From Paragordius varius (taxonomy: Eukaryota > Animalia > Nematomorpha): a stretch of 64,000 nucleotides of DNA. Below the pieces are notes generated by a model. That model saw nothing but the letters and a program-made list of their open reading frames with translations. It was not told where the DNA came from and searched no databases. The stretch is from positions 496,001-560,000 of the forward strand of contig OZ176060.1 of NCBI GenBank assembly GCA_964247055.1, given 5' to 3'. Positions 1-64,000 of the stretch are shown piece after piece. Made by a program: the position numbers and the translations under genes. Within the stretch, counting starts at the first letter, position 1. Each line of letters opens with the position of its first letter.

Positions 1-570
1 TTTACAGAAAATTTATGAAGACATATGAGCTTATCAAAAGCTTAAAATATTATCCGTTACTAGGTAAAAATTAAGGTCTTTTTTATTAGCCGTTGAGGCC
101 TTTATGCCTAAAAATAGGCCATCATAAAACAATTATTTAGTCTTGAGGTATTTTTAAATAATCCATGAGATGATGGTTTTAAAAATGTCCAAATATTTGC
201 CCTATAAAGCAAAGAATTCAGCGCTTTTGAAAAACTTAAGAGGCCATACGACTTTAATTTATACATTTCTGTGGAATTTGTATGATATCATTCTTTCCTT
301 TAAAAAAGGACCACAAATGATTTACTTTTTATATCCCTTAATCCCAACTGTGTGAACAACGAAAATGTTAAAATAATTCCAATAATAGTTGAATACTAAC
401 TTTAATAAGGGACAGTTTAAATATGGTCATTTTAGAGTCAATATTTGAGCCTATGCAAAAACCCGTAAAAGAATAATAATTTAAGACATTCTTTTGATTA
501 AATATGTTTTTTTTCATGTCCCTTACCACTATTTATTGCAAATTATTAAGTTAATTATTGAAGAGAATAT

Positions 571-593
571 GCAACGCGAAGCGGCCAGCTAGT
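571..593 (+). mobile_element. Possible Helitron-like 3' terminus (short GC hairpin followed by CTAG|T)
   Basis: GCAACGCGAAGCGGCCAGCTAG|T: CGC-GAA-GCG hairpin at 575-583, CTAG at 589-592 followed by T, in otherwise ~80% AT DNA. No 5' TC end identified. Confidence 0.4.
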
Positions 594-1461
594 TAAAAAT
601 ATATTTCTACAGAAAATGTAGTATATTTGTATTCATTACTAAAAAGATATGGAAAATAAATGTGACGTATCTTATCTATCTTTGAATGTAAATTAAACAA
701 AAGTATATGTAATGATAGAATCATAATCATATTTGTCAACCACATACTAAATTTATATTTAATTATAGCAATAAAAGTACAGTTTATTTTTTAGAAGAGA
801 TAGGTTTATTAAAATGGGCATTTAATATTAAAAATTCATTTTACATGCCAAACTTTTACTTAGCGGAAAATCACAAAATAAAGATATCCCGATTAAAATA
901 TTTTTACTATCTTTCATGCTATCTTCTAAATGTTTTTTTTAAATATTCATGTTAAAAAAGAATTAACAGATTGTTTTCTCTGATAAATAAAAACAATCAT
1001 TAGAAATATTTGCATAAAATTCTACGTTATCAAAAATAAATATTTTATATTTTTTATGATAATTATAAAAATTAATCTAAATCACAAAACATAATCAATC
1101 CGTCGTTATTATTAATAAATAAAGTTTGGTAATTGTAAAAAGTATCACTATTTAGTAAGTTCGCGTTGAAAGTAAATCAAAATTAATATGTAATATTTAT
1201 TAGTTAAATAAATTATTTAAATTATTAATAAATAAAACCGTAATTATTTAAAAATATTTAATATAACCTTCAAAGGTAAATTATAATTATATATAAAATT
1301 TAAAAATATTAAATAATTATTTTATTTTAAAATGTTTTAAACCCAAAATTAAAAATAATTTAAATATTATGAAATGAAACAACAGACGATTATATCAACA
1401 GTTTTTTTTTAAATTGTCTGTTTTTTGTTTATTCGAAAAAATATTCAAATTTATTTGAAAA

Positions 1462-3136
1462 ATGGGTATTCATATATTATCAAATACTTTCAATTAAATT
1501 TATTTATTATATCATATTTTATTTAATTATATATTTTTTGTAATAAAATGTAAAAATAATTTGTTAAAAAAAAATATATATATAAATCGTGAAAATTAAA
1601 TTCCTAATCTATTTAATGTTTTAACAAATACTCATCATAAAACATCAAGTTACCTAATCTTAATATTAATAAACGTTTTTATTAAAATAATTGGTAAAAA
1701 TATTAAATTGGGTATAATAAAATATTCTTTATCATTTTTAAAACAACTCCGCTTTTTTTGAGAAAAATATTAAATTATTTTTAAACTTTTAATTAATCTT
1801 CCATATAATAGTTGTTTCATTTGTGGGGTAAGTTGTCTTGATAAAAATAAATTTATTACTAATCCGCGACTTTCTGCAACCTTTTATTAATATTAGATAA
1901 TTTTTATTTTAAGTCAAAATTTTAGATTAAATCTAATACTGGTAAAATCCAAAAACGTACAGATATAAGGGAAAAAAATATCTAACAGCCATACTTTATA
2001 TTATAACACTAATGATTTACAAAATAGGGAATAGAGATGTAGATGAAAATATAATGAATTTAAGATATCACACATAATATTATAGTTTATGTTAAAAAGT
2101 ATTAGTTTTATAAACTATGATTATTTTATGTTTTTACACTTTGTCTGTATATTTTTAAACATTACTCTATGATTTATGTATGCATCATCATTTTATAGTA
2201 ACTTGTTATAATTTGATTGCAGATTCCTTTATTGTGTTGTTAGGATTTTTTGTTTCTTCATTGATAACTTGAGTTTTAAATTACATTTCTGAAAATTTTT
2301 TTAGATTTCGGCGACTCGACTTACAAACTTTGGTGTGATCTCGATACTAAGCTTTATAAAGTAGAACTTAAAAATCAACAAGAACAGTATATTAATCCAT
2401 GTAAACCGGCATCTTTTATTGATTTATTGGAAAATGAAGATTTTACAAACGATGATTTACGGAGAATTTGGAACGCTTCTTTCCATAACCTTTGTTATTA
2501 AAGGGAACATAAAAACGAAAATGCTCTACAAAATAATAACTTAAATAATGAAAATAAAAATGATACCAAAACCAACAAAGATACCCTAGTTATTGATTTG
2601 GTAGGAGAACAGACAGAACTTTAGATCTTTCTCTGAAAAAATCACCAAAAAATGTAAAAGATATAAGCTCGGTATGTTCAAACATTGATGCCAGTAACAT
2701 AAGCTTGAATGATATTAACAAGCTATTTGATGAGAGTAACAAAACAAAACCTATTGGATCTTTAAACACTTCAAAAGTGGGTAATAATAATCGATGTATT
2801 CAATGTGATAAAATTTATAAGGATAAAAGCCATCTGGCCACACATGTTCGTTCTATTCATGAACAGGTTAAATATTTGTGCAAAATTTGTTCAAAAATAT
2901 TTTCTAACAAAGGCATTGCTAGGCACATTAAGTCGGTTCATGAGAAAATTAAACATGAATAGTCCGATTTGTAAAATTAATTTTTCTCAAAAAGGCTATC
3001 TTGGAACACATATTCAAGCTGTTCACAGAAAAATTAAACATGAATGTCCGATTTGTAAAAAGGAAAATACAAAAAAAAAGCAGTCTCAGCCATATTAAAA
3101 ATGTACATAAATGAACACGTAATTCAACATATATGA
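1462..3136 (+). pseudogene. C2H2 zinc-finger family paralog ZF1 (N-domain + PLDLS region + ~4 fingers), disrupted
   Basis: Exon 1 ends ATG-G (1462-1465) with GT donor at 1466. Acceptor TTTTTAG ends at 2304. Exon 2 reads DFGDSTYKLWCDLDTKLYKVELKNQQE. TAA in place of Leu (CY*), 1-nt loss in the EPLDLS codons and an extra base in HEC. Fingers CIQC..HVRSIH and CKIC..HIKSVH lie in ORF 2705-2962; later fingers are in ORF 2805-3098. Confidence 0.85.
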
Positions 3137-5084
3137 TAATTATAAAAAATAATGTTTAAATATCCATTTCTCAAATAAAAAATGTAGAGTTTCATATTAT
3201 TTTATGAAGAGGTTTTGCAAAAAGCATCGTTAAAGATATTTGGAATGCTTTTTGACCGGTCTGTTCTGGAGTTTTTTGTAGATTAAAAATATACAAATTC
3301 GAATATAAAAAAAGTTTAAATAATAGATCCTAATAGTTAATAACCATTTATATTTACACTTTTTGTATTTTCACCTCTTAACTTCTTTTATGCGACAACT
3401 TTTTTTCGTGTACTGCCATTATAAATAAAATTTATTTTTAGCTTTTCGAAATAGATTATGGAAAAACAGTACTTAATTTATAAATTAAATATTATTTGCC
3501 GATATTACATAAAATACTGTTTTTAAACGTTTTAGCTCGATTATTTAATGAAATTGCTTAAATATTTAAACACAGCTTTTTTCAAATGTATACCTTATAT
3601 ATTTTAAATAATATTAAATTTTTAACTTTTATACAAATAGAGATTGATAAACTTAAAATTATAAAAATATAATTTTGTGTAAAATAGATGGCGTGCATTT
3701 ATCTTTTTATTTTACTATTTTCTTTAACAAATATAGAGAAACCACACTAGACAACATTTGTTTCTTGAGTTTATTTATAAACTATATAATATATTTTTAA
3801 AAATTTTATTTTAAAACTTAATTAGTTGTAAATAACTAAGGTTTGGTGAAATCGTTCACCTTTTTAATAGAATCATACTTTAATTTTTATTTCAATAAAC
3901 AAATATATTATCATAAAAATGGAATAATTCGGTTTTCATTAAATAAGTAAATAGCCTGCTTATAAGAATATTTCTGTAATTTTTGACTAATTATTTATGG
4001 TAATTTTTTATGCTTAGCAATATATAATAATTGGCCAAATTTTAAATTATACACTGTTTAAATTTGCAAACACATTCCAATTTTTTTTGTAAAAATGTAA
4101 GGACACCTTGATATCAACCTCCCACCATTTTTTTATAATCAAAATTAAAAAATTATCCATCACTTTAACGATCAATTGTATAATTTTCAGTTTTTTTATT
4201 ATATTTGATGGTTAACGTTTATATAATATAACCTTTTTTAAAATAATATAGGCATCAATAACGTAATAAAATGTTTTTCAGTGTAGTACAGTGGTTAAAT
4301 AACCTAAATATTATATTTCAATGTATGAAATATTGGTGAAACAATTAACTATATATTTAATAATTGTAATTAAATAATTTACATGATGATTTGTCTTTAT
4401 GTGGCGTTTTTTTACTTTTTTTACGTCATTGTTGTTTTTAGCCATGAAAAGTAAAAAGGAATGGTAAAATGTTAATAATTTTGAAGTGTTTTATTAAGAA
4501 AGAAGACAAAATTTTAACCTTCATTTTCGCAAAAGATATGTTTTAATTGAAACTTAAGCGATTAGATATAAATTAGTATCAATTTTTTATAAATTTCTAA
4601 TCATTTAGCTCCTCATGTACCAAATAAAAAATATGGATTTATAAAATTTTGATTTTTGTAACTTGTATGGAAATCAAACAATCTAACATTTATACGGAAA
4701 AATAATGGGTGGGGTGATAAAAATTTTTTTTTGACTTGACTTGCAAGTTTTTCAAGTCATGGCTTGCTTTCATGTGATAAAAAAAATTAAAGGGCACTTA
4801 AGTCAAGCAAGAAAACTTGAACAGGAGGTGATAAAAAATCATATGATTAAGAAAAACTTAAAGATATTGCAAGTGTGGTATAGGTAAGGTGACCAGATAT
4901 TTTGAAGGAAAAAGCGGGACAAATCTGAAAAGGGGGGTCCAACCAAAAAAATTTTATACAAAAAATTTATTGTAATATTTATTTATTTTTAACACAAATA
5001 CATTATAAATATAAAAAAATTTGTACCCTACAGGTTTTTGTACCTTATTCAATAAATTTACATTGCACGAACAAAGGGTGAAGT

Positions 5085-5800
5085 GATTGTAATATTCTAG
5101 AAAAATAAGACGAAATCATCACAAAGTGCGCTTGATGCAAGAAGCGGCACAAAATTTTTTTTAACAATTTAGCGAATAATCTTAATCAAAACATTATTGG
5201 TAGATCAACGCTATCTAAACAGCTACTGATTTGTTACCCCTGGATGTGGAAAATATAGATGTTTAAATGCTTGGATATTGTAGAACTGTTGGCTAGTTCT
5301 TTTGCCAGCGATTGAAATATATATGAAAATGTGATCTCCTAGAATCCTATTTTTTATCACAGGACAAAGGTCAAAATTCCAAGTCACAAAATGTTAAAAT
5401 AATTTTTTACCATTACCTAACATAAAGCATCCAAAAAAGCAAGCATTGAATAGCTAGAATATAAAAATGTTTTATACAAACAGAAACGATTATTTGGAAG
5501 ACAAGACGGTGCACAATGACACTTTTTATGAAATCTCATTATTAAATAAATATATTGAATGAAAACTTATATTATGGACAACAGAAAAAAATACGTAGGA
5601 TAGAAATGGTTAAAATAATCATTGTTAAACAAATTATGTTCCATACAATAATATTTTAATTGTAGAATTTGCATTATCTTTACCTGAACCACTGCTATTG
5701 AACACGTACAGTAAATTAAGTAAGGACACGGAATCAAATTTAAATGTTGAATAAAAGCCATTTTATGTGTTCATAAATTTAACAATTAAGTAATTTTGTT
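5085..5800 (+). pseudogene. Inverted, internally deleted second copy of the hAT transposase inside the same element
   Basis: Plus-strand blocks match the minus-strand transposase. 5181-5200 vs 6914-6933 (LNQNIIG). 5345-5368 vs 6679-6702 (24 nt identical, SYFLSQDK). 5662-5686 vs 6052-6076 (VEFALSLP). 5732-5751 vs 5972-5991 (20 nt identical, SNLNVE). Confidence 0.85.
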
Positions 5801-5842
5801 TATTTTTTAACATAAAAACTTTTATAAATATAAGAAAATATT

Positions 5843-7666
5843 TTATTCTTTGGTAAATTTTTTGTTTGAGTGAATGCGTTTTAGCAGATTGTCATCATTT
5901 TTTAAAATATGGTAGAAGTCTTCACAAGAATTTGTCAAATTATATTTGACAGATAAAATGGCCTTCAAAGTTTCAACATTTAAATTTGATTTTTCCGATG
6001 TCCACACCTGATTTACTGTGGAAAAAACGCGCTCAGTAGCACCGTTGGTTCCAGGTAAAGATAGTGCGAATTCCACAATTTTTAAAATAGTATTGTATGT
6101 AATATAGTTGGCTTCAAAATGATGAAATATTTCCAACCATTTCTTTTCTACTGTATATTTTTTTTTGTCCATAATTTAAGTTTTACATTATTAATATATC
6201 TTTTAACTAATGATACTTCAGAGAAAAGATCATTTTCTGAAAGATCACTTTTTGAGATTTTTTTGGAGCAGATATAATCAAATGATTTTTGAACATCGCA
6301 CCAATTAAATTCTGATTTTAATGTTATCCAATGAAAATGATCAATTTCATTGAATTGCGTCGTCCAGTCTTCCAAATAAACTTTACAGTTTGTATAAAAT
6401 TTTTTATATGGTACAGGATATCTTGGCGATTTATTAAGCCTTGTTTTTCTAAATTATTTATTGTATTGCGGATGGTTAATGGAGTAAAATTATTTTCTAA
6501 CCGTTCTTGACATTGGAATTTCAGGTTACTAACTTCATTGGCTACTTCGACTGCCGAAATTTTGTCACCTTCAATAAATTTAATAACATTTTGAAAGAGA
6601 GAAGCTTGATTATGTAAGAATTTTAACCATATTTTAGAAGAATCACTTTCAAAAAACTTTTTTTAAAGTTGTAGGACATTTGTCCTGTGATAAAAAATAG
6701 GATATTAAAGGATCGATCATACATTTATAAAATTCTTTCGCTGGCATAAAAGCTAAGCAACGAGTTTTACTATATCCAAGAAGCGTCTCAACACGCACCG
6801 TGTATATATAAAAATAGGAATATATTTTAACAACTACATTTTCCACATCTAAGGGTAACAAATCAGCAGCTGTTTGAATAGCGTTGTATATTATATGCGC
6901 TGCACACCCAACGCCAATAATGTTTTGATTGAGATAATCTGTTAATTTATGAAGAATATTTTTTGTTCCTCTTCTTCCTTTTCCACCAAAGTTCGTATTG
7001 GTGTTGTCAGCGCAATATGAGATAATTTTGTCTTTTAAATTATTTTTTTCTAGAATATGCATTATTGAAGTAAATATTATTTCAGAATTTTCACCGGGTA
7101 GGGAAATTAAATCTAAAATTTTAATTTTTACTCCGGTTTCTGAATCAAAATATCATATCAAAGTAGGAAATAATTTTGTTTCATGGTGATTTGAAGCATA
7201 GAGTCTAGGGAAAGAAATTAATTTTTAGCAAATCTTTTTGTATTTCAGAAAAAGCATATGGCGAAAAAACATTGCACACAATGGCTTCAGCCTTTGTACG
7301 GGCGCATGTAATTTTTTTTTGAATAACGTGCGAATAACCTGTGAGGTACAATCCATTGAACGAAATGAATGGCATGCGTGAAAGGAAAACACGCCCTCAG
7401 CAAGTGCTAAATTCTTTTCTTGCTCTCCAAAAGCGGTTTTTCGAAATAAATCGCTCATCTTGTGAGATGATGCCGTTATAATTAAACATTTTTGATGTTT
7501 CTGTGTATCAATATGCTTTGTAATGTCATGTTTGCCGCCATGTGCCAGGATGATTTCCCCATCGCATATAAAACATTTAACAGACGATTCATTCTTCGTT
7601 TTTTTTATTGAAAGGAAAATCTTTCATTAATTTATCATTGAATTTCCAGCCTCTTTTTGTGTTCAT
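5843..7666 (-). pseudogene. hAT transposase, frameshifted into several ORF fragments
   Basis: N-terminal BED-like CFICDGEIILAHGGKHDITKHIDTQKH (~7500-7590), AEGVFSFH...SFRSMDCTS, catalytic-region YCADNTNTNFGG, CAAH (CxxH), LLGYSKTRC (TRW variant), and C-terminal dimerisation motif LSLPGTNGATERVFS. Confidence 0.92.
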
Positions 7667-7683
7667 ATTTATAAACTACTATC

Positions 7684-7853
7684 AGTATAATAAATGTTAT
7701 ATTACCTTAATTTCTGGAAAAAGCGTGTAAGGTATCGATTTGTAATATTAATTTGAATTTTTTATAATGTTGGCAAGTTTTAAAACTAAATATTAGTATA
7801 ATAAATGTTATATTACCTTAATTTTCCGGAAAAAGCGTGTAAGGTATCGATTT
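7684..7853 (+). repeat. ~58-bp direct repeat (2 copies) upstream of the hAT transposase start
   Basis: AGTATAATAAATGTTATATTACCTTAATTT..GGAAAAAGCGTGTAAGGTATCGATTT at ~7685-7740 and ~7795-7853. Confidence 0.85.
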
Positions 7854-9259
7854 ATGGTTTCAATTTGACTTTTAATCTAGTAACTTGGCTTTTTGATATT
7901 AATGACAGTAGTAGCAAAAAGGAAAGTGTATAATCATATGATATAAATTCGAATAAATATTTTTAATTTAAAAATAAAAAATTTTAATTTAAAATAAAAA
8001 AAAATTATTTGTATTAAAAAAAATTTTTTTTTATATAATCATGAAAAAGCGGGACATTTTATAAACGTAGCGGGAGGCGGGACAAAGTGTGAAAATGCGG
8101 GACTGTCCCGCCAAAAGCGGGACGTCTGGTCACCTTAGGTATAGGGCACACTTGACATATACAAAAACTTGGAAAAATATATTTTGGTAACTTTTTATGT
8201 ATATAATTTAGGTTTTATATGTAATTAGAACCTTTGATCTGTTTATCTCATAATTTTGGCTATTTTACATATTCAAAATGGTTGGATACAGAAGAAAATA
8301 AAATGTTTGGAAAAACTGTATAAAACTTTTTTAAATAGAAATTAAAGTATCCTGTTATAATTTCTGTGAACTCTTATAGTGAACATATGCAAAATCACAA
8401 GTTTGTTTTTAATTTATTTAATAGAAACTAATCCCAATCCGGGTTAAGTTTTTTAGTTTCATCAAAGTTTATCATGAGGATGCAGTAGACCCACGTCGCT
8501 AATGTTTATAGGAAACGTCTCATGCTACCTTTCACACCAGAATGCATCAATGACAGCCAATTGTTGTTTGGATATGGGTTGACTTATAGGCATAATTTTG
8601 TAAATATACTTGTATGTAATTAAATGATAATAAAGTCTTTTCAGCTATATGCTATATATTTTTATGAATGGTTCAGTTTTATGGTATTTAATAACATTCT
8701 TTAAAGCACAACATATATAAATTTTAGACGACTTTAACCGAAGTATATACTTATTTATCATGTTAAAAGATATATTATTCGTTTAATACTATTTTTTCGA
8801 GCATTTAAGTTTAATAAGTTTTGTGTTAACGTCTATTCATTTTTATGTTTCTTGAGTTTAATTAAAAATCAAGTTGGCATCGATTAAAATTTTTCAATTA
8901 TTAAATCAATTTTTCCTAGACTAGAAGCACTATCGATTTTATATTTTTAATAAAAATTTAATTTTGGCCAAAAATATTCAAAACTTTCCTTTTCGAGAAC
9001 GTGCTAATATGCCGCATTCGTATAAAATTTAATATCTTCTAAACTATAAATTCCACTTGTGATTTCGCTTCTATGATATACCGCATTTATATAATTACTC
9101 TGATTTTGCATATGCACCTAATTTTTTTATATTATTTATTCCTTATAGGTCAAAATCCATTTATCTATATATAAACTACAATTGTTACTACGATTCTTTA
9201 TTTTAAACTTGATATTAATGGTATGTAACAAAAAATGTTAACTTTATTTTATATTATAG

Positions 9260-9422
9260 GTACTCCGTGCCCCAATCACCTACAATTAAATAATATATCA
9301 AGAAGCAAGAAAATATCTCAAGACACGATAGCTAACATGCAATTTAAAGTTTGGAATTACATTATGAAGTGTTACTGCTTCAAAAAGAAGTTTTACCTCT
9401 AGAAAAATACAAACTTCAATAA
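9260..9422 (+). pseudogene. Possible last exon of the Harbinger second (Myb/SANT-type) ORF, convergent with the transposase
   Basis: TATAG acceptor-like site at ~9259, then a frameshifted coiled-coil-like LHYEVLLLQKEVLPLEKYKLQ*. Orientation fits two-gene Harbinger elements. No Myb domain recognised. Confidence 0.3.
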
Positions 9423-9480
9423 TTTTAATTCATAGTATCAATTTATTTTATATTTATAATCAATGTGAATTTATAATAAA

Positions 9481-10092
9481 TTATATGCGTTTAATATATT
9501 CACTATATTATCTCGTTTTTGTCGCCCTGAGATTCTTTCGTCTCTCAGAGCACTATCACTATCCGCATTGTCTTCATCATCATTAATATTATTAGTACAA
9601 TCGATAAGCCATGTTATATAAAACGGCGCAACTTACAATAATATTAATTGCGGTATCACGGACTCTCATTTTATTATGCAATAATGGAAACCGGCGTTTG
9701 AGTTGACCAAATAGTCTTTCAATGACTACTCTCTCTTTGGTGTGGAATGCAATGAATTTAGTTTGTAATGAGCAATGTCACAGATTTTTCCCGCCACTTT
9801 AGATATGTTTTAGCTAAGGTGGATTGTTCTACACCAAAATCATTCACGGCCCAACTCTGAAACCCGGGGTCGCTAAACGGAGGAATATCTCCACACATAA
9901 TCTGGGTGAAAGTGCGCCACTACTTTTTTCATTAATATCATTAGGGAAAATTTGTGAAGTTATAAAATCGATGCTTTCATCATTACTTAACAAACGTTTC
10001 ATATGTTGCAGCTCTATTTTTTTGCGCTCCGATTTGTTTCTAAAATTGTTCATGTACATTTGTTTACTGTAATCAGATAACAAACACAACAT
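9481..10092 (-). pseudogene. HARBI1/DDE_Tnp_4-like transposase relic with internal deletion
   Basis: Across frames: ALSPRLCVEIFLRLATPGF/QSWAVNDFGVEQSTLAKT (HTH region) and KFIAFHTKERVVIERLFGQLKRRFPLLHNKMRVRDTAINIIVSCAVLYN (third catalytic E and C-terminal motif). The DxD middle is missing. Confidence 0.85.
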
Positions 10093-11180
10093 AAATTATA
10101 ATAATGGAAGGATATTTTTAAAAATCTATAGTCTAAGGTTATATATATATTTTCAAAAAAAATTAACCTTAATTAATGAATCTACAGGATTAATAACGAC
10201 AAAATTGTTTAGGGTACGTCCTATTAAAGTAGATACGTTTTTTAACGTGCAACAATCTATATTAATATACAAATATTTTTACTTGATTTAGGTAAATTGT
10301 TTTTTATAGATATCACCTGTTATTCCGTGATTAATGAGTTAAATACAATATTATATATCGCCCCTCAATTATCCTAAACCTTTGGTTAGATTTTTTAAGT
10401 ACATTTGTTATTTCGTGAGACTGGTATTGCTTATTGAATAATTAAGATATATGCTATAATTATATATGTATTATTATAACTGTATTATGTTAAACTTGTT
10501 GTAAAATAATATAAGAGTGTTTGAAGGGCGAAAAATTTCATCATCTAAAAATCATAGGTACCGGGTTGTATTTTTAAAAAATCTTAATATTTATAATTTT
10601 AACATACCTGACTTTGAGTTTAACTTCAATAAATGCATATTGTATTGGTTGTTTATTTTTTTGTTGCCTAAATCAATAAATTTCGTTGTAAATTTTCAAA
10701 ATATTCCCCGCATAATTTGAATTGGGTGGTAAAAAAAAGTTACATTCATAAGCAAAAAACTTGACTTAAGTGTTTTTTTTATCACCGATCTTGAAGTGTA
10801 CACTTACTGGCTTAAGTAATCTTGCTCAACTTGCCACGCTTGGCTTACAAGTCAAGTGCGACTTTTTTATCACCCCACCCAATATTCAATATCATTTAAA
10901 TAGTTTTTACATAGAGTAAATATTGAAAATATACGGATAAAATGTAAAAACATAAAACAACCATAATCTTTCAAACATTGATTTTTCCCCAATAAATTGT
11001 TTAGTTATAACTTATAAAATAGTGTGTTTTACTTCCTTATACCAAAAACGATAAAGATTCAAAATGTTTAAATTTAAAAAAGTATGTTTGTCTTGAAAAT
11101 AAATTTGTCTATATATGTTTACTATTTGCCCGTACAATTTTTACAATTAAAAAAGTACTAATTGTATCCCTATATATGTA

Positions 11181-11442
11181 CAGTAAAAACTAAAATTATA
11201 CGGACAAAACGTAATATAAACAAATTTTGATCACAAGACATAAGCTTCATTTTTGTAAATATAACTCTTCGTTTTAAATTGCATATTATAGAATTGATAT
11301 CTATATTGGTGACACAATTAATTATATATATAATTGTAATTATATAATTTGTATGGGAATAATTAATGTTTGAAAAAGTATGGTTTCTTTTGGAAAAAAT
11401 CTTTATATTTAACGTTTTGTCTGTGTAATTTCGGTTTTTTTG
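11181..11442. mobile_element. Tc1/mariner-pogo-like MITE (~260 bp)
   Basis: TA|CAGTAAAAACTAAAATTATACGGACAAAACG ... CGTTTTGTCTGTGTAATTTCGGTTTTTTTG|TA. Reverse-complement paralog at 47901-48164. Confidence 0.75.
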
Positions 11443-11959
11443 TATATGCACCTTTTTATATATTATTTCGGGAAACAAAAAGAGAGAATAAGTTTTTATT
11501 GTCATATAACTTACGGAGGGGCACATAGCCCGCTAATATCCTACCTAGCTGGGTTGTGGGTTTTTAATTATAATTTTGGTGATTAACAAATATTTATTTA
11601 TAGGAAAAAATTTATCTAGGCGATTTCAATACGATCATAGGATATGGTCTTATTTTATATAATTTATAATTATGAATATATATTTTCTTCATAAAAGTTG
11701 GAAAAATGCATATAAACTCCTTATAACAAGGGAATATTTATTTAATTATTAGTAAGTTAAGTTTATGCCAAGAGCTTAAATTTGTAACATTAACCTAAAA
11801 AAATTATGCCATCTAATTAATGGAATAATTTGGTCCTGCTATTATATGAAATATGCTAATTGGCTTTTTATTCATTATATTTCTTGCTTGATTAATATTA
11901 ATGTCACTTTATTATTTTTTAATTAATAATTCAATATAATTGATGAATCTAGGATTCAT

Positions 11960-12200
11960 AACCTTATGATAAAAATAAAATTATTCAACATATCTAATAG
12001 GCCTAACAGCAAAAACCAAAACCCTTGATATCTTTTTTAGAAGAACAGACGGTTCCTTTATAAACATCGTAAATATCCAAGTTCAATTTGTTAAAAAGAA
12101 TTTTCTCATAAAGTAAGACGAGCATTAAATCTGTTTATAAAAATTCAATATGAATGTCAAGTCAATTTAATGTATAAATTGATTATTTTCTTAAACAAAC
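11960..12200 (+). pseudogene. Highly degenerate relic of the zinc-finger family
   Basis: AGAAGAACAGACGGTTCCT aligns with GGAGAACAGACAGAACCT (GEQTEP). CATTAAATCTGTTTATAAAAATTCAATATGAATGTC resembles the HIKSVHEKIKHEC codons. Confidence 0.5.
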
Positions 12201-12279
12201 ATTTTATTGAAAAAGGAGGTTATATAGAAGGTTTACACAAAATATTACATCAATCAACTTCATTAATTCAAATGTGAAG

Positions 12280-12570
12280 CAGGGGGGGGGGGGGTCTAAC
12301 ACAAATTGCTTTGTGGGCTACATTTTTAGCTCAAAAATTACGACCAGCTGCATTCGAAACATATATCCAAGCAAAGAATTATTAGTTTTTAATACTTCAA
12401 AAAGAAAACGGGAGGCAACAATTATTTGTTCTTGCTAATTGGATAAATAAACTTATTTAAAAAAATAGTAGGAATATCATCTTAGAATTAGTGAACATGC
12501 TTTTTCAAATTATGAATTCCAAGACTGCTGGCCGCACAGATCTGAGAACCGCGTTCACCACTACACCATG
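12280..12570. mobile_element. Old hAT (Charlie-like) MITE family B; paralogs at ~25400-25660 and ~59700-59982
   Basis: CAGGGG... start at 12280. Paralogs end ...TTCCCTG (25660) and ...AACCCCCCTG (59982), with GCGGCTCG/GCGACCCGCAAAGCC subterminal GC motifs. TSDs not recovered. Confidence 0.5.
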
Positions 12571-13115
12571 ATAGCTTCTAACAATTCTTTAAAAAATATT
12601 TGATTTCAATAAAAATAATTGACAGATTGTTTCTTATAAATAAAATAAACAATCATTAGAGACATTTAAATCACAGTAATAAAAACAAATATATTTTTGT
12701 ATAAATTTTTTTATTATATTTAATTTAATTATTTATATTATTAGAAACTAACAAATTAAATTAAATTATAGTTTGGTGATTTAAAAATTATTAAGATTTG
12801 TTTAGTTTTTAAAAATAAATCAAATCAATATACTTTAAGTATTGGTTAAAAAATTATTTTTATGGTTAAATTATTTGTATAATAATAACTATAAGTCTAA
12901 AGATTTTGAATTAAAATTAAACATATATTATTAGTTAGAATATAAATTAAAAATATTTATTTTGAAAAATTATTTCATTTAATTATGTTTTAAACCATAA
13001 AATAATTTTAAACAATAAAATAAATATATGAAACGACAGACGATTTCTTTTTTAACGGTTTTTATTAATTGTCTGCTTTTTTTTATTCGAAAAATTATTC
13101 AAATTTATTTGGAAA

Positions 13116-15232
13116 ATGGGTATATATTTAATTTATGTAATTTAATATTTTATAATTATTTTAAAATATTAATAATTATTATAAAATATAAATAATTATT
13201 TCATTTTTAATTTTTAATATCCAAATAATTTTTGATTTTAATATTAATATTTTTAAAACTCATATTTCTGAAAATAAAATAATATGTAAAATCTATTAAA
13301 TTAATTGATATATATTTTATGATTTAATTTAATAATAATTATCCTGTTTTAAAATTTTAGAAAAATGAAAATATAGATAATATTTTTATATTTGATAATA
13401 AATTTGTGATTTTTTCTGATTTTTTTATTTTTATAGTATGAGTAAGTTTATATTGCTAGAAAGTATAATTATTGCCATAGAATATGCAGCAAAGAGAATT
13501 ATTATTGGCTAAAAAATATTCTAGAAGTATTAATTACTCATACTGTGGTTGATTATTTTTTGATTAAATTAAATATTAATTATCCTGTTTTTGTTAGCTT
13601 ATTACATAAATTATAAAATTAAAATAGAAGATATTTTACATTATTTTTAGGATTTAAGCATTTTTTAAATTATTTTTTATTATGATATAAATTTTTATCA
13701 ATAATTAATTTAAAATTCATAAAATAAATTTTATAATATCAAACAGTAAAAATTATATTTATAATCTATTCCAACGTTTGAACAATAAATTCATTATTAA
13801 ACAAGTTACCTTAAATATTAAAATTAAGTTTTTATTAAATAAGTAACTGGTAAAATTATATAAATGAATCTATTAATATTTATAATTATACTTGTGTTTT
13901 ATATTTATATTAATTAAAACGACGCAGCTTTTAGAAAAATATTAAATTGTTTAAATTTTTTAAATTTTAATTACTCTCAATATAATATTTTTTCATTAAG
14001 TGTTTTATAATATCAATCCAGCTTTATAAGCGACTTTATGCAACCTTATACATTAAAAATTGAAATTATACGGATAAAACGTAAAATCAAAAAACAACCA
14101 TATTTTTAATTCTTCACTTTTTTGAATATAACTTTATTTAATATTGCAAAGTGTGAAGTAGATATATATATTACAACAATTAATTTGATATATTACTATC
14201 ATTTAACTAGCTTATAGAGGAAAAATTAAGGTTTAAAAAAATATGGTTGTCAAAAATATTTGTCTTTATTACGTTTTGTCCGTATAATTTTAATTTTACT
14301 GTATAAAGTAAAAATAATATTATTTAAGTTTTTAGTAAATTTAATTACAGCTCATATGCAAAGGTATTCATTAATATGAAACTAATGTTTTTTATGATTT
14401 AAATCATTTTTAGGGTATGTCTCGTTTCGTCATTTATCAATTATTTTTATATTACATTTCTAACAATGTTTTTAGATTTTGGTGATTCGACTTACAAACT
14501 TTGGTGTGATCTCGATACTAAGCTTTATAAAGTAGAACTCAAAAATCAACAAGAAACGTATATTGATGATCCATCTAAACCGACATCATTTGTCAATTTA
14601 TTGGAAAATGAAGATTTTACAAACGATGATTTACGAAGAATTCTGAACGCTTCTTTCCATAACCTTTGCTATTTAAGGGAACATAAAAGCGAAATTACTC
14701 AACAAAATAATATGATGAAAAAAAGAATTTTACCAAAACCAACAAAGATACCCTAATTATTGATTTGGCAGGAGAACAGACAGAACCTTTAGATCTTTCT
14801 CTAAAAAGGTCACCAAAATATGTAAAAGATATAAGCTCGGTATCTTCAAATGTTGATTTTAATGGCATAAGCTTGAATGATATTAACAATTTATTTAATG
14901 ATAACATTAATAATAATGTAAAGCCTATTGAATATTTAAATTCTACAAAATTGGGTAATAATTTTCGATGTATTCAATGTGCTAAGATTTATAAGGATAA
15001 AAGCGGCTTGACCAATCATATTCATTTGGTTCATGAACAAATTAAATATTTGTGTAAAATTTGTTCAAAAATGTTTTCTAACAAAGGCAATCTTGGAAGG
15101 CACATAAATTCAGTTCACGAGAAAATTAAACATGAATGTCCGATTTGTAATAAGAAATATGCCAAAAAAGGCTATCTTGCAAAACACATTGTATCCGTAC
15201 ATAAATTAATCGATGGGTGTAGTACTAATTAG
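13116..15232 (+). pseudogene. C2H2 zinc-finger family paralog ZF2 (N-domain, EPLDLSLK, 3 fingers); single frameshift, possibly intact
   Basis: ATG-G at 13116-13119, GT at 13120, CTAAC branch-like site at 14460, AG at 14474-14475. ORFs 14466-14756 and 14765-15232 join into one ~253-aa protein if one base is added at ~14712. Fingers CIQC/CKIC/CPIC each end HxxxxH. Confidence 0.88.
14051..14301. mobile_element. Tc1/mariner-pogo-like MITE in the ZF2 intron
   Basis: TA|CATTAAAAATTGAAATTATACGGATAAAACG ... CGTTTTGTCCGTATAATTTTAATTTTACTG|TA. Confidence 0.8.
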
Positions 15233-16604
15233 ACTCATAAACGCATTTTTACCCGGTAATAAAATTCATTCGTAAAAACACATATGAATTTAATATATTA
15301 ATATATATAACATATCACATAAATATAATGTTGTTTTTAATTTATCATTTTTGCAAATAATTGAGATTAAATTTATGAGACATTTTCCTATATGCATTTT
15401 TGTTAATAAAATATTTGACAAGCTATCTGTACTGGACTTTTTTGTAGATAGAAAATAATGATATTTATAGGATAAAATTTTTTAAAAATATATATCCTCA
15501 GAAATTTGATATTAGAGTGTTCAAGTTTATTTTAAGTGAGTTAGCCGATTTTTGAGATGGAATTTCGAGTCCCACACTAAATAAAAATTTTATTAAAATA
15601 TTGTTTTGTTATAAGTAGTTATGATATAATTTCCTGATATTTTTAGAAATAAACCGTTTAGCCTTATTAAAAAAACTATCAACATAATGTGCGCGTATTT
15701 TACAATACTCAGATATTGAACGGTTACTAAACCCTCTTAAATCAGTCGTGAAGATCAAAAGCAAAAGCCCTATGATATTCCTGATATTTTTCCTATCGAA
15801 TAATATTCTTTATATATTTCAATTTTATAATTTAAGGAAGAAGCCTTTAGGAAGAGAATATAAATTAATTGTATTAGCACGCTGATAAAAAATATAACGC
15901 TGAGTTTTTTGAGAAAAATTTGACTTTATTTGGTCCTTCAAGTCGAATTCACGACAACAAGTAGTCTACGAGCAGTATTATATGTGTTATTAATTATCCA
16001 AGTTTGTTAAAAATTTTTATATTTATAATAATAAAAATTGTAGTATTTTATATTTTTGTACTATGCAAATATTATAACCATTAGTTTACTCGAATAATTT
16101 TGCATGTATTATTGCTAATCATATTTATTTAGTAAATTACCATCATCGAAATTTTGTTTAAAACCTATATACTAAGTGCATGATCATTTTCGAATATATT
16201 TTATTATAGCAGATAAATCTAAAAAGTCAACTATTTATAAAGTATTCTGATAAGTATATGCCATCTTTTTAATGTTTATATTAAATATATATTTAATTAG
16301 TTTAAAGATAGTTCATTAGGAATGTATAAAAAGTTATGTTACAATGTTGACTCACCATATTTTATTGTGTAATTCATTTAAATGCTAGAATTCGCATATA
16401 AAGTCGCAAAAATAATTTAAATTTATATGCATTCGATTATTTTTATATAAATTACATTTTATATTATGCGAAATTCTCTCAATTATTCTATATTTTACCA
16501 TCCTAAAAATTATAAACATTTTTAGGAGACAGAAATATATAGACTTCGGTGTTTTGTCCATATTTGGGTATCAATAGCAACATAAAGGGAATTCTTCCAT
16601 GATT

Positions 16605-16830
16605 CAGTAAAAATCAAACTTATACGGCAAAAAACGTAAAAATATAAAGAATTATTTGAAAGATATCCATTTTATAAACATTTTTGGCATAAAAATTGTA
16701 TTGTTACAATTGTGAAATATGTAATTGTGTTAGATATTTGATACTTTGCAATATTAACCAATCATATATTAAAAATATAAAATTAAAAGTACTTAAAAAA
16801 AAATAATTGACTTTATTTTACGTTTTGCTG
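16605..16830. mobile_element. MITE of the same family, right TIR shortened
   Basis: CAGTAAAAATCAAACTTATACGGCAAAAAACG ... TTTTACGTTTTGCTG|TA. Confidence 0.6.
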
Positions 16831-18281
16831 TATATCAATTAACACTTTAAGAAATAAATTAACTGCTTTGAAATTATATAATTTCAATAAAACAAAGATA
16901 GTAGTGAATAAAAATAACTCTTTTTCATTATAAATTCATAACTAATAGGCGCGGCACATAATTCTATTGAAATAAACAAAAGATAAACAAAAAATTTACA
17001 TTTCCGACACATATATATAGGACCATAAATTTTATAATTATAATTAAACAATTATAATATTTTCTTAATGTATTTTCCTTTTTCAATCAATACCATTATT
17101 TACTTACTATTTAATTCTTTTTATATTAAGTGTAATTTTGAGGACTTTATACCAACGAAGATTAAATAAGCTTACTTATATTTGTATTAGATTAATGGCT
17201 ATATATAACATATTTTTTTGAATAATATGAGAGCGAAAATAATCCGACTAAGCATATTAATATTATAAATATCTTTGTATATAAATGATGATTAAAAAAT
17301 AAATTTTATAAATTATTTGCCATCTATTAATGAAATCGGATAAATTAATTTAACATGGATGGAAAATATATTAGATTAGAATCTTTCGTTTATTAGCAGC
17401 CAACTAAAGCGAAGACTTAAGCGCTTTCATTAAAGGAATATATTAATTAATTGCTGATTAATTTCAAAAACATAGTAAAAATTGAATTATATATACAAAA
17501 TGTAGGATAAATATTTTTATAAATCATATTTTTTAAATCTCAATTTTGATATTAAGTTTTGTTAATCATAAATACTTGATTGATATGCCTTACCTATTTC
17601 ATAGGGCAATTTCAAATTAGTTTTATTTCAAAACAGGTTTAAAAAGTACAGCGGTCTTATAAATACATCACTTTACTCTTTCATTTTGCCCGTATATCGC
17701 TTTTATATGAGACATTATTATTGGTTGGATTAAATGGGTATAATTTGTATTTTATTCCTATTTCTAAGTTTTTGTTTATATAAAATAAATATTTAGTAAT
17801 ATTATTAGTTTTATAATAGTTTAAGTCATTTGATTTACAACTTTATTATGTTATCCTTAATAGTAAAAAAAATTTAAATATATTCGCCAAAATAATTTCT
17901 TAATTAATTTATTTGATTAATTTGTATAGTTTTATGTAAATAATATATAGTTTTAGTTTCTTGCTTAACGGCTTTAAACCGAATAAAACGTACACTTCTG
18001 AAAAGTTAAAGCTATTCACATTGAAAAGGCGTGCCAATCAAACAGTAGAGCCTATTTGTTATATAAAAAAACTCAGAGTATATACAGTACCCATGTTGAC
18101 AATTGACATTATATTTTGGCCGATTGGCAATACTAAAGTGAGTAAAAAATAAAAAACGGTTGGAAATGAAGGTTTTACCTATTTTTATAACATATAATTT
18201 GTATATTATTTATAGACGAAATTTGTTTTATATCATATGCTACGGTATTGCTAAATGTTCAACAATATAGTGACAACTGTA

Positions 18282-18534
18282 TAGTAATAATCGATATTAT
18301 ACGAACAAAACGTAAAATATAAAGACAATTTTTTTTTCAAAAGACAAACCAAAAATTTAATTTAATTTATAAAAATCATTTAATTAGAATTGTAAACATA
18401 ATTTATTGGGTCACTAATTAATGATCTGTAACAATCAGTCAATTAAGAAAATCAAGAAAGTTATGGTTATCTGTAAGAAAAAATATTTCTCTTTATATTT
18501 TTACCTTTAGTCCGTAAAATTTCGATTTTTACTG
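18282..18534. mobile_element. MITE of the same family
   Basis: TAGTAATAATCGATATTATACGAACAAAACG ... CCTTTAGTCCGTAAAATTTCGATTTTTACTG. Confidence 0.65.
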
Positions 18535-18711
18535 CAAATCATTTATTATCTACAAAGTAAAACTCCACAAAAGACCGGTCAAAAAGAATTCCAAATATTT
18601 TACTAACGATGCTTATCCAAAACGTCTTTATAAAATAATATGAAACTCAACATCTTTTATTTGAGAAATGGATATTTGAATAAAATTATATTTGATGCTA
18701 CATTTAATATA

Positions 18712-19616
18712 TTATATATGTTGAATTACGTGTTCAATTATGTACATTTTAATATGCTTGGTGAGATTGCCTTTTCCAGTATATTTAACGCAAATCGGAC
18801 ATTCATGTTTAATTTTCCTGTGAACACTCTGAATGTGTGTTGCAAGATTGCCTTTTTGAGAAAAATTAATTTTACAAATCGGACATTCATGTTTAATTTT
18901 CTCATGAATTAAATAAATGTGTTTAGCAAGAGAGCTTTTGTCAGAAAACAACTTTGAACAAATTTTGCACGGATATTTAATTTGTTCATGTACAGATTTA
19001 ACATGTGTGGCAAGATGGCTTTTGTTAGAAAACATCTTACGACAAATTTTGCACGGATATTTCACTTGTTCATGGACAGAACGAATATGTTGGGTCAAGC
19101 CTATTTTATATATATATATCTTATCACAATGAATACATAGATAATTGTTGGCCAATTTTGAAAAGTTTAAAGATCCAATAGATTTTGTTTTGTTATTAGC
19201 ATCAAATAGCTTTTACTATTCAAGCTTATGTTACTGGCATTGTTTGAACATACCGAGCTTATATATTTTACATTATTTGGTGATTTTTTCAGAGAAAGAT
19301 CTAAAGGTTCTGTCTGTTCCTAAATCAATAACTAGGGTATCTGTGTTGGTTTTGGTATCATTTTTATTTTCATAGTCTAAATTATTATTTTGTTGACTAT
19401 TTTCGCTTTTATGTTCCCCTAAATAACAAATATGGAAAGAAGCGTTCAGAATTCTTCGTAAATCATCGTTTGTAAAGTCTTCATTTTCCAATAAATTAAT
19501 AAATAAGTCCGGTTTAGATGGATCATTAATATACGTTTCTTATTGATTTTTGAGTTCTACTTTATAAAGTTTGGTATCGAGATCACACCAAAGTTTGTAA
19601 GTCTAGTCGCCGAAAT
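18712..19616 (-). pseudogene. C2H2 zinc-finger family paralog ZF3 (5 fingers), exon 2 only, disrupted
   Basis: Acceptor AG at 19618-19617, then DFGD* (TAG) and NQ* (TAA) stops, and a frameshift before PLDLS. ORF 18712-19155 encodes five fingers with EQVKYP/EKIKHE linkers. No same-strand exon 1 found upstream. Confidence 0.88.
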
Positions 19617-20807
19617 CTAAACAAATTTCTTAGAAATGTAATTTAATAATTATCAATAATTAAACAATAAATCTTCACAGTCCAAGAAATGACTTAAAAA
19701 TCAGTTGTAATAGATTTATTATTGTAACTATAAAAATTATAAAACTTGGCAAACATTAAACAATACCGTAATGATAAAAACCAAATAATAATGTTAAAGC
19801 ATTAAGAAAAATATTTTTTTATAGAAGAAAACCATAGTTTATTAAACTTAGACTTTTCTACACAAACCATTATATTATATATGATATCTAAAATTGATTA
19901 TATTAACAATTATATCTTTATGGCATATTTTGCTAAAAAAACATGTGTGTTCCAAAAAAATATAAAGGGCTGTCAAAAAATATATTTAAGTTTTTTCCCC
20001 TTATAGCTGTACATATTTGGATTTTATTGAAATTAGATTTAGTTTCAAATTTCTAAATTAAATAAAAATTATCTAATATAAATGTAAGGTTGCCTAACGC
20101 GAATTCGTAAAAGATTTTTATTAAAACAATGTACCCAAAAAACGACAATCTTATAACGAAAGATTAATTGAGATTTTGGAATCAAAAATTGAATTATTTT
20201 TCAAGTTAATTTAATTAAATTAAAATATGCAAAATAAAATTAAAGTATATTTATTATTATTATAATTATTATATTATATAATATATTTTCAGTTCTTTGT
20301 CTAATAAATCGTTATGAATATTAATATACAGGCTGATGTTATATATTTTTACATTAAAATAGATTTTGAATTTCATTTTTACGATTTAAATATATATATG
20401 TTTTCAAAATGAATATTAATAATTGACAATAATCATTCAAAATTAAAAATTATATTAAAAATACAAAATAAAATTTCTAATCCCAATTTTGGTTTATATA
20501 TAAATAAACTATAGTAAAGAATAATTTTAAAATGATAATTAACATTTATTTAAATTACAAAAAAAATTCCATTAAATTAATTTATTACAAATTATTTCTA
20601 AAATTAAAATTTTTCATAAAAATTATTAGATAAATAAAATTAAATATATAATTTAAATAAATTAAAGATATAATATTTTTAAACCATAAAAATTTAAAAA
20701 AACTTTGATTTAAATATAAAATGAAAGGACAGACGATTTTATTTTTAACGGTTTTTTTTAATTGTCTGCTTTTTATTTATTCGATAAAAATTCAAATTAT
20801 TTCGAAA

Positions 20808-23028
20808 ATGGGTATGGTATTTTATTAAAATTTGTAATTTTAATTATTTTAAAATATTTACATATAAATTAATTTTATTAACTTTAATACTATTATTTAT
20901 AACTCTAATTTTAAGAAATAATAGGTAAATTAATTTAATTAAATTGTTTAATTTATGGAATATTTTTTTGTAATTTAATATTCATTATCTTGTTTTAAAA
21001 TTATTCTTAACTATAGTTTATATATATAAACAAATAGATAATATTTTTGGTATATTGTAAATTTTGAATTTTATTTTGTAATTTATAAAATAAATTTTAA
21101 TTTTGAATGATTATCGTTATCAAATTTTAATATTTATAAAATAAAATTTTATGATTATTAAATATATACATTTAAATCGTAAAAACGAAATTCAAAATCT
21201 ATTTTAATGTAACAATATATAACATCAGCCTGTATATTAATATTCATAACATATTGGACAAAGAACTGAAAATATTTAAAATAAAATATTATTATAATAG
21301 TAATAAATATACTTTAATTTTATTTTGCATATTTTAATTTAATTAAATTAACTTGAAAAATAATTTATTTTTTAATTTCAAAATCTCAATTAATCTTTCC
21401 TTATAATAGCTTTGCTTTTTTAATGACTTTTGTTTCAATTAAAATATTTTACTAATCCACGACTTTATGCAAAATAGATAATATTATTTTAATTAGTCAA
21501 TTTGACATTAAATATTCCAATAAACCTAAATTACGCAAAAAACTAAAATATGTTTTTGAGAGCCATAAATATTTATATATAATCATGGATTTGATTTGCA
21601 ATATAGATCATAACTAAATGTTATTATAATCGATTCTAGATATCGCATGCAATATAATAGCTTATGTTGAAAAGTTTTAGTTTTATAAACTATGGTTTTC
21701 TTTAAATATTTTTGTTTATGCTTTTACATTTTTATACTTTGGTTCTTATCATGTCTGTATTGATTATTAGCAAAGTTTGTAATTTATATAGTTACAATAA
21801 TAAACCACTGAGTTTTAAGTTCTTGGACTTGTGAAGATTTATTGTTTCATTATTGATAAGTTGGCTTTTTAAATTACATTTCTAACAAATTTTTCTAGAT
21901 TTCGGCGATTCGACTTACAAACTTTGGTATGATCTTGATACCAAGCTTTATAAAGTTGAACTCAAAAATCAACAGGAAACGTCTATTGATAATCCATATA
22001 AACCGACCTCCTTTTTTTAATTTATTGGAAAATGAAGACTTCACAAATGATGATTTACGGAGAATTCTGAACGCTTCTTTCCATAACCTTTGTTATTTAA
22101 GGGAAAATAAAATCGGAAATCTACAAAAGAATAAGAAGATGAAAATAAGAATGTTACCAAAACCAACAAAGATACCCTAGTTATTGATTTGGTAGGAGAA
22201 CAGACAGAACCTTTAGTCTCTGAAAAAATCACCAAAAAATGTAAAAGATATATGATCGGTATCTTTAAACATTGATTCCAGTGACATAACTTGAATGATA
22301 TTAACAAGCTATTTGATGATAGTAACAAAACAAAACCTATCATATCTTTAAACTTTTTAGGGTAATAATTTTCGATGTATTCAATGTGATGAGATTTATA
22401 AGGATAAAAGCGGCTTGACCAAACATATTTGTTCGGTTCATGAACAAGTTAAATATCCGTGCAAAATTTGTTCGAGAATATTTTCTAACAAAGGCAATCT
22501 TTCTAGGCACATTAGTCGGTTCATGAGAAAATTAAACATGAATGTCTGATTTGTAAAAAAGAATTTACCCGAAAAGGAGATGTTGCAAGACACATTCAAT
22601 CTGTTCATGAAAAAAATACATATAACTGTATTTGTAAAAAGGAATATACTCAAAAAGGCAATCTCGCTAGGCACATATATTCATTTCGTGAGAAAATTAA
22701 ACATGAATGTGCGATTTGCAAAAAAGAATTTAATAATGTCATCATGCAACACACATTCAATCTGTTCATGAACAAGTTATGTATCCTTGTCCGATTTGTA
22801 ATAAAGATTTTTATCGAAAAAGCTATCTTACCAAACACCTTCAATCTGTTCATGAAAAAACTAAACATGATTATCCCATATGTAAATCGGAATTTTCTAA
22901 TAAAACCAATCTTGCATCGCACATTCATTCTGTTCACGGGAAAATTAATGATCAATTCAAGGATATGTAAAATGGAATATACCGAAAAATACAATCTTAC
23001 CAAGCATATTAAAAATGTACATAGTTGA
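20808..23028 (+). pseudogene. C2H2 zinc-finger family paralog ZF4 (~8 fingers), multiply frameshifted
   Basis: ATG-G at 20808-20811, GT at 20812, CTAAC...TTTTCTAG acceptor ending at 21898. Extra T in the run at ~22010, PLDLS codons partly deleted. Repeated CxxC..HxxxxH units at 22375-23025 are spread over several frames. Confidence 0.88.
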
Positions 23029-24972
23029 ATATCATTTGTAAATAATATATTAGCCGCTTCGATCCTTTTTAAAAATAAATATTTTTTATTTTAATTCAGA
23101 CGCTTTTCACACTTTTTTGATTTTGTTAGATCATAAGATATTTGGCATGCTATTTGATTGGTCGATTCTGAAGTTTATTTTAATTGGCATTTTTAAAGCA
23201 AATATAATTTAAAATACTTTATTGTTGACCAATTAGCAATACTCACACCGTTTGTTGTTTTTTACTCACACATAACTGTATAACCGATTGACCCAAAATA
23301 ATGTGAAGTTAACAATCAAATGGTTATATTGTATATACCCTAAGTTTTCCATATAACAAATAGGCTCTAGGGTTTAATCGATGTACCACGCTTTTTTATT
23401 GTAATTCTCAGCTTAGATCATTCAGAAGATTAAGTTCACTCGTTTTAAAAAACCGTTAAGCACTAAGAAACTAAAACTATAAAGTATTTGCAAATTAAAC
23501 TTTAAAAATTATGTAAATTAAATAATTTAAAATCTTTAGCCACAAAGGTATATTTTATTCTAAAAGAATAGCATATTACACAAACTTATATATAAAATTC
23601 GTTAAGTTAACAAAAAAATAATATATTTACCTAAGATAATATTAAGGTGATTATTTGTAAATAAACATAGAAATATGAAATTAAAAAATAAAATGACAAC
23701 CCAAATATAATCCGACCTAATAATACCCCATAGATAATTACAATTATACGGATAACGTATAGTATAAATAGAAATTTTTTTCAAAACCGCTGTACTTTTT
23801 TAAACATTTTTTTTACAACTCTTTGTTTCGAAATTTAGATATGGAAATTGGTAATGCAATAAATTATGTATTTACAACTAAAAAAACTTATTATTAAATT
23901 GAGATTTAAAAAATATGATTGTCTATAAAAAATATTTTTTATAAATAATTCAATTATATATGAAAAGATGTAAAAATAAATAATATATTTGCAATCAAAA
24001 CGCTTGAGTTCTATTGTCTATAAACCGAATATTTAGATAATATTTATTATCCATGTTAACAAATGAATTAACCTGATTCTATAGATAGATGGCACGTATA
24101 TAAGTCAACTTTTTAATTTTCAAAGTTAAATATTTTAATTTTATTCTTTTTTCTATTAGCTTATTTGAGGGAATATTTACACTTTCGATTCTTCTTTAAA
24201 TTATATTCACAGTTTATTTAATAATAATGTGATCAAGCTAGATTTAATCTTCTTTAGTAATATCACAATTGAATTATAATTAATTTTCGGCTATCATTGG
24301 ATTTAATATAATAAAACATTTTTAAATAGCATGTAAATATATTAATCATTTACTAAAATAAATATATTAAAAAATATTATAATTTATTATGGAAATTATA
24401 TTATGCCAGAATCGTTAAAATACCCCCAGATCTTGGGATCGTATTGTTTTTTAATAAAATTATATGTCCCGCATAATAGTGTTTAAAATATTAATTATCA
24501 TTGATCGGATATTTGTTGAATTCATATTTTATAAATTAAAAATTAATATTTACAGTCAAAACATAAATATAATAAAATTTTAAAAGACAACCAGATTTTT
24601 TCGAATACAATTCCTCTATACGCTCTTTAATAACAATTATATAACATAGAATTGATTATTTTATATTTCACATGACATTTAAAACAATTATTTTACAAAA
24701 ATCAAGATTTTGTTAGAGTTTATAGCATACCAAAATAATTATTCTTTTCGGTCAGGTAATTTATCGGTCAATTAACATTTTACATATCATTTTCTGCATT
24801 CCTAGTGAGTTTTGTTTAAATTAAATAAAGTTTATTATACATAACAATACTAAACATAAAAAGATGGCTTCTACATTACTTTAGCTTTATATTTGAAGTA
24901 AATCTAATATTTACAAATAAAAATAAAATAATTAAATATTATATATTTCTAAAAATATTTATTAATATAAAT

Positions 24973-25075
24973 ACCCATTTTTTAATTAAATTTAAATATA
25001 TTTTTTTCGATTAATAAAAAGTAGACAATTAAAAAAAACCGTTAAGAAATGAAATCGCCTGTAGTTTCATTTTAT
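24973..25075 (-). promoter_or_regulatory. Orphan copy of the conserved exon-1/core-promoter element
   Basis: Reverse strand TATAAAATGAAACTACAGGCGATTTCATTTCTTAACGG...AAAAATGG|GTAT (ATG at 24978-24976). No zinc-finger exon 2 found downstream. Confidence 0.7.
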
Positions 25076-28000
25076 ATTTTATTTTTTTGTTTTCAATTAA
25101 TTTATTTTAAAATATTTACAATGAAATAATATATATATTTTAACTAATAAATACCATACATTAATTGATATTTAAAAAACTTGCAAAAATTAAGTTATTT
25201 TTTTTATAAATTTTACATATAGTTAATTTATTAAAAAAATATATTTCAGTTAAAAAATATTTATATCAATTATATTTAATCAATAAAAAATTTGTCTTGA
25301 ATCATTTTTGCGAATTATGATATCATACCTTTTAAGAAACAGTTAATTATTTTTAATGACAAAAAAGCCAGAAAAATGGGCATATTTAGAGTTTATTTCT
25401 TTAATCAATAATTCAAATGATTGCTTTATAACTGGTGGAATTCATAATATCGAACATAACCTCATAAAATCTTGGTTAACTGATATTCCTGAGACAATTT
25501 TACAATTTTTTTCTTAATAGGTCCATCTAAAGAATGAGATATAATTGTCGTTTTTTTAAGTAAAATACCTTATCAAATTTTTACCGCATATATATTTCTA
25601 ATGAGGCTCGTCGCAATTTTGGAGTTTCAGCCTGCAAAGCCATTTGTGTTCACTTCCCTGTTTAAACTACTAATTGATTTTACTTTATTAAAACGGTCTT
25701 TTTGATAATATGAGATTTTTTTACGAAGCCAATAAATTGTAAACGTTTTCAGCAAGTAAGTCTAAAAAACTATAGTTTATATTATAAAACATAGTAAAAA
25801 ATAATTATAATCTTATAAAATGAAAAGGGGAAATTTATATTTAAAAGATTATTTTTTTATTTTATAAAATTTAATTCTAATAATTTTTAAGAGTTCATAT
25901 TGTATTATTAGTTTAGATGACTAAATTATTAGAAATTTTTTTATATTTAGCCAAAAATTAATTTATCTGAGGTGACTTAAACCCACTGATCGGTAATAGA
26001 TTAGTAATATAATTATGATTATAATCTTATGCTATAAACTTTAGAAAAGTAAAATAGGGTAAATATCTATACCATGCAAACAATAAATATAACACAGTTA
26101 ATTTATTTTTACACCTATTAATTTCTATTCTGACAATAATATATTAATAATATGCCATCTGTTTAATTAAAGTAAGGGTAATATACGGCTTTGCTATTTT
26201 TAATTTAAAATACATGCTAAATTTTGGATTTTATAGGTTTGTTTGTTATTTGATAAAAAATTGTCCGAATCTGTTCCTCGTTTTTAATTTTATTTTATGG
26301 ATAGGGTATAAAAACGCTTTAAGATATTAAAAACTTTTTTTATATTATACAATAGTGATAACATTTTGAAAGGTTTATTTTAATTAAGTTTGTTTGCTTT
26401 AAAATTTTCGGGATTCTAAAAAAATTTATATTGTACTTGAGGGCAAACAGATTTTTTAATCGTTCTGAGGTATAATGTTTAGTATCATCGAATTATTTAG
26501 AAAAAGTAAATATCCTAAAACACTTTTATACTCTTTCCATCATACCTTCTAAATAGTATAAAGTATGCTTCAACAAAATTTTGCTAAAATTAGATTTTAA
26601 ACAATTTTATTATCAAAATTTAATATATATCTAAAATTTTTATCGCGCAATCTCGGCTTTTTTTTTTAAAAAAACTAGTCTTAGAGTGAAAAAATTGGGG
26701 CTCAAATCCTACAGAAAAAAAATAATTTATTAAAAATCTTGTTTTGCCTTTACATATAGTGTATAATATATATTAGTGATATTTTTTGGAAAAAGGCATC
26801 TAACTTTCACCATAAAAATATTACAAAATGTGCTCATATTTTGCCATTTTCTGATATAGATCACTCAAAAGTGTAAATAACTTTCTGATATTAATCGTAA
26901 GGGCTTAAACCATAAGCATGATAATCATGATATAATTCCTAGAATATAAACAGGTTATTTTTTCCTACTTGTTAATTACGGATTCAGTTTAATATAATTT
27001 TAGTATACTTTTTAATTTTTTAATTATATTTATGGTTTTTAGGCAAAAATCTAATTTTAGATTAATAAAACATTATGTATGGATATAATAGTAAAAGTAC
27101 CCAAAATTATTCAATAAATTTTACCATTTTAAAAGTTAAATAATATCCACATTTACCTAAAATATATTTTCGCCTAATCATAACTGTATTATATACTAAA
27201 AGATAATTTTATATATTAAATATAAAGAGAACAATAAGCATCTATTTGAATTACACGGACAAACAATATACTTTTTTAAAGATATTCATAATTTTTTAAA
27301 CCTTATTTTTCCTTATATAAATTATTAAATTGGCAACCGTATATATATAATTAATTGTGTTACCAATATACATCTCTATTTTCAACTTTATAGTTTTAAA
27401 TAATGAGTTTTTTTATATCAAGTTTATAATTACATAGGACCTCTTTTGCAACATCTAATGTTTTTGTGTTTATCCTAATAATTCCAAATTTAACTGTAAT
27501 TTTATTATTAATTTTTTAACTAAGGAGTGTAATTATATCTGTCCCTCTTAATTGTCTGTTTTTGACTCCACCATATTATATGATAAAATCGGATATATAT
27601 ATTTACTTAAGGTTATATTGTGTCAAATTATTATCACCCGAAATATATACATAATAAAATAATTTCCTTCTCATTATGTTAATTTTGTACGAGTTTCTCC
27701 TTTCAGCTGTTAGATTGTTATATTTCAATGCACAATTTAAATCAAATTTTTATAAATCCATATTGCTATGGTACTATAATGATAACTAGTGTAAGAAAGT
27801 AATCGAATGTCATTTAATATTTATATCCCTTAGATTTCCATAACATAAGTTATACAAAAATCGAGTTTTAAGTTTGGCCTTCTTAATACAACAATAATAT
27901 ATTTTTAACTTCTCATCCTCTTAATTTATATTCATATTATTAGAGATAGTAAACTAAAGGGTAAGGACTTCTAATGTAACAAAAAAGTTACCAAGTTATA

Positions 28001-29199
28001 ACCAATAAAAGATAAATCTCCCTAAAACATATACCAGAAGTGTTGCAAATTAAATACCATTACACGCTAATAAATTAAAATTAAAATTGGTTAGAAAACA
28101 TAAATGTCATAAACTAATGGGCAAAAATAAAATTGGCTATATAAAATGCAACATTTTAATAATATCTAATAACACCACATACATATGAAAGAATCCTTAG
28201 ACTAATGGTTTAAGTATTTTTTTAATTATAGGTTCTAACAACTCATGTTTCATATGCCAATAATTATATTTATAAAATATATTAAGCATAGAATTCAAGT
28301 CATAGATTAACAAGTTGATAAAATTTTATAAAATAACTAAACAGCCGAAATGTTAAAAAATTAAATACACGCTCTATACAAAATGATGTAAGAAGATTTT
28401 ATAATTTAACTTTAAGCGACTGTATCTTATTTTTTTAAATAATAAAAAATATTGACTATTCACACAAAGTAAAAAAAGATATATTTTCTTCAAATATCAC
28501 ACTATGTTACAAATTCCACCCTAAAATGCGCAGATGTATTTTACGTAGAGTAAATTATAAAATAATGTATAGGTAAATTAAATTTGGTCAAAAATTTGAC
28601 TTCTTCTAGTTGAAGTTGAGAATTAGTTCAGTGTAAGGTCAACGGTTATTACATCTCAAATTAAATAAATTTATTACATCAAATAAATATATACAAATTT
28701 TTACCTAAAAAGATGTATTCGTTTTTATGGTTTTATGATGATCTTTGATAAAATATTTTTTGATCAAAATATTAATTAATGATATAACATTCAGTTATGA
28801 ATATATTGATATGCCATCTATTATTATTATGTATATAAACCTATTTTAGTGAATATAAATTATCCTGAAAAAACCACCAAAAATAGAAAGAATAATCGAT
28901 TTCGAACAAAAATGTACTCATATGGCAAAAATGAGATTAATATTGATAATAATTTTAATACAAAGCCTAAAAAAATGATATTATAGCGTAAAAAAAAGAT
29001 CTGAATGTATACAATATAATAAAATATATAAATTTGTTTAAAAACCATAAATATATTTAATGAATTCAGTCAAAATTTAATTTATTAATATAAAGAATCG
29101 TGTCTAATTAATAATAGGTTTATAATACTTTAATTCACTGCGCTTGAATTCAAGAAGTATAAAAAAATAACTTGATGACAAATATATATATATATATAT

Positions 29200-29620
29200 A
29201 TATATATTCTCACAGGAAAATGTATTAAGATTATCATGAGGCTTCTTATGGTTTTGGCCCTTACTGATTTAATAAAGTTATTTACAGATTATCAGAAAAT
29301 GGCAGAATTTGCCCACATTTCTTAAATAAGAATTTTATAGTAGAAGCTAACTGCTTATTCAAAAAATATTGTTAACAAGTGTAGTTATTGATAATAACTC
29401 AATGTCTCACAAATCAAATGTAATATATATACTCTGAAAAAATGTATTATGATTTTCATGGTGCTTCTTTTGGTTTTGGGCCTTACGAGTAATATAAGAA
29501 AGTTATTTAAAGTTTTGTGGTGAGTGTTCTATCAGAAAATAACACAATTTGTGCACATTTTTTTTGTAATAAACTTTTTTTAGTGAAAGTTAAATGCCTT
29601 ATTTTAAAAGGTATTACTAA
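29200..29620. repeat. Two diverged tandem copies of a ~220-bp unit, preceded by (TA)n
   Basis: AAAATGTATTAAGATTATCATGAGGCTTCTTATGGTTTTGGCCCTTAC vs AAAATGTATTATGATTTTCATGGTGCTTCTTTTGGTTTTGGGCCTTAC. Inverted paralog at ~26790-26940. Confidence 0.7.
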
Positions 29621-32600
29621 AATATATCATATCCTACATATGTAAATCAAAACAATATTTTCAAAAAAACTTTAAATTTTTTAGATATGAGATCCAAAAG
29701 TCCCAAATTTTTTCGTTCTTCTAAAATGGGTGAGTGCTTTTGAAATAAACGCAAAAATGGCGAGATTGCGCTATAATATTTTTTAATATAAAATTTTGAT
29801 ACCAAAAAAATCCAATTTTTGGCGAAATTTTGTGGAAACGTATTTCATAATATTTTTGAGGTATGATGGAAACATTAAAATTTAAAATATTATAAAAACA
29901 CTTTTTCTACCTAATTCGCTGATAATAAACATTTCTATCACCTGACAACTTTGATTGTAAAATCTGTTTTTTTTAAGTTATAAAAATTTATTTAGAATCC
30001 CAAAAATTTGCAAGCAAACAAACCTCTATAATTAAAATTTTAAAGCATGTTTTTAACTAATGAATAATATATAAAAAGTTTTTAATATAAAGAGTTTTAA
30101 TACCCTTTCCATAATATTAATTTAAAAAACGAGACATAATTTTCGAACAAATTTTTTTCAAATTAACAAACCTATAAAAAAATTTAGCATGTATATTAAT
30201 TGAAAATAGGAGAGCCATATAATTAATTAAACAGGTGGCATATTTCAAATTATGAAAGTATTCTGAATATAATAGAGGTTAAAATAAGGTAACAGATGTT
30301 TAAAAAACACCTATTATTTGCAAGGTATAAATATTCACCTTTTTTTACTTTTATCAAGTTATTAATTTTTATCCTATATATATTACTAAACTATTACCGA
30401 TATGTGTGTTTAAGTCACCGATATATAAATTTTTGGCTAAATATAAATAATTTCTAATAATTTAATCATCAAAACTAATTCAAATGTTTCAAAAACCAAC
30501 TAAGAAGACTAACTCGAATCAAACTAGCCTCTTTAAATAAATCAAAAATTTGAAAAATTATGTTGAATTCAGCTTTTTATTGCTTTTATAACACTAGACA
30601 ACAAATTTTAACTTATACTGCCATTCTTGCAAATTTAAAATTTATTTCATTAAAGTACATAATTAGTATATTTGAAAAGAGAATTGCTTTAGCAATCAAT
30701 ATTTTTTTGATATTAGGTTTATCGATAATTTTTGGCCCCGATTTAACATTAAACTCGAAATTTCAAAAATTTAAAGTTTTAGATATGAAGCCATGTATTA
30801 TATATCATTCGAAAGCAAAAAACTGCATCTTTTAAATGGTAGTAAGTCATTTAAATCAATCGGATGTAAAAGTTATTTGGATTTTAATGGTCGAAATTTT
30901 CAATCCTTAAATAAGTCAGGAATTTTTACAGACAAACTAATTTGAAAATCATATAAATTATTTTATTATAATTATTAGGGTTATATTAATGTTTAATTGT
31001 AAAAAAATGTTTGAAAATGCTTTTGGTTTGCTTTTTTAATACAAATTATTAATATCAAAATTATTTAGCGCATACTAAAATGCATAGTTATAACTGTAAA
31101 TTTATTACATAATGGCGATAAAAGATCAAAAATACCTTAAACTTTGTTTTTATCTTAAAAATTTCGAAATTATCAGCATTGTAAAGAAAATAAATTAATA
31201 TTGATGAGATGGTAGTTTTTAAAAAACAAAAAACTTAAAAATGGCTGTTTTGAGTGACATAAAAGCAATAAAAAATGTTTTAATCAAAAAAACTTTCTTG
31301 TGTTATCTTTTTTGGACATTCATCTCCATCTAAACAAAGTTTGAGCTATTTTCATCCATTAGTTTTAAAAATATAATAATTAAAAAAATGCTCTCGCTTC
31401 GCGCGTTTGTCGCTCTGTGTGTCCAATATTAACTGTCGATGTAATACATATTAGTATACATTTTATAGAGTTTTTAATACTCTTTCGAATGATATATTAC
31501 AAATGGGCATTACTTGTATATTTTCAAAGAAAAACATTTTTTGGTAAAATTTTGATAAAGAGGGCGCATAATCTTAAATATCAAAATTTCATATTTACTG
31601 TTAAAATGATATTAAATATCAAAAAATGCAAAAAACTCGAGTGGCAGAAAAATTTGTTGTCTAGTGTAATAAAAAGCAGACAAATAAAAAAACTGTTAAA
31701 AAATCGTCTGTCCTTTCATTTTATATTTAAATTGAAGTTTTTTCAATTTTATGGTTTAAAAATATTATATTTTAAATTTATTTAAATTAAAATTATCTTA
31801 TTTAATTTTTTACATAAAATTTTATTGAATAATTTGATAAATAGATTACTTTTTTTTGCTAATTGTCAATCATTTATTGACCTAAAGATTTTTTTATAAA
31901 TATTTAAATAATACAAAGTATTATATAAAATATTTCTTAATTGGAATCGCAAAAAAGAGGGTATGATATGTTATTATCATGATTAAATAAATACCGCCCT
32001 TTTATTAAAAAAAATATTTTATTTTTCAAATACTTAAAGTTTTCAGGCAACAAAATTTTAAGGTCAGAGAATTTCGGCTGATTTTGAATAAATTAAAATT
32101 TAATAAAATTAATAATATTGAGAAAATATTTTTAAATATAATCAAATTATATATTATTTACAATAAATTATCATATATATTTTGGTATATACAGTAAAAA
32201 ATATAGATATTCAAACAAAACTTCAATACAAAAATTTTTTGGAAAAATTTACCATACTTTTTCAAAATAGCATTATAAACTAAATATGTTTTTATGATAA
32301 ATTATGTTCGGTTAGACATTTCAATTACCTCAGAATTTGTATAAAAGTTAGAATGGGTATACACAATTTATATTTAACTTAAATTATAAGGCGACAATAT
32401 AATCCAAATATTGATGGATACTTTTAGCTTCATTGAATTAGGGAAAAAGTGGTTTATAATATCTTAGAGCCTAAGCCACATCATGCTTCAAAATAGAAAA
32501 AAGTAAGCCTCAAGTAATTTTTATTAGAATTAATTGTTACACAGAGTATAATTATTTTCGAAAGAATTATTTTAATGCTATAATCACTGAGATGTCCAAC

Positions 32601-32704
32601 TTTAATAGCTTCGAGCACCGCATTGAAAATAATATATATATATATATATATATATGGGAATTCAAGAATATTAGTTTTTAAACATAAGGCTAATGCAAGC
32701 ACAA

Positions 32705-33010
32705 TATAATGATTTTTCTTGTTCTTTACCAATAGGATATAGACTTATTCATATTTTTTTAACAAATATCAATTTTACTGCGAATTTTTATAAGTATTTT
32801 CTGCAAATTATGGATTCCTAAATCATTCGCAGCCGCACATTTTGCATGGTGGTTTTCAAATATAAGGCTCTAAATACAAGTACAATATTATGATTTTTCT
32901 TGTTCTTTACCAATAGGATAGACTTATTCATATTTTTTAGCAAATATCAATTTTACTGGGATTTTATAAGCGTTTTCTGCAAATTATGGATTCCTTTATC
33001 ATTCGCATGT
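32705..33010. repeat. Local tandem duplication (period ~185 bp) of hAT-MITE-derived sequence
   Basis: GATTTTTCTTGTTCTTTACCAATAGGATA(TA)GACTTATTCATATTTTTT occurs at ~32711 and ~32893. Confidence 0.75.
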
Positions 33011-36000
33011 GGGAACAGCCCTGATCTCAAATACATTAATTATTTTTGGCAAATCTCGGCGGACGAACATGTAGTGTTAAAGATACAATTCAAGATACTC
33101 TTAAAATGCAAGGTATATTTAATTTATAACAGTTGTTAAAATCCGTAAGATAACGATAAAGGAAAATTAAATAGAATAAATGAAAGTAATAGAAATTATA
33201 AACGATATGTGAAACCCTTCGTCAATAGTAATCGCAAACTAGTTGTTATTACAAAACATAACCAATCCGTTATTCACCATATATTTAATTTAGTTGCGAT
33301 CGAAATGGTTTTATGATATATACTATATAGGCAAAAATTTATATTTTCTTATTTATGAGAAAAGCTAAGAGTCAGCACGAACAGAATTTTAAACATATGA
33401 GGTATAATCTTATCGGTAAAAGTGTTATATTATATATTTATTAAATTAATAATATTAATAATTGATACAAGTTAAATAAAATTGTTTCATTAACCCTCTA
33501 TAGTAAGTTTATAAATATTATAATATATGGTTTGAAATATGCCATCTAATTAATGGGTATAGAAAGCCTGATAATTTTAAAAGAAAAAGTGAAATTGTTC
33601 ACACATTGCTTCATGGTTGTTTATGGCTAGAAAATATATTCCCAAATTTGATATTTTTTTAATAATATATTTATTAAACTTAACTATGGATGATGCCAAA
33701 TCTCAAGAGTGCATATCAAAATTTCCTGATTAAAACAAATATAATCAATGATTTTTTATATTAATTTAATATTTAAAATAATTTTTATAGATCTTCGCTT
33801 AAAAGAAGTATTTTTATAAATAGGTTTTTAGCAGATTATTGCCATAAAATACACAAATTTGAAAAATTTCATAAGTTTAAATTGTCTTACTTTAAGGTTT
33901 AAAAATAGAAAACAGTAAAAGAAATTATTTAGTATTTAAATAATAAAATAATATATTTTGTCACATTCTTTGATTTTCCTCTGAGATAAGCATATCCAAA
34001 CTTTTTAATAAAAAGATTTACAGATAATACGAAAAATATTAAGTCTCAAAAACTTAACTTAAACGTTAACGTCGGAAATTAATGCATATTTGCCTATTAT
34101 AATACATTAACCAGATGACAATTTTATTTTAGCCTAGTTTTTATTGGATTTTGAAAATTAACTTACTGTATTAATATTAATTATATATATGATATTAGCA
34201 AATTTATCACTTCTTTGAAGGATTAATATATAATTATTAATTAAATATAATAACACCTTCTCCTATAATGCTGTTAAAGTCACCTAGATAAATTTTTGCC
34301 TATAAATAAATATATTTTCATAATCACCAAAATTTTAATTAATTATCCACAACCCAGCAGGATATTAGCGGGCTATGCCCCTCCGTAAATGTGAACTTAA
34401 TAAAAACTTATTCTCTCTTTTTGCCTCCCTAAATAATATATAAAAAGGTGCATATACCTATATGGGTATATAGTATACAATTATTGCTTTCCCATTCGTA
34501 CAAAATTGTAATTATACGAAAAACGTCAAAAAATTAAAGACAGAAATTGTTTTTAAGTTAAATTATTTTAAATACTTTATATTGTTTTAAGATGAAAAAT
34601 AGAAAAAGATATATCGTTAATACACGCAATATTATATTGCAACTATACGGTTTATTTGGGAAAAATCAGAAAATTTGTCTTTTAGAAAAAAACACTTTAT
34701 ATTTATACGTTTTATGTGTATATTTTAGTTTTTTGTAGTTTGGAAACCCAAAACGATAAGTTTTATATAAAAATATTAAAATAAGTATGGTTGACTTTCT
34801 GAAAGATATTTGATCAGTTTCCTTTTATCTTATATTATAGATTTATTGTAGTTAACATTACTATCTAATTTAAATTAAATAAAATTTATATTACTAATAG
34901 TAATTTGAAGTTACTGAAAATCTCTCATGAGATCTGGACTGATAAAATATTTTACAATAATTTATTCCCTAAAAATTACTATTATATGGAAAATATTAAA
35001 ATAAATTACTATATTTAATATTTTTCTTTAAATTATGTTAATATTTACTAGATTTTTCAGTTTAATATATTTTAGAAATTAATGTAAATGCCATCTATTT
35101 TCATTTTTTACAAGGTTTTAAATTTGAGTTTTATATTGTTTTGTTAAATATTCAATAGTGCAATGTGGCTTTAATAACCGACTCCGTAAACTTATAATAT
35201 TTATTATTAAAATTATAGAACTGAATATTAATTAATTAATATTAAAATATTAGATTTTATAAACTGTTCATTTTAGCCATTCATTTTTTTGTAGATGATA
35301 TTTTGGGGGCATTTCATAATGAAGCTTAGTAAATAGACTAGTTTTAAGAGTTGTTTGCTCAATAATTATTAATCTCTTTAGGTATTAGATAAAAAAATAG
35401 AATTCACAGTAAACCTCTAGAAATTCAGATAGCTCCAAAACACAATACAAACAGTTGATATTAAAATTAAATATATTTGCCGGTAATTTACAATATTAGA
35501 AACTATCCATTTTAATTTATCTTTTCCATAATAAAGACTTATTTGCGTGCTGTATTTACGGTTTAAAATAATTAAAGAACAAAATAGCGGCGAAAATGTG
35601 GATTTATTCTACAATTATAGTTGGTCTAAAATTTCATCCTAAAAGGCATATTTTAAAGGGAGCCCTGTGCTAAAAATATTTATCAAGGTATTAAATTATT
35701 AAGAGACTTTGGGGCCATGTGTATGAGCCAGTTGTTAATCCTGGTTTTTTCAGGATTAAGGTTATTTCAAAAGCTGATATCTCGAGATCTAGGATGAATT
35801 TTTGGAATGTGAAAACTGTATTAGCCTAAATAATGTAAATTTAATATATGTATATGGTATGTTATGGAAATTTTGTGACATGTATCAAAAAATATTTTTC
35901 GGGCAAATGCTTGTTAAAGATTATAATGTTTTCATGCTTTATTTTTTATATTCGGGCAAAAAATATTATTAGATAAATAAGTTAAGCAAGTTCAAAATTT

Positions 36001-39000
36001 AAATCGTTATAATAACTACAGATATGTTGTTTCAATAATTTAGAATATTTTATAATTATTATACTCATTTGAAACCATTCTAAATGGTAATATCATCAGG
36101 AATACTATCGATTATTTTTAAATTTGGTTTGAATTCAGTAATATATATTTCTATAAAACCATAAATGACGAAAATGAGTTAGCAAAGTTTATATCAGATA
36201 ATCAGACAGCTCTAATATCGAATCGCCATCAGACAGGAGTAGATCGGAGAAACGAATTTGACATAATTTGTTAATAATTTATTTTTACACAACAAATAAG
36301 TATATTTTATAAATATTTAAATATTGATCATTTCTTGGCTATCCAGACCTTAAGCTTTTCATAATTGCTAAATTATTTACGGATTCATAAAGATGCACGG
36401 ATATCTACAAATAATATAAACAAAACTTTTTAATAAGACCCACATATAAATCGCGTGTAAAACTGTTTTCATAATATTGATAAAAATTCAAAACAGGCCT
36501 TCGCCATTGCTAAATTGATTTACGGTATTTATAAAGATTTTATATATATAAATATATGATAATAACTTCATAAAAGGAAAAAAAAGGTAATTATTTATAC
36601 CTTCCAAAAGAAAAAACATTTTTTTAAACATAGTTACTTCATTTTAACCCCTAGTATAAATTAATATGGAATCAAAAAATATTATGCCATCTGTTTAATT
36701 AATATAAAGGTTATGTATGGCTCTGCTATTTTCAAAATTAAATACATGCTAAATTTTGGATTTTATAGGTTTTGTTATTTGATATAATTTGTCCGAAAAT
36801 TGTTACCCATTAATATATATTTATGTATAGGGTGAAAAAAGCTTTAAGATATACTAATAAAACTTTTTATATATCAATAGTGATAAACATTTCAAACAGT
36901 TCAGAATTTTAAAGAAAAATTTGTTTACTTTCATATTTGACATTGTAAAATATTTATATTGAACTTTAAGACAAACAGATCTTTTAATCAAACTAAGGTT
37001 ATGGAAATGTTTCATCATCGAATTATGTAGGAAAAGTGAATTTATAATAACTTAAAACACTTTTATACTCTCTTCAGTATACCTCAAAAATATTATATGA
37101 TACGCTTAACAAAATTTTGCTTTTTTTATTCATATGTTAGTATCAAAATTTAACATATATTTAATATTTATCGCGCAATCCTAACATTTTTGCGTATATT
37201 TTATAAAACTTTTATTTTAGAATGGCCTAAAAATTTGAGACTTTTGGAGATTATCCTAAAATAATTTTAAAAATAATTTTGCATTTCATATGTAGATTTT
37301 AAAATATTTAAAGAATATTTTTTAAGATAAAGCATTTACCTTTCACCAAAAAAATTTATTTAAAAAATGGCCGAAAATTCTGCCCTTTTATGAGCACGTA
37401 CCACAAAAGTGTAAAGTATTACAACTCACTCGTAAAGATTAACGGAATATGTAAATTTCATCGGGTTATTTTTTAAACACTGTGAATTTAAATGTCTGTT
37501 TTCGATTTATTTAAAAAAATTGAATTATAAATATATATTTATTGTAAGGTTGCGGAAATTTTAACTAGTAAAATATTTTAATAAACCCTTATAAAAAATT
37601 GAAAAAAAAATTAAATTACAAAATTTATTTTTATTTATCTTGAAAATCTGTATTATTAGTTTTAATTAAAAAAAGATAAAAACACAAGCATGATTTATAA
37701 AATTTTTATAAATAAAAATCCATAAATAATCTAACTAGTTTTGTTATATTTTAATGTTCGATAAATAATTTGATAAAATTTATTGCATATTATTAAATAT
37801 TTTTAAGTTTTTAAAAAATTTTAATATTAATAATTAAAATACAGATTAGATTAAAACAAAATCAAAAAAAATTTTCTATAAAAATAATTTAATAAATTAA
37901 CATATATACAATATCTTAAATTTAATCATTTACTCAACTTATAATAAATAAATTAATTTAAAAAAAGATTATTTAAAATTATAATTATTTTTCTTAGCAT
38001 ATAAAATAATATATAAATACCGAAAATATTTTTATCATACTCATAAAAATATAATAAATATATCCATGCTCTATATAAATTTATATATTCACAAAATAAA
38101 GAAAAAGACAAATAAAAAAAACCGTTAAGAAATGAAATTGTCCGTCGTTTCATTTTTTATAAATTATTGTTTTTCAATTATTATGGTTTAAATTTTTAAA
38201 CAAAAATTTAAATAAAATTTATTCATTATTATTTTAAAACTAATATGATAATTTTTTTTAAATATGTATCATTTTTCTGCCTTATTCCAAAAATATCACT
38301 AAAATATATTATAAAACACACATAAAGGCAAAACACCATTTTTAAAAAAATTTAAATTGCAGATTGGACACATATAAAATGGGCTATTTTTTTAAACGCA
38401 AAAAACCGAGGTTTTGCTAAGTAAAAAAATATTTTTGAAAAATGGTATTTTGTTAAAAATATCAATATACCATTATGATAAATTACAGTAATTTAAGATA
38501 TGATGGAAATGTATTTTATCACCTCAGGATTTGATTTAAGATTAGATTATTTTTAGACTATAAATATTAAATATAAAATTTATTCCTGGTTTTATAAAAG
38601 CTTAGAGCCTAGGTCGTTTCCGTAATTCTTTAAAAAAGCAGGTAGGCTTTAACAAAAAGATATTAAATTTATCAACAAAGTATGCAATTTTTGAAATTAT
38701 TTTTTAATGTTAAAATCTAAGTTATATTAATATAGCAAAATCTCGGCGGACCAACTTGAAGTATTAAAGTCACAAATTGAAGTGTTTAAAAACCAAACTG
38801 AAGTGTATAAGTACACCCTCTTAAAGTGCAAATGGTATATTTAAATTTGGTTGTGCCTTTAGATTAAGTATATTTTATATAGATTTAAAAATTTATATTC
38901 TCTTATTCATGAGAATGCTTATAGTCGCATCACGAATAGCTTCTATAGCGTAGGTTTATGAGCAAATGTGTAGTATTATATATATGAATTAATTTTTATT

Positions 39001-40322
39001 ATTATACCCTCTATAGATATATATATATATATATATATTTAATAATTTTAATGATTTAAAACATCAGAAGGAAAAAAGGTAATTATTTATTCCCTGGAAA
39101 GAATAAATAGTTAATACAGTTAATTTATTTTCAGTACATTTACGTTAATTCAAGATTAAATATTTTAAATATGCCATCTAATTAATGTAAAAGGTAATTA
39201 AACGGCCCTGCTATTAAAAAAGAAACATGCGTAATGTCCATATAATTCCCACATATGCAAGTTACATTAGGGTAAATTTGATTTGTTCTTCGTATTTTTA
39301 ACTTTCTTTTCATATTATTAACCTTTTGTTCATTTTTAAGAAAGTAGGAATCACGTTAGGTGGAAAAATTTTTATGGCAAAATATCTATATTATCTATAA
39401 ATATAATTTCCAACCTTTGGAAAACGATAACTTTTGGTACTTTGCTCTATTACACCTTAAAAATTAGACAATCAAAATGTAATTAAACTTATGAAATTTT
39501 CAAATTTGAGCATATTATGACAATAATTTGCTAGAAACTTATTTATATAATACTCTTAAGTGAAGATCTATTAAATTATTTTAAATATTAAATTAACATA
39601 AAAGAATCATCGATGATTTCGTCTTAAGGAGCTTTTTAACTTAAGCATTTAGCATCAACCATAGGTAAAGATTACTAAAATAATTATTAAAAATAAAGAC
39701 AACATGACAATTTAGGAATATATTTTTTTTAGCAATTAACAATCATGAACCAATGAACAATTTAGCTTTTCTTTCTCATTATCAATTAAATGGCATATTT
39801 AATACTTATTATATTTAAATCTTCTTATATACTATAGAGGTTTAATCAAACAATTTTATTTAACTTGTATCAATTATTAATAATATTAATTTAATAAATA
39901 TATAATATAACACTTTTGCCGATAAGATTATACCTCATATGTTTTAAATTCTGTTCGTGCTGACTCTTAGCTTTTCTCATAAATAAGAAAGTATAAATTT
40001 TTGTCTATATAGAATATTTCACTAAACCCATTCAAATTGGCACAACTAAATTAAATATTGTAATGATGAATAACGGATTGGTTATGTTTTGTAATAACAC
40101 AACTAGTTTGCGATTACTATTGACGAAGGGTTTCACATATCGTGTTTAATTTCCATTTATATTATCATTTAATTCTATTTAATTTTCCTTTATCGTTATC
40201 TTACTGATTTTAACAACTGTTGTAAATTAAATATACCTTGCACTTTAAATCTTGAAGTTAGTTCTTTAACACTACATGTTCGTCCGCCCAGATTTCGCAA
40301 AAATAATTAATATATAAGAAAT

Positions 40323-40575
40323 CAGGGTTGTCCAGTTGGCGCCATGCGAATGATTAGGAAATCCATGATTTGCAGAAAAATTATAAAATCCCAGTAAAAA
40401 TGTATTCTTAAAAAATGTGAATTCTATCCAATTGGTAATCAACTATCAATATATTGTGCCAAACTTTGGAGATCGTTTGAAAACTAATATATTTCTGAAG
40501 ACCCATATATGTTTGCGGCCCGCTGAATATTTTAAGTCAAGAATGCGGCCCGCAAGGCTATTTTGGATCTCCCTG
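40323..40575. mobile_element. hAT (Charlie-like) MITE family A, 253 bp; paralog at 61124-61392
   Basis: Ends CAGGGTTGTCCA / TGGATCTCCCTG, internal GCGGCCCGC motifs, decayed 8-bp flanks TAAGAAAT/TACGGATT (5/8 match). Paralog begins CAGGGATGTCCAA at 61124. Confidence 0.7.
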
Positions 40576-41403
40576 TACGGATTATTTGAAATTTTTTATT
40601 AACAAAAATCTATTTCTTATTGTTGAAGCGTACTTCATACTGTTGAGGTATAATGAAAACAATATAAGTGCTTTAAGATTGGATACAAAAAAACTTCAAT
40701 AATTAATTCGTTTTAATATTTCTCTCATTACAGAATTTCGATAAAAAAATCTGTTTGTTTTAAATATTTTTGTACAATGCCAAAAATTTGAAAGAAAACA
40801 AACTTTTTAATTTAAAATTCTGAACTGAATTTATCACTGTTGTTTTATATAGAAAAAGTTTTAATATATCTTTAAGCGTTTTTTTACTCTTTCCAAAAAT
40901 ATATAAAAGGGTAAAATTATCAGACTAATTATAAATAACCAACAAACCATAAAATCCAAAATTTAACTATTTTAAATAAAAAATATCAAAGCCTTATACC
41001 CTTACATTAATATTTAGATGGCCGATTTACACAAAGTTAGCAGGGGGTGATATTTAGCATAATATATTTATATTACTAAACTATTACAAATATGTCAGTT
41101 ATTCTAAATTGTATTTTTAAATTTAATAAACAATATAAATTTTTGACAAATATAAATTTTTTTTTGCAATATTTAGTTATCTCTAAACTAAATCCAATCA
41201 TCAAAAACAAACTAACAACACTAACTTAACTAAACTCTGTATATATGGACAAAATTTAAATAATAAAGTTGACTATTACTGTACAAGGTATAGATTACAA
41301 TTTACATAAACAAATTTTATGTTAATAATTTTATTTTATTTTTATGTATTTAAAAATAATATAAATTATATTTATTGTGAAAATCATTATCTTGATATTT
41401 TAC

Positions 41404-41750
41404 GGTAGATTGTTGAATTCAAAAATACATTTAATATGGATTCTATTACACAAATAATCAATAATGCGACGAGCAAGTATCAATTTAGGATGAATACGTG
41501 TTTAAGCTCAAATAAAAGACCAATGTTTTTAGTTGTGAAATTATATTTAAAACCCTGCATATACAACAATCAAATAAGAATCATTAACCAAAATAAAATG
41601 TCTTTTATTATTCCTTGTGTTAAACATTGCATTATTTACAGTAGATTGTTGAAACCCAAAATACATTTAATATGGATTCTATAATCAAATAATTAATAAT
41701 GCGACGAGCAAGTATCAATTTAGGATGAATACATGTTTAAGCTCAAATTA
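41404..41750 (+). repeat. ~110-bp direct repeat, period ~238 bp
   Basis: GTAGATTGTTGAA..AAAATACATTTAATATGGATTCTAT..AATAATGCGACGAGCAAGTATCAATTTAGGATGAATAC.TGTTTAAGCTCAAAT, twice. Confidence 0.85.
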
Positions 41751-42589
41751 CAATGTTAACTGATCATTAACAATATAAATGACTGAAAAATAAATTGTTT
41801 TTATTTTTTAGAAACTCCATAAAACATAAGTTATTACATAAATTAATAACAACTATTTTTATTTTTTAAAATTTTTGATTATATCTTGTTATAAAAAATA
41901 TATAAATTTTACCATTTTAAAAAAATTATTACACCATATTAAAACCAATTTAAAACGCGAAAAAAAATATTTTTAACTGTTGTGTTTTGATCATATATGG
42001 GTACCAATAGCGTCAAAAAGGAGTTTCATGAATTATATGTAGTAACACATAAAATAGACGCAAATTTGAAAACAACGATACCCTACAAATCTTTATTCAT
42101 TTAAATATTGTTTAAAATGGTAAAGTGTGAAATAGAGATATTTACTAACTCAATCAATTCTATAATTTACAAAAATTGTAATTAAAGAGCTTATATGAAA
42201 TTAATATTTGGAAAGTATGATTGTAATTTGCCTTAAATTTACGTTTTAACTCTATAACAATTTTTAATGTCAGACTTATAAAATAAAATAAATGAATCTA
42301 TATTCAATAAACATTTGATTATAAAGAATTAAAAATATAAATAAACACTAATGATCGCGGCCTATAATTTGATTTAAAATTAAATAAACCAAAAATTAAA
42401 TCAAATGTTAATCTAAGTCCGCTTATAGATATACTACAATGGAGTTGCAGGATCATTAATATTGCGGTCATGATATTAATCTTATCATTAAAATTGATAA
42501 AATGTTTTAAGAAATTTCCTTTTTTCACTCATTTAGTAAATTATATTTAAAATTATAATATATTATAAATATATATAAAAATACAATTT

Positions 42590-43010
42590 AAAATATATGA
42601 AGAAAAGTGCTGCGCAACAATAATGGGCATGTGGAAGTTACAAGGGGGAAGAAAGAGAAAATATTATTATATGTAAATATATAAAAAAGAAATATAATAA
42701 AAAAAAAGAAATATATAAAAAATATTACAATGATGCATTTGTTGGGTTGTTGTCTATGAGGGAATTTCGCCCGCTCATAAACATGTGGTACATATCCGAG
42801 GATGATTTGATAGTATTGGTAACTATTAATTTCTTTAGTTGGGTAGGGCATCGGAACCTGATCTTCTTAAAAAGAACATCGTTTTTCGAATTCCACGAGC
42901 CGAGGCTCCCTACAACAACTGGAATGACTTGGGTGTTGCTGTATGTTTCCTGTAATTGTTGAGCCAAACAGCTATACTTCATTATTTTATTGTTAAAGGC
43001 CGTTTCGTAG
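42590..43010 (-). mobile_element. 5'-truncated non-LTR retrotransposon with restriction-like endonuclease C-terminus (NeSL/R4/R2-type)
   Basis: Minus frame FYETAFNNKIMKYSCLAQQL...VIPVVVGSLGSWNSKND matches the A..K..KY..LA and PVVVGxLGSW end motifs of RLE retrotransposons. It is followed by a putative 3' UTR. The 5' end abuts the local duplicated unit at ~43010. Confidence 0.7.
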
Positions 43011-44204
43011 AAATACCAAAGCCATATAATTAATTAAACAGATGGCATAAATTTATAATAATATTTCGTATACTTATAGGAGTGAAAATAAAGTAACTGT
43101 CTTTAAAAAAGTATTCTTTGCAAGGTATAAATATTCACCTATTTTTAGTTTTATCAGGTTATTAAGCATAACATTTTTATCCTATGTATAATACTAAACT
43201 ATTACTAATATGTCTGTTAAAGTCACCTCAGAACATAAATTTCTGGCTAAATATAAATATTTTTTATTAGATAAATCATTAAACTATTTTTTTTAAAACA
43301 AATTAATAAGACTAACTCAAGTGAAAACTCGCCTTTGTCGTATATATTACAGAACAAATTTGATTAATCAAATCGACTAACTTTTATTGAATAAAAAGTT
43401 TTTATATGTACCATAGGTAGACTTGTTTTACTTAAACATATATAATAATAGTTTCAGTTGAATATTATACTTATATATAGTACAGTATATGTTTATTTTG
43501 AAATCATTAGCTTGATATAGAAAATGCATTTTTAACAATAAATTTTTTAATATAAATATTTATCTAAACACGCTATTCTTTAATTTAGAATAGGGTCATA
43601 GTTATTCTTTACTAAATATTTTTTGCTAAATAATTATTTTTATTTACTAAACTAAATCTTTTTATTCGCGTATCAAAAATCCTTAAACTTAAAAATTTGC
43701 TGAGAAACACAGTTTAATAAAAGTGAGTAATTTCGTAAAATAAACATTTATTTTATAAAAGGCAGTTTTATTAGCAAAAATTACAATATTATTACAAAAT
43801 ATGACGCAAACACTTTTATATTTTGGAATTTTATAATTTAAAATAATTATTTGATTTTTTATTAAAGAAGGATAGACTTTACTCCATATTTTTCTGTCTT
43901 TTTTATGTCAATAAATACTTGACTGTTGCTTTTCAAAAAGTTGTGATAACATAAATTTAAATGATTCAAAAATGTTATTTATTAAATATAATTTAAAAAA
44001 AATTTAATAACCATACTTTATTATTCACATGGATAAAAAATTAGTCAATAAATTTAAACTTATATGAATCATAGCTTAAGTTTAGAAAATTTAATGTTAT
44101 TTGAAGTAAATGAAAAATATCAAGTAAATATATGGTATTATTAGTTAACATATATTAATTTGAAAATTATTTTTCACTATAAAAAATATTGAAACAAAAA
44201 TTGA

Positions 44205-44306
44205 AATATAAAATGAAACGACAGACGATTTCATTTCTTAACGGTTTTTTTTAATTGTCTGCTTTTTTATTTATTCTTAAAATTTATTTTTGTTTTAAAA
44301 ATGGGT
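44205..44306 (+). promoter_or_regulatory. Orphan copy of the exon-1/core-promoter element
   Basis: TATAAAATGAAACGACAGACGATTTCATTTCTTAACGG...AAAAATGG|GTAT (ATG at 44301-44303). No same-strand exon 2. Confidence 0.7.
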
Positions 44307-46086
44307 ATTTATATTATTTATAAATATATAATATTTAGTTTTATTTATAATTATTCGTATATATTAGATTAACTTTAAATCTTAATGTTTTAACTTTTAT
44401 AATGTATACATAGGCCATCTTTTTTATGTTTAGTATTGTATTTATAAAATAAGCTCTTTTAGTGAATTTAAACAAAACTCACTAGGAATTTATAAAAAGT
44501 TATGTTAGAATGTTAACTGACCAATAATTAAATTACGTGACTAAAAAATAATTTTGGTATGCTAAAAACTGAATAAACAAGATTTTTGTTATATTTGTTT
44601 TAAATGGTAAAATGTGAAAAGATTTATAACACAATCAATTTTATATTCTATAATTTCAATTAAAGAGCGTATAGAGGAAAAATTAGTTTTCGAAAAAGCC
44701 TGGTAGTCTTTTAAAATAATTTGCCTTATTATGTTTTAAATGTATATATTAATTTTAATTTATAAAATATGAAATAAACAAATATCCGATCATAATTAAT
44801 ATTTTCAACTAATAAGCGCGGCATATAATTTTATTGAAATTTGACAAAAGATAAAGAAATAATTTACGATTTCGGATTTATAAATATACTATAATGAACG
44901 ACCTGCGTAAATATTAACAATGCGTACTGACGTAAAGTTTTTTGATAAATAATCAATTATAATCTTTTTTAATATATTTCTTTCGTTAATCTATAATATT
45001 TTTTACCATGTATCTAAATTTTGATATTATTTTAAGTCCAATGGTTAAAAAATCATTTTTAAAAATATTTTTTTCTATCGAAGATTAAATCAAGCTTACT
45101 TTTTAGATTATGGCTAAATATAATATTTGTTAAAATAGTTCGAGAGCCATACCAGTTCGATAATTAAGAATGTAAAAAATTAACAATTAAATATTAATAT
45201 TAAATTTGATTAAATATTTTATTTCGATATCTTAACCATATAAATAAATCGTATAAATCCAACGAGAATTATAAATATTTATCAACCAATAAAAGCAAAA
45301 ATTGATGATATCAATCTAAATTTTCAAATTAAATATTTCCTGATATTTGTCTAATTATATGAGATACTATTGTAGGATAAATTATATCTGGATATATGTC
45401 ATTTTTAGTTTATATTCATGTTTAGTTCTACTGGTAAATTTATACTACTTTTCATTGTTGAAGTCATTTAATATACCATTTTGTATTGTAATGCAAATGT
45501 TTATCTTTATAAAAAATATAATACATCTATATTGCCAAATTTTTTAAATATTTTATTAATCTTAGGATTTTTATGCAAATATTTTATAGTTATACTTTCT
45601 TTGCTTAAAAGCTTTTTAAAAGTGTAATACATAATAGGCTGAAAAGTTTAAGCTGATTTACAATAAAAAATTGTGGCTCGCTGATTAAACCGTAGAGTTT
45701 ATTTGTTAAATAGAAAACTAAGAGTATATAAATAACCCCGCTTTATTGTTGCCCACCTCACATTATTTTAGGCCAATTGGCTATACTGTAATGTGTGAGT
45801 AAAAAACAACAAACGGTGTGAAATAATTTTTTTTTGATATTTACAACATTAAATTTGTTTTATATATTGACAAAATTATTTATTTGCTTTTATGTAATTT
45901 TAGAAAAATTAGGGTAGGGATTAGTTGGAAACCGAAACTAGTATGCATTTATCCTATATATATACTTTACCACTAAAATTATTTAAAATAATATTTATGT
46001 TATTATTTATAATTTTATGGACAAAATTTATTTTATATCATACGCTACTGTATTGTTATTTGGCCAACATTAAAGTAAGCACTGGA

Positions 46087-46346
46087 CAGTAATTGATATT
46101 ATACATGAAAATATTAGTATAATTTTTTTTCAAAAGGCAAATATTTTTAGAATCTATCGTATAAAGATTATATAATAAGAATTGTAAAATACATAATTGA
46201 TGTGTTACCAATAAATTTATTTTACAATCTGCAGTGAAAACAATCAGTTACATTTAGCAAATCAAGATATAAATATGATTGTCATTAAGATAAAAATATT
46301 TGCTTTTATATTTTTACGTTTTGTCCGTATAATTTCAATTTTGTTG
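46087..46346. mobile_element. Degenerate MITE of the TA/CAGT family
   Basis: Right TIR TTTACGTTTTGTCCGTATAATTTCAATTTTGTTG|TA. Left end decayed. Confidence 0.55.
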
Positions 46347-46759
46347 TAATTGATTGTAAAACAATCATTTATTATTTAGAAAATCAAGATATAAAAATTA
46401 TGGTTTTCTCGAAAGAAAAAAATTTTTGTTAATTTTTACATGTAGTGGGTATAATTTCGTTTTTAATATAATTTAGCTATTATGTGCAAAAACTCCAGAA
46501 ATTACCCGTCAAATGGCAAAAATATTTTATTAACCATCTAAATTTAATTTTAAAACTATAATTTTAAAATAAAATTTATATTTGTGTTTAACATGCTACA
46601 TGTATTATATTATGTTTATTAAATTAGGGTGTTCAATTGTGTACATTTTTTATATAAATAGTAAAATTATATTATGATTAAACTCGTTACTAATTTGACA
46701 TTAATATTTAATTTGTTTATGAAAAGATTTAAAATGCCTAGCAAGATTATTGAAAATCG

Positions 46760-47300
46760 GACAATCATGCTTTCTTATAAACAGTCTTATTATCTGAAAT
46801 AAAATAGTTTTTTTGAGAGAAAATTCATTTTTATTAATTGGACATTCATGTTAAAACTGTTCATGAACAGATTGAATATGTATGGTAGATTGCTTTTTCG
46901 AGAAAAATATTTAATACGTATCGGGCAGGGATATTTTAATGGTTTATGAACACCCTATATATGTGATGCAAGATGTCCTCTTTGAGTAAATGCTTTTATT
47001 TCACATTTTGAACATTACTGTTTACTTTTTTTAATAAAGATTTAATATGCGTTGGATATTTAACTTGTTCATGAAACGAAATATGTGTGGATTAAAATGT
47101 CTACCCTTATAAATTTTATCATGTTCAGTGCATCGATAATAATCCTTCATTTTTTGAATGTTTAAGGACTCTATAGATTTTGGTTTTGCCATTTTAGTGT
47201 TAAAATATATAATATATTATATCATTAGAATCAATATGCTTTTTAAGGTTCAAAATTCTGTCTGCTCTCCCCTCCAACTAAATTATCTCAAGATTATTGT
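46760..47300 (-). pseudogene. Degenerate zinc-finger family relic
   Basis: Plus strand shows TTGGACATTCATG, TGTTCATGAACAGATTGAATATGT, GGATATTTAACTTGTTCATG and TTCTGTCTGCTCTCC, which are reverse complements of the ECP, HIQSVHEQ, EQVKYP and GEQTE codons. No open frame. Confidence 0.65.
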
Positions 47301-47900
47301 TGATTTTTCGGTAACGCTTTGAATTTCTGTGTGGTTAGGCTATAAGAAAATTGTTCGTTAATTTTACTTTTAATTACTTTAAACAATGGTTATGAATTTA
47401 TACACCAATTTGAATAAATTAAGAGCATATTTTTTGTAAATAAATGATAAAGTAATATAATTTGAATCATTTATTCAAATAAAACAAATATAAAACCATT
47501 AAGCATATCTTTAATTATAGCAAGACCGTATAAATTTAATCAAGGCATATTTTGTCCAAGTAGATATATTTACTTTAAAGTTCTTGGCATAAACTAAACT
47601 TAATATATTTAAACAAATATGTTTTCTTGATAAGAAGTTAATAGGCATTTTTTCACTTTTATAAAGGTAATATATATTTATAATTATTAATTATATAAAA
47701 TAACACCTTTTCCTAAAATGGTATTAAAGTCACCTAGATAATTATTAAAATATGTCTTTGAAATCTCCAAAATTATAATTTAAATACCCACAACCTAGCT
47801 AGGATATTAGCGTCTATGCCCCTCCGTAAGTTATATGCACTCAATAAAAACTTATTCTCTCTTTTTGTTTCCCGAAATAATATATATAAAGATGCATATA

Positions 47901-48164
47901 CAGTTAAAACCGAAATTTACAGACAAAACGTTAAAATATAAAGATTCTTTCTAAAAGAATATTATATTTTTTCAAACCCTCATTTTTCTCATATAAAAAT
48001 ATAATTACAATTATTAAATAAATAATTTATTGTGTCACCAATATAGATTTCAATTCTATAATATGCAATTTAAAACAATGAGTTATATTTACAAAAATGA
48101 AGCTTATGTCTTGTGAAAAAAATTTTTTATATTACGTTATGTCCGTATAATTTAGCTTTTACTG
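47901..48164. mobile_element. Tc1/mariner-pogo-like MITE
   Basis: TA|CAGTTAAAACCGAAATTTACAGACAAAACG ... CGTTATGTCCGTATAATTTAGCTTTTACTG|TA. Confidence 0.8.
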
Positions 48165-50199
48165 TACATACTTAGGTATAGAATTAGTACTTTTTCATTT
48201 GTAAAAATTGTACGGGCAAATAGTAAACATATATAGACAAATTTATTTTTCAAGACAAACATACTTTTTTAAATTTAAACATTTTGAATCTTTATTTTGG
48301 TATAAGGAAGTAAAACACACTATTTTATAAGTTATAACTAAACAATTTATTGGGGAAAATCAATGTTTGAAAGAATATGGTTGTTTTATGTTTTTACATT
48401 TTATCCGTATATTTCAAAATTTACTCTATGTAAAAACTATTTAAATGATATTGAATATTATTTTTCCGTATAAATGTTAGATTGTTTGATAAAATTAAAA
48501 TTTTATAAATCCATATTTTTTATTTGGTACTATGAGGAGCTAAATGATTAGAAATTTATTAGAAATTGATACCAATCAATATCTTTTCGCTTAAGTTTCA
48601 ATAAAAACATAGCTTTTATGAAAATGAAGGTTTTGTCTTAATAAAACCTTAATATCTTTAACATTTTATCTTTCCTTTTATTTACTATTAAAAAAACCAT
48701 GTCTTAAAACAACAACAATAACATAAAATAAATTAAGTAAAAAAACGCAATATAAAGACAAAAGATATGTTATTTTATTACAATTATTAAATATGTAGTT
48801 TATTATTTCACCAATATACATTAAAATTTAAACCATATTTTGGTTATTTACCCATTGTACTATTTTAGTAAATATTTTATTACAAAATTAATGCCTATAT
48901 ATTATTTTAAAAAAAGTTGTATTATATAAACGTTAAATATCAAATATAATAAAACAACTAAAAATTATGTATAAATTTTTTTATAGTAGGCTAGTTTGCT
49001 TATTCATGAATAGATAACGAATGCATTTGATGGATAATTTTTTTAATTTTGAAAAAAAATGGTGGGAGTTTGATGTTAAGGTGTCCTTACATTTTTACAA
49101 AAAAAATGGAATGTGTTTACAAAGTTAAAGAGTGTATAATTTAAAATTTGGCCAATTATTATATATTACTAAGCATAAAAAATTACTATAAATAATTATT
49201 CAAAAATAACGCAAATACTATTCACGTTTTTTTAAATAAGAGGGTACTTTACTTATTTTATGAAGAAGGAATTATTCCATTTTTATGAATTTTTGTTTAT
49301 TGAAATAAAAATAGTATTTTTGATCAAACCGGTGAAAGATTTCACCAAACCTTAGCATTTTAAAAAATAATCTAATTTTAAACAAAATTTATCAAAAATA
49401 TATAAGAAAATGTATAAATATGCTCAAGAAACAAATTTAATCTAGTTTTGTCCCTTTGTGTTTTTAATTAATTAAATAAATATAATATCTGACCTGAGAA
49501 GAATGCGCGTCATTTACTTTATAAAACTAAACCATTTATTAAATTTTATTAAGCAATACAGTAGCGTATAATATAAAACAAATTTTGTCTATAAAATAAA
49601 AAAATTTAATGTTCTAATTAAAGGAAAATGTATATTTCACACCGTTTGTTGTCTTTTACTCACACGTTACTGTATTGCCAATTGGCCAAAAATAATGTGA
49701 AGTGTCCAACAATAAAGTGGGTACTGTATATACTTTAAGTTTTTTTATATAAAAAATAGGCTCTACAGTTTAATCAGCGTGCTACGCCTTTTCTATGTAA
49801 TTGTCAGTTTAAACTTTACAGAAGATTACGTTACACTCGTTTTAAAAAAGACCAAGCGGATAATCAAAACTATAAATGTAATAATTTAAAATTAAAAAAT
49901 ATATTTGGCCATTAATGACATATATGTAGGAACAGTCTATAAGAATATATTTTTGCAAGGATAAGAAAAAAATTTATATTTGTGAAATATAACGTTTTAG
50001 TTCTCACTTTTGTTGGGCTAAATGTCAATAAACTAAAGATTAGATTAGTATTTTAAATTTCATTAACCCATATTATTTATTCGCATTTAAATCGATAACT
50101 TTTATAAACTTAATTGTCGGATTATTTTACTTTTAAATTGTATAAAATATGTTTTATATAAAGTTTTATTTAAAAATGTATATGTAACCTGGCTTAATT

Positions 50200-50570
50200 T
50201 TCGGAATTAAAAATCTTGCAACACACAATCAATCTCATAAGCAAATAAAACAGGATTGCAATTTTAAAAAAGATTTTTTTGTAAAATCCAGCCTTTCCCC
50301 ATATATTGGCTCTGTTCATGAACTACTTAAATACTTGCAAAATTAATGTTTTCTTACAAAAGTTATCTCGCAATACAAATCAAATACGTACATGATCAAA
50401 TTAAAAATTAATGACCGATATGTAAAAAAAGGATTTATTAAAGAGGAAATCTTGCAACACATATTCGTTCTGTTTATGAACAGTATTAACATAATTGTCC
50501 AATTAATAAAATGATTTTCTCTCAAAACCCTATTTTGCTCCACTAAAGCTCATAACATTATAAAGCATTA
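50200..50570 (+). pseudogene. Degenerate zinc-finger relic; inverted paralog at ~56060-56300
   Basis: CTGTTCATGAAC..AAATACTTGCAAAATT and CACATATTCGTTCTGTTTATGAACAG (HIRSVYEQ). 56100-56300 is its reverse complement. Confidence 0.6.
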
Positions 50571-51469
50571 TTGTCCGATTTTAAATATAATTATAAAGTA
50601 AGTCTTGGCAACTAAAATTTTAATTAATTGAAAAAATTAAATATGAATGTCAAATTTATCACACGAATTTAATCATATTCTAATGTTATATATATATAAT
50701 TTATTAATGAAATTCATTTATTTACATTTTTAATATATCTGGCATGTTTTGACCTTTTTTGTCTGTCATTTTTGTAAATTTAAAATTTATATAATAAAAG
50801 TATATAAATAGTATATCAGAAAAAATGGTACAAGAGCTAAGAAATTTATATTACGGATGATCGATAATTTTTGACCCCGATTTAACATTAAACTCGAAAT
50901 TTTCAATATTAAAGGAGTTAGATATCAAGCCATATATTTCATATCATTTGAAAGAGCGCTAAAAACTGTATCTTTCATATAGTAGTAAGTCAAATCAGTC
51001 CGTGGTAAATATTATTTGGAGTTATATGGTTATTTTCAACCCTTAATCAAGATTAAAATTTTTATAAACTAATTTAAAAATCACATTAATATAATTATTG
51101 GGGTTACATTAGTAAAAAAATTTAAAAAATCTTTGAAAAAACTAAATATAAATGATATTACTAATTAAAATCTATATAAAAATCTGCAAAGTAAAACAAT
51201 GAGATTAAAAAAAAATTTAAAAATTATGGTCTAAGAAAAAATATTCATCTTTATATTTACGTTTAGTCGGTATAATTTAGTTTTTAATGTAATTTATTTT
51301 ATATCTACAGAAATGAACTCCAGAACAAACCAGTCAAATAGCATTTCAAATAATTTATTTACTAAAATGGATATAGGAAAGCGTCATGTAATAAATTAAA
51401 TCTCAATTTTTAATTATAATTGAAAACAAAATTATATTTATATGAAAAATATAGTTAAATATTGAGTTT

Positions 51470-51579
51470 ACGTGTTCAATTATTTATATTTTCTATTGGC
51501 AAAACTGCCTTTTTTTATTCTGTTTCGCAAATCGGACATTCAAGTTTAATTTTCTCATGAACCGACTTAATGTTCCTAG
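51470..51579 (-). pseudogene. 3' fragment of a zinc-finger paralog cut by the LTR insertion
   Basis: CAAATCGGACATTCAAGTTTAATTTTCTCATGAACCGACTTAATGTTCCTAG matches ZF5 at ~57462-57512 up to the exact LTR junction. Confidence 0.8.
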
Positions 51580-51894
51580 TGTTATGTATAATAACTTAAT
51601 TGTTTTTGTTAACTTAACTCAATTAATCTTATTTTAGTTACCTTATGAAAATCCTTTGTGCATAATACACCTTTGTACTTGTTACGCTAAAAATGTATAT
51701 TATCTTGGTTGTGAATGCTTTTACCTAAATACTGTAATATTGAACCTTATGCAAATATATAACTTGTGAATGCTTTCATCTAAATACTGAAATATTTAAC
51801 CTTATGCAAAAATGCAACCTCGCTCTAAAACTATATATAATGGAACATAGTTTTTTATGATATAAAATAAATTCCTTTTTTTCCGCTTATTACA
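51580..51894 (+). mobile_element. 5' LTR (315 bp) of a Ty3/Gypsy element
   Basis: Starts TGTTAT and ends ATTACA. Internal ~55-bp duplication TTGTGAATGCTTT..CTAAATACTG.AATATT.AACCTTATGCAAA. TATATATAA and AAATAAA motifs. Immediately followed by the PBS. No second LTR in the window. Confidence 0.75.
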
Positions 51895-51896
51895 TT

Positions 51897-51908
51897 TGGC
51901 GCGGTCGA
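51897..51908 (+). promoter_or_regulatory. Primer-binding site TGGCGCGGTCGA (tRNA-Ser-like, inferred)
   Basis: TGG starts 2 nt after the LTR CA end. The implied G discriminator and GCGGUCG acceptor stem resemble tRNA-Ser; tRNA identity is inference. Confidence 0.6.
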
Positions 51909-51937
51909 TTTTTTTGTATTACGTTGTATTCATTATT

Positions 51938-53710
51938 ATGGAAAAAATAAGTATTGAAAGTTATAAAATCAATAATAATTTTACGGAATATATTAAATAT
52001 TTACGAAGAAATTTAGTAATTAAAGGAATACAGGATAATAATGAAAATATTAAAGCTATCTTTCTTGCCCAATCCGGTATTGATAACATTTCTAAAATGG
52101 AACAATTCTTTTACCCCGTTAATATTGAAAACATATCTTGGGAGGAGATTTATGAAGCTGGGGTGAAAATATTTCAGCCAACCAAAAATACTTTTTTATC
52201 CCGATTCGAATTTTTTAGAGCGGAACGATTAGCGGGTGAAGGATTCTTGGAATTTTTTATAAGACTCAAAAATTTAGCCGCCGCATGCGAGTTCAAAGGG
52301 AACGTTGACGAACTAATACGGGACGTATTTATATGTGGGTTGAAGGAAAAAAAATTAGAGACTGAACTACTTAACAGGTACCCAAAGGCATTAGACAACG
52401 ACATACCAGTGGGATTAAATAAGGTTCTAAATTTGGCATTAGCGTATGAAAATTCTCACCTGGAAGTGAACTCAGTGAGAGCAATATATAATAATGATAA
52501 CATAGGTATTAATAATGGTAATAATAATGGTATTACTAATGGTAATAATAATGAAACATATAATGATGGTAATATTAATAATAATGAAATATATCTGGTA
52601 AGACGCAAACCTGGCGTAAAATCGTGTTTTAAATGCGGTCGCACACACAAATACGGATGCTGCCCAGCTTTTGGGAAGGTATGTTTCAAATGTCAGGGTA
52701 GAAATCATTTCGGAAGCCAATGTCAAAACAAATATGCTGGCAATAACAGGTATGTGAATAATATGGTAAATAAACCTAAAACCCACGTCGAAATGTTATT
52801 CGACACGGGGGCCGACATATCTTTAATAAATTTTAGCACGTGGTTTAAAATAGGAAAGCGTAAAATAAAACCCATTTATTTTAACATAAACACTTATGAT
52901 AATAATCCTTCAAACATAATAGGAGAGACAACTGTAACTCTTGAAAATAAAATAAAAAAGATAACAAAATGCTTTATTACAAAGAGACATCTTCCTCTAA
53001 TATTTGGCATGGATTGGATCCAGCTATTCAATATCCCATTCCCTAACGAATTATATATTATCAAATTATATCACACAAATGATATTTACAATAAATTTAA
53101 GTCTTTATTTGATAACAAATTGGGTTGTTGGAAAGGGGAATCCATAAAGATATTTTTAGAAAACAATAGTAAGGGACGGGTATTTCCGGCTAGAAGGGTT
53201 CCCTTGGCCTTACATGAGAAATTAAGTGAAGAGATCAAAAGGCTAGTATCCTTAAAAATTATTGAACCAGTAGACCCCAAGCAGTCTAAAATTTGTTGGT
53301 CCAGTCCTATAGTAAACGTATTAAAGTCAAATAATGAATTAAGAATATGCGCAGATTTTAAAGTGTCAATAAACAAATACATTAAAACACCTCAATATAT
53401 AATACCCACATTTGATGATAAAATATCACATGGTATGAAGTTTTCAGCATTAGATTTAAAAGATGCTTATCTACAGATTCCAGTGCATCCGAAATCTCAA
53501 AATCTTCTCACAATATCCAAACCTTTTGGGTTTTTTAAATATACTAGGCTCCCTTTTGGTCTGTCGTGTGCACCTAGTTTTTTCCAGCAGATCATGGATG
53601 AACTATTTGGAGATTGTAAGGGAACAGCGGTCTATTTAGATGATGTAATTGTTACGGGGGAAACGGATGAGGAGCATTATAGAAACCTAACACAAGTATT
53701 TGAAAAATAA
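51938..53710 (+). pseudogene. Ty3/Gypsy gag-pol (Mag-like): Gag, double zinc knuckle, aspartic protease, RT
   Basis: CFKCGRTHKYGCCPAFGKVCFKCQGRNHFGSQC, MLFDTGADISL, WSSPIVNVLKSNNELRICADFK, FSALDLKDAYLQ, RLPFGL and YLDD in one frame. Premature TAA at 53708, then the same frame continues at 53711-54050. Confidence 0.95.
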
Positions 53711-54695
53711 GAACGAATGGGTCTTAAATTAAAAAAAGATAAAATAAAGCTTTTTCAACAGGAAGTAGAATATTTGGGGTTTACTATATCAGAAAAATGT
53801 ATAAAACCAGCGAGCAGTAAGATTAAAGTCATTCGCGAGTGTCCAGCCCCTAAAGATAAAACAAATCTCCGTTCGTTTTTGAGCCTTTTAAACTTTCATT
53901 CACGATTTATACCTTCTCTAAATACAAATGTTAACGAACTCCATCAGCTAGATGGTTCCAAAAAGAAATGGTGTTGGACCGAGCACCAAATTATTTTTGA
54001 AAGGGCGAAGTTATTAATAGGGAATAAGAGCCCCATCTTTTTTGGCCGAAATTGAACCAGGATATTGAAAAATGGGTGCAAGGATGATCAAATGTCAAAA
54101 GTCACGGTTCAACATTGCAGTAAGCCCGACATATAAATGGAACCCGAACACCACCGGTTAGGAGCGATTGCATCTCGATATAGCGGGACCCGTAGATAAC
54201 CTCTACTGGGTCATACTTATAGATCACTGCACCCGTTGGGTGGAAGTAGCACAGCTTAAAACAGTGAACTCGATCAGTATTTTGAAAGTTTTAGAAGGTT
54301 GGTTTGCACGATATGGCACCCCAGAAATGATCGTAACTGATAATGCGTCGTATTTTAAGTCCGGTGATTTTGAAAGAATATTAAATTCCTCTAATATCAA
54401 GCATGTAACCTCGGCGCCATACCACCCTCGGACAAATGGTTTAGTGGAAAGGGTCATTTAAACATTGAAAACGCACTATTATATGTGTTCTGAAGTAGCA
54501 GATCCAGAACGCCGGTTAAACTAGGTACTGTGGGCTTACAGATCAGCACATCACAGTGGTTTAATGAGACACCTGCACGACTATTCCTAAAACGAAATAT
54601 ACCGACACCGCTGTCCTGGATGAAAGGCAAACCAAAGGATTATATCGATACCTCAGATAATATACGTGAGTTCGTTCCAGGTGAGAAAGTGTTTA
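53711..54695 (+). pseudogene. RT thumb/connection and integrase remnant; RNase H deleted; 3' end truncated
   Basis: EVEYLGFTI..CIKP..KIKVI, then a jump to FWPKLNQDIE and LHLDIAGP...IVTDNASYF...SAPYHPRTNGLVER (DDE core) with stops. The sequence switches to the local duplicated unit at ~54695 with no PPT or 3' LTR. Confidence 0.9.
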
Positions 54696-54823
54696 TATTA
54701 TAAAATTATGGACAAAATTTTTATTATATCATACGCTTCTGTATTAATATTTGGCCAACAATAAATAAAGTACTATACAGTAAAAATCAAAATAGTACGG
54801 ACAAAACGTAAGCATATATACCA

Positions 54824-54902
54824 TTCCCAGTCAAAACGTTTTCCCAGTCATTCGAAACATTTTCCGAGTCAATCGAAACGTTTTCCCAGTCAATAAAAAC
54901 GG
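54824..54902 (+). repeat. ~21-bp minisatellite, 4 imperfect units
   Basis: TTCCCAGTCAAAACGTT / TTCCCAGTCATTCGAAACATT / TTCCGAGTCAATCGAAACGTT / TTCCCAGTCAATAAAAACGG. Confidence 0.85.
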
Positions 54903-55771
54903 TTGTTTTGATGAATAATATCAAAACAAGATATAAAAACTTTGAACCATTATCAGCAGAATATTAGGATATTATTTTTAATTAAAAACACAATTATTGA
55001 ATGACAATTTTTCCAATTATATTCCAGTACACAATCATTAATGACTTATTCTTCAAAGGTTATATTTTTGTAATTTGCGATGTTTTAAGATAATATTTTA
55101 TATTTTATCGATCGTCCGCATTAATATTTGCGGCCTTAAAATATCTATAGTTACGGAGCAAATAACAAAATTTATAAACTATACCGTTTTTATCTCAAAG
55201 GTCGTTTAACACTTCATATTGGATCTTACACAAATTTTACCCTAATTTTATTATAATTATCATTTGGTCCAACGTGGCCCTCCGAACTGTGTATCTTGAT
55301 ATAGAAAATGCATTTTTAAAATGGTACAACATTCTTATACAATATTTAATGTAAATATTCTGCACACCACTTTTCAAAATATCATACGAAATTTTTAATC
55401 AAAAATCTAATTTCTTAAAACAACGTTTTTGTTAGAGTATTTAAAATTATTAGAGTAAAATTTTGTTTGCTTAATAATAAATTTTAATAAATTGACTAAT
55501 TTCGTATATGCATTTATTTTAAAAAGGTATTTATATGCAAAATGTATAATTTTATTACAAAATATTATTAATATACTGTTACTCATTTTTCTGCCTTTTT
55601 TATGTCATTCATTAAAATAAAATTTAAACTTAAAAAATTTAGCTTTTGCAAGTATTTATAAAGTTTTAATGAAAAATATCAAGTAAATGTATGGATTTTA
55701 TCAGTTAAAATATATATATTATTTCATTATAAATATTTTTAACCACAAATTAATTGAACAACAAAAATTTA

Positions 55772-55875
55772 AATATACAATGAAACGACAGACGATTTCA
55801 TTTCTTAACGGTTTTTTTTAATTGTCTGCTTTTCATTTATTCGAAAAAATATTCAAATATATTTAAAGAATGGGT
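55772..55875 (+). promoter_or_regulatory. Orphan copy of the exon-1/core-promoter element
   Basis: ATGAAACGACAGACGATTTCATTTCTTAACGG...AAAGAATGG|GTAAT (ATG at 55870-55872). Confidence 0.7.
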
Positions 55876-57304
55876 AATTATATTAATAAATATTTTTTTA
55901 AATATATAAAATTTAATTATTTTATTTTAAGTTATTTGTAAAAATTTGATTAACTTTCTTTATTTTACATCACCGGTAACATATAAGCCATCTTTTTTAT
56001 GTTTAGTATTGCTATGAATAATAACCTATTAGTTAATTTAAACAAAACTCCTATTTGATATATCCTTTTTACATATCAAACATTAATTTTTAATTTGTTG
56101 CGAGATAACTTTTGTAAGAAACATTATCAAACAAATTTTGCAAGGATACTTAACTAGTTAATGAACAGAGCCAATATATGGGGAAAGGCTGGATAATAAA
56201 AAATTTTTTTTACAAATTGCGCATTTATGTTTTATTTGCTAATGAGATTGGTTGTATATTGCAAGATTCTTACTACCGAAAATTAAGCCAGATTACATAT
56301 ACATTTTTAAATATAAAACTTCATATAAAACATATTCTATATAATTAAAAAGTAAAATAATCCGACAATTAGGTTTATAAAAGTTATCGATTAAATTCGA
56401 ATAAATTATATGGGTTAATATTTACTCAAAATACTAATCTAATCTTTAGTTAATTGACATTTAGCCCAACAAAAGCGAAAACTAAAACGTTTTATTATAC
56501 AAATATTATTTATTTACTTACCTTTACGAAATATTCTCATATGATTATTCAGATATATGTCATTTTTAATTGCCACATACACTCTTTTATATTTTTTAAA
56601 TTTTTATGATTACATTTATAGTTTTGATTGATTACTGGTCTTTTTTAAAAAGAGTGAAACGTATAAATCACAATTAAATTGAAAATGCGAACGCTGAAAA
56701 ACCATAGAGCCTATTTGTTATATAGATATAAAACTTAGTATATACAGTATCCATTTTATTGTTGGCCACTTCACATTATTTTTAGCCAATTGGCATAGAG
56801 TAACGTGTAAGTAAAAACAACAAACGGTGTGAAATATATATTTTTCCTATACCACAACATTAATTTTGTTTTTTATGGACAAAATTTTTACGCACAAATT
56901 GTAAAATTTATAGAGAATTTATTTGAAACAACCATACATTAATTCTCCTCTAAAACTTATTTGATCGTAAAATACATAATTGATTATTACATTTAACTCT
57001 ATTTTACAATCTGCGGTGTAAACAATAAGTTATAATTTAGAAAATCAAGATGTAAAAGTTATGGTTATTTGTAAGAAATAATATTTGTCCTTATATTTTT
57101 ACATTTTGTCAGTATAATTTCGATTTTTACTGTAATTCTTTTTTATCTACAAAAGAAAACTCCAAAACAAAGCGATCAAATAGCATTTATATTATTAACG
57201 ATGCATTTTGCCATAAACGTCTTCATAAAATAAAAGAATCTCATTAACTTATATTTGCGAAATGGATATTAACAAAATGATATTTAATGCTACATTTAAT
57301 ATAT

Positions 57305-59238
57305 CAAAATTAAGTGTTTAATTATGTACATTTTTAATATGCTTGGCAAGACTGCCTTTTTGAGTAAATTCTTTTTTGCAAATCGGACATTCATATTTAA
57401 TTTTTTTATAAGCAGCTAAATATGTGTTGAACGATAGCATTTTTGATTAAATTCTTTTTTACAAATCGGACATTCATGTTTTATTTTCTCATGAACCGAC
57501 CTAATGTGCCTAGCAAGATTTCTTTTGTTAGAAACCATTTTTGAACAAATTTTGCAGGAATATTTAATTTGTTCATGAACCGAGCGAGTATGTTTGGTCA
57601 AGCCGCTTTTATCCTTATAAATCTTATCACATTGAATACATTGATAATTATGATCCAATTTTAAAGAGTTAATAGGCTTTGTTTTGTTTTCATCAAATAC
57701 ATTGTTAATATCATTTAAGCTTATGTCATTGGAATCAACATTTGAACATACCGAGAAAAATCTTTTGTAATTTTTGGTGATTTTTTTAGAGAAAGATCTA
57801 AAGGTTCCGTTTGTTCTCCTACCAAATCAATAATTAGGGCATCTTTGTTGGTTTCGGTATTTTTAAAATCTAAATTATTTTTTTGTTGAGTATTTTCGCT
57901 TTTATGTTTCCTTAAATAACAAAGGTTATGGAAAGAAGCGTTCAGAATTCTCCGTAAATCATCGTTTGTGAAATCTTCATTTTCCAATAAATCAATAAAA
58001 GATGCCGGTTTATATGGATCATCAATATACGTTTTTTGTTGATTTTTGAGTTCTACTTTATAAATTTTAGTATCGAGATCACACCAAAGTTTGTAGGTCG
58101 AGTCGCCAAAATCTAAAAAAATTGTTTGATTTGATTATAATATTTTATAAATGGTGAGACGAAATGACATGCGTTAAAAAGGGTTTAATAAGTTAACAGA
58201 CATTAATTAAATATCACTGATACAGTAAAAATTGGAATTATACTGACAAAAAGATATATGTTATTTATAAAAAGACAGCTATACTTTTTTAAACATTAAT
58301 TTTTTCAAAATAATTATTTACTTACGTTGTGATATATACAATTGAGTGCATAACCAAACATCTCTATATTATACTTTACAGGTTAAAACATTCAGTTATC
58401 ATTTAAATAAATTTTAAATAGTATAAGAAATTTTTTTATATTTTACGTTTTGTCCGTTTAATTTCAATTTTTACTGTAATATTTGAGAAATTTTGCAAAT
58501 ATAACTTTAACATAAGCAACTGAAAAATAATAATTATCTGTTATTAATATAAGGTTGCCTAAAGTCGCATATGGTAAAATATTTAAAATATGAACCCTAA
58601 CAATGAACTATTTGAAAGATTAATTAATTTTTTAATTATTTAATATTTTTCTTAAAACCGGTGTTATTTTTATTAATTTAAAAAAATAAAATATAACTAG
58701 AATTATTATATAATCAATTTATATAATATTACCAATAAAAACGTATATAAATTTTAATATAAAGTATTTTAGATTTTTAATGATTGGTATTATTGGAGAT
58801 TATAATAATTTTAATTATATAATATTTTTTGATATTATTTCATGAATTTTAAATTAGTTATTGATAACAGTAACTATATATAAAATAAAAAATAATTAAA
58901 AAAATTAAGAATTTCTCTAAAAAATAATCTTATAATACCATAGTTTTTTGAATTTAGTAATAACATACTATGTTAATATTTAAGATAATTTATATTAAAT
59001 TAAATTACAAAAATATAATGCATTAATTGAACAATTTAATTTAATTAATTTATAATATTTTTAAAAATTAGATATATAAATAAGGATAATAAAATTAATA
59101 ATTAATTTATATATATAAATAATAAAATAAAATAAATAAAATATTAAATAAAAATAAAAAAATATATACATGAAATAATTAAAATAATATAATTAAATCA
59201 TATGTATATTTAAATTAAAAAATAAAAAATATACCCAT
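57305..59238 (-). pseudogene. C2H2 zinc-finger family paralog ZF5 (intact N-domain and EPLDLSLKK, ~4 fingers), disrupted distally
   Basis: ATG-G at 59238-59235, GT at 59234, acceptor AG at 58114-58113. Exon 2 is open from DFGDSTYKLW through PLDLS. There is a 1-nt loss at the A-run 57756-57760, and TAG after HI in finger 3 (57416). Confidence 0.88.
58223..58476. mobile_element. Tc1/mariner-pogo-like MITE in the ZF5 intron (254 bp)
   Basis: TA|CAGTAAAAATTGGAATTATACTGACAAAA ... CGTTTTGTCCGTTTAATTTCAATTTTTACTG|TA. Confidence 0.85.
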
Positions 59239-61828
59239 TTTCCAAATATATGTGAATATTTTTTCGAATAAATAAAAAGCAGACAATTAATAAAAACCGT
59301 TTAAAAAGAAATCGTCTGCTCTTTCATTTTATACTTTTTCTATTATTTTGATGGTTTAAAAACTACAATTTTAATTTAATATAAATACTTTATATATATA
59401 AAAATAATTAATTTTCATAACTAATTGTATTATAAAAATACCAACTTATATTTATTAATAATTTTATCAGTTTTTATTAATAAATTGCTTACTTATGTAT
59501 TAAAGATAATTATATTTTATTAAAAAAAATACTTTTTAAATAAAATTTATTTTTTATAATCATTTTTGCGATTCAGATATCACATCTTTTTGAGAAGCAG
59601 TTAATTATTTTAATGACAAAAAAAGCCAGAAAAATGGTTTAGAAAAGTTTATTAAAATTTATTAATCTTAAATACAAAAATCAAATGTTTTTAAACCAAG
59701 AGCGGGAGAGACTATTAATGCGATCAGAGAAAAAGTTGGTATTCATAATTTGCAAAAATATTTTTACACAATTATGGTAAAATTGATATTCTTTGGACAA
59801 TTTTTTACAAAATAGGTGTATATCAAATAGCAAGAACGAGAATGTTAAATTCCGTTTTCTTTTTAAAGTTTTATATTTAAAATCTAATAGATTTTTATGA
59901 ACCGCATATATATTCCAAATGCGGCTCGTCGGATGTAAGCTAAAAATGCGACCCGCAAAGCCATTTGTGCTGAACCCCCCTGCTTTAAACTATTAATTTA
60001 CTTATATATAAAATTATTGAATAAAACCGCTATTTTGAGAATAGAATATTTTTTAACGAAGTTAATTAATAAATTTTTTAGATTATATCGGCAAAATTCA
60101 GGTCTTATATACAATATTTTTGCTTTTTTTTATAAAATGCTAAAAAATCATTGTGCAAAATATATTTCTTAATAAATTAGTGGTGTGTTAGGATTTTTAC
60201 TTTATATAAAGGTTCTAAAAATGCATCTACTGTATCAATCTAATGATTCAAGTAAACATATTTCATATTATTTTAGGTACAAAAAATTCCAAAAATTATT
60301 GCTAAAAATTCGTTTAGGCAAAAATGTAGTCTTTAAGATGACATATTTATTCAAATTTTGTGCGTTATTATGAATCGAGTTTCAGTTTTGTTAGTTTCAT
60401 AGTAAGTTTTGTAAAATTTGAATTAGTTTAGAGATTATTATATATATAAATATTCATACTTAGCCAAAAATTTATATTTAGAAGTTTTAAATAGATATCG
60501 CAATAGTTTGTAAGTATATATATTTATATATTTAACTTTATAAAAGGAAAAAAAGTGAATTAATGCCTTGAAAAGAATAAATATTTATTTAAACACAGTT
60601 ATTTATTTTTACCCCTTATTAAACCAATAACTATTATCAAAAAATATGCCAGCTCTTTAATTAATGTAAAGGTTTACGACATATCTGTTATTTTCAATTT
60701 AAAATACATAAATTTTGAATTATAGCTTTTTTTTGTTATTTGAAAAAATTGTTCAAAATCTGTTACCCGTTTTTTAAAATAATTTTGTGGATAAGCTATA
60801 AACAGGCTTTAAGATATATTAATAAGCCTTTTTCTCTAAATATAATATTGAATCTCACTGTTTAGTTAATTAGAAAAATTCGTTTGCTTTTAAATTTTTG
60901 GGATTATTAAAATTTATTTGAACTTGTACCCAAACAGATTTTTTAATCGAAATTGTAACCTGATACAAACGTTCATCGAATTTTGTAAAAAAAAGTGTTT
61001 TTATAATATCTTAAAACACTTTTATACTATTTCCATCAAATAGTAAAAAGTACGCTTCAACTAATTATGCTAAAAATTAGATTTTTGTTATTAAAAAAAT
61101 ATTTTGAAATGGTATAATCAGCACAGGGATGTCCAAAACAAACAGCCTCGCGGGCCGCATTTCGACTTAAAGAATTCAGCCGGTTGAAAACATATATGGG
61201 TGTTTAGAAATATTTTAATAGTTTTTACACATAAAGCTCTAAATGTAAGCACAATATGATTTTTCTAGTTCTTTGCCAATGGGAATGACTAAGTTACATT
61301 TTTTAACAAATATCAATTTTATTGGGATTTTTTCAGCTTTGTTAGCAAATTATGGATTTCCTAATCATTCGCATGCATGTTGGACAGACCTAATCTCTAT
61401 TAAATATTTTTGCGAAATCTCGGCGGACGAACATGTAGTGTTAAAGGACCAACCTAAAGAGTATAAAAACACTCTTTAAGTGCATATGGTATATTTAAAT
61501 TTAGTTGTGCCAATTTAAAATGGATTTAGGGAAATATTTTGTATAAAAAAAATTTATATTTTCTTATTTATGAGAAAAGCAAAGAGTTATAGAACAAACA
61601 GCCTCTAAAACATACTAGGTATAAGCTTATCGGAAATTAAAGAGTATATTTTTATAAAAAAAATGATAAAGTAACATATTTTTGACCTATTTTTTTCAAG
61701 TAAAACGAATATAAAATCATTTAGCATTTTTTTAATGTTAACAGGCCCGTATAATTACTGCATTTATCTATGACATATTTAATTAAAATTTATATTCTTT
61801 TTACAATAATTGCCTTCATGTCCCTTAC

Positions 61829-62040
61829 CAATGATGTTTGAGGTCCCACTCACTTTGGTAGGAGAAGAATTAACTGGAGAGCTGGATGGATCAACAAACT
61901 TTACAGGAACCGTCTGTTCTTCTACAAAATATATTATCAAAGGGTTTTAATTGGATTTAATAACGTTTTGGTCTTTGCTATTAGGCCTATTAGATATAGT
62001 TGAGAATTTATCTTAAGAGGTTATAAATCATCAGAATAAA
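61829..62040 (-). pseudogene. Divergent exon related to the zinc-finger family linker region
   Basis: Minus frame NPLIIYFVEEQTVPVKFVDPSSSPVNSSPTKVSGTSNII aligns weakly with DTLIIDLVGEQTEPL and ends at G|GTAAG. Homologous DNA at 11960-12060. Confidence 0.4.
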
Positions 62041-62149
62041 ATCATCAATTCAAATGAAATATTAATTATAAAACGATAAAGTATCTATTTTTGGTTAATC
62101 GAACAAGAAACAAGTGAAAAAAAATTATTTTTTTAAAAAATAATAGCAG

Positions 62150-64000
62150 GACCGTATAATTACTGCATTAATTAGATGGCATATTTTTAATACGTTTATT
62201 TTTAAATATTATACTCTTGGCATAAACTAAACTTTATATACTTAAATAAATATTCATTCTTTATCAGGAGTTAATATGCATTTTTTTCACTTTTAAAGGT
62301 AATATATATTTATAATTTTCAATTCTATAAAATAACACCCTCTCCTATGATGCTGTTAAAGTCACCTAGATAAATTTTTGATTATAAATAAATATATCTT
62401 TAAAATCAAACAAAAAATTTTAATTAATTATCCACAAGCTAGGATATTAGCGGCTATGCCCCTTTGTAAGTTATGTGAACTCAATAAAAACTTATTCTCT
62501 CTTTTTGCTTCCTGAAATAATATATAAAAAGGATACAGTAAAAACCGAAATTATACAGACAAACGTTATAATATTAAAGACAAAAATTATTTTCTAAAAG
62601 ACTACCTTACATTTTTTAACCTTAATGTTTTTCATATATAAAGAATATAATTACAATTTAAAAAATATATAATTGATTGTGTCAGAATATAGATATCAAT
62701 TCGATTATATGCAATTAAAAATGATGAATTATATTTACAAATAGAAAAATGAAGCTTAAATATGTATGGTTGTCTTTTGAAAAAAAAATGTCCTTATTTT
62801 GTGCTGTATTAATTATTAAGAGAAATCGTAAACATATAAAGACAAATATATTTTTCTAAAAACATACTTTTTTAAATAAAATTTTTTCGAATAATCATCG
62901 TTTTTGGTTAAAAAATAAGGAAGTTGTAAATCATTAAACCCAATTATATTATAAATTATAACTATACAGTTTTGGGAAAAATTAATGTTATAAAGAATAT
63001 GGTTGTCTTTTAGAAAAAAATAAGGTTGGTTTTATATTTTATGTTTTGTCCGTATATTTTCAATTTTTACTTTATTAAAACTATTTAAATGATATCGAAT
63101 ATCATTTTTTCGTATAAATGTTAGATTGTTTGATTTCCAAACATGTTTCAAAAATCAAAATTTCATATTTATATTTTTTATTTGGTACTATGAGGAGCTA
63201 AATGATTAGAAATTTATAAGAAATTGATAACAATTAATATCTTTTCGCTTAAGTTTCAATAAAAACATAGCTTTTATGAAAATGAAGGTTAAATTTTGTC
63301 TTCTTAATAAAACCTTAATAAATTAACATTTTATCTTTCCTTTTATTTACTATTAAAAAAACCATGTCTTAAAACAACAACAATAACATAAAATAAATTA
63401 AGTAAAAAAAGCAATATAAAGACAAATTATTATGTAAATTATTTAACTACAATTATTAAATATTACGTTGATTACCCAAACATTTAATATTTCATACATT
63501 AAAACAATATTTTGGGTGTTTACCCATTGTAGTACATTAAACATTTTATTATGTAATTAATGCCTATATTATTTTAAAAAAAGTAAAATCGAAAATTATC
63601 CAATTGATGGCTTAATTTTTTTATCGGAGACCAGTTTACTAATTCATTAATAGAGAACGAAATTGTTGATTTCGATTATAAAGAAAAACATGGTGAGGAA
63701 AAGTTTGATATCAATGTGTCTTTAGAATTTTACTTTTTTAAAAAAAATGGAATGCGTTCACAAATAGTGTAGTAATATTTGTCCGATAATGATATATCGC
63801 TTTGGGATACAAAACTACCTCAAATAATTAGTCAATAATAACATAAATATTATTCTCATCTTTTTTAAATAGGAGGGCACTTTACTTATATAATGAAAAC
63901 GGAATTATTCCATTTTTATGATAATATATTTGTTTATTGATATAAAAATTAAAGTATGATTCGATCAAACAGGTGGAAGATTTCACCAAACCTTAGTTAT
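62150..64000. repeat. Segmental duplication: direct paralog of ~47500-49350 and inverted paralog of ~3830-4706 plus 10881-11820
   Basis: Shared blocks such as TTTGGTACTATGAGGAGCTAAATGATTAGAAATTTAT (48523, 63181; reverse complement at ~4590-4625) and GGATATTAGCG.CTATGCCCCT (47801, 62443, 34361; reverse complement at ~11520). Confidence 0.85.
62536..62806. mobile_element. MITE of the TA/CAGT family
   Basis: TA|CAGTAAAAACCGAAATTATACAGACAAACG, with a shortened right end ...GTGCTG|TA. Paralog of 47901-48164. Confidence 0.65.

Follow-up and report, generated by a model that had tools for sequence, protein, structure and literature searches.

A candidate lineage-restricted family of CtBP-docking C2H2 zinc-finger repressors in the nematomorph Paragordius varius

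In the genome of Paragordius varius we have found about 48 loci of a C2H2 zinc-finger gene family with two predicted exons, which is most likely restricted to this lineage, clustered, and subject to birth-and-death turnover. Judging from sequence, we consider it fairly probable that these genes represent sequence-specific repressors that dock on CtBP and have evolved by birth-and-death together with gene conversion. The loci were collected by a search of the whole genome with the N-region of the protein (58 matches, E down to 1e-88), and about 46 of the 48 fall into two clusters, one at C11:105-643 kb and the other at C10:3.46-3.59 Mb. An intact main exon encoding 266-324 aa is present at about 10 loci, among them L002, L004, L006, L010, L011, L021, L022, L023, and L025. 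Intact members occupy, for instance, C11:113.5-116.9 kb, 412.2-415.6 kb, and 635.4-638.7 kb and C10:3580.5-3583.9 kb. Chance is excluded by the 58 matches of the N-region and by the 28-nt end of exon 1, for which 3 matches were found against 0 expected. The stretch from which the family became known, hereafter the window, comprises 64,000 nt (contig OZ176060.1, positions 496,001 to 560,000), and coordinates given below without a contig refer to it. The earlier note on this window had suggested a cluster of genes with a conserved novel N-terminus and a variable finger array, possibly analogous to the birth-and-death clusters of KRAB- and ZAD-ZFPs, and had proposed a check for copy number and intact members; the genome-wide search agrees that the family is real, clustered, and subject to birth-and-death turnover, and intact members were found outside the window.

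The gene is predicted from its conservation pattern to have two exons, namely a conserved element of ~125 nt ending in ATG-G/GTAT (the slash denotes the exon border), followed after an intron of ~1 kb by one large exon. The ~125-nt block is 90-100% conserved, and conservation falls off immediately past the donor site; the acceptor TTTTTAG/AT is also conserved and is compatible with this reading frame alone. In the large exon, the conserved N-region is followed by the IIDLVGEQTEPLDLSLKK segment and then by the C2H2 fingers. The product of an intact gene would begin with M-D, the start codon being split off at the end of the conserved exon 1, and would continue with a ~70-aa orphan domain and an acidic Asn-rich spacer, the conserved IIDLVGEQTEPLDLSLKK segment, and finally a near-neutral linker with 4-7 fingers.

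The window itself contains five copies, and the earlier note had described these as near-full paralogs. They do lie where it placed them and have the architecture it gave, but stops and/or frameshifts interrupt every one of them, and exact PLDLS remains in three only; they are dead family members, none of which is able to make protein. Four of them retain a putative start codon in the context AAAATG/G GTAT. Copy 1 (plus strand) has an upstream element or putative exon 1 at 1340-1465, ending in ATG (1462-1464) and G, an intron at 1466-2304, and a large exon at 2305-3136 with the N-region, a damaged PLDLS, and fingers; its lesions are a stop at 2499-2501, a frameshift inside the codons for PLDLS, and additional stops and frameshifts in the finger array. 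Copy 2 (plus strand) consists of a putative exon 1 at 12995-13119 (ATG 13116-13118), an intron at 13120-14475, and a large exon at 14476-15232 that has 3 fingers and retains PLDLS in exact form at 14786-14800, and it has a single frameshift near 14715-14730 and lacks the usual last finger. Copy 3 (minus strand) is a large exon without exon 1 at 18712-19616, with PLDLS at 19293-19307 and 4-5 fingers, and carries 2 stops and 2 frameshifts within its first 480 nt. The most decayed of the five is copy 4 (plus strand), with a putative exon 1 at 20680-20811 (ATG 20808-20810), an intron at 20812-21898, and a large exon at 21899-23028 in which remnants of ~8 fingers, 1 stop, and at least 4 frameshifts are found and PLDLS has been lost by deletion (EQTEPLVSEK). 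Copy 5 (minus strand) has a putative exon 1 at 59235-59360 (ATG 59238-59236), an intron at 58113-59234, and a large exon at 57321-58112 in which the reading frame is kept in the N-region and PLDLS (57790-57804), with two frameshifts downstream of PLDLS and 4 fingers. Pfam assigns PF00096 fingers, as C-x2-C-x12-H-x3-5-H units above its cut-off, to the window copies with E of 1e-13 to 1e-23 (1e-13 at 14711-15229 and 1.2e-23 at 18715-19212), and a regular-expression search finds 14 C2H2 fingers in the window.

Two other explanations of the broken frames were set aside. Micro-introns do not account for them, since the frame runs uninterrupted across these positions in intact paralogues, and neither do homopolymer errors of the assembly, since only 10 of the 30 frameshifts lie in runs of at least 4 and 13 lesions are nonsense substitutions. 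As for the further relics reported in the window, related sequence is indeed present, but as fragments without the full architecture: an old relic of linker and fingers with stops at 46686-47204 (minus), finger arrays with stops at 50209-50537 (plus) and 56041-56271 (minus), and solo upstream (promoter or exon 1) elements at 31668-31886 (minus), 44182-44348 (plus), and 55707-55925 (plus). Of the transposon neighbours named there, two were recovered, with a hAT dimerisation domain at 5846-6175 and the reverse transcriptase and integrase of an LTR retroelement at 51866-54458.

Maximum-likelihood codon models gave distinct values for the parts of the protein. The N-region including PLDLS is under purifying selection (omega 0.27, p 8e-16 vs omega=1), the finger scaffold has an omega of 0.31, and the linker has 0.88, which is not significant. 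At the finger contact positions -1/2/3/6, omega is 2.16 (p=0.015 vs omega=1), a value based on 24 codons and a single tree in a recombining family. Pairwise NG86 estimates rank the regions identically, a permutation test of the contact positions gave 0 of 20,000, and as many as 38 distinct recognition signatures are present in 46 fingers. Both halves of the selection pattern for which the earlier note had proposed a codon test, namely constraint on the N-region with PLDLS and rapid change at the contact positions, are thus seen. From these sequences, the fingers would read DNA, each paralogue with its own set of contact residues.

The PLDLS motif conforms to the P-[LVI]-D-L-[ST] core of the CtBP-binding PxDLS class, which is conserved across the family. 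Of 23 open N-regions, 17 have it in exact form, and most of the variants belong to broken copies, where the motif decays; PLDLS itself is present in 9 of the 10 strictly intact genes, and the remaining one, L021, has LLDLS. The extended motif EQTEPLDLSLKK is conserved as a whole, and basic residues follow it, an arrangement that we take to resemble those of E1A and the PIDLSKK peptide (PDB 1HL3). In the predicted structure, PLDLS lies ~30 residues downstream of the folded N-domain in a separate segment of very low confidence. The idea that CtBP is recruited through an unrecognised effector domain therefore merges two modules and cannot be kept in that form, as PLDLS is outside the predicted folded domain.

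A candidate partner for the motif is encoded in the same genome: at C7:996-1003 kb there is an orthologue of CtBP in which the PXDLS cleft is conserved. Its exons at ~1.00 Mb match only CtBP1/2 chains in PDB (E 1e-13 to 1e-19), and the N-terminal segment forming the PXDLS cleft is identical to human CtBP1 at 38 of 42 residues, including VAFCDAQ...EIHEKV; the residues that we take to correspond to A52 and V66 of human CtBP are retained. Matches of PF02826 on C2 and C6 were considered as further CtBP genes and rejected, these being PHGDH-like and GRHPR-like. The cleft is the best-conserved part of this CtBP, and this suggests selection to maintain the docking of partners. The NAD domain is strongly diverged, and TPH is replaced by TPG, so that co-repressor activity of this CtBP cannot be assumed. 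A complex prediction with three CtBP exons as separate chains and the PLDLS segment gave a score of 0.01, which we read as evidence in neither direction. In the mechanism that we infer, PLDLS would bind the endogenous CtBP at its PXDLS cleft and would bring co-repressor activity to the sites bound by the fingers.

The same observations bear on a reading in which the family does encode DNA-binding factors, yet CtBP is not the partner of PLDLS or repression is not their function; they might, for example, be architectural or insulator proteins like many ZAD-ZNFs, and the working module might be the N-domain. The N-domain is, with its omega value, the most conserved part of the protein, the dehydrogenase domain of the CtBP has diverged, and PxDLS-like strings may be non-functional. 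Against this, it is the whole of the extended motif that is conserved, in a low-confidence and probably disordered stretch and with basic residues after it, and it is the docking cleft that is best conserved in CtBP; we regard this reading as rather unlikely.

The N-region (~110 aa) that precedes the fingers includes the ~70-aa orphan domain and has no relative that we could recognise in the resources searched. Pfam gave 0 families at E up to 1 for two N-region translations, and a profile of the N-region searched against 1.84e9 representative proteins gave no real relative; its only two matches, P0018 and P0019, were rejected as tandem-repeat proteins in which 30-40 residues were matched in many stretches. 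These searches support the view that the N-domain is novel and is neither a transposase nor a member of another known family. AlphaFold2 on 23 near-identical N-regions gave a weak model (mean pLDDT 48), in which residues 71-113 are below 50, and the best feature scores in the ESM Atlas (0.76-0.79) are at noise level. Only two cysteines, C10 and C64, are invariant among the 23 copies. Speculatively, the N-domain would have a second, separate role, most plausibly self-association or the binding of another partner, as for ZAD, SCAN, and BTB.

About 37 of 47 aligned family copies (~80% of loci) are broken, and this raises the possibility of a graveyard, in which the family once worked and is now dead or dying, the apparently intact copies being the least-hit, unexpressed survivors. 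The N/S ratio of the N-region, 1.18 in broken and 1.09 in intact copies, which we take as the same, is consistent with this, and it means that the selection signal proves past constraint and not present function; furthermore, the family words that we sampled were absent from the sequencing runs that we guessed to be RNA, the runs in which they did occur being of unstated kind and probably DNA. On the other hand, pairwise dS is ~0.3 and the genome is very AT-rich (GC ~22%), so that a neutral frame of 270-320 codons would, by a rough estimate and not a computed one, rarely stay open, yet about 10 do. Intact copies moreover keep the exon-1 ATG wherever exon 1 has been located, and all but one keep PLDLS, while the broken copies carry about one quarter of the lesions that we estimate for fully neutral end branches. 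On balance we judge a graveyard doubtful.

The family would have spread by tandem and segmental duplication, with exchange among copies by gene conversion and loss by pseudogenisation. That the ~2.7-kb unit is itself mobile, as a transposon or a transposon-carried gene whose protein serves the element, is very improbable: although homology between C11:636k and C10:3559k is limited to the unit and stops at its borders without including the flanks, solo upstream elements are scattered over the window, and the region is transposon-rich, the loci are in two clusters and not dispersed, the blocks shared by close pairs continue past the gene limits into common flanking DNA, one pair has the identity profile of gene conversion (a ~2-kb tract of ~100% identity embedded in flanks of 80-90%), Pfam and the profile search gave no similarity of the unit to a transposase, reverse transcriptase, or known transposon protein, and terminal repeats or target-site duplications were not seen at the unit in a non-exhaustive look.

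Animals have repeatedly obtained fast-evolving repressors by amplifying zinc-finger genes that share a constant N-terminal module, and the present family is best described by comparison with such families. With the KRAB-ZNFs of tetrapods it shares a constant N-terminal module joined to C2H2 arrays that vary, clusters that are tandem and rich in transposons, birth-and-death evolution, and faster change at finger positions -1/2/3/6. It differs in that the KRAB domain (PF01352) is absent according to Pfam on two N-region translations, the profile search likewise giving no KRAB protein, and in that KRAB-ZNFs use TRIM28/KAP1, whereas the co-repressor link here, if any, is a linear PLDLS motif to CtBP. 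The arrays are also short, at 4-7 fingers, their histidines are spaced H-x4-H, and their linker is of the EKIKHE type where KRAB-ZNFs have TGEKP; a single exon encodes both N-module and fingers, and the family is small. The ZAD-ZNFs of insects resemble it in their lineage-specific clustered expansion and their N-terminal domain of ~70-90 aa, but ZAD is a dimerisation domain that binds zinc through four cysteines, while there are only two invariant cysteines here and no Pfam ZAD (PF07776) match.

FiNZ of cyprinid fish is defined by an orphan, lineage-restricted N-terminal sequence of 28 aa without known domain similarity, encoded on its own exon; the genes have two exons and occur in several hundred clustered copies (~700 members with long finger arrays in zebrafish) under positive selection, and the cofactor was not known when the family was described (PMC10547256). 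An orphan lineage-restricted N-terminus, a two-exon gene, clustered copies, and positive selection are found here as well, but the N-region is ~110 aa and contains a CtBP motif that can be recognised, and FiNZ has roughly fifteen times as many members. The N-region profile, searched against the representative proteins, gave no sequence relationship to FiNZ.

Outside tetrapods the cofactor is not known for most such families, and here the likely link can be read from the sequence; with PLDLS conserved and the docking cleft the best-kept part of CtBP, the mechanism is directly testable. If it is true, a short linear motif can replace a dedicated effector domain in such families, and an orphan ~70-aa domain under strong constraint joins the folds worth solving. 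The wider proposal that this is a fourth independent ZNF surveillance system beside KRAB, ZAD, and FiNZ, silencing lineage-specific transposons via a hard-wired CtBP motif instead of a KAP1-type adaptor and with the N-domain as a new oligomerisation or effector fold, seems to us unlikely. As a working model for the mechanism we take the single-copy CtBP-recruiting ZNF repressors ZEB/Zfh-1, Krueppel, Snail, KLF3/8/12, EVI1, and ZNF217, C2H2 proteins in which a motif of the PLDLS type likewise lies outside the fingers. In the full-text paper library that was searched, no amplified family of PLDLS-ZNFs was seen to be described. Those CtBP-recruiting proteins are ancient, conserved, and mostly single-copy developmental regulators, whereas the present family is young and amplified, with high turnover and an orphan N-domain.

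We hold with high confidence that the zinc-finger family, the outline of its gene model, its orphan domain and its selection pattern are real. In the window (C11:496001-560000, ~22% G+C, in an assembly of 110.6 Mb and 44 contigs), a six-frame scan detected three exact PLDLS motifs (w14786 +, w19307 − and w57804 −, w denoting window positions) and 14 C2H2 fingers, all of which fall within the five places where the earlier note had located near-full paralogues; in Pfam the fingers were matched by PF00096 (E 1e-13 and 1e-23). One large exon was assigned to each copy by stop-to-stop translation and by tblastn searches in which an intact paralogue was the query, and this exon is interrupted in all five. 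Copy 1 (from w2305, +) has a stop in the N-region, the ~110-aa front part preceding the linker and fingers, and a frameshift within the PLDLS codons; copy 2 (from w14476, +) is shifted out of frame once and is missing the usual last finger; in copy 3 (from w19616, −), which is without exon 1, there are stops and frameshifts, two of each; copy 4 (from w21899, +) has PLDLS deleted and carries at least five lesions; and in copy 5 (from w58112, −) the frame holds through the N-region and PLDLS but shifts twice further on. Relics sharing the same architecture had also been claimed, and older remnants are present as fragments, three of them scraps with fingers and the other three upstream elements standing alone. 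The hAT and LTR-retroelement neighbours were found as well, as a degenerate hAT transposase that includes the dimerisation domain (w5846-7623, −) and an LTR-retroelement remnant (w51866-54458, +), in which a 614-aa open frame (RVT_1) is followed by an integrase core.

Methionine is never the first residue of the large exon, whose conserved reading opens at the acceptor TTTTTAG/ATTTYGGNGA. Of the first 30 loci, 25 have a block ending ...TTTGGAAAATG/GGTAT, situated ~0.85-1.4 kb 5' of this exon; among 24 copies, conservation is 90-100% in the final ~125 nt leading up to the GT and is lost directly past GTAT. The sole reading that stays in frame into the large exon is ATG-G + AT, giving M-D-F-G-D-S-T-Y-K-L-W, and the starts proposed at first sight (1462, 13116, 20808 and 59238) are exactly the ATGs of this exon 1. 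On the basis of conservation, and with exons 1 and 2 searched singly and unjoined, the family genes would have two exons, the first ending in ATG-G. The upstream element accompanies a gene at w1340-1465, 12995-13119, 20680-20811 and 59235-59360, and has no gene attached at w31668-31886, 44182-44348 and 55707-55925. Its ~125 nt are conserved equally to the coding N-region and contain an inverted pair, ACAGACG...(about 30 nt)...TTGTCTGC.

A search of the whole assembly gave 58 N-region matches representing ~48 loci: 35 in 105-643 kb of the window's contig (C11), 10 in 3.46-3.59 Mb of contig C10, and single loci at C11:1.83 Mb, C2:15.16 Mb and C29. These counts may be slightly inflated, because the copy on C29, a contig of 15.7 kb (L045, C29:1-2500), is identical along ~460 aligned nt to that at C11:641 kb (L012, C11:639959-643345) and is probably either a haplotig left uncollapsed or a duplicate of very recent origin. 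Intact members, for which the earlier note had proposed a genome-wide search, exist elsewhere in the genome: at ~10 loci (L002, L004, L006, L010, L011, L021, L022, L023 and L025; L003 and L008 are borderline cases) the large exon is uninterrupted over 266-324 aa and ends in a finger (...HIKNVHN*), with four fingers in most and five to seven in some. In the first 480 nt of the 37 broken copies, including borderline L008, nonsense substitutions number 13 and frameshifts 30, and of the frameshifts just 10 lie in homopolymer runs; assembly noise is therefore ruled out as the source of the breaks, and the broken copies are real pseudogenes.

Selection was examined in 11 intact or near-intact exons by pooled pairwise NG86 and by maximum likelihood (GY94+F1X4, fixed tree, p against omega = 1), dS between pairs being ~0.3 in all regions. 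Pairwise dN/dS and ML omega were 0.26 and 0.27 (p 8e-16) for the N-region, 0.64 and 0.88 (p 0.6) for the linker, and 0.36 for the finger scaffold with 0.31 (p 2e-15) for all non-contact finger positions. The contrast which the earlier note had proposed to look for was observed, since the contact positions -1/2/3/6 gave 1.39 and 2.16 (p 0.015), the latter obtained from just 24 codons on one tree of a recombining family. None of 20,000 random draws of 24 non-ligand finger columns matched the contact-set value; pN was highest at registers -1 (0.42), +2 (0.39) and +6 (0.37), and the 46 fingers carry 38 distinct four-residue signatures, each gene having its own combination. For differences from the family majority, N/S was 1.09 among intact copies and 1.18 among broken ones, against a neutral expectation of ~4.2 and 2.6-2.9 in the linker; the constraint is therefore real, yet as plain in dead copies as in intact ones. 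This points either to recent breaks or to the spread of pre-selected variants by conversion, and the selection signal is proof of past function, not of present function.

Between distant paralogues, homology is limited to the ~2.7-kb unit: it takes in the exon with ~300 nt of its 3' flank, both ends of the intron, and ~200-300 nt on the 5' side of the donor. Close pairs have longer blocks in common, as segmental duplication would give (stretch L047 2497-4078 versus w1-1583, 85.5%). A mobile-element origin of the unit is unlikely, because its copies lie in clusters, it has no transposase-like sequence and no terminal repeats were seen. In a tree of 47 copies, which is star-like, those of C10 and C11 are wholly intermixed (10 label changes versus a shuffled mean of 9.3). 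The units at C11:636 kb (L049, C11:632000-641999, 3733-6436) and C10:3559 kb (L063, C10:3553000-3562999, 5175-7785) have a ~2-kb core at ~100% identity inside edges of 80-90%, with no flank homology between them; this is a gene-conversion tract between the clusters of two contigs. The C10 copy has an exact 84-nt deletion corresponding to one finger, which shows a route by which finger number changes.

The N-region is 90% identical column by column in 23 copies. Its presumed novelty was upheld: Pfam recognised no family, and a profile search of 1.84 billion representative proteins gave no accepted relative, two tandem-repeat proteins being rejected because they match just 30-40 residues. A word-based search with the whole exon found matches in the finger region only (≤40% identity), and ESM Atlas scores were at noise level. 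A weak AlphaFold2 model (pLDDT 48) places three strands and two helices within residues 6-76 and gives pLDDT <50 for the PLDLS-bearing part, so PLDLS is probably a separate linear motif downstream of, and outside, the compact orphan domain; the view that CtBP is recruited through the domain itself is accordingly not supported.

KRAB-ZNFs, ZAD-ZNFs and FiNZ-ZNFs (PMC10547256) are parallel in architecture and dynamics, but the defining domain of each was looked for in this family and not found. A full-text literature search found no amplified PLDLS-ZNF family described, and the closest models in mechanism are single-copy CtBP-recruiting finger repressors. Transposon surveillance by the family appears doubtful.

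Pfam-guided genome searches, in which exons were again taken unjoined, located the animal's CtBP gene at C7:996-1003 kb (−), with exons at 6491-6745, 4879-5046, 4174-4416, 1079-1774 and 1-429 of stretch L060 (C7:996000-1005999, −). The first coding exon aligned in PDB to CtBP1/2 chains only (E 1e-19), with 38/42 identity to human CtBP1 along RPLVALLDGRDC...VAFCDAQ.TQEIHEKV, a segment containing A52 and V66 which we take to line the PXDLS cleft; the second exon matched CtBP only (E 1e-13). The NAD-binding part is far more diverged, with Asn-rich insertions, and TPH of the catalytic loop is changed to TPG. The docking cleft is the best-kept part of this CtBP, as would suit a protein that acts chiefly through PXDLS partners, and we consider with moderate confidence that the family may repress in a CtBP-dependent manner, a reading with slightly better than even chances. 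In a PHGDH-like gene on contig C2, which was met during the CtBP search, a run of N occupies ~6821227-6821466 (stretch L053, 2437-2676).
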